This document shows, piece by piece, positions 1 through 64,000 of a stretch of DNA of 64,000 nt. The notes under the pieces are model-generated. The model was not told the origin of the DNA and ran no database searches. It saw only the letters and a program-made list of their open reading frames with translations. The stretch spans positions 62,001-126,000 of the forward strand of contig JAUCBJ010001071.1 in NCBI GenBank assembly GCA_032718475.1, read 5' to 3'. Each line of letters starts with the position of its first letter. Positions within the stretch are counted from its first letter, which is position 1. This DNA is from Nemertoderma westbladi. Taxonomy: Eukaryota > Animalia > Xenacoelomorpha. Position numbers and translations under genes: made by a program.

Positions 1-99
1 ATTTCTGTCAGTTTTATTTATTTGTAGGCCAGTATTGAGCAGAAGGCGTGTAAGCCTGCTCAGATTATACAGCTAATTTGTAGGCTTGACTGTTGGCTA

Positions 100-645
100 G
101 CTGTTGATTAGGTCTGAACGGATTGCAGTGCATGTAGAGTGTATGTCCGATAAAGAACGGTTAGGAAGTAGGGGCAGCCATAGCTGTAAGGTAAACCCCC
201 ATCTAAAGAATAAGTCGTACTACTGGGTTAGAACGCATACTACTTAACCATTTCGGAGTCTGCATGTCCTGCGGTTTATTTAGGCTTGATAGGAGTCCAC
301 CAGTGTTTGGTCTGCACTTTGTTTGTGTAGTCTGTACGGGTAGCGTATAATTTTATTTAGATAATTTGTAGGCTGGATAGTTGTCTGGCTGCTGTTGTGT
401 TTGAGGAAATTTCGGAGTGTGTAAAGCATCTGTCCGATAAAGAACGGTTAGGAAGTAGGGGCAGCCATAGCTGTAAGGTAAACCCCCATCTAAAGAATAA
501 GTCGTACTACTGGGTTAGAACGCATACTACTTAACCATTTCGGAGTCTGCATATACCGTGGTTTGTTTAGGCTTGATAGTAGTCTGTCAGTATTTGGTCT
601 GCATTTTGTTTGAGTAGTTTGTACGCGTAGCGTAATATTTATTAT
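100..645. repeat. ~290-bp tandem duplication in the BEL 5' leader
   Basis: TGTCCGATAAAGAACGGTTAGG...TCGGAGTCTGCAT occurs at ~144 and ~432. Copy 2 has only one unit. Confidence 0.85.
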
Positions 646-1978
646 TCAGAGTTTATGCTATTATTCGCAACATTCATATCCCCAAGTTTATTCCTACAGT
701 AATTGTGTTTGTTATACATACCGTTATAGTTAAACTAACCCCGGTACTACATCAGGGCTGCTCGGCGTAGGTAAAGACTGGAGATTTTGTGCTTTGGTCA
801 CTCCGGCAGATACCGTGGTTCTTTAGCTGTTCAAGTATTTTTAACTACTAATTATTTGTTATACAAGTACTTGTACCTAATTTAGGGTTTAGTGTACAGT
901 ACTTTCCGAAGGTGATTAGTGTGTAAGCAGTGTATTTGTGTTGTAAAGTGGTTAATAGGCACGTTGGTTCTGGTAGACCGCGGTAATTAACTTCTAGGTA
1001 GGGACACTCCGTGATACATAACGTAGTACCTATAGCGATACGGTTATAGTTCGTCAGGCGGTGGTATTTTCCTATCTGGACAACGCAGTATATTTACTAC
1101 TACTTATTATTTTCAAATACCGTAGTAACCTGTCCGTTGTAATAACCAGATATTCTAACCCTTTGTTAGGCTGGTTAGTAGACTTCTTGTAAAATTACCC
1201 TAAAAATTTGTATTTGTGTATTTGTAATTAAATTTTTGTGTTTATTTAGAGATTGTAATCTCAACCCGAATTGTACGTAATTTGTAGTATTAAGTAACTT
1301 AGGTAAATTAGAATTATTTGTTTTAGTGTCTAACAAGTAGCACTCCACTGAGAGCGCACAGCTTATGTGTAGTGACTCCTCCAGAAATAATAACATTTAT
1401 TTCAAACATTGACAAAACCCATTAAACGGGTATATATATATTATAAATCAACTCAAACGATTTATAAATAGTAGGCCTGCCATATAACAACTAGGTCTCA
1501 ATATCAGTTGGACTACTGCTTAAATAATGGTAATAAAGTAAGTTAAAGTAACCAAGTAACCCTTAAAATTCAGAAATTCAATTATTCTAAAATAATTGAC
1601 ATACCGGTATTTACAATAGGCTTATTATATTTATTTCTATAAATTTTAGGTTGAAATCATACCGGTATTCTGTAATTAATTCTAGTCTGTAATTATACTT
1701 TTATATACTATAAGTGTAAACTGCATACCGGTATCCACGATAGGCCTATTATATATTTATATATATTTGTGCTAAAATTATATACCGGTTTCTGTGAAAA
1801 ACCTAGTCTGTAATAATACTTATATATACCATAAGCATACCGGTATACTAATATATATATATTACGCTACACTGAGTAGCAGTATCGGTAACTAATTACT
1901 AGGCTAGCAGTTAATGCTGAATTACTAGACTTGCTTAGACTGTAATATAGCAGTAGGCATTCAACTGTGCAAACAAAC

Positions 1979-4900
1979 ATGTCTGATACTAAGCAGAACC
2001 TGTCAGACAGTTTATTAGATGTAACTATCTGCGACTCAGATAGAGGTGTGGAACCGTCTAGTCCTAAGTTCAGTTCACCTCCCACTGTGAGGAAGGTCAT
2101 CCCTCCAGTAGTAATAACAGAACCTAGGCTGGTCCAACATCGTAGGTCTATCATAGGCACTCGAGCCCAGGTCAAGCGGGACCAAGAAGCAGCGGAAAAG
2201 CAACAACCCGCGAGCCAAGAACTTATTTCTCAGCGGCCCGACAGCGCCAGTAGTGAAGATACTGTAGAGCTGACACCCGAGCGCGGAGCAAGGATGACGG
2301 ATGCGGTTTATTCGGATCCCCTTCTCATCCTTCCTGCAGCCGTACTTATGAGGGATACACAAGGGAAGAACTGAAGTCTATGGTCGAGTCGCAATGGAAC
2401 TTCCCCGGACCCGGACTCCCGTTTGATTTATCAGAAGCTGCCTGGGAAGACATACACCGGATGGGAGTAGCCAAGGAAACCATCGATCCAGCTGTGTGGA
2501 AGAGGTCCGCAGCCGGATACGCACAGGGATTCTTCAGCTCTATGGAGCGAGTAGAAAAACAACTGTTTCAACAACCTCAAGGACCTCAAGAGCAGGGACA
2601 ACTGCTTTATCAAGTTAAAGAAAGAATTCTGCGAATCAGGCTAATATTATCAGCCTTTGAAGAGGCTTCTAAAAGAAGACAAGACACGTCGTTGCAAGTT
2701 GCCGTAAAGACTTGGTTTCAACGGGTGAGTCGCCAGGTTCAAGGAACAGCTCAGTGGAAAGCTCAGCTGGAGGAGCGCTCAACCCATGGAGAATCAACAG
2801 ACGCTACTTTTTCCCAAGTGGAAAGTGAAGCGACGGCAGAGAAACCGCATAAGAGGGATGCCATTGACATCTATCTGTCAGACTATCAGCGTTTTTTGGG
2901 AGATGAAGAGTTGAGGAGAAGGCTAGATGGACTTAGCCCTAATAGTGAAGGAGCCCAGCGTGTGTTGGACGCAATTGATGTGGATAGGTTAGCGGCGAAC
3001 CAAGCTAAATTCGATGAACAACTCCGCATCGCTAGAGACCAAGAAGAAAAGGTGAAGAAAAAACGCATAGAAGACAGAAAGAAAGCAGCAGTCGCAGCTG
3101 CAGAAGCCGAAAGGAAAGCAGCCGAAGAAGAAAGTAAAGCAGCCGAAATGGAAAGAAAAGCGGCAGCGGCAGAGGCAGAAGCGAAAAGAAAAGCAGCCGA
3201 AATGGAAAGAAAAGCGGCAATGGCAGCGGCAGAAGCAGAGCGGATAGCGGCTGAAGAGATCGCCCAATTAGAATTGGAAAATATTCAGGAGAATCAAGAC
3301 TGCATAAATAAACAGTTAACAGCTAGTAATATGCAGATGATGAATCGATCTACTCCCAAAAGACAAGGTTATACATCATCTGAGGAAGGCGATACCACCG
3401 ACACTGAAGGTGGAGGAAATCGATCTCGCCTAAGCAGACGTAAAAGAACATCCCACCGTCAGAAATTGCCTGATTTGCCTCCAGCTGTTAGAAGGCAACT
3501 AAATAACAACTTAGGTAGTACAGAACCCACAGACCAAATAATTACAATAGAGAGACTCCCTACTATAGTAGATGAGCCTGAAATAATTAGGCCTGTTCCC
3601 GAAGCCACCCTTTCGGTGGTAGAGACACCTGTACTCCCTGAACCTACCTCTCAATTCCCTTTGCACAGCACTAAGCTACCTGTGCCCAGCAGAACAGCCC
3701 ATGAGACAGTTCATGCCCTGGACTCCGAGCGAAATATTCATGATTTGTCGCCCGTTGTCCCTCGTCCGCCCGCTACAACGTTGGCGAATCCCGCTTCGGC
3801 GGTCGAATGGGTGGATGAGAGACGACGGGGGATGGATCTCCTGCTCGGACAGATGCAGGAGGCTGTTCAGCAATTCAAGGGCACAGTAAGGGAAAGTAGG
3901 TTAGAGTTGCAAGAAGTGCAGCAAAGTATCGCGCTAGAACGCGATAAATTAGTAAATACACAAAAGGGTATACCACCACCCCCTGTAACAATGTGTCAAT
4001 GTCAACCTGTTAGGTCTGAAGTATCTCTTGCGCAAGGTGTGGAGCCTACACGCATCTATACTGCTAGCGAAGTAGAAACTCCTATAGTGAACCCTATTAA
4101 GGGTAATTATAGACCTGTTGATAATGATATTCCCTATAGACCGGATCATAATCCGAGAAATTTATATACCGATAACTCGATATTAAATAACACGATGGCC
4201 CAAGAAAGTTTTACGCGTCAAATGGCTAGAACCGAAGCCCGGCAAGCGGTAAAGGTGGGAGAGATCGTCAAGTTCAATGGAGATGAGATGAAATGGTTAC
4301 CTTTTAATGAATATTACAAAGATAACATACAGAACTCTGTGCTATCTAATGGAGAGAAACTTAGATTTCTCATCGAGTGCTTGGAAGGATCTCCCAAGTT
4401 AATGGCGTTAAAGTTTATTGGACATCCAGATGGATTAAGACAAGTTTGGGATACACTAAACATCAGGTATGGTAATAGGAATAACATAGCTGGGTATTTG
4501 TATGCAAAGTTAGTAGCGCCCCGAAAGTTTATTAGCAGCGGGATTATAGAGTTTTCCGATGAGATTCAGGAGATCTGCAGACAATTAGATTGGCTAGGTA
4601 AGTCTCATGAGTATCAGAGTGCTATGGTTATTAGAGCAGTGGCTTCTACTTTACCGAAGGGTGGAGTAGGTACACGCTGGGATAAGAAAGTGTTATATAT
4701 GATGGAACAACAACGACGAGACCCTACCATGGCTGATCTCATGTCGTTCCTAGATGGAGAAGTGAAATTACAGCTCCTGAAACTGTCCAGAGAGAAGACA
4801 CCGGAAAACAAGGTAAGTGAAAAACCCGTCTCTAGGAGAAAGGTAACACCAGTGTGTTATACAGATGACGGCGAAAGCCAGACTTCTCAAGGAGAAGATA

Positions 4901-5300
4901 GCGGGAAAGACAGTGACAGATCTTATTACGTAAATAAAATGCCTAAAGATCAGGTAAGTAAATTTAAGTCTCGAACCAATGACAGGAGAGAACAGGTAAG
5001 AAAAACTCCTCCTACGTCTCCCAAGAGAATTCAGGTGAGAAAGCCCGAAGAAAAAGTAAGTGTGCACCTGTTACGCAAAATAAGGTGAGTAACATCAAAC
5101 CGAAATGTGCGCTATGTGATGGGACCCATCGCTTGAATATGTGTGATGAATTTCTAAAGAAATCATTAACTGAGAGACGTGAAGTCATGTGGGATAAGCG
5201 GTTGTGTTACAATTGACTCAGACATGGACACCAACGGCGAACCTGTTACTCTGACACAAGATGTGCTAAGTGCGGTGCGAAACATCATATCTTGTTGCAC
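1979..5300 (+). pseudogene. gag: BEL/Pao Gag (frameshifted): coiled-coil N-terminus, DUF1759-like capsid region, three zinc knuckles
   Basis: ORFs 1967-2374 and 2380-5088 are joined in copy 2, which keeps a ~67-nt segment deleted here near 2350. Motifs: FNGDEMKW..EKLRFLIECLEG and knuckles CALCDGTH..C, CYN*LRHGH..C, CAKCGAKHHILLH. A 1-nt deletion near 5068 and a TGA near 5214 are lesions relative to copy 3. Confidence 0.9.
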
Positions 5301-8300
5301 ACTGAATTCGAGAGAAATAGTCCGAGTCAGGTAAGTGATTCCGAACTACATGTCCAATTCAGTGATGTGAACGACACTGATCAATCTGAGATGGAAGGAT
5401 TCTATACAGACGAGTTCTCCGATGAAAACGAATCCTGTTACACAATAAATACCACAGTGTATCAAGCACTCACGTATGAAAAGGATACGGACAGCGACCT
5501 TACCCTAACTACTTCTGATCAACAACCATTTTGGAAAGCGCCAACTTCCAATGTAGGGATTAGAGAATTTCCTGTGGTACAGGTAAGGGTCCACGGACCA
5601 AAAAGGAGTTATGTAGTGAACGCCCTCCTTGACTCCGGTAGTACAGGAACATTCATCGACAAAGAGCTAGCCGAAGACATATTCGCTGGACAACCCAAGT
5701 TCCGAACTAAGCTAAACATGTCAGGAATTATGCAAGTTTGGAAATACACAGTAACCGCGGATTATTATGTCGGTGCGTTGTCCACCCCCCAGGACGAATT
5801 AGGAGAACGTAGCATAAGGTCAGTGAAAATGGTGGCTATAAAGAATTTCGCTACTACTCAAGCAGACCTTTATAATTGGGACGAGGATGAGAGCATCCAA
5901 CATCTTAAGATACCTCGATTCCAGACTGATTATCCTGGAGTGCAAATACTCATCGGCCAAAACGTGCATGAGGCGCTCGAGACATTGGAGAAACGGCCTG
6001 CTCAACCGCAGCCACTACAAACTTATGCGGTAAGAACTAGAGTAGGTTGGTACTTTACTGGCCCTTCCCGTAGAACTCTCATAGAAAGATTACCGAAAGA
6101 TCAGGTATATCAAGCGCGAGAATGGGAAGTTGAGAACAGTGAGTTCGATGATCCAACTGAGGGAACTCCATACTCCTCAGACAACGACGATATACATCAA
6201 CTCTTTGATGAGGAGAATGCCATCGATCTCCTTAAGGAAAGCGAGACTTGGCAAAATCAAGTGAACTTATGTCAACTCCTTCACCCATCTGAGCGAGACG
6301 ACTATAACGACGAGCTTAATGACGTCATTGAACGTTATAATGCCAAGACTCGGGATGAACACGCCGTGAGATTCTTTACTCAAGAGGTCGTAGAGCCCAA
6401 CTCCTACGATAAGGCCCTATCGGTGGAGGAAGAAAGAGCCAAGCAGATCCAAGCGACAACTACTCGTTTTCTTAAAGATCAAGGTAGGTATGAGATCGGA
6501 CTTCCTTTCCGAAAGCGAGAACCAAAGTTCATTAACAACAGACCTTTGGCAGAGAAAAGAATTGCTCAACTACATCGACGCCTTACGGCAAATTCTTCAG
6601 CTAAAGAAATGTATAAAACACAGTTGAAGAAGTTTATTAGCAAGGGATATGCGGAGCTAGTACCGGAAGAAACTCCTATAACTGAGAGAACGTATTACTT
6701 AACTCACCATTACGTTCCCAAACCCGGTAAACCCCATGAAGTACGAGTGGTGTTTGACGGTTCCGCCCTCTATATGGGCCAATCCCTTCATTCTGAATTG
6801 TTACCCGGACCCAACTTACTCCAATCCTTGTTGGGAATATTATTAAGGTTAAGACAATACTCCATTGCTTTCGCCTCAGATATAGAAGGCATGTTCTTAC
6901 AAGTCAAAGCGCTGGATAGGGATCGAGATAGTCTACGATTTTTGTGGTGGCCTGAAGGAGACCTCAATAAGAAACCGGTGGAGTACTGGATGACCATCCA
7001 AGCTTTTGGGATAATCTCGAGCCCTTCAAACGCCTGTTCCGTGGTACGCACCACTGCAGATGACAACCGAGACGCCTTCTCTAAAGAAGTGATCGACAAT
7101 ATTAAACGAGACATCTACATGGACGATAATCTGAAGTCCCTTCCATCAGTCGAAGAAGCCATTGAGGTCGCTAAAGGAACGGTAGCATGCTTAAAGAAAG
7201 GTGGATTTCGATTAACTAAATTCACCAGCAACTCCCGTGAGTTTCTGGAGTCGATCCCGGTAGAAGATCGAGGAACAAAAGACCTAGATCTAATAAAGGA
7301 TGATCTCCCAGAAACTAAGACCCTTGGTTTGAAATGGGACACAGAAAGAGATATCCTGTTTTTCCAACTAAAACAGCGAGATAATCCAGTTCGGACTAAA
7401 CGGATTTGTTTAAGTATCCTGAGCACTTATTTCGATCCATTGGGATTTATTAGCCCAGTTATATTGATTGCTCGGAGTTTAGTACAACAAATGTGGCTTG
7501 AAAACCACTCATGGGACGATCCACTTAAGGGAGAATTATTAAAGAAATGGATGAAATGGGAAGATTCTCTACCAGCCATTGAAAACTTCATAATTTCCCG
7601 TTCATATTTTGGTCATGTTCTCCCTACGTATTCATATCAACTCCATGTGTTTGGAGACGCCAGCGATATGGGAATCGGTATAGTAGCCTACCTAAGGGTG
7701 GAAACTCCGGACGGAATTAAAGTCGCCTTGGTTACCTCTAAGGCATTAATAAACAACAAGTTGAAAGTTCCTCGAGCGGAGTTAAAAGCGGCTCTCGGCT
7801 ACAGCCATCGGCCGGAATGTAACAGAACAGATCGACTATCCTCTGGAGAAAACTGTCTATTGGACCGACGCTTTACTCGTATTGGAGTACATAACCAATG
7901 AAGTCTGTCAGTTCAGCGTCTTCGTTACCAACAGAGTAGCTATTATACTCAGTCGCACGACGATGGATCAATGGAGACATTGCCCCGGAACGATTAATCC
8001 AGCAGACATCGCTTCCAGGGGAGCAACTCCACAAGAACTGGTAGATACTCCAGACTGGTTAGGTGGACCCGACTTCCTCTACAAAGAAGAAGAAGAATGG
8101 CCTCCTCATCTTACTACAGCAGAAATTATACAGGCCAAGGGAGCGGAGAAAGTCAAACCTAAAACTCAGGCGAGTAAATCGAAGTTATTCAAACCCACAG
8201 TAGATCTGTCTGTACTACATACTTCCGGAGACGACGCTTTGGATCAGAAACCCACAGCCACAAATAAACTCGTTGTGGAAATCCGTGATAAGGATTGGAA

Positions 8301-9988
8301 ATCTGGCATACCAGACGTCTCGCAAGGACTCTCACCCCTTCTGCAGAGAGCGATACATCACTACAGTTCTTGGAATCGGCTTTGTAAGGCCGTTACATAT
8401 TTAAAGAGATGTTTTCACCATCACTACTCTGGGATGAAAACAAAGGGTGATACCGCTCCAATCACATCAGTGCAGGTCCATGTTATTAAAGACCTCCCTA
8501 AATATAAGGTACCCGACAAGTTTTTGAAGGAGAAGATCAGTTATCAGGAGCATGAAGAAACCAACAAGCAGATGCTGAGACTCTTACAATGCTATGAAGA
8601 TTCCGATAAGTATTTCCTGTTGTTGAGAAATCCACAGATGCGCTTAAGGGATCGTTTCTCTAGCACAATGATAGATGGGTTGATACGTGTTGGAGGAAGG
8701 TTAACGAATGCACCCTTATCCTTTGATACTAAGTTCCCCATACTCATTAGAAATCTTAAAATACAAGTCAAGATGATTGTAGATGTTCACAGCAAACTTT
8801 ATCATGCTGGTAGAGAACGAGTTCTTAGCGAAATTCGAACTCGCTACTATTTTTATAAACCCCGTAGAGCTCTGAACCAGGTTCTTAGGAACTGTATACC
8901 CTGTAGGAAAGCATTCAGTAGGCCTTTAACACAGCGAGAGGCAGAATTACCTAGGGAACGAGTAAGCTTTTATGAACCACCCTTTACTAATACCGGTGTG
9001 GATTTATTTGGCCCTATTGAAGTATATCGTGCTAGGACTATAGTCAAGAGATGGTGTGTAATCTTTGTTTGTATGACTTGTAGAGCCATCCATCTCGATA
9101 TGGTGAACGATTTATCTACCAACAGCTTTTTATTAAGCTTACGACGACAGATCGCTCGCTTTGGCACTAGTAACACGATGAGATCTGATAAGGGAACAAA
9201 CTTCATTGGTGCCAACAATGAAATCAAAGCTTACGTCAAAGATTGGAACCAAAGACAGGTGGACGACCAACTACGAGTAACAGCGTCTAGTTGGACCTTC
9301 AACGCCGCTGACGCCCCTTGGTGGGGAGGAAGTTGGGAGAGATTAATAAGAAGTGTGAAGACAGCATTTCATTTTATAGTGCCTTGCCGCGCTTATCTCA
9401 CCGACGAACTTTTGCGGACGTTAATGGAAGAAATCGCCGCCTATCTCAACGAGAGACCGCTTATGCCAGTCTCATCGAGTCCCGATTCCCTGGAAGCGCT
9501 AACACCCGCGCACTTCCTACTGAAGAAACCTGTAGCCATGCTCCCACAATCGGAAATCACAGACGGAGACGAATACTGCCGACAAACTTGGCAACTCATG
9601 CCATTGTTATCCCGTCGTTTCGCTGACCATTTCGAAAAACATTATTTGCCCACGCTACAACTTCGAACTAAGTGGTTTGCGCAGCAAGAAAACGTCAGCG
9701 CCGGAGACATGGTGCTTATTGTGGATGTGGATCTTCCACGTAAGCGGTGGCAGACAGGTCGTATAATCGAGACGCATATCTCGAGTGCGATCGGTAGAAC
9801 TCGTCGTCATGCGACGTAACTTCAAGAAACCGGGAATTGTCTTCGAGACGCAGCAGCTCAATCGCCCGGTGGGACGTTTATGTTTACTGGAAAGAGACAG
9901 AGAACTCTCCGGAAACTATGGGAGACAAGATACTCTTCCCACGACCACCTCCCTAATCCAACAAACATCTAGGGACTCCCCAACTTAA
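5292..9988 (+). pseudogene. pol: BEL/Pao Pol: aspartic protease, reverse transcriptase, RNase H, DDE integrase (frameshifts near 7800 and 9782)
   Basis: ALLDSGS (protease); VRVVFDGS, SDIEGMF and YMDD (RT); HVFGDAS and PRAEL (RNase H); H..H..CIPC, GVDLFGP, SDKGTNF and GGSWERLI (integrase); C-terminal RPVGRLCLLE. Confidence 0.95.
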
Positions 9989-11630
9989 AAACGGCTGGAG
10001 TGGGTGTGTGACCATATTATTTTATATTTGTATTTGTTTTATTTTTATATTTATGTATGTATTATTATGTAATTTTATTTTAATCGTTTTATTTAATTTT
10101 ATTTAGTAGTATGGTATTTTAGAGATTATTTAGTAGATTAGTGCAATATATATTCGCGTTTATTATTTAATTACGTATATTATATATTTAGTGCGACGGC
10201 GAGAAATAATTTTTTCTCTTTCCTTTCTGTCCGTATTATATTATAAATACGTGACTACAGTAAGATGAAATCTTCGTACTTATTAAAGTACAGTAAAGCC
10301 ACTACTATATTCAAGTATTATTGGTAGGCAGAGTATTAGGAATGCAAAGTTCAGATCCTCGTGTCTCGGCTAAACCAAGCTCTGGGTAGACCTTGGAAAC
10401 GACTTGCCTCTTCACACTGACATTGCTTCGTGCGATATTGCTCTCATACCGTATATTAAATAATACATATAGTAGCGTGATGTCCCTTTAACAGTAGCGT
10501 ATAACGCAAAATAAATCTGTTAAACCCTTTGACCATCTGCAATTCTAGTCGATTAAGATATCGCGGCACCCACCGATATACTTGAAAGACAAAATTCTAG
10601 AATCAGTGGTTAACGTCCCCAGACAAGTTCTGGAATAAACTGGTGCCCATCCTAAATATTAATTATTAATATTTACAAAAATCTGTCAAATATCAGATCC
10701 TTTAAAATTCTAGTCGATTAAGATATCGTAGCACTTACCGATACTCTTAAAAGGACAAAATTCCTAGAATTAAGGATCCTATGTCCCCAGACCTGTTCTG
10801 GAATCAAATTGTGTCAATTTTAACATCAAATAATAAAATTTACGGGAATAAATTTAAATTCATATATTTCAATGAATTTAATAAATTGTCATTTTATACA
10901 ATTTATAACATTCCCAAAATTCCATTAATTAATAGATCATGGGAGCGGAGATTCACTCTATTAAGTGTATTTGTGTGCGAGAATCTCCAATGTATAGTCA
11001 ATAGCCGATAAAATTCATAAAATCATGTATAAAGGGGATATTGACCATTAAAGAATTACTATTAAATAGCATCCCAGATCTGTATGCATGAGAATTACCC
11101 TAATTCTACCGCTAGCTTTCCATAATGTCACCATGGCAACTACCACGCTAGAATTAGAAGTGAGTTAAAAGAACAATAGAAAGCATGCCCCATTGAATAG
11201 CATAGGGAATAAATAGCGCACTGCTAGTATCCAAGGATACATAATAAATACAGTGACATTCTGGAAGGCACTGACTAACGGACAAATGGCCCGAATGTGT
11301 ACAGTTTGTTGCAGTTGTGTTGAATTTGTGCGTTTGTAGGTGAATGTTACTACTAAGGTGTGTTTACAGTAGCGAGTCGCAATTGTGAAAGTAACCCTAA
11401 CTCTCCAAGAAGAACCTGCAGTACATCTAAGCCTTTGGGACGGACAGTGAAGTGACTTGTGCCGGTTATCGTTGTCATTGTGTAGCTACATTGTTGGCGA
11501 AAGCACAGCGATGACGGTACATCGGCGCTGAGGATCTTACACTGTCCGGGGGCAAAAGAGGGGTAGGCAGCGACGCCCGCTAGCCTAATATATATAAACT
11601 CATTATAATATTGATAAACTCATAGCAGAT

Positions 11631-14592
11631 ATGACTGAGTTGATAGAAGATGATCTTGGCATCAGGGAGCGATATACTCTACCTTTACAAGCGTTTGTCG
11701 ATAGCTTGATACGCGGCGACGCTGGTCCAACTACTACGGAGGATGATGGTCGTTATATCGAACCGTCGATGTCCCCGGAGCAACTTACGCGTGAATTGGA
11801 CTATAGAAAGTTCACCGCTCGCTATACGCATCGTAATGGTACGTATATGGACTTCTTAACTACCGGCCACCCTATCGATTTACACGATACGGACGATGTG
11901 GATACCGAAAGGGAAATGGTTTTATTTAAATATCATACCCAACGGAATCGGAACGATAAGCCAAGAATAGAACACGAGAACTCTATTCTAAATCAGCTCG
12001 AAAGAAAGAACGTGGATGAAGGCTTGTAAAGACAAATATAGGAGAACCACTGGAGAAGAGACGTGTGTTAATGTCCAGGGTCCATAATGTGAATAGTTTT
12101 CCCCGGGGCACGGGTGCTCGCGGGCGGTCTCCTTCGGGAGGCTGTAAATTTCTCTTCCTTCATCGTTTTCCTGTAATTATTGTGATCAGTGTCACAATTA
12201 AAAGGCAAGAATGAATGATGACGTAACGGAAAACTTGTCCATTGTGGTATCTTATGGATACTACCCTATATCCTCTCTCCTCTTTACTCCCTTTGTCCCT
12301 CTATACATCGCTATTGAAAATACAACATACTTCGTCCCACCTTCTCTTCCCAATGCGCCCGGAACTTTGGGAGACGATCGACCAATCCTAGTCGTATCGT
12401 GGTATGGATCATACCACCGCTTAATAAACCTCCCATCCCTTACTGTTAATCTGGATGCTCATATTGGTGTCCGCACCTCTTGTCCATGTACCATTCTGTT
12501 GATATTTATGATATCAACTTCCACCCTCTCGTTGTTGATTAGAAAATCAACCATCAATAATTTCCTTAAGTCCACAACCGTGATACAAGGACTGAAAGGA
12601 CACGCGGATGGTTTGTGAACAACTGGTACCATTATGTGTCATAAATCTGGTTGTTCACCCCCTAATCCCTGGGGATAAATTCATTTGGAGATAGTCATCG
12701 AATGATGTAATCCTCCTACTGAGATCGTATTTCGGAATATTTCTGAATACGACATAGGTCTTCCCCTGCTCTCTACCACTACCATCAATGGAGACCTACA
12801 GAACGACTTTCGGAATATGGAGAACATTCCATACCCATTCATTGATACTCAGCTGATTGCTCCTTGGGCAGAAGGCCGAGGTTTCTTCCGCACTATGTAT
12901 GCCAATACACCCAGCGGAATTACTAAAGTACAACGAACCTCCATCGGACATCTTGCTTTTCAAGAATACGGATGGAATTTCAAGGTTGGAAATCCTATAA
13001 ATTACCAACAAGTATATGGAGATCATTATTCTCGTTTATACTTTGATGGACCATTGACCGCACCTGGCACCGTGTATAGCTTTATGAGTGTTCCACTTCG
13101 TCCCTCCTTAGCTATATACACGATCTTTGAAAACGCAGCACTTGCCGGTTGGCTAGCCGATGTGTGCAGTCGTACCATACGCGCCCATCCCTTAATACTT
13201 GGAACCAAACTCGCCAAGTTAGATGAACACAATAAATTCATCCGCTTTGAATGTTTCAGGCGCTTTCTGACTCCGTTCCGTAACGTTGATAGTCAGTTCA
13301 AGGACCGCGCTCTGACCAAACTCAGCCTGAGAGACTCAGCGGCGGAGAAACTAAACAGCGCGGGATTTGCCCTTTTTCAGGACGTTTGTATACAGAACTT
13401 GCACTCATCTGTTATACAAAGACCCCGAATACCCACGGGTTATTCTGTCGTCGAAGTTCAGACAGTGGGTCCGCTTGCGGAGACAGCCGCACCTACCTCA
13501 GCTATGCAATTGGAAGACGAACCAATATGCTTAGAAGCTGAAGCGATTCAACCTACAGCGCCCCGGAGCAGCGATAACGACTACGTCTTAGAGTGGTATC
13601 AAGGTCCACAATGTCTCACCGCATACGATTATCGACACGCTAACTATGTTTCTCGAAAACGTTGTCGATTATGCGCATCGAGAGACCATTTCACTCCTAT
13701 GGACTCAGACGTACCCTGTTCCTATTTCCACGAACAACCAATGATGGAGATATATTGTGCGTATTGCAGACTTAATAACTCTCATATCTTTGCAGTCTGC
13801 CCCCAATTTATGACTCAATGCCACCACTGTCAACTTAAAGGACATGCCAGTTATAATTGCCCCTTTAATCACGATTTAGAGAGCGTAGATGAAATGATTA
13901 CCCTGCGCTACATTCGAGCTTGGGAAGCGAACGCGGATTTACATTGTGAGTCCCGTCATCGATACTACCCTGGACGCTCTTACGAGGGAGTTTACGCGTT
14001 CCATCCTTATTTATTAGCGTCTGTGGAGCAAAAAACACGCGTACCGAGTTACGAGCTAATGAAACATGTTGGTGAGTGTATTTCCACTAAATTTGTTAGA
14101 AGATACCTTAGGAACGTCAATCCTAACGATATTACTTCATACCATTTGATCAATTATATCCGTCAAGACCCGGAGTATGGCGATTTATTTATCAACTCGC
14201 ACCCTGAGTTACAGGAAGTATCTCGACGGCCCTACGAATATCGAGCCCGAGAACGCGAGCTGGAAAGAACTATCAAACCAAGGAAGTTTCTTACCACCCA
14301 CGGTCCGCCTACCGCCATTGCCCAGACAACCCGTCAAGGACCCGTAGGAGCTGCTGTCCTGAGGCGCGCCCTAAAGGCTGTTAGACCTCGCTCCACGGAA
14401 GTTGATATCGATCAACCAGGTACCTCGACCGGCGGATACACCGATCGCAATCCGAAACCTTCTGATGCAATTGTATTGCACCCTTCACCCAGGAGTTACA
14501 GCCCTCCTAGTAAAGTGGCTCGCCCCAAAGAGAAAAGGACTCTTACTAGCCTCAAAAAACTGCGTAAACGCCGTCCGCGTAAGAAAGACTAA
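11631..14592 (+). CDS. Extra ORF3 of the BEL element: Cys/His-rich zinc-knuckle protein, not Env; middle replaced by foreign DNA (~12020-12788), 591-aa C-terminal part still open
   Basis: ORFs 11631-12029 and 12817-14592 are colinear with 60560-57645 on the minus strand. Motifs CAYCRLNNSHIFAVC and CHHCQLKGHASYNC, with a basic C-terminus (KKLRKRRPRKKD). Confidence 0.75.
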
Positions 14593-14670
14593 CTGTTTAG
14601 AGTATTTTTATATTTTAGAAACTGTGATTTGTTATATTTTATAGACTTAAATCCCATTTTCTGGGAGCGG

Positions 14671-15829
14671 TGTAAAAGCTTTTGCGTCATTAACCGGTTA
14701 TTTTCCCTTAAAGTACTCTGTAGTTGGTTTGCCAGGCATAAAAAGGCCATGTCCTTGCTTTACTGGTGTTTTAGAGGACATAAAAGTCATTTCTTCTGTA
14801 TTTGTACTGTATTTGTACTTTAGAGGACATAATCCGCAATCTCGTGACGCGATAAGCTAGATACTCTTGAAAACAGTGTCGCTACCATGACGACGGCTAA
14901 CAGCTGATATTGCCACGTCGACGATTTTTTGTTTCTTTGTTCTCTCGTTGTTCGGTTGACCAATCAGAGCGTTTTTTTGTCTCTGTGTTGGAGGTGTATA
15001 CAGGAACTCAGTAGTTCAGTGTTATGTTTTTGCCCAGAGCCTAAGAACATCGGCCTTTGGCACCTACGTATATCAGCATTCTTTAGCTTTACATTAGTAG
15101 GCTTAATTATAGAACGTATATCTGTTATCTTACTCAACAAACCAATTCTATGCAATTCATATCTTACATTACTGCTTTTGCTGTCGGTTATTCATTATAT
15201 TTGTGGATGAAATATTATATCGGAATACTGATCAATAGTCAGACACCCCACCTTCTTGATATACTAAAGGTTAGAGAGACCGGTTACAAATAAACGATTG
15301 CGACCTATGTTAAGTGGTTTGAAGTGAATCTAATGCTATTTCATATGCCCGACATAAATTGTATGTTGCTCTCTTTATACGTGACCAAATTTAGTGAAGG
15401 TCGGCAGATTAGTGTGCAGTATTGTGCAGCATTGTGTATGATTGTAACTGATAACAAAGCATCTCCTAAAGAATGCGCCATATACGTAAATCTATAGCCT
15501 TTTCGTTGTGTCTAGTTTAAGTCATAACTCTGTTTACATATTTAGAGCGCCACGTCCTAAAGGAACTGTTAATATTTCCCGAAAGTTAATAATATTTGTC
15601 AGAGATTATATATTACGATCAGTCGAATAATACGGTAGGCTTACACCATCAATCATTAAGCTCCGAACTCAGTCTCCCGGGTATATCCAACGGGTGAATG
15701 ATTGCGCATAGACTGGCTTCGGCTAATGTAGTGTATCAAATACTCGTCATAAGCTAAAGAATATATATCATCCAAAAGACATCCTAATTTGGCAGGTTAA
15801 ACTGTCAAAGGTCTTCAAAAGCGCAAACA
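14671..15829 (+). repeat. 3' LTR of BEL copy 1 (~1.16 kb)
   Basis: Starts TGTAAAAG directly after the purine tract and ends GCGCAAACA. Similar to the reverse complement of 18197-19340 and 56862-57645. Confidence 0.9.
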
Positions 15830-18800
15830 CTTGTGTATCCCGCATAACTGTCCTTGGTCGATCGCATACTTCTCGCCCAATCAATTTGGTATTCTTCCAC
15901 CGCAATCAATACCCTAGTGAGTATGGCTGCAGGAAGAATGAGAAGGGGATCCTAATAAACCGCATCTGCCATCTTTGCTCCGCGCTCGGGTGTCAGCTCT
16001 ACAGTATCCGAACTACTGGAGCTATCGGGCCGCTGAGAAATAAGTTCTCGGCTAGGGTGTTGCTGCTGTTTGACAGCTGCTTCTTGATCCCGCCTGACTT
16101 GAGCCCGAGTGCCTATGATAGACCCACGGTGTTGGACTAGCCTAGGGTCTGATACTATTACTGGAGGGATGATCTTTCTTACAGTAGGAGGTGAGTTGAA
16201 CTTCAGTCTTACTCGTTCCACACTCCTATCTGGATCACAGATGGTTGTATCTAGGAGACTGTCTGACAGGTTTTGCTTTGTGTCAGACATGTTTGTTTGT
16301 ACAGTTGAATGCCTACTGCTATATTACAGTTGAAGCAAGTCTAGTAATTCAGTATCACTGTTAGCCTAGTAATTAATTACCGATATCGTTACTCAGTGTA
16401 ACGTGATATATATACACAATATATTAGAATACCGGTATAGACTTATAGTATATATATAAGTATTATTACAGACTAGGTTTGTCACAGAATACCGGTATAT
16501 AATTTCAGCGCAAGTATATAAATATATAATAAGCCTACTGTGAATACCGGTATACAACTTACAGTATATATATAAGTATTATTATAGACTAGAATTAATT
16601 ACAGAATACCGGTATATAATTTCAGCTCAAATTTATAGAAATAAATATAATAAGCCTATTGTAAATACCGGTATGTCAATTATTTTAGAATAATTGAATT
16701 TCTGAATTTTTAGGGGTTACTTGGTTACTTTACTTTACTTTATTACCGTTATTTAAGCAGTAGTCCAACTGATATTACGACCTAATTGATGTATGACAGG
16801 CCTACTGTTTTATAAATCGGTTTGAGTTGATTTATAATATATATATACCCGTATAATGGGTTTTTTTCAATATTTGAAATAAATGTTATTATTTCTGGGA
16901 AGGAGTCACTACACAGAAGCTGTATGCTCTCAGTGAAGTGCTACTTGTTGGACACTAAAACAAATAATTCTACTTTGCCTAAGTTACTTATTACTACAAA
17001 TTATGTACAATACGGGATGAGATTACAATCTCTAAATAAACACAAAAATTACACGTACGAATTTTTAGGGTTAATTTTACAGGAAGTTTACAAACCAGCC
17101 TAACAAGGAGTTAGAATATCTGGTTATTACAAACGGACAGGATACTACGGTATTTGAAAATAATAAAGCAGTAGTAAATATATTGCGTTGTCCAGATAGG
17201 AAAAATACCACCGTCTGACAACTTATAGCCGTAGCGCTATAAGTACTACGTTATGTACACGGAGTGTTCCTACCTAGAAGTTAATTACCGCGGCCTACCA
17301 GAGCCAACGTGCCTATTAACCACTTTACAACACAAACACACTGCCTACACACTGATTACCTTCGGAAAGCACTGTACACCAAACCCCAAATTAGGTACAA
17401 GCACTTATACAACAAATAACCAGCAGTTAAATATACTTGTACAGCTAAAAGAACCACGGTATCTGCCGGAGTGACCAAAGCATAAAATCTCCAGTCTTTA
17501 CCTACGCCAAACAGCCCTGATGTAGTACCGGGGTTTATTTAACTATAACGGTATGTATAACAAGCACAATTACTGTAGGAATAAACTTAGGGTATGTATG
17601 TTGCGAATAATCGCATAAACTCTGAATAATAAATATTACGCTACCCGTACAGACTACACAAACAAAATACAAACCAAATGCTGGCAGACTACTATCAAGC
17701 CTAAATAAACTACAGTATGTGCAGACTCCGAAATGGTTAGTTAGTATGCGTTCTAACCGAGTAGTACGACTTATTCTTTCGGGGGGGATTTACCTTACAG
17801 CACTGGATGCCCCTACGTTCCTAACTAGTACTTTATCAGACATACACTCTACACACACTGCAATCTCTTCAGACCTAACAACAGCCAGACAACAATCCAG
17901 CCTACAAATTATTTATACAATCTGAGCAGGCTTACACGCCTTCTGCTCAATATTAACTTACAGATAAATAAAACAGACAGAAATAAGTAAAATCCCAATA
18001 AAAAACCAGGGCTGCAGTCCCTGATTAAATATCAAGACCTACCGGTATATAATTATCAAAATCGAATAATACTGATGTACCTGTACTGCTGTAAGTACCG
18101 GTTCGGGTGGTTAGGTAGTTAGGCCTACTGGTTACCGGTCGACCGGTACTTTTACCTTTATTGCCTACGTTGCAATAAAGAAGCAATAACTGTTATTGTT
18201 CGCGCTTTTAGACCTTTAGCAGTTTAACCTGCCAAATTTAGGTGTCTTCTAGGTTATAAATCGACTTTAGCCTATGACAAGTATTTGATACACATAAAAC
18301 TACATTAGCCGAAGCCAGCCTATGCGCGACCATTCACCCACTGGATTTACCCGGGAGACTGGATTCGGAAGCTCTGACCTTATTGCGGTGTAGGCCTACT
18401 ATATAAGCTCTGACAAATATTATTCCCTTTCGGGAAATATTAACAGTTCCTTTAGGACGTGGCGCTCTAAATATGTAAACAGAGTTATGACTTACACTAG
18501 ACACAACGGGATGGCTATTGATTCACGTATAAAGCGCATTCTTTAGGAAATGCTTTGTTATCTGTCACACTCATGCACACTACCGCACACTGCTGTACAC
18601 TGATCTGCCGACCTTCACTAATTTTAGTCACATATAAAGAGAACAGCAACCGACACATGTAGGGCCTATGAAATAGCATTAGATTCACTCCAAAACCACT
18701 ATAATGTAAGTCGCAATTGCTATATGTAACCGGTCTCTCTAACCTTTAGTATATCAAGAAGATTGGGGTTTTATGATTATTCATCGATATTCTCCAAATA

Positions 18801-19340
18801 TAACAATATTCCATCAACTGATACAATTAATAACCGACAGTAAATAGCAGTAAAATAATGCGGTGAAAGGTATGTGATCAGGTTTGACAATATGACAATA
18901 TGATAACAGTTATACGTTTCTATGATCAAAGCCGTTCTAATGTTTGGCTAAAGTCTGAAACACAGAATAATTCCACAGCCGATGTTCTGGGCTTAGGAAA
19001 AATACACACTGACTGAATTGCGCGATTTCCTGGAGGCTTCTGTGCAAATAAAATGAAAATCGCTCTGATTGGTCGAGCCGAACAAAGAACAAAGAAAAGC
19101 TCTACGTGGACATATCAGCTGATAGATGTCGTCATCTGAACTACACTGTATTAAGAGTACTTTGGCGTATTGCGACATAAAATCGCTAGTTATGTCCGCT
19201 AAGTACACATACAGAAGAAATGGCTTTTTATGTCCACTAAAACACCTACACAGTAGGAAAACGGCTTTTTATGTCCGCTAAAACACCTACAGAGTACTTT
19301 GCGGGGAAAATGACTAGCTAGATCCGCAAAAGCCTTTACA
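15830..19340 (-). mobile_element. BEL/Pao copy 2: 5' LTR, ~1.9-kb leader and gag N-terminus, interrupted by copy 1
   Basis: ORF 16290-15952 (MSDTKQNLSDSLLD...) is homologous to 1979-2340. The sequence ends abruptly at the ACA end of the copy 1 LTR. Confidence 0.9.
18197..19340 (-). repeat. 5' LTR of BEL copy 2
   Basis: Minus strand reads TGTAAAGGC...GCGCGAACA. The flank from 19341 (GTATGAGTAGG...) equals the uninterrupted unit sequence at 36280 and 45577. Confidence 0.9.
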
Positions 19341-19575
19341 GTATGAGTAGGCTTTGGTTTGGAAACCAAGGTATTGAAACCTCCGAGGTATTGAAAGTTA
19401 ATTAAAGTAATTTTTATAATGACTTGCATTCTATATAGTTTAATCTTTGGATCAAATGTTAATGTTAGAAGTAAGATGTAATCTATAAATAATTGGTTTA
19501 AAGAAATAAAATATATATAAAATGGCAAGTTTATCAAATACACAAAATCAGTCAGGTAAACATTCAATTGAATTG

Positions 19576-20979
19576 GGTATTACTACACCTTGGGTCACAC
19601 CTACGAAATTTTTTTTTAATACATAAATAGGTTATTTAAGAATACTAATATTGTTCTACAATGTATATTAATAAATAGATAATTGTTCTAGAATGTATAT
19701 TAACAGTTAGTTAATTGGATACTCTTGCTTTACTAATTCAATAAGGTCGTTAAACGGTGAACGTTTGTGAAGCATCCTCCACCGATACTCATCTAGGTGA
19801 CTTTGAAGTAAATTCAATCTAGTGCCTTTCCGTTGCTTCATATCATAAGTTTGGCATGTCCCCATAATCCTTCTATAAGTTGCGTGTTCGCTCCGGTGAT
19901 CTGGTCTACCAATCTACCACGCCCCTTCTTACTGTGGTTTACGTGTTTGTGGAAGTCTTTACCGCTACCGTCACAGGCTTTCCATGGAAAACGTTTGCTA
20001 GTTATCGCAACAGTTTTGCCGCAGTATGCAGCCCATTCGTCGCTAAATATCGTTGTACCACCTTCGACATTGCTCTCTAGAATCGGACGCAAGGTTCTCA
20101 TGTTCCTTCTTTTAACTATGAACATTCTAACGTCTACTTCTCGATCCGGTCGCTTCCAAGCTATGCCAAAAATCCAGGGTCCAACAACCATAGTACCATA
20201 ATTGTTAGATCTAGTTCCTACAACCTTATGTTTTATCTTTCGATTACGCTTTTTGAAAGGTACATCTCCTAGAAGTCTTCGCCCACGTTTATATTTTCTT
20301 CTTCCACGAAACAATGATTCGTCGATTTGTACTGTTTCCCCAACTCCCCCCATTAGCTCAGCGTTATCTTTGTCTTTTGCGAACAGCTCTCTAATGTAAT
20401 TTTGCCAATCCACTATCTTAGTCATAGACTTTCCTACCAGTCCATCAAGCAATCGTAGTGTGACTCTAGCGGACATGTTGATTATAAAAAAGAACATGAT
20501 CCAGAAAATTTGCTCCACAAGCAAATTAGAACTCGAACTGAACCACGTACCTTCACGAGCTGATCTTTGATGTTTGTGAGGTCCCCAACAGCGCCAGGTC
20601 AACCTTGGAAATCCATATCTCATTCTCCTCCAAATGTATGCACTATAAGTACATCCTTCTGACTTACATGTTGATTCAGCGTTTGCAGAAGGTAACAATC
20701 CGGATGACTGTGCATAGTTAATTGCATTCTCTTCAGAGCATAATTTTGCTCCAATTTCCTTTATATTTAAATCATTAGACAATCTTAAATGTGAATGACG
20801 TGAAACATCACTCATAGCGACAAAGTACTGTTATTCGACAGTTATGCACTTTGTGCAAGTGGTTATAATAAATATAAAACATTCTAGAATTCAATTACTA
20901 TTGTTACAGTACGCTTAAAACACTATAAAACATGCTTATAATTAAATTTGTCAGGTGTGACCCAAGGTGTAGTAATACC
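19576..20979 (-). mobile_element. Merlin (IS1595/ISXO2-like) DNA transposon
   Basis: Perfect 27-bp TIRs GGTATTACTACACCTTGGGTCACACCT, with 8-bp TSD TTGAATTG at 19568-19575 and 20980-20987. Confidence 0.95.
19708..20815 (-). pseudogene. Merlin DDE transposase, with one frameshift near 19840
   Basis: VQIDESLFRGRRKYKRGR, TIFSDEWAAY, VNHS and TQLIEGLW. The C-terminus KGTRLNLLQSHLDEYRWR...YPIN* continues in another frame. Confidence 0.92.
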
Positions 20980-22775
20980 TTGAATTGCACATGACCAAGC
21001 AATTCAAAAACAAAACTTTCCAATATGAAATCAAGGCATTTGAACAACAATCTGTTGATACATTCTTTGAATCAATAAGAGACAAAGTTTCGATTGAAAT
21101 GCGACGAATGTTAACAAAATCATCAATCAAATTGCAAATTGTTACGGGAATAAAATTTGTACATCCTATAAAGGGAGACATTGAATTGTATTACAATAGC
21201 CACGATCAAGAATTAATACTTTCAGAAAACAACATTAATCAAGCAATAGAGTCTAAAAAAACTAAAACAATTACATGGGTTCAAGAAATGGAAGGTAGAG
21301 GGTCAGGGTTGATATTTAATGGAATCACTGAGGCTAAATTAAAATTATCTGTTTTTTCAAATATGGGTGGGTCTAGTTTTATAAAACTACCTTTTAGATC
21401 AACCTATATTGTCAATGTGAAGAATGATGATAAAAAATGTTTTCTATGCAGCATATTAGCACACATCCAACCCCAATCAGAACATAGATATCGAGTTACT
21501 AAGTATAAACCATTTGGAAATATCCTAAATATGAAAGGTATAGATTACCCAGTCACTTTAAAGTCAATTAACAAATTTGAAAAACAAAACAATTATGCTA
21601 TTAATGTATTTTGTATTGAAGATAAGAAAAGCTTCTTCCCCTTCGTATTAGTAATTTCAGATATAGAGAGCAGATAGACTTGTTGCTTCTTACAGATGGT
21701 GAGAAACAACATTATACTTTGATTACAAAATTTTCATCATTTTTAAATGGCTTCATTCAAACAAATACATCTCTTACTCACTCGTTGTTTTACTGTCGGA
21801 ATTGTCTGAGAAGTTTCTTTAAAACAGAAGGTCTACAAAAGCATGAAGAATTATTTATGGGAATAAATCAGCAAAAATCATCATGCCTATAAAAAAACAA
21901 AAATAATATTCTAAAATTTGAAAAGTATTGGTATAAGTCAAAGCTACCTTTTGTTATGCAGACTTTTGTCTTGCAGACTTTGAAAGCATAAATGTACCAA
22001 TGAACCAGAATGATCTATTATGCAAACAAATTCCTTACCAGACTGACAAAAAATTTCAAACTACAGTAAAATTTCAACTACTTTTTTACACCAATTTATC
22101 ACAAATTATCATATTCACCTAATTTTTCACTTAAAAACTGATGGATTCAAATTTTCTGAAAATAGTTCATATGTTCTGACTCTATATGAGCACAATATGA
22201 TTAGAAGTTCATACAGAGTAGAGTTGCACCAATCCAAATGGTCTGTCCAATATATTTATTGTCTTGCTGTAACTAAGATTATGTAAAAAATTGATTTACT
22301 TAAGAAATCAAACTAATAGAAAATTTGTATGGCTACTACTATATGTGAAAACATCAATAAACCAACTAGTATGGATACTGCCCAGTTCCTGACATTTGAA
22401 CAGATGGGATTGAGAACCCCGAAGTCAGCTTGCATGCATCTACTGTTAGAGAATGCCTATGAGTCTAATCTTTTGACTGATATATCAAAAGTAGATTACC
22501 TAGCAGGCCATGGAGGTAGTATGTTGCTTCAAGATGTGCCTGAATTGGAAATGTTTGTTGACGATCTTTATGTGTATTATTTATTGTATTTATTCCAAGC
22601 CACGGGGGCCCATAGTAAAATAGTAGATACATAAACAAAAAGGACATAAACAAAAAGGATATAAACAAACAAATACTTTACAAACAAATACTTTACAAAA
22701 TACATACATAGCACACTAGTAATTAATAATAAACACCGAAACTCTAATAGCAATTACGTAGTTAAACGAAAAAGG

Positions 22776-25655
22776 CTAGTGCTGGTGCAAACTAAATATA
22801 ACAGAGTAAGGTCTACATAAATTGTATACACCACCTAAGATAGTGTTGTCAGAATGTAGTATTCTATTTAATAGGCTTTGTGAGGATCTATAAGTAATGT
22901 GACAAAACATTGGCAAACGTAGTTCGCCAAAAGAAAGTGACATACTTGTAGGTTCTTCACCGGTGAGCCTAGGGATATTAAACAGTAGCCTAGCACAATT
23001 ATTGTAAGCTACCCTAATCTTATCGTACGCACGATGTGAGTAGTTCTTACTAGCCCATAGGCTGTTGCAGTATATTGGGGTACAGTAAGCACGAAAAAGT
23101 GCAGTTTTAACATAGACAGACGCATGGCAAAACTTTCTAGCCAGAGTATTCCCTCTGGCGTACAGTTGATGCATCTGTCGTGTAATATCTAGGTCATCGT
23201 CAGTGGACGAGCTAATAACGTGCCCTAAATAGTTAAACTTATCAACAGTTTCTATGTTGGAACCATACAATTTGACTCTAGCGACAGAGGTTAACGCACA
23301 CGATTTATGAATGAAGTATAAACACTTCGTTTTCTTAGTATTGAATATAATAGAGTTAGACGTAGCATAGGCTACGGCTATATCTATTAATTTCTGCAGA
23401 CCAAAAATGGAGTTTGAGATCAAACATAAGTCGTCGGCATAAATTAAGTGATTTAACCTAAGTGAACATATAGAACAACCTATACCGCTACTATTTAATT
23501 CCTTACTTAACTCATCAATGTAAATATTATAGAGCAATGGTGAAATAATACTACCTTGTCTAGTTCCGTTAGTTACAGAAAAGGATGGTGAGAAAAACCC
23601 ATCCCAACAGACACGCACTAGTTGGTTACGATACCAAAACATAATAATGCGAACAATGTATAATGGTACACCACGGTCTATCAGTTTGCGAAACAATTTG
23701 AAATGGTTGACACGATCAAACGCTTTAGATGCGTCTAACATGCATACATAAACAGAAGAATTGTTATTGAGATAGTAGTTCACTATTTCCTTCAGAGTGT
23801 ATGTACATGTTTCAGTTCCGAGTTTAGGCTTGAAGCCAAACTGGTTATATGTAGTATCTAAATATTTGAAGCAGCGTTCTAGAATTACTTTCTCAATAAC
23901 TTTACTGAGGATTGTAGACAAAGAAATGCCTCGATAGTTATCCTTACACGTCAGACTAGCCGACCTATCCTTTACAAGTGGAATGATGGTTGATTCCATC
24001 ATGGCAGCTGGCATATAGTTATGTATAAAAATAGAGTTAATTAAAAGGGCAATTGCACGCACAAGATTATAACAACATGCGTGGATTAAATGTTCTGCCG
24101 ACAATCCGTCAAGCCCAGGGGCTTTATCGGATGGAAGGCCGAGCAGTGAATCCATCACTTCGTTGTATGTAATATTAGAAAAACCAATATTAGCTGCGTT
24201 ATCAATACATGTATTAACGTATGCACTATCTGTGTCATCGTTGACACAGTTAAATAAACTCTGGAAATGATTCTTCCACATGTTAGCGATGTTAACAGGG
24301 CCAACATCATCTCCTATTCTAGTAGGTAACGGACACTTATCAGTTGTATGGCTGCGCACCTGTGACCAAAAATGTTTAGTGGAAGAATTATTTAGTAAAG
24401 CCTCCGCCATTTTATCATGTTTGATCTTAGATGCATTGCGTTTGCAATGCCTCATAGCATGCTTATACCGTGCTTTCGCGCGTAAATATTCTGAAAACAC
24501 ATTGCCTTGACGTGGTGACCCACAATTTCGCCAAAGTTTAAAAGCAGATAGTGATTTTTTGTATAAATCCTTTACATGGTCATTCCATCCTGGAATATGG
24601 CAGTGGCTGTTTGGTGTATCATTTTTATTATTCTTATTATCACCTCCAGAATGTTTAATAAAATATAAACTAGCACTACTTAACACGTTAGTTATATTGT
24701 TATATAACATGTCAATATCAGAATGGTGACATTTGCAACCAGTGTCGTTGCAATTTGTCAGATTTACCATATCGGCGGATGCCATAACCTCACCAAGCAT
24801 AAAGTTTACATGGCCAGCGTAATCGCTAGTTTTACTTGAGCTATGTTCCCAATCGAAGTGGACTGGGGGGGGATTTGGTATACTTTCAGATCCTGTGTCG
24901 GTGCCCCCACTTGGTGGTAGGGACGCCGCTATACCAAGCTGCGTTAACAGTGGCATATGGTCTGATACTGACAAGTTATATATAATTTCCACATTGGATA
25001 CTAAGTCTACACAAGATGGCGAGCACAAAACATGGTCAAGCCAGGATGTTGAACCATGTGCATCGCTAACGTAGGTAAAACTATTAGGAGGCAAAATATT
25101 TACATCATAGATACATGAATTTACAGAACAGCACCAGTCAGAGAGTTCGGTGTACCTAAAGCGTTTAGGGTCGGCATTAAAATCTCCGATTAGACAACAA
25201 TGTGAGTACTTTGTTGTTTGTAAAATGGAAGTTAATTTACCCAAACATTCACTATAAATGTTATGGTTTTCAGGGCAGTCATACGGGAGATATACATTAA
25301 TAATTAGTAAAGTCTCACCGTTGTCTAATTGTATTCGAATGCCATACATGCGTGATTCATTAAAATCTAAAATTTCCACTGCGTGGTCTAAAGACTCACG
25401 CCATAAAAATGCCAGCCCACCCTTAGGCCTACCCTGAAGCAGACCGTCAGAGTAATCACCAGCTGATAATCCGCGGGCTAGAAAGTTTTTATTTATAGTA
25501 GCCAAAAATCCCAATTCCTGCTTTGGTAACTGAGTTTCTTGGAGCAGTACGATATCACAATTATTGCACAGTTTATTTATAACCACTTGAGATTCAGGAG
25601 TACGAACTGAATTGCAGTTATAGCTGATGATATTTAAATTAGATATATTAGCCAT
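22776..25655 (-). CDS. LINE ORF2: APE endonuclease plus reverse transcriptase (959 aa)
   Basis: SYNCNS, LLQET, GDFNAD, LDHV and SDH (APE); KAPGLDG, YRGISL, QFGFK, DASKAFDRV, GTRQGS and YADDL (RT). Confidence 0.95.
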   Translation of the reverse strand: MANISNLNIISYNCNSVRTPESQVVINKLCNNCDIVLLQETQLPKQELGFLATINKNFLARGLSAGDYSDGLLQGRPKGGLAFLWRESLDHAVEILDFNESRMYGIRIQLDNGETLLIINVYLPYDCPENHNIYSECLGKLTSILQTTKYSHCCLIGDFNADPKRFRYTELSDWCCSVNSCIYDVNILPPNSFTYVSDAHGSTSWLDHVLCSPSCVDLVSNVEIIYNLSVSDHMPLLTQLGIAASLPPSGGTDTGSESIPNPPPVHFDWEHSSSKTSDYAGHVNFMLGEVMASADMVNLTNCNDTGCKCHHSDIDMLYNNITNVLSSASLYFIKHSGGDNKNNKNDTPNSHCHIPGWNDHVKDLYKKSLSAFKLWRNCGSPRQGNVFSEYLRAKARYKHAMRHCKRNASKIKHDKMAEALLNNSSTKHFWSQVRSHTTDKCPLPTRIGDDVGPVNIANMWKNHFQSLFNCVNDDTDSAYVNTCIDNAANIGFSNITYNEVMDSLLGLPSDKAPGLDGLSAEHLIHACCYNLVRAIALLINSIFIHNYMPAAMMESTIIPLVKDRSASLTCKDNYRGISLSTILSKVIEKVILERCFKYLDTTYNQFGFKPKLGTETCTYTLKEIVNYYLNNNSSVYVCMLDASKAFDRVNHFKLFRKLIDRGVPLYIVRIIMFWYRNQLVRVCWDGFFSPSFSVTNGTRQGSIISPLLYNIYIDELSKELNSSGIGCSICSLRLNHLIYADDLCLISNSIFGLQKLIDIAVAYATSNSIIFNTKKTKCLYFIHKSCALTSVARVKLYGSNIETVDKFNYLGHVISSSTDDDLDITRQMHQLYARGNTLARKFCHASVYVKTALFRAYCTPIYCNSLWASKNYSHRAYDKIRVAYNNCARLLFNIPRLTGEEPTSMSLSFGELRLPMFCHITYRSSQSLLNRILHSDNTILGGVYNLCRPYSVIFSLHQH

Positions 25656-25777
25656 TTTTTGTCATAAAAATATCATTTATATTATACAAAAATAATAACA
25701 ATATTAAAAAGAAAAAAAGGAAATATTATATATATTGGTATATATATATCTAAAAATATTCTAAAAATAATCTGGCA

Positions 25778-27034
25778 TTATTTATCCTGACCAAGCTCAG
25801 ACTCAGGCTCAGACTCTGACTCTCCGGCCATGACGCTTGTTTCAGTACCCTGGGTTCCAGTGCCCAAAGCCGCGTACCGGTTCGCATCAGCGATTACTGC
25901 GTTACTGTTTCCCACAGGAGGACTACCCGCAGTTGTAGCAGTAGAGTCTGGAACAGCTGTATTAAATCCCGTTGCGACGCGCACGGGCCTAGTGGCGCGG
26001 GGCCTTGTTTCAAAGTCGCGAATCCTCGAATAGAGTGGCCAGATACTTGGATCCAAGAGTAGAGAACGTTGATCCTCCGAACACGTTATTAAAAACGACC
26101 GAACGGGAGACTCTGCCTTTGATATGCTGTAGCAGGTGACGTCAGCAAACCCAAGAGAGTTTTTTACATGATCGAGGATAACTGCGGGATCAACATCAGG
26201 ATGACATCCTGTAAGGAAGAGTTTACGAGAAGGTTGAACCGTACGGAACCCCCCCGTACCAGTGGAGGAACCTTGAACAAACGAAGGCGCATTGGAATTG
26301 TTCGCGCCTCTTCTCACACGAGCCGCCACCGCTTGTTTCCGTGGAGGATCACGCTTCGGACGACGATAGGTGACGAGGGTATAATTATCATCGCTCGGTT
26401 GTGGATCATCACTTGGATTACGAATTACAGCAGCACTGTAGTTGCCACTGCCAGACACAGCCATACTGGTCGTGTTCGGGACAGCGGGCGCCGCCACCGG
26501 ACTATAGGTCGATTCGGCACCCGATTCGGCTAGCTCCTGTGGCAGCATCGGCACCGCACCATACGCCGCATGACTGCAGCTAGGGCGAGCCTCGAGAACA
26601 GCCAGACGATCCTGCATTACACTCATACGGTTAAGCAGCAGTGCAGTGTCCGCGTGACTAATGGCAAAGGGAGGAATGACGGTTAGATCCTTAGGTATGA
26701 ACTGGGGAAGGTGATCGCCATCCGGCCGATTAATATATCCCGCGTAATCGAAGATATCCAGGATATCTCCTACCGTATTCTTGCAAAAAAGATCGCCTGA
26801 CTGTCGTGATTTAACAAACGACTGCTTGTTCTTTTCTCTGTCGCTAACTGGTATCTTGGATAACAGGATACTTTTGGCGTCCTTGAACATGACATCGGAG
26901 AATCGTGGCCACGATTGCACTATATATATAATCGAGTCCCGTGTGTAGCCTTTTGTGTGGGACGTCCATAAGTAAGACAGAACATCGCTCTCCACATGAC
27001 TACACGGCACGGATGCTGCCGTCATTGCGTGCAA
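25778..27034 (-). CDS. LINE ORF1 (418 aa), with a short coiled coil and an RRM-like C-terminal region
   Basis: Lies directly upstream of ORF2 on the same strand. The segment KLFLTG...SFLI...LLDPSIWP..RIRDF is typical of LINE ORF1 proteins. Confidence 0.85.
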   Translation of the reverse strand: MHAMTAASVPCSHVESDVLSYLWTSHTKGYTRDSIIYIVQSWPRFSDVMFKDAKSILLSKIPVSDREKNKQSFVKSRQSGDLFCKNTVGDILDIFDYAGYINRPDGDHLPQFIPKDLTVIPPFAISHADTALLLNRMSVMQDRLAVLEARPSCSHAAYGAVPMLPQELAESGAESTYSPVAAPAVPNTTSMAVSGSGNYSAAVIRNPSDDPQPSDDNYTLVTYRRPKRDPPRKQAVAARVRRGANNSNAPSFVQGSSTGTGGFRTVQPSRKLFLTGCHPDVDPAVILDHVKNSLGFADVTCYSISKAESPVRSFLITCSEDQRSLLLDPSIWPLYSRIRDFETRPRATRPVRVATGFNTAVPDSTATTAGSPPVGNSNAVIADANRYAALGTGTQGTETSVMAGESESEPESELGQDK

Positions 27035-29374
27035 TCAGGAATGAAGCCTGATGCAGTGATTTTACTGCTGTACTATCTGACTGTTGCTCTGTTAGGCCTA
27101 TATCTGTACAGCTGTACAGATATGTGTAATGTTTTGTGAGTATGCTGTAAGTACTAGTATAAAGTTCTTACGTAATATAAACATGGGTGTATGGGTATCT
27201 TCGAGAAGATCAAGTTGTGAGAACCAAAAGTTCTGTCATGTTGACAACTGGAAGGTTTGGGACTGCCTCTTATATTGTCGAGAAGTTGAGGAGGGAGGCA
27301 ACACAAACAATCGGGAAGAACTGTGATGACTTTATACACACAAAAATATTAGCCTCTGTACCATTACAATCTCATGGAGTGATAATGCAAACAGTGCATA
27401 AAATTGAAAGAGAGATGAAGGATAAATATATAAAAAACTGGAAAAATCTGGAACAAAAGGAACCTATTGCTGTCTTTGTTGCAAAGTTGGATGTATCTGT
27501 AATCAAGCTAGATGATCTGCAGGAGCACTTGGCTGAATTTGGTAGAGTACTGCAGACATGTGGATGGGGAATATACTCTGTTGACTACACAAAGGACTTT
27601 GCTGGAACCCTCGATAGGAAGGCAATAGTCAAACATCTAGTGGAAACAAAGGGTTGGAGGTTGGAAGGGACATTTCAAGCAGCATTGGAGGGTGATCAGC
27701 AAACAATTTTGGAAAACACTTCATCTGTGGGAAATCATGTGTTGACATACATCACATCTTGGGGCGGAAATACAATGAGAGTGAAGCTGTACAACAAAAT
27801 TGTTTGCCAGTTTGAAGCATGAGAAGTATTGGAGAATTTTGGAGGGCATTTGGCAGACTACGCTGATTGCAGGAACCCGGTCCTTCGGAAATCCTTAGAA
27901 CATCCATTGATCCAGCAATATGGATGTACAAGAGTTGAGATATCCTTGTACTCTATGAATTACATATCTAGAGATCTTGGTGTGGAAGTGATGAGAAGTG
28001 CATTAGAAAACATACAGCCATATGAGGGATTATTTGCACACAAGAACTGGGAAAGTTTCTGGAGTGAAGGTGCAGTGTAAGTTTGATATACACGAAAATA
28101 AACAAAGATGGGAGAAGGCTATAGTATGGAGTTGTTCAGAATTTGGATTTCGAGGTTGTCCTATATTTTGCTTCCAAATTAGAAATCAAAATGAAATTGA
28201 AAAGGGCACAGAAATAGCAGAAATAGCACAGAAATGCTATTTCAAAGACCCCACTGCAAGAACAATACTTTGCTCATCGAAACTACCAACTCAGTGTAGG
28301 TCAGTTCAAGCAAGAATTCCGTTGGAAGAAATGTTGCCACCAACGGATTTCATAGAGTGGACATGGAGGCAAGAGCCTTGCAAATCTTTGGGAACAGTAA
28401 AAATGCAATGGAAACTACAAGAGGTGCCTGAATACTTGCAAACACATCAAGTATCTTGGTTGTCAACGTGGAAAAGAGCGCAGAGGAACATTGATATTGT
28501 AGATTATTTAGAATGTGAGAAATGGAGACAAGAGGCACTGCAAAGAAGTGCAAGAAATCGAGAAGAAGTAGCCCTGATACACAAAAGGTTGCTGGAGTAC
28601 AAGAAAAGAAAACAACATGAAATGAACAAAAGGAATATGTTTTGAATCTATTGAAGCACACTCCCATAAAAAAAATTTGTGAGTTGGATGGTAAGAAACC
28701 ATTAAAAGTAATAGTGCTTGGATTTCGACAAGCAACTGGACCCTACCAAAGATACGAATGTTGCTTTCAATTGATGATGAAATTTCCAAGATATATTCTA
28801 ACCGAGGCTTGGAGTGTGTTTTAGATGAATTGAGAGATGCTTTTCACAGAGCCCAAGAGCAAACTACAAGAGAAAATTATTTTTTGGTTGACGGAGCGCT
28901 GGAAATTGAAATTCAAGCACCCAAACAGTTCAATAATGAGCAGCAGCAGTTAATCATTTGGTATCCAATTAAATTATTGAGAAGCCCAATTGAAGGCGAA
29001 CAACAAAATATACAAGAAATATTGAAGAAAGTCGAAAATGAATATGAGAAGGCCAAGTCCATGTGTTTGGTTGAATATCATGCAAAGGAAAAGAGGAGTG
29101 TGAGAAAAGTGCTTGAATTGGAAGAAGGTGAGTATAAATGTATAGCATATTGGAACCAGAGCTATAGAGGAAAAGTGCGTCATATATTATACTTGCAGGA
29201 TAAAGCTGGTGAATCGGCAAGACCAGTGTATGGCTATTTCTCGCAGAAAGAAGTTGAGGAAATGCATTGTGATTTGTCCACAGTATTATCTCCATTGCTA
29301 GTGAAAGTTGGAAAGAACAAAGACAACACCACAGAAGAACAAGGATAGAATCATCACTTTAGCCCACACTCTGC

Positions 29375-29509
29375 TTAGCACAACAACCATGTCAGAGCCC
29401 TAGGATTAGCACAACAACCGTGTCAGAGCCCTAGGTTTAGCACAACAACCGTGTCAGAGCCCTAGGTTTAGCACGACAACCGTGTCAGAGCCCTAGGTTT
29501 AGCACGACA
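29375..29509. repeat. 31-bp tandem repeat (~4 copies) overlapping the Rep-like ORF stop codon; also at 40471-40605, and single-copy in unit 3
   Basis: Unit TGTCAGAGCCCTAGGTTTAGCACAACAACCG. Confidence 0.9.
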
Positions 29510-30018
29510 GTGATAATTGTATACTCAACTTATGTACAGTAGGCCTACATAAACTGAAACTGAGAACAATTTTGCCTATTAAATAAAAGTGGTGCATACT
29601 GCACATATATGCAACAGACACCATCTGATGAAGAAAGCAATATAGTCCTATAGTCCGATTCAAAAAATGCATACAGAGTGTTTTGTATTACGAGTGGTAA
29701 GGCGACCTTTCTATATGGTTTGGGGGATACGGTTGGTATATGGCAGTTGGGGGGAAAAGGTCATGTTATGGCGGGGAAAGTATTTTGACCACCAAAAATG
29801 GTATTTTGCAAACACAAAATCTTAGCAGGTTAAATATTTGGGCAACTATGCATTACATAGATGCATGCGAAAACGTTACGAAAAAATGGCAAGAAAGAGA
29901 CCCAATAAAGCCTGGCAAAATGCAGAGAAATGTCGAAAATGTTGCTAAAAAGTGCTAAATTTTGAAAAATGCCAAATCAAACCCCCCAAACCATTGCAAA
30001 ATACTGAAAAATTCTGAA

Positions 30019-30216
30019 CATTTTCCCCCAAATCATGCGTTTTAGAGGCTTTTTGCCAAGCATCGGACTTGGCAAAAGTGACATTTTCCCCCAAATCATG
30101 CGTTTTAGAGGCTTTTTGCCAAGCAACGGACTTGGCAAAAGAGACATTTTCCCCCAAATCATGCATTTTAGAGGCTTTTTGCCAAGCGTCGGACTTGGCA
30201 AAAGGACATTTTCCCT
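30019..30216. repeat. Three 63-bp repeats, each with a perfect 10-bp stem-loop; also at 41107-41304
   Basis: TTTTGCCAAG-(7-nt loop)-CTTGGCAAAA three times, bracketed by a ~40-bp direct repeat AATGCCAAATCAAACCCCCAAACCATTGCAA. Confidence 0.9.
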
Positions 30217-30467
30217 GAAACACCCGTTTCAGTATAGAGGCGCCCTACGCCTCTGAGTTCCGTTTTTCTCTGTATTTCTGTGCAGTTTCGAAAAGCGGAG
30301 TAAGTTTACAACATAACGAGAATGCCAAATCAAACCCCCAAACCATTGCAACATACTGAAAAATGATGAAAATGATGTGCAAAAGGGACATTTCCCCCAA
30401 AAACACGCGTTTGTAATTGATTTTGATTTGATTTATATTATAGTATTATATTTGTATTTGATTTTCA

Positions 30468-31286
30468 TTACAGAAAAGCCAGAAAGCCTTGTATGAAGTT
30501 TCGGAGATTTTGCATGGCGTCCTCGATGCTGACCATCTGAAACCGTTGGTGCTGATTATAGTGGTCGGTACAGACTCCAAGGATTCCAACTTCCAGAGTT
30601 CTTGCGTAGGGAGTTCTCTTTATGGTTGTTATAATCCCCGCCACCTCCCACTCGTAGAAGTCACGCACCGCGGACGGATCCTGTGCTCTTTTGGGGCCAC
30701 ATGTGCTGGTAGACAACTTGGTATTCTGGGGTTGGGACACGTGGACGTAGTTGACTGCAGTCGGGGAGGGAAACCCTTCCTGTGCTCCGTGATTTTTCTG
30801 GTTGTATTGGTCTGAAAGGAGAAAGTAGGAATTTTGCTATACCTCAACCTCCGAAGAAATTTTTGCCTATTTTTATGGACACACGTGAAAACACTCTTCA
30901 TTTTATTCTCATTTTTGAATGTACCTTTATTGCAGCTCTGAAGCCATCAAACAATGAATATAGTCCCGTGTCAAGGACGAATAATAGGCCTACGTCAATC
31001 GAATATCCTTTTTCAACCTATCAAAAAAAATAACTTTACTATAAAGAGATTTGAAAAGATTGTTGCCGAAATCCAAAGGGTGGCTTACCGTGAACAACGA
31101 TGTCATTTTCGTCTTGCTGTAACACGACGACTGTTCCTATATCCATGTGCGCCGACCCTGTTCCAAATTTGAAGAAAAATTTCAGATTCTGGGCTTCGTG
31201 CAGGATCTTTTTTGTTGCTCCGTAGCTGTCGAACGAACTCGAAAAGGCAGCTCTTACCACCAACACGTTTTTTTTTTATTGTGAGG
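30468..31286 (-). CDS. Putative two-exon gene of unknown function, convergent with the Rep-like ORF; 5' end broken at 31286
   Basis: Donor G|GTAAGC at 31088 and acceptor TTTCTCCTTTCAG| at 30812 join ORFs 31039-31266 and 30468-30740 in frame (IVVH-D-QYNQKNHG). Confidence 0.55.
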
Positions 31287-34200
31287 AGTAGTAGTAAAAA
31301 GGGATAAATATTGTGCGGAGGTCGATTTCTTGTCAGTCTCAAAGAAACCTCACAGTAGTAGTAAAAAGGGATAAATGTGCGGAGGTCGATTTCTTGTCAG
31401 TCTCAAAGAAACCTCACAGTAGTAGTAAAAAGGGATAAATGTGCGGAGGTCGATTTCTTGTCAGTCTCAAAGAAACCTCACAGTAGTAGTAAAAAGGGAT
31501 AAATGTGCGGAGGTCGATTTCTTGTCAGTCTCAAAGAAACCTCACAGTAGTAGTAAAAAGGGATAAATGTATGGAGGTCGATTTCTTGTCAGTCTCAAAG
31601 AAACCTCACAGTAGTAGTAAAAAGGGATAAATGTGCGGAGGTCGATTTCTTGTCAGTCTCAAAGAAACCTCACAGTAGTAGTAAAAAGGGATAAATGTGC
31701 GGAGGTCGATTTCTTGTCAGTCTCAAAGAAACCTCACAGTAGTAGTAAAAAGGGATAAATGTGCGGAGGTCGATTTCTTGTCAGTCACAAAGAAACCTCA
31801 CAGTAGTAGTAAAAAGGGATAAATGTGCGGAGGTCGATTTCTTGTCAGTCTCAAAGAAACCTCACAGTAGTAGTAAAAAGGGATAAATGTGCGGAGGTCG
31901 ATTTCTTGTCAGTCTCAAAGAAACCTCACAGTAGTAGTAAAAAGGGATAAATGTGCGGAGGTCGATTTCTTGTCAGTCTCAAAGAAACCTCACAGTAGTA
32001 GTAAAAAGGGATAAATGTGCGGAGGTCGATTTCTTGTCAGTCTCAAAGAAACCTCACAGTAGTAGTAAAAAGGGATAAATGTGCGGAGGTCGATTTCTTG
32101 TCAGTCTCAAAGAAACCTCACAGTAGTAGTAAAAAGGGATAAATGTGCGGAGGTCGATTTCTTGTCAGTCTCAAAGAAACCTCACAGTAGTAGTAAAAAG
32201 GGATAAATGTGCGGAGGTCGATTTCTTGTCAGTCTCAAAGAAACCTCACAGTAGTAGTAAAAAGGGATAAATGTGCGGAGGTCGATTTCTTGTCAGTCTC
32301 AAAGAAACCTCACAGTAGTAGTAAAAAGGGATAAATGTGCGGAGGTCGATTTCTTGTCAGTCTCAAAGAAACCTCACAGTAGTAGTAAAAAGGGATAAAT
32401 GTGCGGATGTCGATTTCTTGTCAGTCTCAAAGAAACCTCACAGTAGTAGTAAAAAGGGATAAATGTGCGGAGGTCGATTTCTTGTCAGTCTCAAAGAAAC
32501 CTCACAGTAGTAGTAAAAAGGGATAAATGTGCGGAGGTCGATTTCTTGTCAGTCTCAAAGAAACCTCACAGTAGTAGTAAAAAGGGATAAATGTGCGGAG
32601 GTCGATTTCTTGTCAGTCACAAAGAAACCTCACAGTAGTAGTATAAGGGATAAATGTGTGGAGGTCGATTTCTTGTCAGTCACAAAGAAACCTCACAGTA
32701 GTAGTAAAAAGGGATAAATGTGCGGAGGTCGATTTCTTGTCAGTCACAAAGAAACCTCACAGTAGTAGTAAAAAGGGATAAATGTGCGGAGGTCGATTTC
32801 TTGTCAGTCACAAAGAAACCTCACAGTAGTAGTAAAAAGGGATAAATGTGCGGAGGTCGATTTCTTGTCAGTCTCAAAGAAACCTCACAGTAGTAGTAAA
32901 AAGGGATAAATGTATGGAGGTCGATTTCTTGTCAGTCTCAAAGAAACCTCACAGTAGTAGTAAAAAGGGATAAATGTGCGGAGGTCGATTTCTTGTCAGT
33001 CTCAAAGAAACCTCACAGTAGTAGTAAAAAGGGATAAATGTGCGGAGGTCGATTTCTTGTCAGTCTCAAAGAAACCTCACAGTAGTAGTAAAAAGGGATA
33101 AATGTGCGGAGGTCGATTTCTTGTCAGTCACAAAGAAACCTCACAGTAGTAGTAAAAAGGGATAAATGTGCGGAGGTCGATTTCTTGTCAGTCTCAAAGA
33201 AACCTCACAGTAGTAGTAAAAAGGGATAAATGTGCGGAGGTCGATTTCTTGTCAGTCTCAAAGAAACCTCACAGTAGTAGTAAAAAGGGATAAATGTGCG
33301 GAGGTCGATTTCTTGTCAGTCTCAAAGAAACCTCACAGTAGTAGTAAAAAGGGATAAATGTGCGGAGGTCGATTTCTTGTCAGTCTCAAAGAAACCTCAC
33401 AGTAGTAGTAAAAAGGGATAAATGTGCGGAGGTCGATTTCTTGTCAGTCTCAAAGAAACCTCACAGTAGTAGTAAAAAGGGATAAATGTGCGGAGGTCGA
33501 TTTCTTGTCAGTCTCAAAGAAACCTCACAGTAGTAGTAAAAAGGGATAAATGTGCGGAGGTCGATTTCTTGTCAGTCTCAAAGAAACCTCACAGTAGTAG
33601 TAAAAAGGGATAAATGTGCGGAGGTCGATTTCTTGTCAGTCTCAAAGAAACCTCACAGTAGTAGTAAAAAGGGATAAATGTGCGGAGGTCGATTTCTTGT
33701 CAGTCTCAAAGAAACCTCACAGTAGTAGTAAAAAGGGATAAATGTGCGGAGGTCGATTTCTTGTCAGTCTCAAAGAAACCTCACAGTAGTAGTAAAAAGG
33801 GATAAATGTGCGGAGGTCGATTTCTTGTCAGTCTCAAAGAAACCTCACAGTAGTAGTAAAAAGGGATAAATGTGCGGAGGTCGATTTCTTGTCAGTCTCA
33901 AAGAAACCTCACAGTAGTAGTAAAAAGGGATAAATGTGCGGAGGTCGATTTCTTGTCAGTCTCAAAGAAACCTCACAGTAGTAGTAAAAAGGGATAAATG
34001 TGCGGAGGTCGATTTCTTGTCAGTCTCAAAGAAACCTCACAGTAGTAGTAAAAAGGGATAAATGTGCGGAGGTCGATTTCTTGTCAGTCTCAAAGAAACC
34101 TCACAGTAGTAGTAAAAAGGGATAAATGTGCGGAGGTCGATTTCTTGTCAGTCTCAAAGAAACCTCACAGTAGTAGTAAAAAGGGATAAATGTATGGAGG

Positions 34201-36111
34201 TCGATTTCTTGTCAGTCTCAAAGAAACCTCACAGTAGTAGTAAAAAGGGATAAATGTGCGGAGGTCGATTTCTTGTCAGTCTCAAAGAAACCTCACAGTA
34301 GTAGTAAAAAGGGATAAATGTGCGGAGGTCGATTTCTTGTCAGTCTCAAAGAAACCTCACAGTAGTAGTAAAAAGGGATAAATGTGCGGAGGTCGATTTC
34401 TTGTCAGTCTCAAAGAAACCTCACAGTAGTAGTAAAAAGGGATAAATGTGCGGAGGTCGATTTCTTGTCAGTCTCAAAGAAACCTCACAGTAGTAGTAAA
34501 AAGGGATAAATGTGCGGAGGTCGATTTCTTGTCAGTCTCAAAGATACCTCACAGTAGTAGTAAAAAGGGATAAATGTGCGGAGGTCGATTTCTTGTCAGT
34601 CTCAAAGATACCTCACAGTAGTAGTAAAAAGGGATAAATGTGCGGAGGTCGATTTCTTGTCAGTCACAAAGAAACCTCACAGTAGTAGTAAAAAGGGATA
34701 AATGTGCGGACGTCGATTTCTTGTCAGTCTCAAAGAAACCTCACAGTAGTAGTAAAAAGGGATAAATGTGCGGAGGTCGATTTCTTGTCAGTCTCAAAGA
34801 AACCTCACAGTAGTAGTAAAAAGGGATAAATGTGCGGAGGTCGATTTCTTGTCAGTCTCAAAGAACCCTCACAGTAGTAGTAAAAAGGGATAAATGTGCG
34901 GTGGTCGATTTCTTGTCAGTCTCAAAGAAACCTCACAGTAGTAGTAAAAAGGGATAAATGTGCGGAGGTCGATTTCTTGTCAGCCACAAAGAAACCTCAC
35001 AGTAGTAGTAAAAAGGGATAAATGTGCGGAGGTCGATTTCTTGTCAGTCTCAAAGAAACCTCACAGTAGTAGTAAAAAGGGATAAATGTGCGGAGGTCGA
35101 TTTCTTGTCAGTCTCAAAGAAACCTCACAGTAGTAGTAAAAAGGGATAAATGTGCGGAGGTCGATTTCTTGTCAGTCTCAAAGAAACCTCACAGTAGTAG
35201 TAAAAAGGGATAAATGTGCGGAGGTCGATTTCTTGTCAGTCTCAAAGAAACCTCACAGTAGTAGTAAAAAGGGATAAATGTGCGGAGGTCCATTTCTTGT
35301 CAGTCTCAAAGAAACCTCACAGTAGTAGTAAAAAGGGATAAATGTGCGGAGGTCGATTTCTTGTCAGTCTCAAAGAAACCTCACAGTAGTAGTAAAAAGG
35401 GATAAATGTGCGGAGGTCCATTTCTTGTCAGTCTCAAAGATACCTCACAGTAGTAGTAAAAAGGGATAAATGTGCGGAGGTCGATTTCTTGTCAGTCTCA
35501 AAGAAACCTCACAGTAGTAGTAAAAAGGGATAAATGTGCGGAGGTCGATTTCTTGTCAGTCTCAAAGAAACCTCACAGTAGTAGTAAAAAGGGATAAATG
35601 TGCGGAGGTCGATTTCTTGTCAGTCTCAAAGAAACCTCACAGTAGTAGTAAAAAGGGATAAATGTGCGGAGGTCGATTTCTTGTCAGTCTCAAAGAAACC
35701 TCACAGTAGTAGTAAAAAGGGATAAATGTGTGGAGGTCGATTTCTTGTCAGTCTCAAAGAAACCTCACAGTAGTAGTAAAAAGGGATAAATGTGTGGAGG
35801 TCGATTTCTTGTCAGTCTCAAAGAAACCTCACAGTAGTAGTAAAAAGGGATAAATGTGTGGAGGTCGATTTCTTGTCAGTCTCAAAGAAACCTCACAGTA
35901 GTAGTAAAAAGGGATAAATGTGTGGAGGTCGATTTCTTGTCAGTCTCAAAGAAACCTCACAGTAGTAGTAAAAGGGGATAAATGTGTGGAGGTCGATTTC
36001 TTGTCAGTCTCAAAGAAACCTCACAGTAGTAGTAAAAAGGGATAAATGTGCGGAGGTCGATTTCTTGTCAGTCTCAAAGAAACCTCACAGTAGTAGTAAA
36101 AAGGGATAAAT
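31287..36111. repeat. 64-bp satellite array 1 (~75 units)
   Basis: Unit AGTAGTAGTAAAAAGGGATAAATGTGCGGAGGTCGATTTCTTGTCAGTCTCAAAGAAACCTCAC; near-identical copies with no spacers. Confidence 0.98.
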
Positions 36112-37354
36112 GCGGCCACCAACTATCCCAGGTTAAAGTTTACTCCTTATAATGCATGTGGAGCTACTTCAATATATATTAAGCAAATAATAGGTTCAAA
36201 GGTCAAAGGTCATTGTAGATAAACAAATAATAGGTTCTCACACGCTGATCAAAGGTCATTGTAGATAAAAAATGAGAATGTATGAGTAGGCTTTGGTTTG
36301 GAAACCAAGGTATTGAAACCTCCTCAATATATGATTTATATTGATATTCAAGTGCTCATGCCATGAGCACTTTACCAACGGTCAAGAGGTTTTGAAAGTT
36401 AATTAAAGTAATTTTTATAATGACTTGCATTCTATATAGTTTAATCCTGGGATCAAAGGTTAATGTACTTTCAGAAAACAACATTGATCAAGCAATAGAG
36501 TCTAAAAAAACTAAAACAACTACATGGGTTCAAGAAATGGAAGGTAGAGAGTCAGGGTTGATATTTAATGGAATCACTGAAGCTAAATCAAAATTATCTG
36601 TTTTTTCAAATATGGGTGGGTCTAGTTTTATAAAACTACCTTTTAGATCAACCTATATTGTCAATGTGAAGAATGATGATGAAAAATGTTTCCTATGGAG
36701 CATATTAGCACACATCCAACCCAAATCAGAACATAGATATCGAGTTACTAAGTATAAACCATTTGGAAATATCCTAAATATGAAAGGTATAGATTACCCA
36801 GTCTCTTTAAAGTCAATTAACAAAAACAAAACAATTATGCTATTAATGTATTTTGTATTGAAGATAAGAAAGCTCTTCTTCCCCTTCGTATTAGTAATTT
36901 CAGAGATAGAGAGCAGATAGACTTGTTGCTTCTTACAGATGGTAAGAAACAACATTATACTTTGATTACAAAATTTTCATCATTTTTAAATCGCTTCATT
37001 CGAACAAATACATCGCTTACTCGCTCGTTGTGTTACTGTCGGAATTGTCTGAGAAGTTTCTTTAAAACAGAAGGTCTACAAAAGCATGAAGAATTATGTT
37101 ATGGGAATAAATCAGCAAAAATCATCATGCCTATAAAAATCAAAAATAATATTCTAAAATTCGAAAAGTATTGGTATAAGTCAAAGCTACCTTTTGTTAT
37201 TGTTGCAGACTTTGAAAGCATAAATGTACCAATGAACCAGATTGATCTATTATGCAAACAAATTCCTTACCAGACTGACAAAAAATTTCAAACTGCAGTA
37301 AAATTTCAACTACTTTTTTACACCAATTTATCACAAATTATCATATTCACCTAA
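36089..37354 (+). mobile_element. Polinton/Maverick relic (unit 2): AGTAGTAGT terminus, TIR-like region with AAGGTCA repeats, truncated PolB (36420-37354)
   Basis: An (AGT)n terminus typical of Polintons, followed within ~400 bp by PolB motifs CFLWSILA...PFVIVADFES. Confidence 0.7.
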
Positions 37355-37559
37355 TTTTTCACTTAAAAACTGATGGATTCAAATTTTCTGAAAATAGTTC
37401 ATATGTTCTGACTATATGAGCACAATATGATTAGAAGTTCATACAGAGTAGAGTTGCACCAATCCAAATGGTCTGTCCAATATATTTATTGTCTTGCTGT
37501 AACTAAGATTATTTATAAAATTGGTTTACTTAAGAAATCAAAACTAATAGAAAATTTTT

Positions 37560-40499
37560 ATGGCTACTACTATGTGAAAACATGATTAAACCAACTAGTA
37601 TTGATACTACCCAGTTCCTGACATTTGAACAAATGGGGTTGAGAACCCCGAAGTCAGCTTGCATGCATCTACTGTTAGAGAATGCCTATGAGTCTAATCT
37701 TTTGACTGATATATCAAAAGTAGATTATCTAGCAGGCAATGGAGGTAATATGTTCCTTCAAGATGTGCCTGAATTGGAAATGTTTGTTGATGATCGTTAT
37801 GTAATAATAATAATAATAATAATATAATAATATCTAAGATGTGTATGGGTATCTTCGAGAAGATCAAGTCGTGAGAACCAAAAGTTATATCATGTTAACA
37901 ACTGGAAGGTTTGGGTCTGCCTCTTATATTGTGGAGAAGCTGAGGAGGGAGGCAACACAAACAATCGGTAAGAACTGTGGTGACTTTATACACACAAAAA
38001 TATTAGCCTCTGTACCATTACAATCTCATGGACTGATAATGCAAACAGTGCATAAAATTGAAGGAGAGATGAATGATAAATATATCAAAAACTGGAAAAA
38101 CCTGGAACAAAAAGAACCTATTGCTGTCTTTGTTGCAAAGTTGGATGTATCTGTAATCAAGCTAGATGATCTGCAGGAGCACTTGGCTGAATTTGGTGAG
38201 TACTACAGACATGTGGATGGGGAATATACTCTGTTGACTACACAAAGGACTTTGCTGGAACCCTCGATAGGAAGGCAATAGTCAAACATCTAGTGGAAAC
38301 AAAAGGTTGGAGGTTGGAAGGGACATTTCAAGCAGAATTGGAGGGTGATCAGCTCACAATTTCGGAAAACACTTCATCTGTGGGAAACCATGTGTTGACA
38401 TACATCACATCTTGGGGCGGGAATACAATGAGAGTGAAGCTGTACAACAAAATTGTTTGTCAGTTTCAAGCAGGAGAAGTATTGGAGAATTTTGGAGGGC
38501 ATTTGGCAGACTACGCTGATTGCAGGAACCCTGTCCTTCGGAAATCCTTAGAACATCCATTGATCCAGCAATATGGATGTACAAGAGTTGAGATATCCTT
38601 GTACTCTATGAATTACATATCTAGAGATCTTGGTGCGGAAGTGATGAGAAGTGCATTAGAAAACAGACAGCCATATCAGGGATTATTTGTTCAGCCAAGT
38701 GGGAGGAATCACTGGCTAGCTCTAGCAAAAGAGCTGACAAGGTGTTGTGTCATTGCGTCTAAGACAACAGGAACAATCTACGTAGCTTGGTATGCTCACA
38801 CAAGAACTGGAAAAGTTTCTGGAGTGAAAGTGCAGTGTAAGTTAGATATACAAGAAAATAGACAAAGATTGGAGAAGGCTATATTGTGGAGTTGTTCAGG
38901 TTGTTGTTCAGGATTGTTTTTGCAGTTTGCAGTTTCTGAACATACGTGAGCGGGGGACTGAAACAAAGGCCTTGAAGAAGTCAACAAAGATAACATCCAG
39001 ATGCCTGTCTTTCTTTTTTGATAACTCTTCAATTATCCTTCTAAGTGCCAAAATGGGTTCCATGGTCCCACGACCTTTACGGAACCCATTCTGATTTCCA
39101 CGGAGCAGTCTCTCAATGGGATCCCTGATGCGATTTAATAGAATTCTATTGTATAGCTTTGCAGCAATCGAGATCAATGAGATTCCCCTAAAAGAACCAT
39201 AGAGTGTTAGGTTGCCCTTCTTGGGAACTGGCACCAACTTATTTGTTTTCATTTCTTGTGGGACTCTTGTTGTTCTGTACATGTCTACTATGATGGGATA
39301 TATGAGCTTTAAACACTCAGGTATTTTAAAGGGGGTTAATGTTGATGTCCTGCAAAAACAATACTTTGCTCATCGGAAATACCAACACAGTGTAGGTGAG
39401 TTCAAGCAAGAATTCCATTGGAAGAAATGTTGCCACCAACAGATTTCATAGAATGGACTTGGAGAAAAGAGCCTTGCAAATCATTGGGAACAGCAAAGAT
39501 GCAATGGAAACTACAAGAGGTGCCTGAATACTTGCAAACACATCAGGTATCTTGGTTGTCAACGTGGAAAAGAGCGCAGAGGAACATTGATATTGTAGAT
39601 TATTTAGAATGTGAGAAATGGAGACAAGAGGCACTGCAAAGAAGTGCAAGAAATCGAGAAGAAGTAGCCCTGATACACAAAAGGTTGCTGGAGTACAAGA
39701 AAAGAAAACAACATGAAATGAACAAAAGGAATATGTTTTGAATCTATTGAAGCACACTCCCATAAAAAAAATTTGTGAGTTGGATGGTAAGAAACCATTA
39801 AAAGTAATAGTGCTTGGATTTCGACAAGCAACTGGACCCTACCAAAGATACGAAATGTTGCTTTCAATTGATGATGAAATTTCCAAGATATATTCTAACC
39901 GAGGCTTGGAGTGTGTTTTAGATGAATTGAGAGATGCTTTTCACAGAGCCCAAGAGCAAACTACAAGAGAAAATTATTTTTTGGTTGACGGAGCGCTGGA
40001 AATTGAAATTCAAGCACCCAAACAGTTCAATAATGAGCAGCAGCAGTTAATCATTTGGTATCCAATTAAATTATTGAGAAGCCCAATTGAAGGCGAACAA
40101 CAAAATATACAAGAAATATTGAAGAAAGTCGAAAATGAATATGAGAAGGCCAAGTCCATGTGTTTGGTTGAATATCATGCAAAGGAAAAGAGGAGTGTGA
40201 GAAAAGTGCTTGAATTGGAAGAAGGTGAGTATAAATGTATAGCATATTGGAACCAGAGCTATAGAGGAAAAGTGCGTCATATATTATACTTGCAGGATAA
40301 AGCTGGTGAATCGGCAAGACCAGTGTATGGCTATTTCTCGCAGAAAGAAGTTGAGGAAATGCATTGTGATTTGTCCACAGTATTATCTCCATTGCTAGTG
40401 AAAGTTGGAAGAACAAAGACAACACCACAGAAGAACAAGGATAGAATCATCACTTTAGCCCACACTCTGCTTAGCACAACAACCATGTCAGAGCCCTAG
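37560..40499 (+). pseudogene. Rep_trans-like ORF, unit 2 (TAA-repeat insertion, frameshifts, RT fragment)
   Basis: Same motifs as unit 1. Retains the segment LAKELTRCCVIASKTTGTIYVAWYAH that is deleted in units 1 and 3. Confidence 0.6.
38900..39349 (-). pseudogene. Internal fragment of an RTE-type LINE reverse transcriptase replacing ~105 bp of the Rep-like ORF
   Basis: VPVPKKGNL...FRGISLISIAAKLYNRILLNRI...QNGFRKGRGT...LRRIIE. Confidence 0.85.
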
Positions 40500-41555
40500 G
40501 ATTAGCACAACAACCGTGTCAGAGCCCTAGGTTTAGCACAACAACCGTGTCAGAGCCCTAGGTTTAGCACGACAACCGTGTCAAAGCCCTAGGTTTAGCA
40601 CGACAGTGATAATTGTATACTCAACTTATGTACAGTAGGCCTACATAAACTGAAACTGAGAACAATTTTGCCTATTAAATAAAAGTGGTGCATACTGCAC
40701 ATATATGCAACAGACACCATCTGATGAAGAAAGCAATATAGTCCGATTCAAAAAATGCATAAAGAGTGTTTTGTATTACGAGTGGTAAGGCGACCTTTCT
40801 ATATGGTTTGGGGGATACGGTTGGTATATGGCAGTTGGGGGGAAAAGGTCATGTTATGGCGGGGAAAGTATTTTGACCACCAAAAATGGTATTTTGCAAA
40901 CACAAAATCTTAGCAGGTTAAATATTTGGGCAACTATGCATTACATAGATGCATGCGAAAACGTTACGAAAAAATGGCAAGAAAGAGACCCAATAAAGCC
41001 TGGCAAAATGCAGAGAAATGTCGAAAATGTTGCTAAAAAGTGCTAAATTTTGAAAAATGCCAAATCAAACCCCCCAAACCATTGCAAAATACTGAAAAAT
41101 TCTGAACATTTTCCCCCAAATCATGCGTTTTAGAGGCTTTTTGCCAAGCGTCGGACTTGGCAAAAGTGACATTTTCCCCCAAATCATGCGTTTTAGAGGC
41201 TTTTTGCCAAGCAACGGACTTGGCAAAAGAGACATTTTCCCCCAAATCATGCATTTTAGAGGCTTTTTGCCAAGCGTCGGACTTGGCAAAAGGACATTTT
41301 CCCTGAAACACCCGTTTCAGTATAGAGGCGCCCTACGCCTCTGAGTTCCGTTTTTCTCTGTATTTCTGTGCAGTTTCGAAAAGCGGAGTAAGTTTACAAC
41401 ATAACGAGAATGCCAAATCAAACCCCCAAACCATTGCAACATACTGAAAAATGATGAAAATGATGTGCAAAAGGGACATTTCCCCCAAAAACACGCGTTT
41501 GTAATTGATTTTGATTTGATTTATATTATAGTATTATATTTGTATTTGATTTTCA

Positions 41556-42374
41556 TTACAGAAAAGCCAGAAAGCCTTGTATGAAGTTTCGGAGATTTTG
41601 CATGGCGTCCTCGATGCTGACCATCTGAAACCGTTGGTGCTGATTATAGTGGTCGGTACAGACTCCAAGGATTCCAACTTCCAGCGTTCTTGCGTAGGGA
41701 GTTCTCTTTATGGTTGTTATAATCCCCGCCACCTCCCACTCGTAGAAGTCACGCACCGCGGACGGATCCTGTGCTCTTTTGGGGCCACATGTGCTGGTAG
41801 ACAACTTGGTATTCTGGGGTTGGGACACGTGGACGTAGTTGACTGCAGTCGGGGAGGGAAACCCTTCCTGTGCTCCGTGATTTTTCTGGTTGTATTGGTC
41901 TGAAAGGAGAAAGTAGGAATTTTGCTATACCTCAACCTCCGAAGAAATTTTTGCCTATTTTTATGGACACACGTGAAAACACTCTTCATTTTATTCTCAT
42001 TTTTGAATGTACCTTTATTGCAGCTCTGAAGCCATCAAACAATGAATATAGTCCCGTGTCAAGGACGAATAATAGGCCTACGTCAATCGAATATCCTTTT
42101 TCAACCTATCAAAAAAAATAACTTTACTATAAAGAGATTTGAAAAGATTGTTGCCGAAATCCAAAGGGTGGCTTACCGTGAACAACGATGTCATTTTCGT
42201 CTTGCTGTAACACGACGACTGTTCCTATATCCATGTGCGCCGACCCTGTTCCAAATTTGAAGAAAAATTTCAGATTCTGGGCTTCATGCAGGATCTTTTT
42301 TGTTGCTCCGTAGCTGTCGAACGAACTCGAAAAGGCAGCTCTTACCACCAACACGTTTTTTTTTTATTGTGAGG
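41556..42374 (-). CDS. Second copy of the putative two-exon convergent gene
   Basis: Nearly identical to 30468-31286, including the splice sites. Confidence 0.55.
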
Positions 42375-45300
42375 AGTAGTAGTAAAAAGGGATAAATATT
42401 GTGCGGAGGTCGATTTCTTGTCAGTCTCAAAGAAACCTCACAGTAGTAGTAAAAAGGGATAAATGTGCGGAGGTCGATTTCTTGTCAGTCTCAAAGAAAC
42501 CTCACAGTAGTAGTAAAAAGGGATAAATGTGCGGAGGTCGATTTCTTGTCAGTCTCAAAGAAACCTCACAGTAGTAGTAAAAAGGGATAAATGTGCGGAG
42601 GTCGATTTCTTGTCAGTCTCAAAGAAACCTCACAGTAGTAGTAAAAAGGGATAAATGTGCGGAGGTCGATTTCTTGTCAGTCTCAAAGAAACCTCACAGT
42701 AGTAGTAAAAAGGGATAAATGTGCGGAGGTCGATTTCTTGTCAGTCTCAAAGAAACCTCACAGTAGTAGTAAAAAGGGATAAATGTATGGAGGTCGATTT
42801 CTTGTCAGTCTCAAAGAAACCTCACAGTAGTAGTAAAAAGGGATAAATGTGCGGAGGTCGATTTCTTGTCAGTCTCAAAGAAACCTCACAGTAGTAGTAA
42901 AAAGGGATAAATGTGCGGAGGTCGATTTCTTGTCAGTCTCAAAGAAACCTCACAGTAGTAGTAAAAAGGGATAAATGTGCGGAGGTCGATTTCTTGTCAG
43001 TCTCAAAGAAACCTCACAGTAGTAGTAAAAAGGGATAAATGTGCGGAGGTCGATTTCTTGTCAGTCTCAAAGAAACCTCACAGTAGTAGTAAAAAGGGAT
43101 AAATGTGCGGAGGTCGATTTCTTGTCAGTCTCAAAGAAACCTCACAGTAGTAGTAAAAAGGGATAAATGTGCGGAGGTCGATTTCTTGTCAGTCTCAAAG
43201 AAACCTCACAGTAGTAGTAAAAAGGGATAAATGTGCGGAGGTCGATTTCTTGTCAGTCTCAAAGAAACCTCACAGTAGTAGTAAAAAGGGATAAATGTGC
43301 GGAGGTCGATTTCTTGTCAGTCTCAAAGAAACCTCACAGTAGTAGTAAAAAGGGATAAATGTGCGGAGGTCGATTTCTTGTCAGTCTCAAAGAAACCTCA
43401 CAGTAGTAGTAAAAAGGGATAAATGTGCGGAGGTCGATTTCTTGTCAGTCTCAAAGAAACCTCACAGTAGTAGTAAAAAGGGATAAATGTATGGAGGTCG
43501 ATTTCTTGTCAGTCTCAAAGAAACCTCACAGTAGTAGTAAAAAGGGATAAATGTGCGGAGGTCGATTTCTTGTCAGTCTCAAAGAAACCTCACAGTAGTA
43601 GTAAAAAGGGATAAATGTGCGGAGGTCGATTTCTTGTCAGTCTCAAAGAAACCTCACAGTAGTAGTAAAAAGGGATAAATGTGCGGAGGTCGATTTCTTG
43701 TCAGTCTCAAAGAAACCTCACAGTAGTAGTAAAAACGGATAAATGTGCGGAGGTCGATTTCTTGTCAGTCTCAAAGAAACCTCACAGTAGTAGTAAAAAG
43801 GGATAAATGTGCGGAGGTCGATTTCTTGTCAGTCTCAAAGAAACCTCACAGTAGTAGTAAAAAGGGATAAATGTGCGGAGGTCGATTTCTTGTCAGTCTC
43901 AAAGAAACCTCACAGTAGTAGTAAAAAGGGATAAATGTGCGGAGGTCGATTTCTTGTCAGTCTCAAAGAAACCTCACAGTAGTAGTAAAAAGGGATAAAT
44001 GTGCGGAGGTCGATTTCTTGTCAGTCTCAAAGAAACCTCACAGTAGTAGTAAAAAGGGATAAATGTGCGGAGGTCGATTTCTTGTCAGTCTCAAAGAAAC
44101 CTCACAGTAGTAGTAAAAAGGGATAAATGTGCGGAGGTCGATTTCTTGTCAGTCTCAAAGAAACCTCACAGTAGTAGTAAAAAGGGATAAATGTGCGGAG
44201 GTCGATTTCTTGTCAGTCTCAAAGAAACCTCACAGTAGTAGTAAAAAGGGATAAATGTATGGAGGTCGATTTCTTGTCAGTCTCAAAGAAACCTCACAGT
44301 AGTAGTAAAAAGGGATAAATGTGCGGAGGTCGATTTCTTGTCAGTCTCAAAGAAACCTCACAGTAGTAGTAAAAAGGGATAAATGTGCGGAGGTCGATTT
44401 CTTGTCAGTCTCAAAGAAACCTCACAGTAGTAGTAAAAAGGGATAAATGTGCGGAGGTCGATTTCTTGTCAGTCTCAAAGAAACCTCACAGTAGTAGTAA
44501 AAAGGGATAAATGTGCGGAGGTCGATTTCTTGTCAGTCTCAAAGAAACCTCACAGTAGTAGTAAAAAGGGATAAATGTGCGGAGGTCGATTTCTTGTCAG
44601 TCTCAAAGAACCCTCACAGTAGTAGTAAAAAGGGATAAATGTGCGGTGGTCGATTTCTTGTCAGTCTCAAAGAAACCTCACAGTAGTAGTAAAAAGGGAT
44701 AAATGTGCGGAGGTCGATTTCTTGTCAGCCACAAAGAAACCTCACAGTAGTAGTAAAAAGGGATAAATGTGCGGAGGTCGATTTCTTGTCAGTCTCAAAG
44801 AAACCTCACAGTAGTAGTAAAAAGGGATAAATGTGCGGAGGTCGATTTCTTGTCAGTCTCAAAGAAACCTCACAGTAGTAGTAAAAAGGGATAAATGTGC
44901 GGAGGTCGATTTCTTGTCAGTCTCAAAGAAACCTCACAGTAGTAGTAAAAAGGGATAAATGTGCGGAGGTCGATTTCTTGTCAGTCTCAAAGAAACCTCA
45001 CAGTAGTAGTAAAAAGGGATAAATGTGCGGAGGTCCATTTCTTGTCAGTCTCAAAGAAACCTCACAGTAGTAGTAAAAAGGGATAAATGTGCGGAGGTCG
45101 ATTTCTTGTCAGTCTCAAAGAAACCTCACAGTAGTAGTAAAAAGGGATAAATGTGCGGAGGTCCATTTCTTGTCAGTCTCAAAGATACCTCACAGTAGTA
45201 GTAAAAAGGGATAAATGTGCGGAGGTCGATTTCTTGTCAGTCTCAAAGAAACCTCACAGTAGTAGTAAAAAGGGATAAATGTGCGGAGGTCGATTTCTTG

Positions 45301-45408
45301 TCAGTCTCAAAGAAACCTCACAGTAGTAGTAAAAAGGGATAAATGTGCGGAGGTCGATTTCTTGTCAGTCTCAAAGAAACCTCACAGTAGTAGTAAAAAG
45401 GGATAAAT
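42375..45408. repeat. 64-bp satellite array 2 (~47 units)
   Basis: Same unit as array 1, with the same ordered variant units near the right end. Confidence 0.98.
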
Positions 45409-46651
45409 GCGGCCACCAACTATCCCAGGTTAAAGTTTACTCCTTATAATGCATGTGGAGCTACTTCAATATATATTAAGCAAATAATAGGTTCAAAGGT
45501 CAAAGGTCATTGTAGATAAACAAATAATAGGTTCTCACACGCTGATCAAAGGTCATTGTAGATAAAAAATGAGAATGTATGAGTAGGCTTTGGTTTGGAA
45601 ACCAAGGTATTGAAACCTCCTCAATATATGATTTATATTGATATTCAAGTGCTCATGCCATGAGCACTTTACCAACGGTCAAGAGGTTTTGAAAGTTAAT
45701 TAAAGTAATTTTTATAATGACTTGCATTCTATATAGTTTAATCCTGGGATCAAAGGTTAATGTACTTTCAGAAAACAACATTGATCAAGCAATAGAGTCT
45801 AAAAAAACTAAAACAACTACATGGGTTCAAGAAATGGAAGGTAGAGAGTCAGGGTTGATATTTAATGGAATCACTGAAGCTAAATCAAAATTATCTGTTT
45901 TTTCAAATATGGGTGGGTCTAGTTTTATAAAACTACCTTTTAGATCAACCTATATTGTCAATGTGAAGAATGATGATGAAAAATGTTTCCTATGGAGCAT
46001 ATTAGCACACATCCAACCCAAATCAGAACATAGATATCGAGTTACTAAGTATAAACCATTTGGAAATATCCTAAATATGAAAGGTATAGATTACCCAGTC
46101 TCTTTAAAGTCAATTAACAAAAACAAAACAATTATGCTATTAATGTATTTTGTATTGAAGATAAGAAAGCTCTTCTTCCCCTTCGTATTAGTAATTTCAG
46201 AGATAGAGAGCAGATAGACTTGTTGCTTCTTACAGATGGTAAGAAACAACATTATACTTTGATTACAAAATTTTCATCATTTTTAAATCGCTTCATTCGA
46301 ACAAATACATCGCTTACTCGCTCGTTGTGTTACTGTCGGAATTGTCTGAGAAGTTTCTTTAAAACAGAAGGTCTACAAAAGCATGAAGAATTATGTTATG
46401 GGAATAAATCAGCAAAAATCATCATGCCTATAAAAATCAAAAATAATATTCTAAAATTCGAAAAGTATTGGTATAAGTCAAAGCTACCTTTTGTTATTGT
46501 TGCAGACTTTGAAAGCATAAATGTACCAATGAACCAGATTGATCTATTATGCAAACAAATTCCTTACCAGACTGACAAAAAATTTCAAACTACAGTAAAA
46601 TTTCAACTACTTTTTTACACCAATTTATCACAAATTATCATATTCACCTAA
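45386..46651 (+). mobile_element. Polinton/Maverick relic (unit 3): terminus plus truncated PolB
   Basis: Near-identical to 36089-37354 at an offset of 9297 bp. Confidence 0.7.
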
Positions 46652-48079
46652 TTTTTCACTTAAAAACTGATGGATTCAAATTTTCTGAAAATAGTTCATA
46701 TGTTCTGACTATATGAGCACAATATGATTAGAAGTTCATACAGAGTAGAGTTGCACCAATCCAAATGGTCTGTCCAATATATTTATTGTCTTGCTGTAAC
46801 TAAGATTATTTATAAAATTGGTTTACTTAAGAAATCAAAACTAATAGAAAATTTTTATGGCTACTACTATGTGAAAACATGATTAAACCAACTAGTATTG
46901 ATACTACCCAGTTCCTGACATTTGAACAAATGGGGTTGAGAACCCCGAAGTCAGCTTGCATGCATCTACTGTTAGAGAATGCCTATGAGTCTAATCTTTT
47001 GACTGATATATCAAAAGTAGATTATCTAGCAGGCAATGGAGGTAATATGTTCCTTCAAGATGTGCCTGAATTGGAAATGTTTGTTGATGATCGTTATGTA
47101 ATAATAATAATAATAATAATATAATAATATCTAAGATGTGTATGGGTATCTTCGAGAAGATCAAGTCGTGAGAACCAAAAGTTATATCATGTTAACAACT
47201 GGAAGGTTTGGGTCTGCCTCTTATATTGTGGAGAAGCTGAGGAGGGAGGCAACACAAACAATCGGTAAGAACTGTGGTGACTTTATACACACAAAAATAT
47301 TAGCCTCTGTACCATTACAATCTCATGGACTGATAATGCAAACAGTGCATAAAATTGAAGGAGAGATGAATGATAAATATATCAAAAACTGGAAAAACCT
47401 GGAACAAAAAGAACCTATTGCTGTCTTTGTTGCAAAGTTGGATGTATCTGTAATCAACCTAGATGATCTGCAGGAGCACTTGGCTGAATTTGGTGAGTAC
47501 TACAGACATGTGGATGGGGAATATACTCTGTTGACTACACAAAGGACTTTGCTGGAACCCTCGATAGGAAGGCAATAGTCAAACATCTAGTGGAAACAAA
47601 AGGTTGGAGGTTGGAAGGGACATTTCAAGCAGAATTGGAGGGTGATCAGCTCACAATTTCGGAAAACACTTCATCTGTGGGAAACCATGTGTTGACATAC
47701 ATCACATCTTGGGGCGGAAATACAATGAGAGTGAAGCTGTACAACAAAATTGTTTGTCAGTTTCAAGCAGGAGAAGTATTGGAGAATTTTGGAGGGCATT
47801 TGGCAGACTACGCTGATTGCAGGAACCCTGTCCTTCGGAAATCCTTAGAACATCCATTGATCCAGCAATATGGATGTACAAGAGTTGAGATATCCTTGTA
47901 CTCTATGAATTACATATCTAGAGATCTTGGCGTGGGAGTGATGAGAAGTGCATTAGAAAACATACAGCCATATCAGGGATTATTTGTTCAGCCAAGCGGG
48001 AGGAATCACTGGCTAGCTCTAGCAAAAAAAAAGGTTTCTGGAGTGAAAGTGCAGTGTAAGTTTGATATACAAGAAAATA

Positions 48080-51000
48080 GACAAAGATGGGGGAAGATGG
48101 GAGACAAAGATGGGAGACAAAGATGGGAGACAAAGATGGGAGACAAAGATGGGAGACAAAGATGGGGGACAAAGATGGGGGACAAAGATGGGGGACAAAG
48201 ATGGGAGACAAAGATGGGAGACAAAGATGGGAGACAAAGATGGGAGACAAAGATGGGAGACAAAGATGGGAGACAAAGATGGGAGACAAAGATGGGAGGC
48301 AAAGATGGGAGACAACGATGGGAGACAAAGATGGGAGACAAAGATGGGAGACAAAGATGGGAGACAAAGATGGGAGACAAAGATGGGAGACAAAGATGGG
48401 AGACAAAGATGGGAGACAAAGATGGGAGACAAAGATGGGAGACAAATATGGGAGACAAAGATGGGGGACAAAGATGGGAGACAAAGATGGGAGAAAAAGA
48501 TGGGAGACAAAGATGGGAGACAAAGATGGGAGACAAAGATGGGAGACAAAGATGGGAGACAAAGATGGGAGACAAAGATGGGAGACAAAGATGGGAGACA
48601 AAGATGGGAGACAAAGATGGGAGACAAAGATGGGAGACAAAGATGGGAGACAAAGATGGGAGACAAAGATGGGAGACAAAGATGGGAGACAAAGATGGGA
48701 GACAAAGATGGGAGACAAAGATGGGAGACAAAGATGGGAGACAAAGATGGGAGACAAAGATGGGAGACAAAGATGGGAGACAAAGATGGGAGACAAAGAT
48801 GGGAGACAAAGATGGGAGACAAAGATGGGAGACAAAGATGGGAGACAAAGATGGGAGACAAAGATGGGAGACAAAGATGGGAGACAAAGATGGGAGACAA
48901 GGATGGGAGACAAAGATGGGAGACAAAGATGGGAGACAAAGATGGGAGACAAAGATGGGAGACAAAGATGGGAGACAAAGATGGGAGACAAAGATGGGAG
49001 ACAAAGATGGGAGACAAAGATGGGAGACAAAGATGGGAGACAAAGATGGGAGACAAAGATGGGAGACAAAGATGGGAGACAAAGATGGGAGACAAAGATG
49101 GGAGACAAAGATGGGAGACAAAGATGGGAGACAAAGATGGGAGACAAAGATGGGAGACAAAGATGGGAGACAAAGATGGGAGACAAAGATGGGAGACAAA
49201 GATGGGAGACAAAGATGGGAGACAAAGATGGGAGACAAAGATGGGAGACAAAGATGGGAGACAAAGATGGGAGACAAAGATGGGAGACAAAGATGGGAGA
49301 CAAAGATGGGAGACAAAGATGGGAGACAAAGATGGGAGACAAAGATGGGAGACAAAGATGGGAGACAAAGATGGGAGACAAAGATGGGAGACAAAGATGG
49401 GAGACAAAGATGGGAGACAAAGATGGGAGACAAAGATGGGAGACAAAGATGGGAGACAAAGATGGGAGACAAAGATGGGAGACAAAGATGGGAGACAAAG
49501 ATGGGAGACAAAGATGGGAGACAAAGATGGGAGACAAAGATGGGAGACAAAGATGGGAGACAAAGATGGGAGACAAAGATGGGAGACAAAGATGGGAGAC
49601 AAAGATGGGAGACAAAGATGGGAGACAAAGATGGGAGACAAAGATGGGAGACAAAGATGGGAGACAAAGATGGGAGACAAAGATGGGAGACAAAGATGGG
49701 AGACAAAGATGGGAGACAAAGATGGGAGACAAAGATGGGAGACAAAGATGGGAGACAAAGATGGGAGACAAAGATGGGAGACAAAGATGGGAGACAAAGA
49801 TGGGAGACAAAGATGGGAGACAAAGATGGGAGACAAAGATGGGAGACAAAGATGGGAGACAAAGATGGGAGACAAAGATGGGAGACAAAGATGGGAGACA
49901 AAGATGGGAGACAAAGATGGGAGACAAAGATGGGAGACAAAGATGGGAGACAAAGATGGGAGACAAAGATGGGAGACAAAGATGGGAGACAAAGATGGGA
50001 GACAAAGATGGGAGACAAAGATGGGAGACAAAGATGGGAGACAAAGATGGGAGACAAAGATGGGAGACAAAGATGGGAGACAAAGATGGGAGACAAAGAT
50101 GGGAGACAAAGATGGGAGACAAAGATGGGAGACAAAGATGGGAGACAAAGATGGGAGACAAAGATGGGAGACAAAGATGGGAGACAAAGATGGGAGACAA
50201 AGATGGGAGACAAAGATGGGAGACAAAGATGGGAGACAAAGATGGGAGACAAAGATGGGAGACAAAGATGGGAGACAAAGATGGGAGACAAAGATGGGAG
50301 ACAAAGATGGGAGACAAAGATGGGAGACAAAGATGGGAGACAAAGATGGGAGACAAAGATGGGAGACAAAGATGGGAGACAAAGATGGGAGACAAAGATG
50401 GGAGACAAAGATGGGAGACAAAGATGGGAGACAAAGATGGGAGACAAAGATGGGAGACAAAGATGGGAGACAAAGATGGGAGACAAAGATGGGAGACAAA
50501 GATGGGAGACAAAGATGGGAGACAAAGATGGGAGACAAAGATGGGAGACAAAGATGGGAGACAAAGATGGGAGACAAAGATGGGAGACAAAGATGGGAGA
50601 CAAAGATGGGAGACAAAGATGGGAGACAAAGATGGGAGACAAAGATGGGAGACAAAGATGGGAGACAAAGATGGGAGACAAAGATGGGAGACAAAGATGG
50701 GAGACAAAGATGGGAGACAAAGATGGGAGACAAAGATGGGAGACAAAGATGGGAGACAAAGATGGGAGACAAAGATGGGAGACAAAGATGGGAGACAAAG
50801 ATGGGAGACAAAGATGGGAGACAAAGATGGGAGACAAAGATGGGAGACAAAGATGGGAGACAAAGATGGGAGACAAAGATGGGAGACAAAGATGGGAGAC
50901 AAAGATGGGAGACAAAGATGGGAGACAAAGATGGGAGACAAAGATGGGAGACAAAGATGGGAGACAAAGATGGGAGACAAAGATGGGAGACAAAGATGGG

Positions 51001-52600
51001 AGACAAAGATGGGAGACAAAGATGGGAGACAAAGATGGGAGACAAAGATGGGAGACAAAGATGGGAGACAAAGATGGGAGACAAAGATGGGAGACAAAGA
51101 TGGGAGACAAAGATGGGAGACAAAGATGGGAGACAAAGATGGGAGACAAAGATGGGAGACAAAGATGGGAGACAAAGATGGGAGACAAAGATGGGAGACA
51201 AAGATGGGAGACAAAGATGGGAGACAAAGATGGGAGACAAAGATGGGAGACAAAGATGGGAGACAAAGATGGGAGACAAAGATGGGAGACAAAGATGGGA
51301 GACAAAGATGGGAGACAAAGATGGGAGACAAAGATGGGAGACAAAGATGGGAGACAAAGATGGGAGACAAAGATGGGAGACAAAGATGGGAGACAAAGAT
51401 GGGAGACAAAGATGGGAGACAAAGATGGGAGACAAAGATGGGAGACAAAGATGGGAGACAAAGATGGGAGACAAAGATGGGAGACAAAGATGGGAGACAA
51501 AGATGGGAGACAAAGATGGGAGACAAAGATGGGAGACAAAGATGGGAGACAAAGATGGGAGACAAAGATGGGAGACAAAGATGGGAGACAAAGATGGGAG
51601 ACAAAGATGGGAGACAAAGATGGGAGACAAAGATGGGAGACAAAGATGGGAGACAAAGATGGGAGACAAAGATGGGAGACAAAGATGGGAGACAAAGATG
51701 GGAGACAAAGATGGGAGACAAAGATGGGAGACAAAGATGGGAGACAAAGATGGGAGACAAAGATGGGAGACAAAGATGGGAGACAAAGATGGGAGACAAA
51801 GATGGGAGACAAAGATGGGAGACAAAGATGGGAGACAAAGATGGGAGACAAAGATGGGAGACAAAGATGGGAGACAAAGATGGGAGACAAAGATGGGAGA
51901 CAAAGATGGGAGACAAAGATAGGAGACAAAGATGGGAGACAAAGATGGGAGACAAAGATGGGAGACAAAGATGGGAGACAAAGATGGGAGACAAAGATGG
52001 GAGACAAAGATGGGAGACAAAGATGGGAGACAAAGATGGGAGACAAAGATGGGAGACAAAGATGGGAGACAAAGATGGGGGACAAAGATGGGAGACAAAG
52101 ATGGGAGACAAAGATGGGAGACAAAGATGGGGGACAAAGATGGGAGACAAAGATGGGGGACAAAGATGGGAGACAAAGATGGGAGACAAAGATGGGAGAC
52201 AAAGATGGGAGACAAGGATGGGAGACAAAGATGGGAGACAAAGATGGGGGACAAAGATGGGAGACAAAGATGGGAGACAAAGATGGGAGACAAAGATGGG
52301 GGACAAAGATGGGAGACAAAGATGGGAGACAAAGATGGGAGACAAAGATGGGGGACAAAGATGGGAGACAAAGATGGGAGACAAGGATGGGAGACAAAGA
52401 TGGGAGACAGAGATGGGAGACAAAGATGGGAGACAAAGATGGGAGACAAAGATGGGAGACAAAGATGGGAGACAAAGATGGGAGACAAAGATGGGAGACA
52501 AAGATGGGAGACAAAGATGGGAGACAAAGATGGGAGACAAAGATGGGAGACAAAGATGGGAGACAAAGATGGGAGACAAAGATGGGAGACAAAGATGGGA
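48080..52600. repeat. 13-bp minisatellite (GACAAAGATGGGA), ~348 copies
   Basis: Homogeneous core with variants at both edges. Single-copy at the equivalent sites 28101 and 38861. Confidence 0.99.
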
Positions 52601-53402
52601 GAAAGCTATATTGTGGAGGTTTTCGAGGTTGTCCTATATTTTGCTTCCAAATTAGAAATCAAAATGAAATTGAAAAGGGCACAGAAATAGCACAGAAATG
52701 CTATTTCAAAGACCCCACTGCAAAAACAATACTTTGTTCATCGAAACTTCCAACACAGTGTAGGTCAGTTCAAGCAAGAATTCCGTTGGAAGAAATGTTG
52801 CCACCAACAGATTTCATAGAATGGACTTGGAGAAAAGAGCCTTGCAAATCATTGGGAACAGCAAAGATGCATTGGAAACTACAAGAGGTGCCTGAATACT
52901 TGCAAACACATCAAGTATCTTGGTTGTCAACGTGGAAAAGAGCGCAGAGGAACATTGATATTCTACATTATTTAGAATGTGAAAAATGGAGACAAGAGGC
53001 ACTGCAAAGAAGTGCAAGAAATCGAGAAGAAGTAGCCCTGATACACAAAAGGTTGCTGGAGTTTAAGAAAAGAAAAGAGCAGTTAAATGAACAGAAGGAA
53101 TATGTTTTGCATCTATTGAAGCCTACTCCCATACAAAAAATTTGTGAGTTGGATGGTTAGAAACCATTACAAGTAACTGTGCTTGGATTTCGACAAGCAA
53201 CTGGACCCTACCAAAGATACGAAATGTTGCTTTCGATTGGTGGTGAAATTTCCAAGATATATTCTAACCGAGGCTTGGAGTGTGTTTTAGATGAATTGAG
53301 AGATGCTTTTCACAGAGCACAAGAGCAAACTACAAGAGAAATTTATTTTTTGGTTGATGCAGAGCTGGAAATTGAAATTCAAGCACCCAAAGAGTTCATT
53401 AA

Positions 53403-54957
53403 CCCTATTAAACCCGGGGGGGGGGGGTCAATATGACCCCCCCGTGTTTTTTTTATTATAATTCTGAAACAAACGCAGTTGGGAATCTGAAATTTTATGA
53501 CTTTTCCTAAAAATCTATTGCCTTCCTAGTAGTGAAAACCGTTTTCAAAAATATTCGGTACTTTTCGAGTTATAGCACCATTTTTTAACCCTACTTTTGG
53601 CACTTTTTTTGAGACGTTTTTTGAAAATTACATTTCATTAAATATGAATTGTAACATATCTATTTTTGATTTACACCGGTTTTTTGGTGTTAGAAATTTG
53701 ATGGAATTCATATAAATTGATTTAGAAATTTCAAACTTGTTTTTTTCGGTGGGTGACAAATTTTGGTGCCAGCACCAAATTTTGAATTATGTCAATTTTG
53801 TAAATTGATTGTTTGAAACGTGTTTTTTACGCAATTGGGGTTTTTTGGGGTTCTGGATTCGATGAAATATATACGAGTTGCACCAAGCGTATCAAACTTG
53901 TATTTTTCGGTGCTGTGTGCAAATTTTGGTGCTAGCACGAAATTTTGAAAATTCATTCGATAGATAAAATTGCTTGTGACAATTTATTTCTTGCGTTTTA
54001 GAGGTTTATGGCTGTTCTGAATTCAATGGAATAAATAATTATCGAACTAGACATCTCAAACTTGTATTTTTCGGATGTGGGTGCAAAATGTGGTGCTAGC
54101 ACCAAATTTTGAAAACCATCAAATATATCAATTGATTGTGTCACCTTGTTTCTTGCGTTATACGGGTTTGTGATGGTTCTGAATTCAATGGAATCAGTAA
54201 AAATTTCATAAGAGTTCTCAAACTGGTATTTTTCGCCAGTGGGTGAAAATTGTTGTGCCAGCACCAAATTTTGGAAAATATGGAAATTTATCAGTAGATA
54301 GTATCACCTTGTTTCTTGCGTTATACGGGTTTATGAGGGTCCTGAATCCGATGGAATCCATAAAAACAACACTGGACATCGCAAACTTGTACTTTTTGGT
54401 GATGTGTACGAAATTTGGTGCTAGCACCAAAATTTGCCAAATTACGCCGAAAAATACAAGTATCAATGATCTGGCATATTAGAAATGTATTCCATTAGAA
54501 TCAGCGCCCTCGAAAACCTGAAAATGTGAATTTATAGCATCGTATAAGTGAATTAAAAATTTTGTGTTCTACCTGAAAAGTGCTGGTTACTTGTTTTTTT
54601 CATTTTTTTCCTACGCAGAGAGGACTAAACAGCCATTTATGGTAATCATATCATTTTTAAATATTTTCCAATGTATTTTGCACCCCAGAAAACCTGTATT
54701 GAAAAATAATTAGCCGAAAATGTAACTTTCAAATTTTGTGAAAATTGTGCACTACTTGTAATTTTGGTGCTGCAATATAACCACCCCAGTACATTTTTTC
54801 GAAAATTTTTTTTTTCGGTCGGATCCAGACAAGTGATACCTACGTACAAACAAAAAATCAGACGTTTTCGTAAATATTTGTAGATTTTAGAGGGGGGGGG
54901 TCAATATGACCCCCTCCCGGTATTTGTACAGCATTTTATAGCCCGGTACTAATAGGG
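53403..54957. mobile_element. Non-autonomous piggyBac-like element
   Basis: TTAA TSD at 53399-53402 and 54958-54961. Termini CCCTATTA...TAATAGGG, subterminal GGGGGGTCAATATGACCCCC palindromes, and five internal ~163-bp repeats with TTTGGTGCTAGCACCAAA. Absent from units 1 and 2. Confidence 0.9.
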
Positions 54958-57644
54958 TTAATGAGCAGCAGCAGATAATTATTTGGTATCCAATTAAATT
55001 ATTGAGAAGCCCAATTGAAGGCGAACAACAAAATATACAAGATAGATTGAAGAAAGTCGAAAATGAATATGAGAAAGCCAAGTCCATGTGCTTGGTTGAA
55101 TATCCTGCAAAAGAGAAGAGCAGTGCAGTGTGAGAAAAGTGCTTGAATTGGAAGAAGGTGAATATCAATGTATAGCATATTGGAACCAGAGCTATAGAGG
55201 AAAAGTGCGTCATGTATTATATACCTGCAGAACAAGGATGGTGAATCTGCGAGACCAGTGTATGGCTATTTCTTGCAGAGAGAAGTTGAGCAGATACAGT
55301 GTGATTTGTCCACAGTATTATCTCCATTGCTAGTGAAAGTTGGAAGAACAAAGACAACACCACAGAAGAACAAGGATAGAATCATCACTTTAGCACACAC
55401 TCTGCATAGCACAACAACCATGTCAGAGCCCTAGGTTTAGCACAACAATGGTAATTGTAGACATAACTGAAACTGAGAACAATTTTGCCTATTAAATAAA
55501 AGTGGTGCATACTGCACACATATGCAACAGACACCATCTGATGAAGAAAGCAATATAGTCCGATTCAAAAAATGCATACATTGTCTCATACAATAAATTC
55601 CGAAACTTTTAGAGGATTTAGTGCAGCATGCGTTTGTCCTGGATTTTAACAAATTTTGACCAACAAAAATAGTATTTTGCAAAAGTAGGCTAAATCTCTT
55701 GCCATAACACAAAATCTTAGCAGGTTAAATATTTGGGCAACTATGCATTTACATAGATGCATACTTACCTGCACTGCAGTCAAGTATACTTACCCGCACT
55801 TTTTACGGGCATGAGTACATGCATACTTACCCACACTTTGAGCAGCAAGTTGTCAAAATGAAGCCTAAATGCATACCTACCTGCAATTTAGCATCCCGGA
55901 GCTCATGAATTCTTACTTTTGCATGGATAAATTTTGTTAGTTATGCCTTGATTAAAAATTTGTCACCTATCGACTGTGTCCTGGGGAGAACATCCCGGGT
56001 GATGTGAACCGGCCTTAACAGTAGATTATATCAAAGGTTTCGTTTTTTGAAACCTCGCAGGTTTCAGCTGGTGCAACCCAAAGCCTAATGAAAACTGTCA
56101 TATAACCCTAACCATGGGTATAACCCTAATCATATGAGGCCATGTCAGGTCAGGTCAGGTATTCTAGGTCATTGATCAAGAAAACTTGCCACCTCCATGC
56201 AGCATAAAGGAGGTGCCACCTGTAGCTGCATAGACCCTCTTACTAGGGCAAATCTGGTCCTGTAACTAGGACCCCCTTCGTTCTGGGATAAGGACGCCCT
56301 TGGTCCTGGATTAAGGACCCATATACTTGGCTGCAGGGGTATATGGCCTGACCAGGCAGATGGTGATCTACCAATGGCTGGTCAGGAGTAGAGTGTTCTC
56401 ATGTCCACTCTGAGAGCACTTCACTGCGACCTGCACCTGGCAGCAAGGGTACAGGGCATGACCCAGCAGATGAGCTGCAACAGCCAATGGTGGGTCATGT
56501 GCGCCAGAGTAGATATGGGTGATGGGCCTCATATCTGACTCCATTGCGACACCCACCCTGTGGAATGGCAAACCAGGGTGTGGGATTTGCCCCGAGAGCT
56601 GAGATATGAGGCCATAATCATTGAAATTTTGAGGAATTTCGCTTTGATTATGGCCTCATATGACATCGACATATTGTACTCTTCATTCTACGTAGATCAC
56701 AGTATAGATAAAGGCTACAGTAATGTTATTCAATGTTTAAATTACGAATTGTATGTTTTTAATTGCTGAAAGCGACTACTAGAATCCACTTTTTTTTTGG
56801 GGGGGGGGGGGGGGGGGGGGAGGAGGAGTGGTCATGAAATTTTTAATGCACATGCTCTCACTGTTCGCGCTTTCAGACCTTTAGCAGTTTAACCTGCCAA
56901 ATTTAGGTGCTTCTAGGTTATAAATCGACTTTAGCCTGGATACTTTGGATACACTACATTAGCCGAAGCCAGCCTATGCGCGACAATTCACCCGCTGGAT
57001 ATACCCGGGAGACTGGATTCGGAAGCTCTGACCTTATTGCGGTGTAGGCCTACTGTATTATTCGATTGATCGTTAATATATAATCTCTGACAAATATTAT
57101 TCACTTTCGGGAAATATCAACAGTTCCTTTAGGACGTGGCGCTCTAAGTATGTAAACAGAGTTATGACTTACACTAAACACAACGGGATGGCTAATGATT
57201 CACGTATAAAGCGCATTCTTTAGGAGATGCTTTGTTATCTGTCACAATCATGCACACTACCGCACAATGCTGCACACCGATCTGCCGACCTTCACTAATT
57301 TTAGTCACATATAAAGAGAACAGCAACCGACACATGTAGTGCCTATGAAATAGCATTAGATTCACTCCAAAACCACTTTAATGTAAGTCGCAATTGCTAT
57401 ATGTAACCTGTCTCTTACCTTCAGTATATCAAGAAGATTGGGGTTTTATGATTATTTATCGATATTATCCAAATATAATAATATTCCATCAACTGATATA
57501 ATTAATAACCGACAGTAAATAGCAGTAAAAATGCGGTGTTTGTAGGTGACAATATGATTTGTAACAATATGAATTGCGTTGATAACAGTTATACGTTTCT
57601 ATGATCAAAGCCTACTAATGTTTGGCTAAAGTCTGAAACATAGA

Positions 57645-60560
57645 AATTACGATCGGTGTATCCGCCGGTCGAGGTACCTGGTTGATCGATATCAACTTCA
57701 GTGGAGCGAGGTCTAATGGCCTTTAGGGCGCGTCTTAGGACAGCAGCTCCTACTGGTCCCTGACGAGTCGTCTGGACAATAGCGGTAGGTGGACCATGAG
57801 TGGTGAGAAACCTCCTCGGTTTAATGGTTCTTTCCAGCTCGCGTTCTCGGGCTCGATATTCGTAGGGCCGTCGAGATACTTCCTGTAACTCAGGGTGCGA
57901 GTTGATAAATAAATCGCCATACTCAGGGTCTTGACGGATGAAATTGATCAAATGGTATGAATTAATATCATTAGGATTGACGTTCCTGAGATATTTTCGA
58001 ACAAATTTGGTGGAAATACACTCACCAACACGCTTCATTAGTTCGTAACTCGGTGTGCGTGTTTTTTGTTCAACAGACGCGAATAGATAAGGATGGAACG
58101 CGTAAACTCCCTCGTAGGCGCGTCCAGGGTAATAGCGATGGCGTGACTCACAATGTAAGTCCGCGTTCACTTCCCAAGCCCGGATGTAGCGCAGGGTAAT
58201 CATCTCATCTACGCTTTCCAGATCGCAGTTAAAAGGGCAATTAAAACTGGGATGTCCTTTAAGTTGACAGTAGTGGCATTGAGTCATAAATTGGGGGCAG
58301 ACTGCAAAAATGTGCGAGTTATTGAGTCTGCAATACACACAATAGATCTCCATCATCGGTTGTTCATGGAAATAGGAGCAGGGTACGTCTGAGTCCATAG
58401 GGGTGAAATGATCTCTCGATCGCATAATCGGCAACGTTTTCGAGAAACATAGTTGGCATGCCGATAATCGTATGCGGTGAGACATTGTGGACCTTGATAC
58501 CATTCCAAGACGTAGTCGTTATCGCTGCTCCGGGGCGCTGTAGGCTGAATCTCCTCAGATTCTAAGCATATTGGTTCATCTTCCAATTGCATAGCTGAGA
58601 TAGGTGCGGCTGTCTCCGCAAGCGAACCCACTGTCTGAACTTCCACGACAGAATAACCCATGGGTATTCGAGGTCTTTGTATAACAGATGAATGTAAGTT
58701 CTGTATACAAACGTCCTTGAAAAGGGCGAATCCTGCGCTGTCTAACTTCTCCGCAGCTGAGTCTCTTAGGCTGAGTTTGGTCAGAGCGCGGTCCTTGAAC
58801 TGACTATCAACGTTACGGAACGGAGTCAGAAAGCGCCTGAAACATTCGAAGCGAATAAATTTATTGTGTTCATCTAGCTTGGCGAGTTTGGTTCCAAGTA
58901 TTAAGGGATGGGCGCGTATGGTGCGACTGCACACATCGGCTAGCCAACCGGCAAGTGCGGCGTTATCAAAGATCGTGTATATAGCTAAGGAGGGACGAAG
59001 TGGAACACTCATAAAGCTATACGCGGCGCCAGGTGCGGTCAATGGTCTGTCAAAGTATAATCGAGAATAATGATCTCCATATACTTGTTGTTAGTTGATA
59101 GGATTTCCAACCTTGAAATTCCATCCGTATTCTTGAAAGGCAAGATGTCCAATGGAGGTTCGTTGTACTTTAGTAATGCCGCTGGGTGTATTTGCATACA
59201 TAGTGCGGAAGAAACCTCGGCCTTCTGCCCAGGGAGCAATCAGCTGAGTATCGACGAAAGGGTATGGAATGTTCTCCATGTTCCGAAAGTCGTTTTGGAG
59301 ATCTCCATAAACAGCTGAGCCGATTTTAAGGATTCTTTCGTTAAACAACATCTCGAGCACGGGCTGGGGTAACATCGATCCATCGATACCCATGGCCAGT
59401 TTGCGCTCGGTGTCAGTGAAGATCCTTTTCCGATCTTCTGCCGAATAGCGTCAAACGCGTTTCGTACAACGCTCTCTTCGACTTCGGTAACGGGTTGTAT
59501 CGGGGTTAAGCCTGGACGGTTGTACGGGTTAAACGGCAATATTAGATGACCGCGTCCTAATCCGGCTAGGTAGGGTTGGCGAATATCTAGTGAGCCCACT
59601 ACCGGAGTGCCACCGATTAATTGTTCGGGTAACACAAGATCTTTAAATAGTGAGTACAGTTCAGGGGGATCCGTTATACTATTAGGATCAAGCGTTTGAG
59701 GTCTCACTGAGGAATGAGGAGGTCTGACCGAGTATTCCGGAACTCTGATCATCGGTTTATTTAAGGATCGTTTGAGTCGAGCGAGCGTAGGTGATACGTC
59801 GAACAGGTTTCGCTCGAAACTCCCATAAGTATATCGTGTAAAACTGTGTTTAGCGCAATGTCTCCGCGGATGTTTATGTCTTTCCGTTTGCTGATTGGGT
59901 CTAGGGCATTCGTCGCAGTAATACCAAAGACGCACGTCCTGCAGGGGAAATGCGGGTGATCGTTCTCCAGTTTTACAATATTCCTCCATCTGTTCGAAGC
60001 TATCTGGTATGACAGGTAGCGGTCGATCGGCGGTAAGATACATCATAGTGAAATAAAGTCGTTTGAGTTCTGTCATGGGGTCATGATGTATACCTTGAGG
60101 ATATCGAGTTTCTAGATTTTGTTGACTGGCAATATTGAGATATGTTTCTCTCAGGAATTCCAGATAATCGTTGAAGTCGCTGCGTTTATCCGGCTCTTCA
60201 ACGTCTTCCCTTTCGAGTCTGTTTCGAATAGAATTCTCGTGTTCTATTCTCAGTTTATCGTTCCGACTCCGCTGGGTATCTTTCGGTGTCTACATCGTCC
60301 GTATCGTGTAAATCGATAGGATGGCCAGTAGTTAAGAAGTCCATATACGTACCATTACGATGCGTATAGCGAGCGGTGAATTTTCTATAGTCCAATTCAC
60401 GCGTAAGTTGCTCCTGGGACATTGGTGGTTCGATATAACGACCATCGTCCTCCGTAGTAGTTGGACCAGCGTCGACGCGTATCAAGCTATCAACAAACGC
60501 TTGTAAAGGTAGAGTATATCGCTCCCTGATACCAAGATCATCTTCTATCAACTCAGTCAT
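57645..60560 (-). pseudogene. ORF3 of BEL copy 3 (frameshifted; keeps the middle section missing from copy 1)
   Basis: Consecutive ORFs 60560-60255, 60076-59240, 59393-59091, 59042-58353 and 58503-57589. Motif CDEC...HKHPRRHCAKH plus zinc knuckles. Confidence 0.8.
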
Positions 60561-62182
60561 ATCTGCTATATGAGTTAATCAATATTATAATGAGTTTATA
60601 TTTAGGCTAGCGGGCGTCGCTGCCTACCCCTCTCTGCCCCCAGACAGTGCAAGATCCTCAGCGCCGATGTACCGTCGTTGCTGTGTTTTCGCCAACGTAG
60701 TAGCTACACAACGACAACGATAACTGGCACAAGTCACTCCACTGTCCGTCCCAAAGGCTTAGATTTACTTCAGGTTTTTTGCTGCAGAGTTAGGGCTACT
60801 TTCACAATTGCGACTCGCTACTGTAAACACACTTTAGTAGTAACATTCACCTATAAACGCACAAATTCCACACAACTGTCACAAATTGTACACATTCGGG
60901 CCATTTGTCCGTTAGTCAAGTGCCTTCCAGAATGCCACGTTATTATTATGTATCCTTGGATACTAGCAGTATGCTATTTATTCCTTATGCTATTCAATGG
61001 GGCAAGCTTTCTATGGTTCTTTTAACTCACTTCTAATTCTAGCGTGGTTGTTGCTATGGTGACATTATGGAAAGCTAGCGGTAGAATTAGGGTAATTCTC
61101 ATGCATACAGATCTGGGATGCTATTTAATAGTAATTCTTTAATTGTCAATATCCCCTTTATACATGATTTTATGAATTTTATCGGCTATTGACTATATAT
61201 TGGAGATTCTCGCACACTAATACACTTAATAGGGTGAATCTCCGCTCCCATGATCTATTAATTAATGGAATTTTGGGAATGTTATAAATTGTATAAAAAT
61301 GACAATTTATCAAATTCATTAAAATATGAATTTAAATTTATTCCCGTAAATTTTATTATTTAACATTAAATAGACACAATTTTATTCCAGAGCATGTCTG
61401 GGGACTGGGATCCTTGATTCTAGGAAATTTGTCTTTTTAAGAGTATCGGTAAGTGCTACGATATCTTAATTGACTAGAATTTTAAAGGATCTGAATTTGA
61501 CAGACTTTATAAATATTAATAATTAATATTTAAGATGTGCACCGGTTTATTCCAGAACTTGTCTGGGGACGTTAACCACTGATTCTAGAATTTTGTCTTC
61601 AAGTATATCGGTGGGTGCCGCGATATCTTAATCGACTAGAATTACAGATGGTCAAAGGGTTTAACAGATTTATTTGCGTTGTACGCTACTGTTAAAGGGA
61701 CATCACGCTACTATATGTATTATTTAATATACGGTATGAGAGCAATATCGCAAGAAGCAATGTCAGTGAGAAGAGGCAAGTCGTTTCCAAGGTCTACCCA
61801 GAGCTTGGTTTAGCCGAGACACGAGGATCTGAATTTTGCATTCCTAATACTCTACTTTACCAATAATACTTGAATATAGTAGGAGCTTTATTGTACTTTA
61901 ATAAGTACGGATATTTCATCTTACTGTAGTTACGTATTTGTAATGTAATACGGACAGTAAGGAAAGAGAAAAAGAATTATTTCTCGCCGTCGCTCTAAAT
62001 ATATAATATATGTAATAAACACTAATATATATTGCACTATTCTACTAAATAATCGCTAAAATAACATTTTACTAAATAAAATTAAAGAAAACGATTATAA
62101 TAAAATTACATAATAATACATACATAAATATAAAATAATAAGAATATAAAATAATATAGTCACACACCCACTCCAGACGTTG

Positions 62183-64000
62183 TTAAGTTGGGGAGTCCCT
62201 AGATGTTTGTTGGATTAGGGAGGTGGTCGTGGGAAGAGTATCTTGCCTTCCATAGTTTCCGGAGAGTTCTCTGTCTCTTTCCAGTAAACATAAACGACCA
62301 ACTGGGCGATTGAGCTGCTGTGTCTCGAAGACAATTCCCGGTTTCTTAAAGTTACGTCGCATGACGACGAGTTCTACCGATCGCACCAAACCATCATCCG
62401 AGATGTGAGTCTCGATGACACGACCTGTCTGCCACCGCTTACGTGGAAGGCAATTATAACACAACCGCTTATCCCACATGACTTCCCGTCTATCCTTTAA
62501 TGATTTCTTTAGGAATTCATCACACACATTCAAACGGTGGGGCCCATCACACAGAGCACATTTCGGTTTGATGTTACTTACCTTATTTTGAATAACGTTG
62601 TGCACACTCGTTCTTTCTTCGGGCTTTCTTACCTAAATTATCTTAGGAGACGTAGGAGGGGTTTTTCTTACCTGTTCTCTCCTGTCATTGGTTCGAGACT
62701 TGAATTTACTTACGTCTTTAGGCGTTTTGTTGACATAATAAGATCTTTCAGTGTCTTTCCTGCTGTCCTCTTCTTGAGAAGCCTGGCTTTCGCCGTCGTT
62801 GGTATAACACACTGGTGTTACCTTTCTCCTAGAAACAGGTTTCTCACTTACCTTGTTTTCCGGTGTCTTCTCTCTGGACTGCTTTAGGAGCTGTAATTTC
62901 ACTTCTCCATCTAAGAATGACATGAGATCAGCCATGGTAGGGTCTCGTCGTTGTTGTTCCATCATATATAACACTTTCTTATCCCAGCGTGTACCTACTC
63001 CACCCTTCGGTATAGTAGAGGCCACGGCTCCAATAACCATAGAACTCTGATATTCATGAGACTTACCTAGCCAATCTAATTGTCTACAGATCTCCTGAAT
63101 CTCATCGGAAAACTCTATAATCCCACTGCTAATGAACTTTCGGGGGGCTACCAATTTTGCATACAAATACCTAGCTATGTTATTCCTATTACCATACCTG
63201 ATGTTTAGGGTATCCCAAACTTGTCTTAGTCCATCTGGATGTCCAATAAACTTTAACGCCATTAACTTGGGAGATCCTTCCAAGCACTCGATGAGGAATC
63301 TAAGTTTCTCTCCGTTAGATAACACAGAGTTCTGTATGTTATCCTTGTAATATTCATTAAAAGGTTACCATTTCATCTCATCTCCATTAAACTTGACGAT
63401 CTCTCCCACCTTTACCGCTTGACGGGCTTCGGTTCTAGCCATTTGACGCGTAAAACTTTCTTGGGCCATCGTATTATTTAATATCGAGTTATCGGTATAT
63501 AAATTTCTCGGATTATGATCAGGTCTATATGGAATATCATTGTCAACAGGTTTATAATTACCCTTAATAGGGTTTACTATAGGAGTTTCTACTTCACTAG
63601 CAGTATAGATGCGTGTAGGCTCCACACCTTGCGCATGAAATACTTCAGACCTAACAGGTTGACACATTGTTACCGGGGTTGGTGGTATACCCCTTTGTGT
63701 ATTTACTAATTTATCGCGTTCTAACGCGATACTCTGCTGCACCTCTTGCAACTCTAACCTACTTTCCCTTACTGTTCCTTTAAACTGATGAACAGTCTCC
63801 TGCATCTGCCCAAGCAGGAGATTCATCCCCCGCCGCCCCTCATCCACCCACTCGACCGCCGAAGAGGGAGCCGCCAACATAGAGGCGGGCGAGCGAGAGA
63901 CGACGGGCGATAAATTCTTGATCTCTCGCTCGGCGTCCAGGACGGGTTCGGACTCGGGAACAGCCCTACTGGGCACAGGTAGTTTAGTACTGTGCAAAGG
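62183..64000 (-). pseudogene. gag: Gag C-terminal half fused to the integrase tail of BEL copy 3
   Basis: Highly similar to 3660-5215 plus 9733-9988. Confidence 0.9.

Follow-up and report, generated by a model that had tools for sequence, protein, structure and literature searches.

The analyzed window, i.e., the whole 64,000-nucleotide stretch of Nemertoderma westbladi DNA, harbors what are probably decayed copies of a multicopy animal element with a fixed 5' end, encoding a predicted Rep_trans nickase, copied by the rolling-circle route and joining itself to the left arm of Polintons. The combination of a predicted nicking enzyme with a fixed start repeatedly joined to polB suggests a likely new rolling-circle transposon that would parasitize Polintons. 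The window contains three copies of the Rep ORF on the same strand (starts at 22329, 37560 and 46857), arranged in three units as follows:

19341–22328, plus strand: upstream arm of unit 1, a protein-primed polB of Polinton type represented by its 5' part (tblastn to pPolB proteins)
19576–20979: Merlin/IS1595-type transposon inside the unit 1 arm (DDE_Tnp_IS1595, E 1e-8; 44-bp inverted ends)
22329–22573, plus strand: N-terminus of Rep copy 1, including FVDD at 22554, which holds the first conserved Asp
22574–27186, minus strand: LINE retrotransposon in Rep copy 1 (RVT_1, E 2e-31; Exo_endo_phos, E 3e-13)
27187–29417, plus strand: the rest of Rep copy 1 (DYTKD at 27583, KLYNK at 27784, TRVE at 27928)
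29375–31286, no strand assigned: 3' region of unit 1, containing tandem repeats of 31 bp and 63 bp and, on the minus strand, a possible exon lacking homologs
31287–36112, plus strand: 64-bp minisatellite, 75 copies, (AGT)3 opening each repeat
36280–37330, plus strand: Polinton polB stub of unit 2 (tblastn 36465–37327, E 4e-45)
37560–40499, plus strand: Rep copy 2, a mosaic of units 3 and 1
40471–42374, no strand assigned: 3' region of unit 2, sharing 99% identity with its unit 1 counterpart
42375–45409, plus strand: second 64-bp (AGT)3 minisatellite, 47 copies
45577–46624, plus strand: Polinton polB stub of unit 3 (tblastn 45762–46624)
46857–55448, plus strand: Rep copy 3 with two interruptions
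55407–55762, plus strand: final stretch of unit 3 that resembles the 3' region of the other two units

The original prediction had assembled an ORF of ~850 aa from these three copies. The ORF is real: the pooled pieces cover residues 6–858 of an intact natural homolog of 859 aa, and the motifs FVDD, VAKLD, DYTKD, KLYNK and TRVE follow in the same order in each copy. The independence of the copies did not hold. Over 36103–38730, unit 2 shares 99.7% identity with unit 3, and over 39350–42378, it shares 99.0% with unit 1 (92–96% in the remaining pairings). Being a 99% mosaic of the other two units, it does not count as a separate copy: the window has only two independent ones, and the argument for a concatemer from three is ruled out. 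Judging by these identities, unit 2 is either a recent duplication or an assembly mosaic of the two older copies. Copy 1 is split by the LINE (an endonuclease and RT ORF plus an upstream ORF, with boundaries taken from unit-to-unit comparison) and disrupted further on by stops and frame changes; copy 2 carries a TAA microsatellite (37802–37832), a piece of an RT (about 38900–39370) and frame changes; copy 3 is interrupted twice, by a 13-bp tandem array (48079–52602, 348 copies) that arose through expansion of the gene sequence itself, and by an insertion made of 163-bp repeats (about 53403–54958).

The 5' part of a Polinton-type polB, overlooked in the original prediction, precedes every Rep copy in the window, and the (AGT)3 array precedes two of these stubs. 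In unit 1, polB matches pPolB proteins with PF03175/PF02945 (tblastn, window 21111–21958, E down to 5e-39) and is cut off soon after the first exonuclease motif; in unit 2, the first polB match lies ~350 nt downstream of the minisatellite. The (AGT)3 at the start of each repeat is the 5' end motif of Polintons/Mavericks (PMC8097293); a Polinton-type (AGT)n end lies before the polB stub in the window. An internal hairpin of the minisatellite was considered and rejected as not significant (z −1.2). Two further features suggested earlier were not upheld. The AATAAA presented as a downstream signal is found ~180 nt past the ORF and is uninformative, since this region has it 20 times within 25.5 kb. 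The spliced partner gene (41556–41924 and 30468–30836, minus strand) is unsupported: none of its five candidate homologs, only 62–200 aa in length, reached E ≤ 0.01, and its exon is missing from unit 3 and had no matches in 39 metagenome loci.

The search for relatives elsewhere, as proposed, revealed intact multicopy homologs of ~860 aa. Matches were obtained for 28 of 610 candidates, many of 850–890 aa, and for 1,171 clusters in a profile search at E ≤ 1e-3; the 39 metagenome loci came from 61 pattern matches. Megabase contigs carry several copies each, many of them disrupted. As judged by the dN/dS of 0.09–0.24 in 11 of the 15 pairs formed by six intact ORFs (the other four being saturated), the family is under purifying selection. 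The animal context is indicated by records of Elysia crispata among the relatives and by host exons in the flanks of some copies. Of 57 candidates from viral contigs, none matched the Rep, and searches of viral contigs with RepSTK1, the three polB stubs and the fixed end gave no match. In 185,579 prokaryote genomes, one of 196 candidates matched; it sits on a contig of 1.5 kb from a symbiont MAG and is a probable contaminant. Scans of the Rep family with Pfam, PHROGs and NCBIfam, its PDB sequence searches and an Atlas search of a window fragment returned no useful match. The window family is very likely a multicopy animal mobile element, widespread and previously undescribed.

The terminus was resolved at one side. 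In a first family of relatives, nine loci have a common sharp start after a T, preceded by five different upstream sequences, of which three come from separate positions within a single polB and one is the element's own downstream module. In a second, related family, eight proteins have one common junction with seven upstream sequences, three of them VSR-type polB; the two-frame fit at this junction embraced 16 of 20 codons, and the best of 1,000 shuffles gave four. These data show a fixed end in the two families along with varying junctions inside polB. The motif of this end is not recognizable in the window. Neither empty sites nor target duplications nor circles were seen among the short contigs of the relatives, and no exact terminal repeat was present among the 24 contigs listed of 39. 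The 3' end is variable among the loci, with shuffled small cargo ORFs, and a long 3' hairpin is the stopping point of four contigs. An ORF is present upstream of L008 and L010.

A truncated Polinton polB thus stands before the gene in three element lineages, including that of the window, with the junction point varying in two of them. At these junctions, polB runs in sense orientation and is cut within its 5' part, protein-level junctions being biased to same-strand coding flanks. A pPolB match at E ≤ 1e-3 was found in 5 of 40 loci, with two more (L009 and L019) added by weaker tests; in L027, polB is downstream and antisense. The N-terminal extension of P0195, which has a polB-like look, matched at E 0.13 only and was left out of the counts. 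The many loci lacking polB and the existence of host-gene flanks could be expected if the element were an independent rolling-circle transposon of the Rep_trans type, comparable to Helitrons and Replitrons but non-HUH, whose polB junctions stem from a few founders in abundant Polintons or from the favor of a polB promoter. The same can be said of L001 and L002, which have, in place of polB, a common start at a 166-bp hairpin with differing flanks (similar hairpins are located upstream in L028 and L033). This explanation is nevertheless rather unlikely in view of the three polB positions in each of the two families, together with the window, all in sense and in the 5' part, and of the failure to recognize any other Polinton gene at the junctions. 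The Polinton association is more plausibly a part of the element's life cycle, for which the odds appear fairly good.

The AlphaFold model of an intact relative (pLDDT 85; pTM 0.83) comprises a TBP-like domain (residues 55–355), a coiled coil (538–609) and two beta-rich C-terminal domains. The latter are likely OB folds of the ssDNA-binding kind, as suggested by SSB and LEF-3 among the structural matches (rows without ranges) and by the secondary structure. Next to TBP, the Rep_trans initiators RepSTK1 and RepDE were among the top matches of the TBP-like domain. The search of 48,161 chains yielded TBP at Z 6.9 (rmsd 4.7, 151 aligned), RepSTK1 at Z 6.5 (rmsd 6.2, 181 aligned) and RepDE at Z 5.8 (rmsd 7.2, 171 aligned), the whole-domain matches at the top having middling Z of 5.8–7.1. 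All structural matches stayed below Z 8, and Foldseek against the PDB gave none at E 0.001 or better. In a second structural look, TBP or Rep_trans occupied 40 of the 41 best rows of a redundant list; the full-length fold search was dominated by coiled-coil matches. The range starts (54/1 and 55/39) place D62 on D9 of RepSTK1 and D46 of RepDE, provided that the alignment is ungapped.

The D/D/Y/E residues claimed earlier proved to be nearly invariant in 57 relatives: D62 in 55, D206 in 56, Y276 and N277 in all 57, K278 in 56, R323 in 55 and E325 in 54. D62, D206, Y276 and E325 are all on predicted strands (270–277 for Y276). The order of D62, D206, Y276-N-K and R-x-E325 is the counterpart of that of the Rep_trans motifs N', I, III and IV as described in PMC5714925. 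When the motifs were scored over 347 positions, III was best at exactly Y276 and IV at exactly E325, N' ranked 6 and I ranked 20; motif II (T/SxY/ExG) was not recognizable (rank 184), and the Arg of motif I (RxD) was absent, position 204 being S, C, Q or D. Among D, E, Y, H, K, R and C, only D62, K173, D206, D210, K274, Y276, K278, R323, E325 and Y329 are conserved at ≥90% in 55–355. The earlier statement that HUH motifs and helicases are lacking was borne out by the scans of the window ORFs and full-length relatives, which detected no such family; in the domain, no His is conserved at 90%, and the Tyr is on a strand, not in a helical YxxK.

The profile-profile comparison with Rep_trans was not significant: hhalign against 10 Rep_trans proteins gave a probability of 0.3–1.2% in a wrong register, with 3 of 60 block shuffles scoring equally, and the ordered four-motif score, with motif I misplaced, was attained in 300 shuffles of each kind by 57 column shuffles and 7 block shuffles. 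Since the family scans also lacked a PF02486 match, the protein is filed as Rep_trans-like and not as a PF02486 member. The core of the original prediction, a Rep_trans-type animal mobile element, is supported by the predicted TBP-like fold, the conserved residues, the multicopy state and the fixed end, against the middling Z and the non-significant profile-profile result. The missing sequence link to Rep_trans, the TBP scores equal to or above those of the Reps, and the iridovirus and VETF-like proteins among the viral structure matches could also speak for a DNA-binding or transcription-factor domain, like that of the early-transcription-factor large subunits of large DNA viruses, being, together with the ssDNA-binding domains, cargo of Polintons or viruses. 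This possibility seems improbable: the conserved residues form a catalytic-type set arranged as in Rep_trans, an element with its own cutting enzyme is expected to show such a fixed end next to varying flanks, and the gene was on none of the viral contigs scanned. It is likely, based on the model, that the Rep protein is a non-HUH DNA-nicking enzyme of the bacterial-plasmid type with Rep_trans-type catalysis. An endogenized extrachromosomal replicon, i.e., a plasmid-like satellite of Polinton viruses replicated or packaged via a borrowed Polinton end and not integrating by itself, overlaps with the preferred explanation and could account for the head-to-tail units, the Polinton end motif with the polB stub, the long 3' hairpin and the shuffled cargo, but is quite improbable given the lack of exact terminal repeats among the 24 contigs listed of 39, the copies adjoining host genes and the absence from the viral contigs scanned.

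With the Rep_trans/MOBT enzymes (PF02486; pT181-family RepC/RepD, RepSTK1, inovirus RstA/G2P), the animal Rep shares the predicted two-lobed TBP-like sheet, the order D, D, Y-x-K, R-x-E and the Tyr on a strand. It differs, apart from the motif and Pfam distinctions above, in the Tyr–Glu spacing (~50 residues vs. 17–30), in ~500 extra C-terminal residues (the coiled coil and the likely OB folds) and in residing in animal genomes. The archaeal Rep-Arvir (RepSNJ2, DUF7845) is described as a rolling-circle initiator whose TBP fold was found by structure only, with a Tyr and three acidic residues (PMC13107129). It resembles the animal Rep in these respects and differs in being archaeal, with a KHYYM motif and a wHTH domain; the family scans of the relatives gave no DUF7845 match, and no sequence link to Rep-Arvir was found. 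In Helitrons, as in the relatives of the window element, the 5' end is fixed and the 3' cargo is variable. They feature an HUH nuclease fused to a helicase, neither of which is seen in the window element. Helitrons are reported as rolling-circle transposons of eukaryotes that insert at AT or TT in a specific orientation (PMC10288648). Replitrons, like the proposed window element, are eukaryotic Rep transposons without a helicase, but possess an HUH Y1 Rep and short direct terminal repeats and occur in plants, algae and protists. The stub is the 5' part of the pPolB of Polintons/Mavericks, and the array opens with their (AGT)2 end motif. Unlike Polintons, the window element has only this stub and the left-end motif, and no full pPolB or paired terminal inverted repeats; no polymerase domain was matched in the window, and no integrase, ATPase or capsid was recognized among the window ORFs scanned. 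The Rep gene is not among the Polinton core genes in the published account consulted.

In the preferred explanation, a metal would be held by D62, D206 and E325, and Y276 would nick the fixed end and remain bound to it, whereas the displaced strand would be held by the OB folds. Since no helicase is encoded, unwinding would be supplied by the host or by the strand-displacement replication of Polintons. The Tyr-bound end would then be joined to a 3'-OH ending in T. The resulting unit would consist of the Polinton end, the polB stub, the Rep gene and variable cargo, and such units could be arrayed in head-to-tail fashion, the arrangement seen in the window. Two routes would yield the same junction: the element end is joined onto the left arm of a Polinton, or a copy situated before a Polinton end is read through, with termination and circularization following.

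According to a 2026 paper (PMC13107129), Rep_trans enzymes seem confined to bacteria, with an archaeal branch added, and in the published accounts consulted, eukaryotic rolling-circle transposons use HUH enzymes. No eukaryotic Rep_trans element was found in the openly accessible papers searched. A tentative extension is that the family is the first eukaryotic Rep_trans-type rolling-circle superfamily, widespread among marine invertebrates and living as a Polinton satellite, which ligates its Tyr-bound end to nascent left-arm strands and borrows the origin, the replication and, perhaps, the virions of Polintons, the truncated polB being scars of active Polinton replication. If true, a TBP-fold tyrosine nickase in a large animal family would represent a new class of eukaryotic transposases and complete the spread of this fold across the three domains of life. 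An element that repeatedly attaches itself to the left arms of Polintons would exemplify a novel form of element-on-element parasitism, and its junctions would provide a readable trace of where Polinton DNA lies exposed while it is being replicated; this is relevant to the unsettled question whether Polinton replication is viral in mode.

The window consists of repeat-rich animal-type DNA, in which the family scan revealed LINE and Merlin-type elements, and harbors three copies of the Rep gene, all situated on the same strand and representing one shared ORF:

Start 22329, Rep copy 1
Start 37560, same strand, Rep copy 2
Start 46857, same strand, Rep copy 3

The motifs FVDD, VAKLD, DYTKD, KLYNK, and TRVE are all present in each copy, and the pooled pieces of the copies cover residues 6–858 of an intact 859-aa relative. 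A LINE splits the ORF in copy 1; the interruptions of copy 2 are a microsatellite plus an RT fragment, and those of copy 3 a 13-bp array plus an insertion of 163-bp repeats. The 5′ half of unit 2 (a unit comprises a polB stub, a Rep copy, and a 3′ region) is 99.7% identical to unit 3, and its 3′ half is 99.0% identical to unit 1; the remaining pairings display identities of 92–96% only. Unit 2 either arose by recent duplication or is a mosaic created during assembly. Since it is nearly identical to the other units in its two halves, only two copies are independent; the original prediction of three copies of one ORF holds for three same-strand copies with five shared motifs but not for their independence. 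Two further parts of it are abandoned: AATAAA, proposed as a polyA signal, occurs 20 times in 25.5 kb, and the proposed exon of a spliced partner gene is without any homologue.

The array inside Rep copy 3 (48079–52602) comprises 348 copies of the 13-bp unit, similar to the gene’s own sequence at the expansion point, and its frames are open for >1,200 codons on both strands. A perfect 24-bp palindrome (27100–27123) lies close to the LINE 5′ end. A Merlin/IS1595-type DNA transposon (19576–20979) is bounded by 44-bp inverted ends and apparently flanked by an 8-bp target duplication. A BEL/Pao-like LTR retrotransposon (gag-pol-integrase, as read from the ORFs) is represented by inverted partial copies, 87–91% identical, at 1946–12004 and 60210–64000, and also at 358–2354 vs. 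15912–17915; inside it, a cysteine-rich ORF of ~630 aa or more occurs in opposite orientations (11598–14592 and 57589–60578), with one weak zinc-knuckle hit as its only family match.

The AlphaFold models (full intact relative, pLDDT 85; its first 355 residues alone, pTM 0.83) predict that a two-lobed sheet domain is followed by another alpha/beta domain, then by a coiled coil, and finally by a pair of beta-rich domains. Among 48,161 chains searched, the modeled first domain matched TBP (Z 6.9, rmsd 4.7, 151 aligned), RepSTK1 (Z 6.5, rmsd 6.2, 181 aligned), and RepDE (Z 5.8, rmsd 7.2, 171 aligned); BamC tied in score over half of the domain only, and no match reached Z 8. In a second structural comparison, TBP or Rep_trans proteins occupied 40 of the top 41 rows, a list holding many redundant TBPs, and Foldseek returned RepSTK1 with a probability of 0.77 (E 0.018). 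Thus, the anticipated resemblance to Rep_trans structures was recovered in that RepSTK1 and RepDE are among the best matches, but the scores are middling and TBP scores equally high. Viral structure matches included phage SSBs, baculovirus LEF-3, the inovirus G2P replication protein, and VETF-like proteins; the SSB matches probably belong to the C-terminal domains.

The residues D62, D206, Y276, N277, K278, R323, and E325 (numbering of the intact relative), each retained in 54–57 of 57 relatives, account for the majority of the charged or Tyr residues that are conserved in the domain. Rep_trans proteins are described as carrying the ordered series D, RxD, YxK, and RxE, whose Tyr is located on a strand (PMC5714925); these residues are invariant in a 10-protein Rep_trans alignment. 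In the scan of the family profile, motif III scored best at Y276 and motif IV at E325 (each rank 1 of 347), with motifs N′, I, and II at ranks 6, 20, and 184. If the aligned ranges are ungapped from their starts, D62 would fall on D9 of RepSTK1 and D46 of RepDE (the latter position according to PMC13107129). The profile–profile comparison suggested with the original prediction gave no significant hhalign match to Rep_trans, and the combined ordered motif score was equalled in 57 of 300 column shuffles. Accordingly, a Rep_trans-like mode of action is likely, yet the protein is not classified within PF02486.

A query with a 233-aa uninterrupted stretch yielded 28 relatives among 610 candidates; at E ≤ 1e-3, a 22-sequence profile retrieved 1,171 clusters, of which 309 also passed 1e-30, and fragments are numerous among them. 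Metagenomes contributed 39 Rep loci, and none of the 57 candidates from viral contigs was a Rep relative. The single match among 185,579 prokaryotic species, a 1.5-kb contig in a symbiont MAG, is read as host contamination. Elysia crispata is the only animal named among the relatives; the flanks of the loci include exon-like host sequence, and the clusters hold several Rep copies per contig, many broken. Among six intact ORFs, dN/dS was 0.09–0.24 in 11 of 15 pairs (some copies being only a few percent apart), the other 4 being saturated.

In the first family, nine loci share a sharp start ~220–240 nt before the ORF, always after T and preceded by five distinct upstream sequences: three are different points of one pPolB 5′ region, one is the element’s own downstream module, and one is without a match. 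Downstream of Rep follow shuffled small ORFs and then a host gene (one locus) or a long hairpin, found at four contig ends (z −13); in the metagenome locus L011, an AGTAGT motif lies near the end of the 3′ region. In the second family, eight proteins share one junction with seven different upstream sequences, three of which stem from a polB that bears C2H2 and VSR domains (with E 0.002, the Vsr match is weak); pPolB2 genes of this type are described in mollusc Polintons (10.1101/2023.08.22.554363). In the window, a pPolB stub precedes every Rep copy, and an array starting with (AGT)3 precedes the stub in two units; (AGT)2 is reported as the commonest Maverick 5′ end, with gene modules pointing inward (PMC8097293). 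The Rep element is repeatedly associated with the left arm of Polintons. Several observations run counter to this: pPolB was detected at E ≤ 1e-3 in only 5 of 40 loci, many with short flanks; L027 carries polB downstream and antisense; and the loci L001 and L002 start at a long hairpin, with similar hairpins occurring upstream in other loci.

In three loci, the Rep gene is preceded at a distance of 870–1,110 nt by a long hairpin (L001:620–785, L033:3994–4119, L028:77–222). That of L033 has AGTAGT at its start and ACTACT at its end, like a miniature Polinton; the L001 hairpin carries the two motifs in swapped positions and marks the point where L001 and L002 begin matching. Inverted repeats of ~140 bp flank the gene in L003 (348–485/4421–4558) and L029 (288–428/2307–2446). 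A second ORF follows it in L003 (3692–4393) and L021 (1809–2534), with a similar helix-turn-helix-like start and no confident Pfam match. TTYGACAAC boxes, which recur in forward and inverted orientation close to the fixed end upstream of the ORF (L006–L012, L016, L019, L027, L028), are candidate Rep-binding sites; none occurs at the corresponding place in the window. In L006–L019, differing small coiled-coil ORF modules begin right at the Rep stop codon, a cassette-like shuffling between 95–98% identical copies.

Mechanistically, Y276 would nick at the fixed end in a metal-dependent manner, the OB-like domains would hold ssDNA, and unwinding may be supplied by the host or by Polinton replication. 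The Tyr-bound end could then be attached to a 3′-OH whose last base is T, frequently within the left arm of a Polinton, and the resulting units (Polinton end, polB stub, and Rep gene) could stack head to tail. Joining onto the left arm and read-through with circularization would yield the same junction. The full explanation, a Rep_trans-type rolling-circle element with a recurring Polinton left-arm link, is considered moderately probable.

Helitrons and Replitrons are described as employing HUH enzymes (PMC10288648), unlike the predicted Rep_trans-type enzyme here. According to PMC13107129, Rep_trans was considered confined to bacteria before 2026, when an archaeal branch joined it. A eukaryotic Rep_trans element was not found in the open literature, Repbase and subscription journals lying outside this scope. 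The Rep family is a real, apparently undescribed family of animal mobile elements and likely represents the first eukaryotic rolling-circle element of the Rep_trans type.
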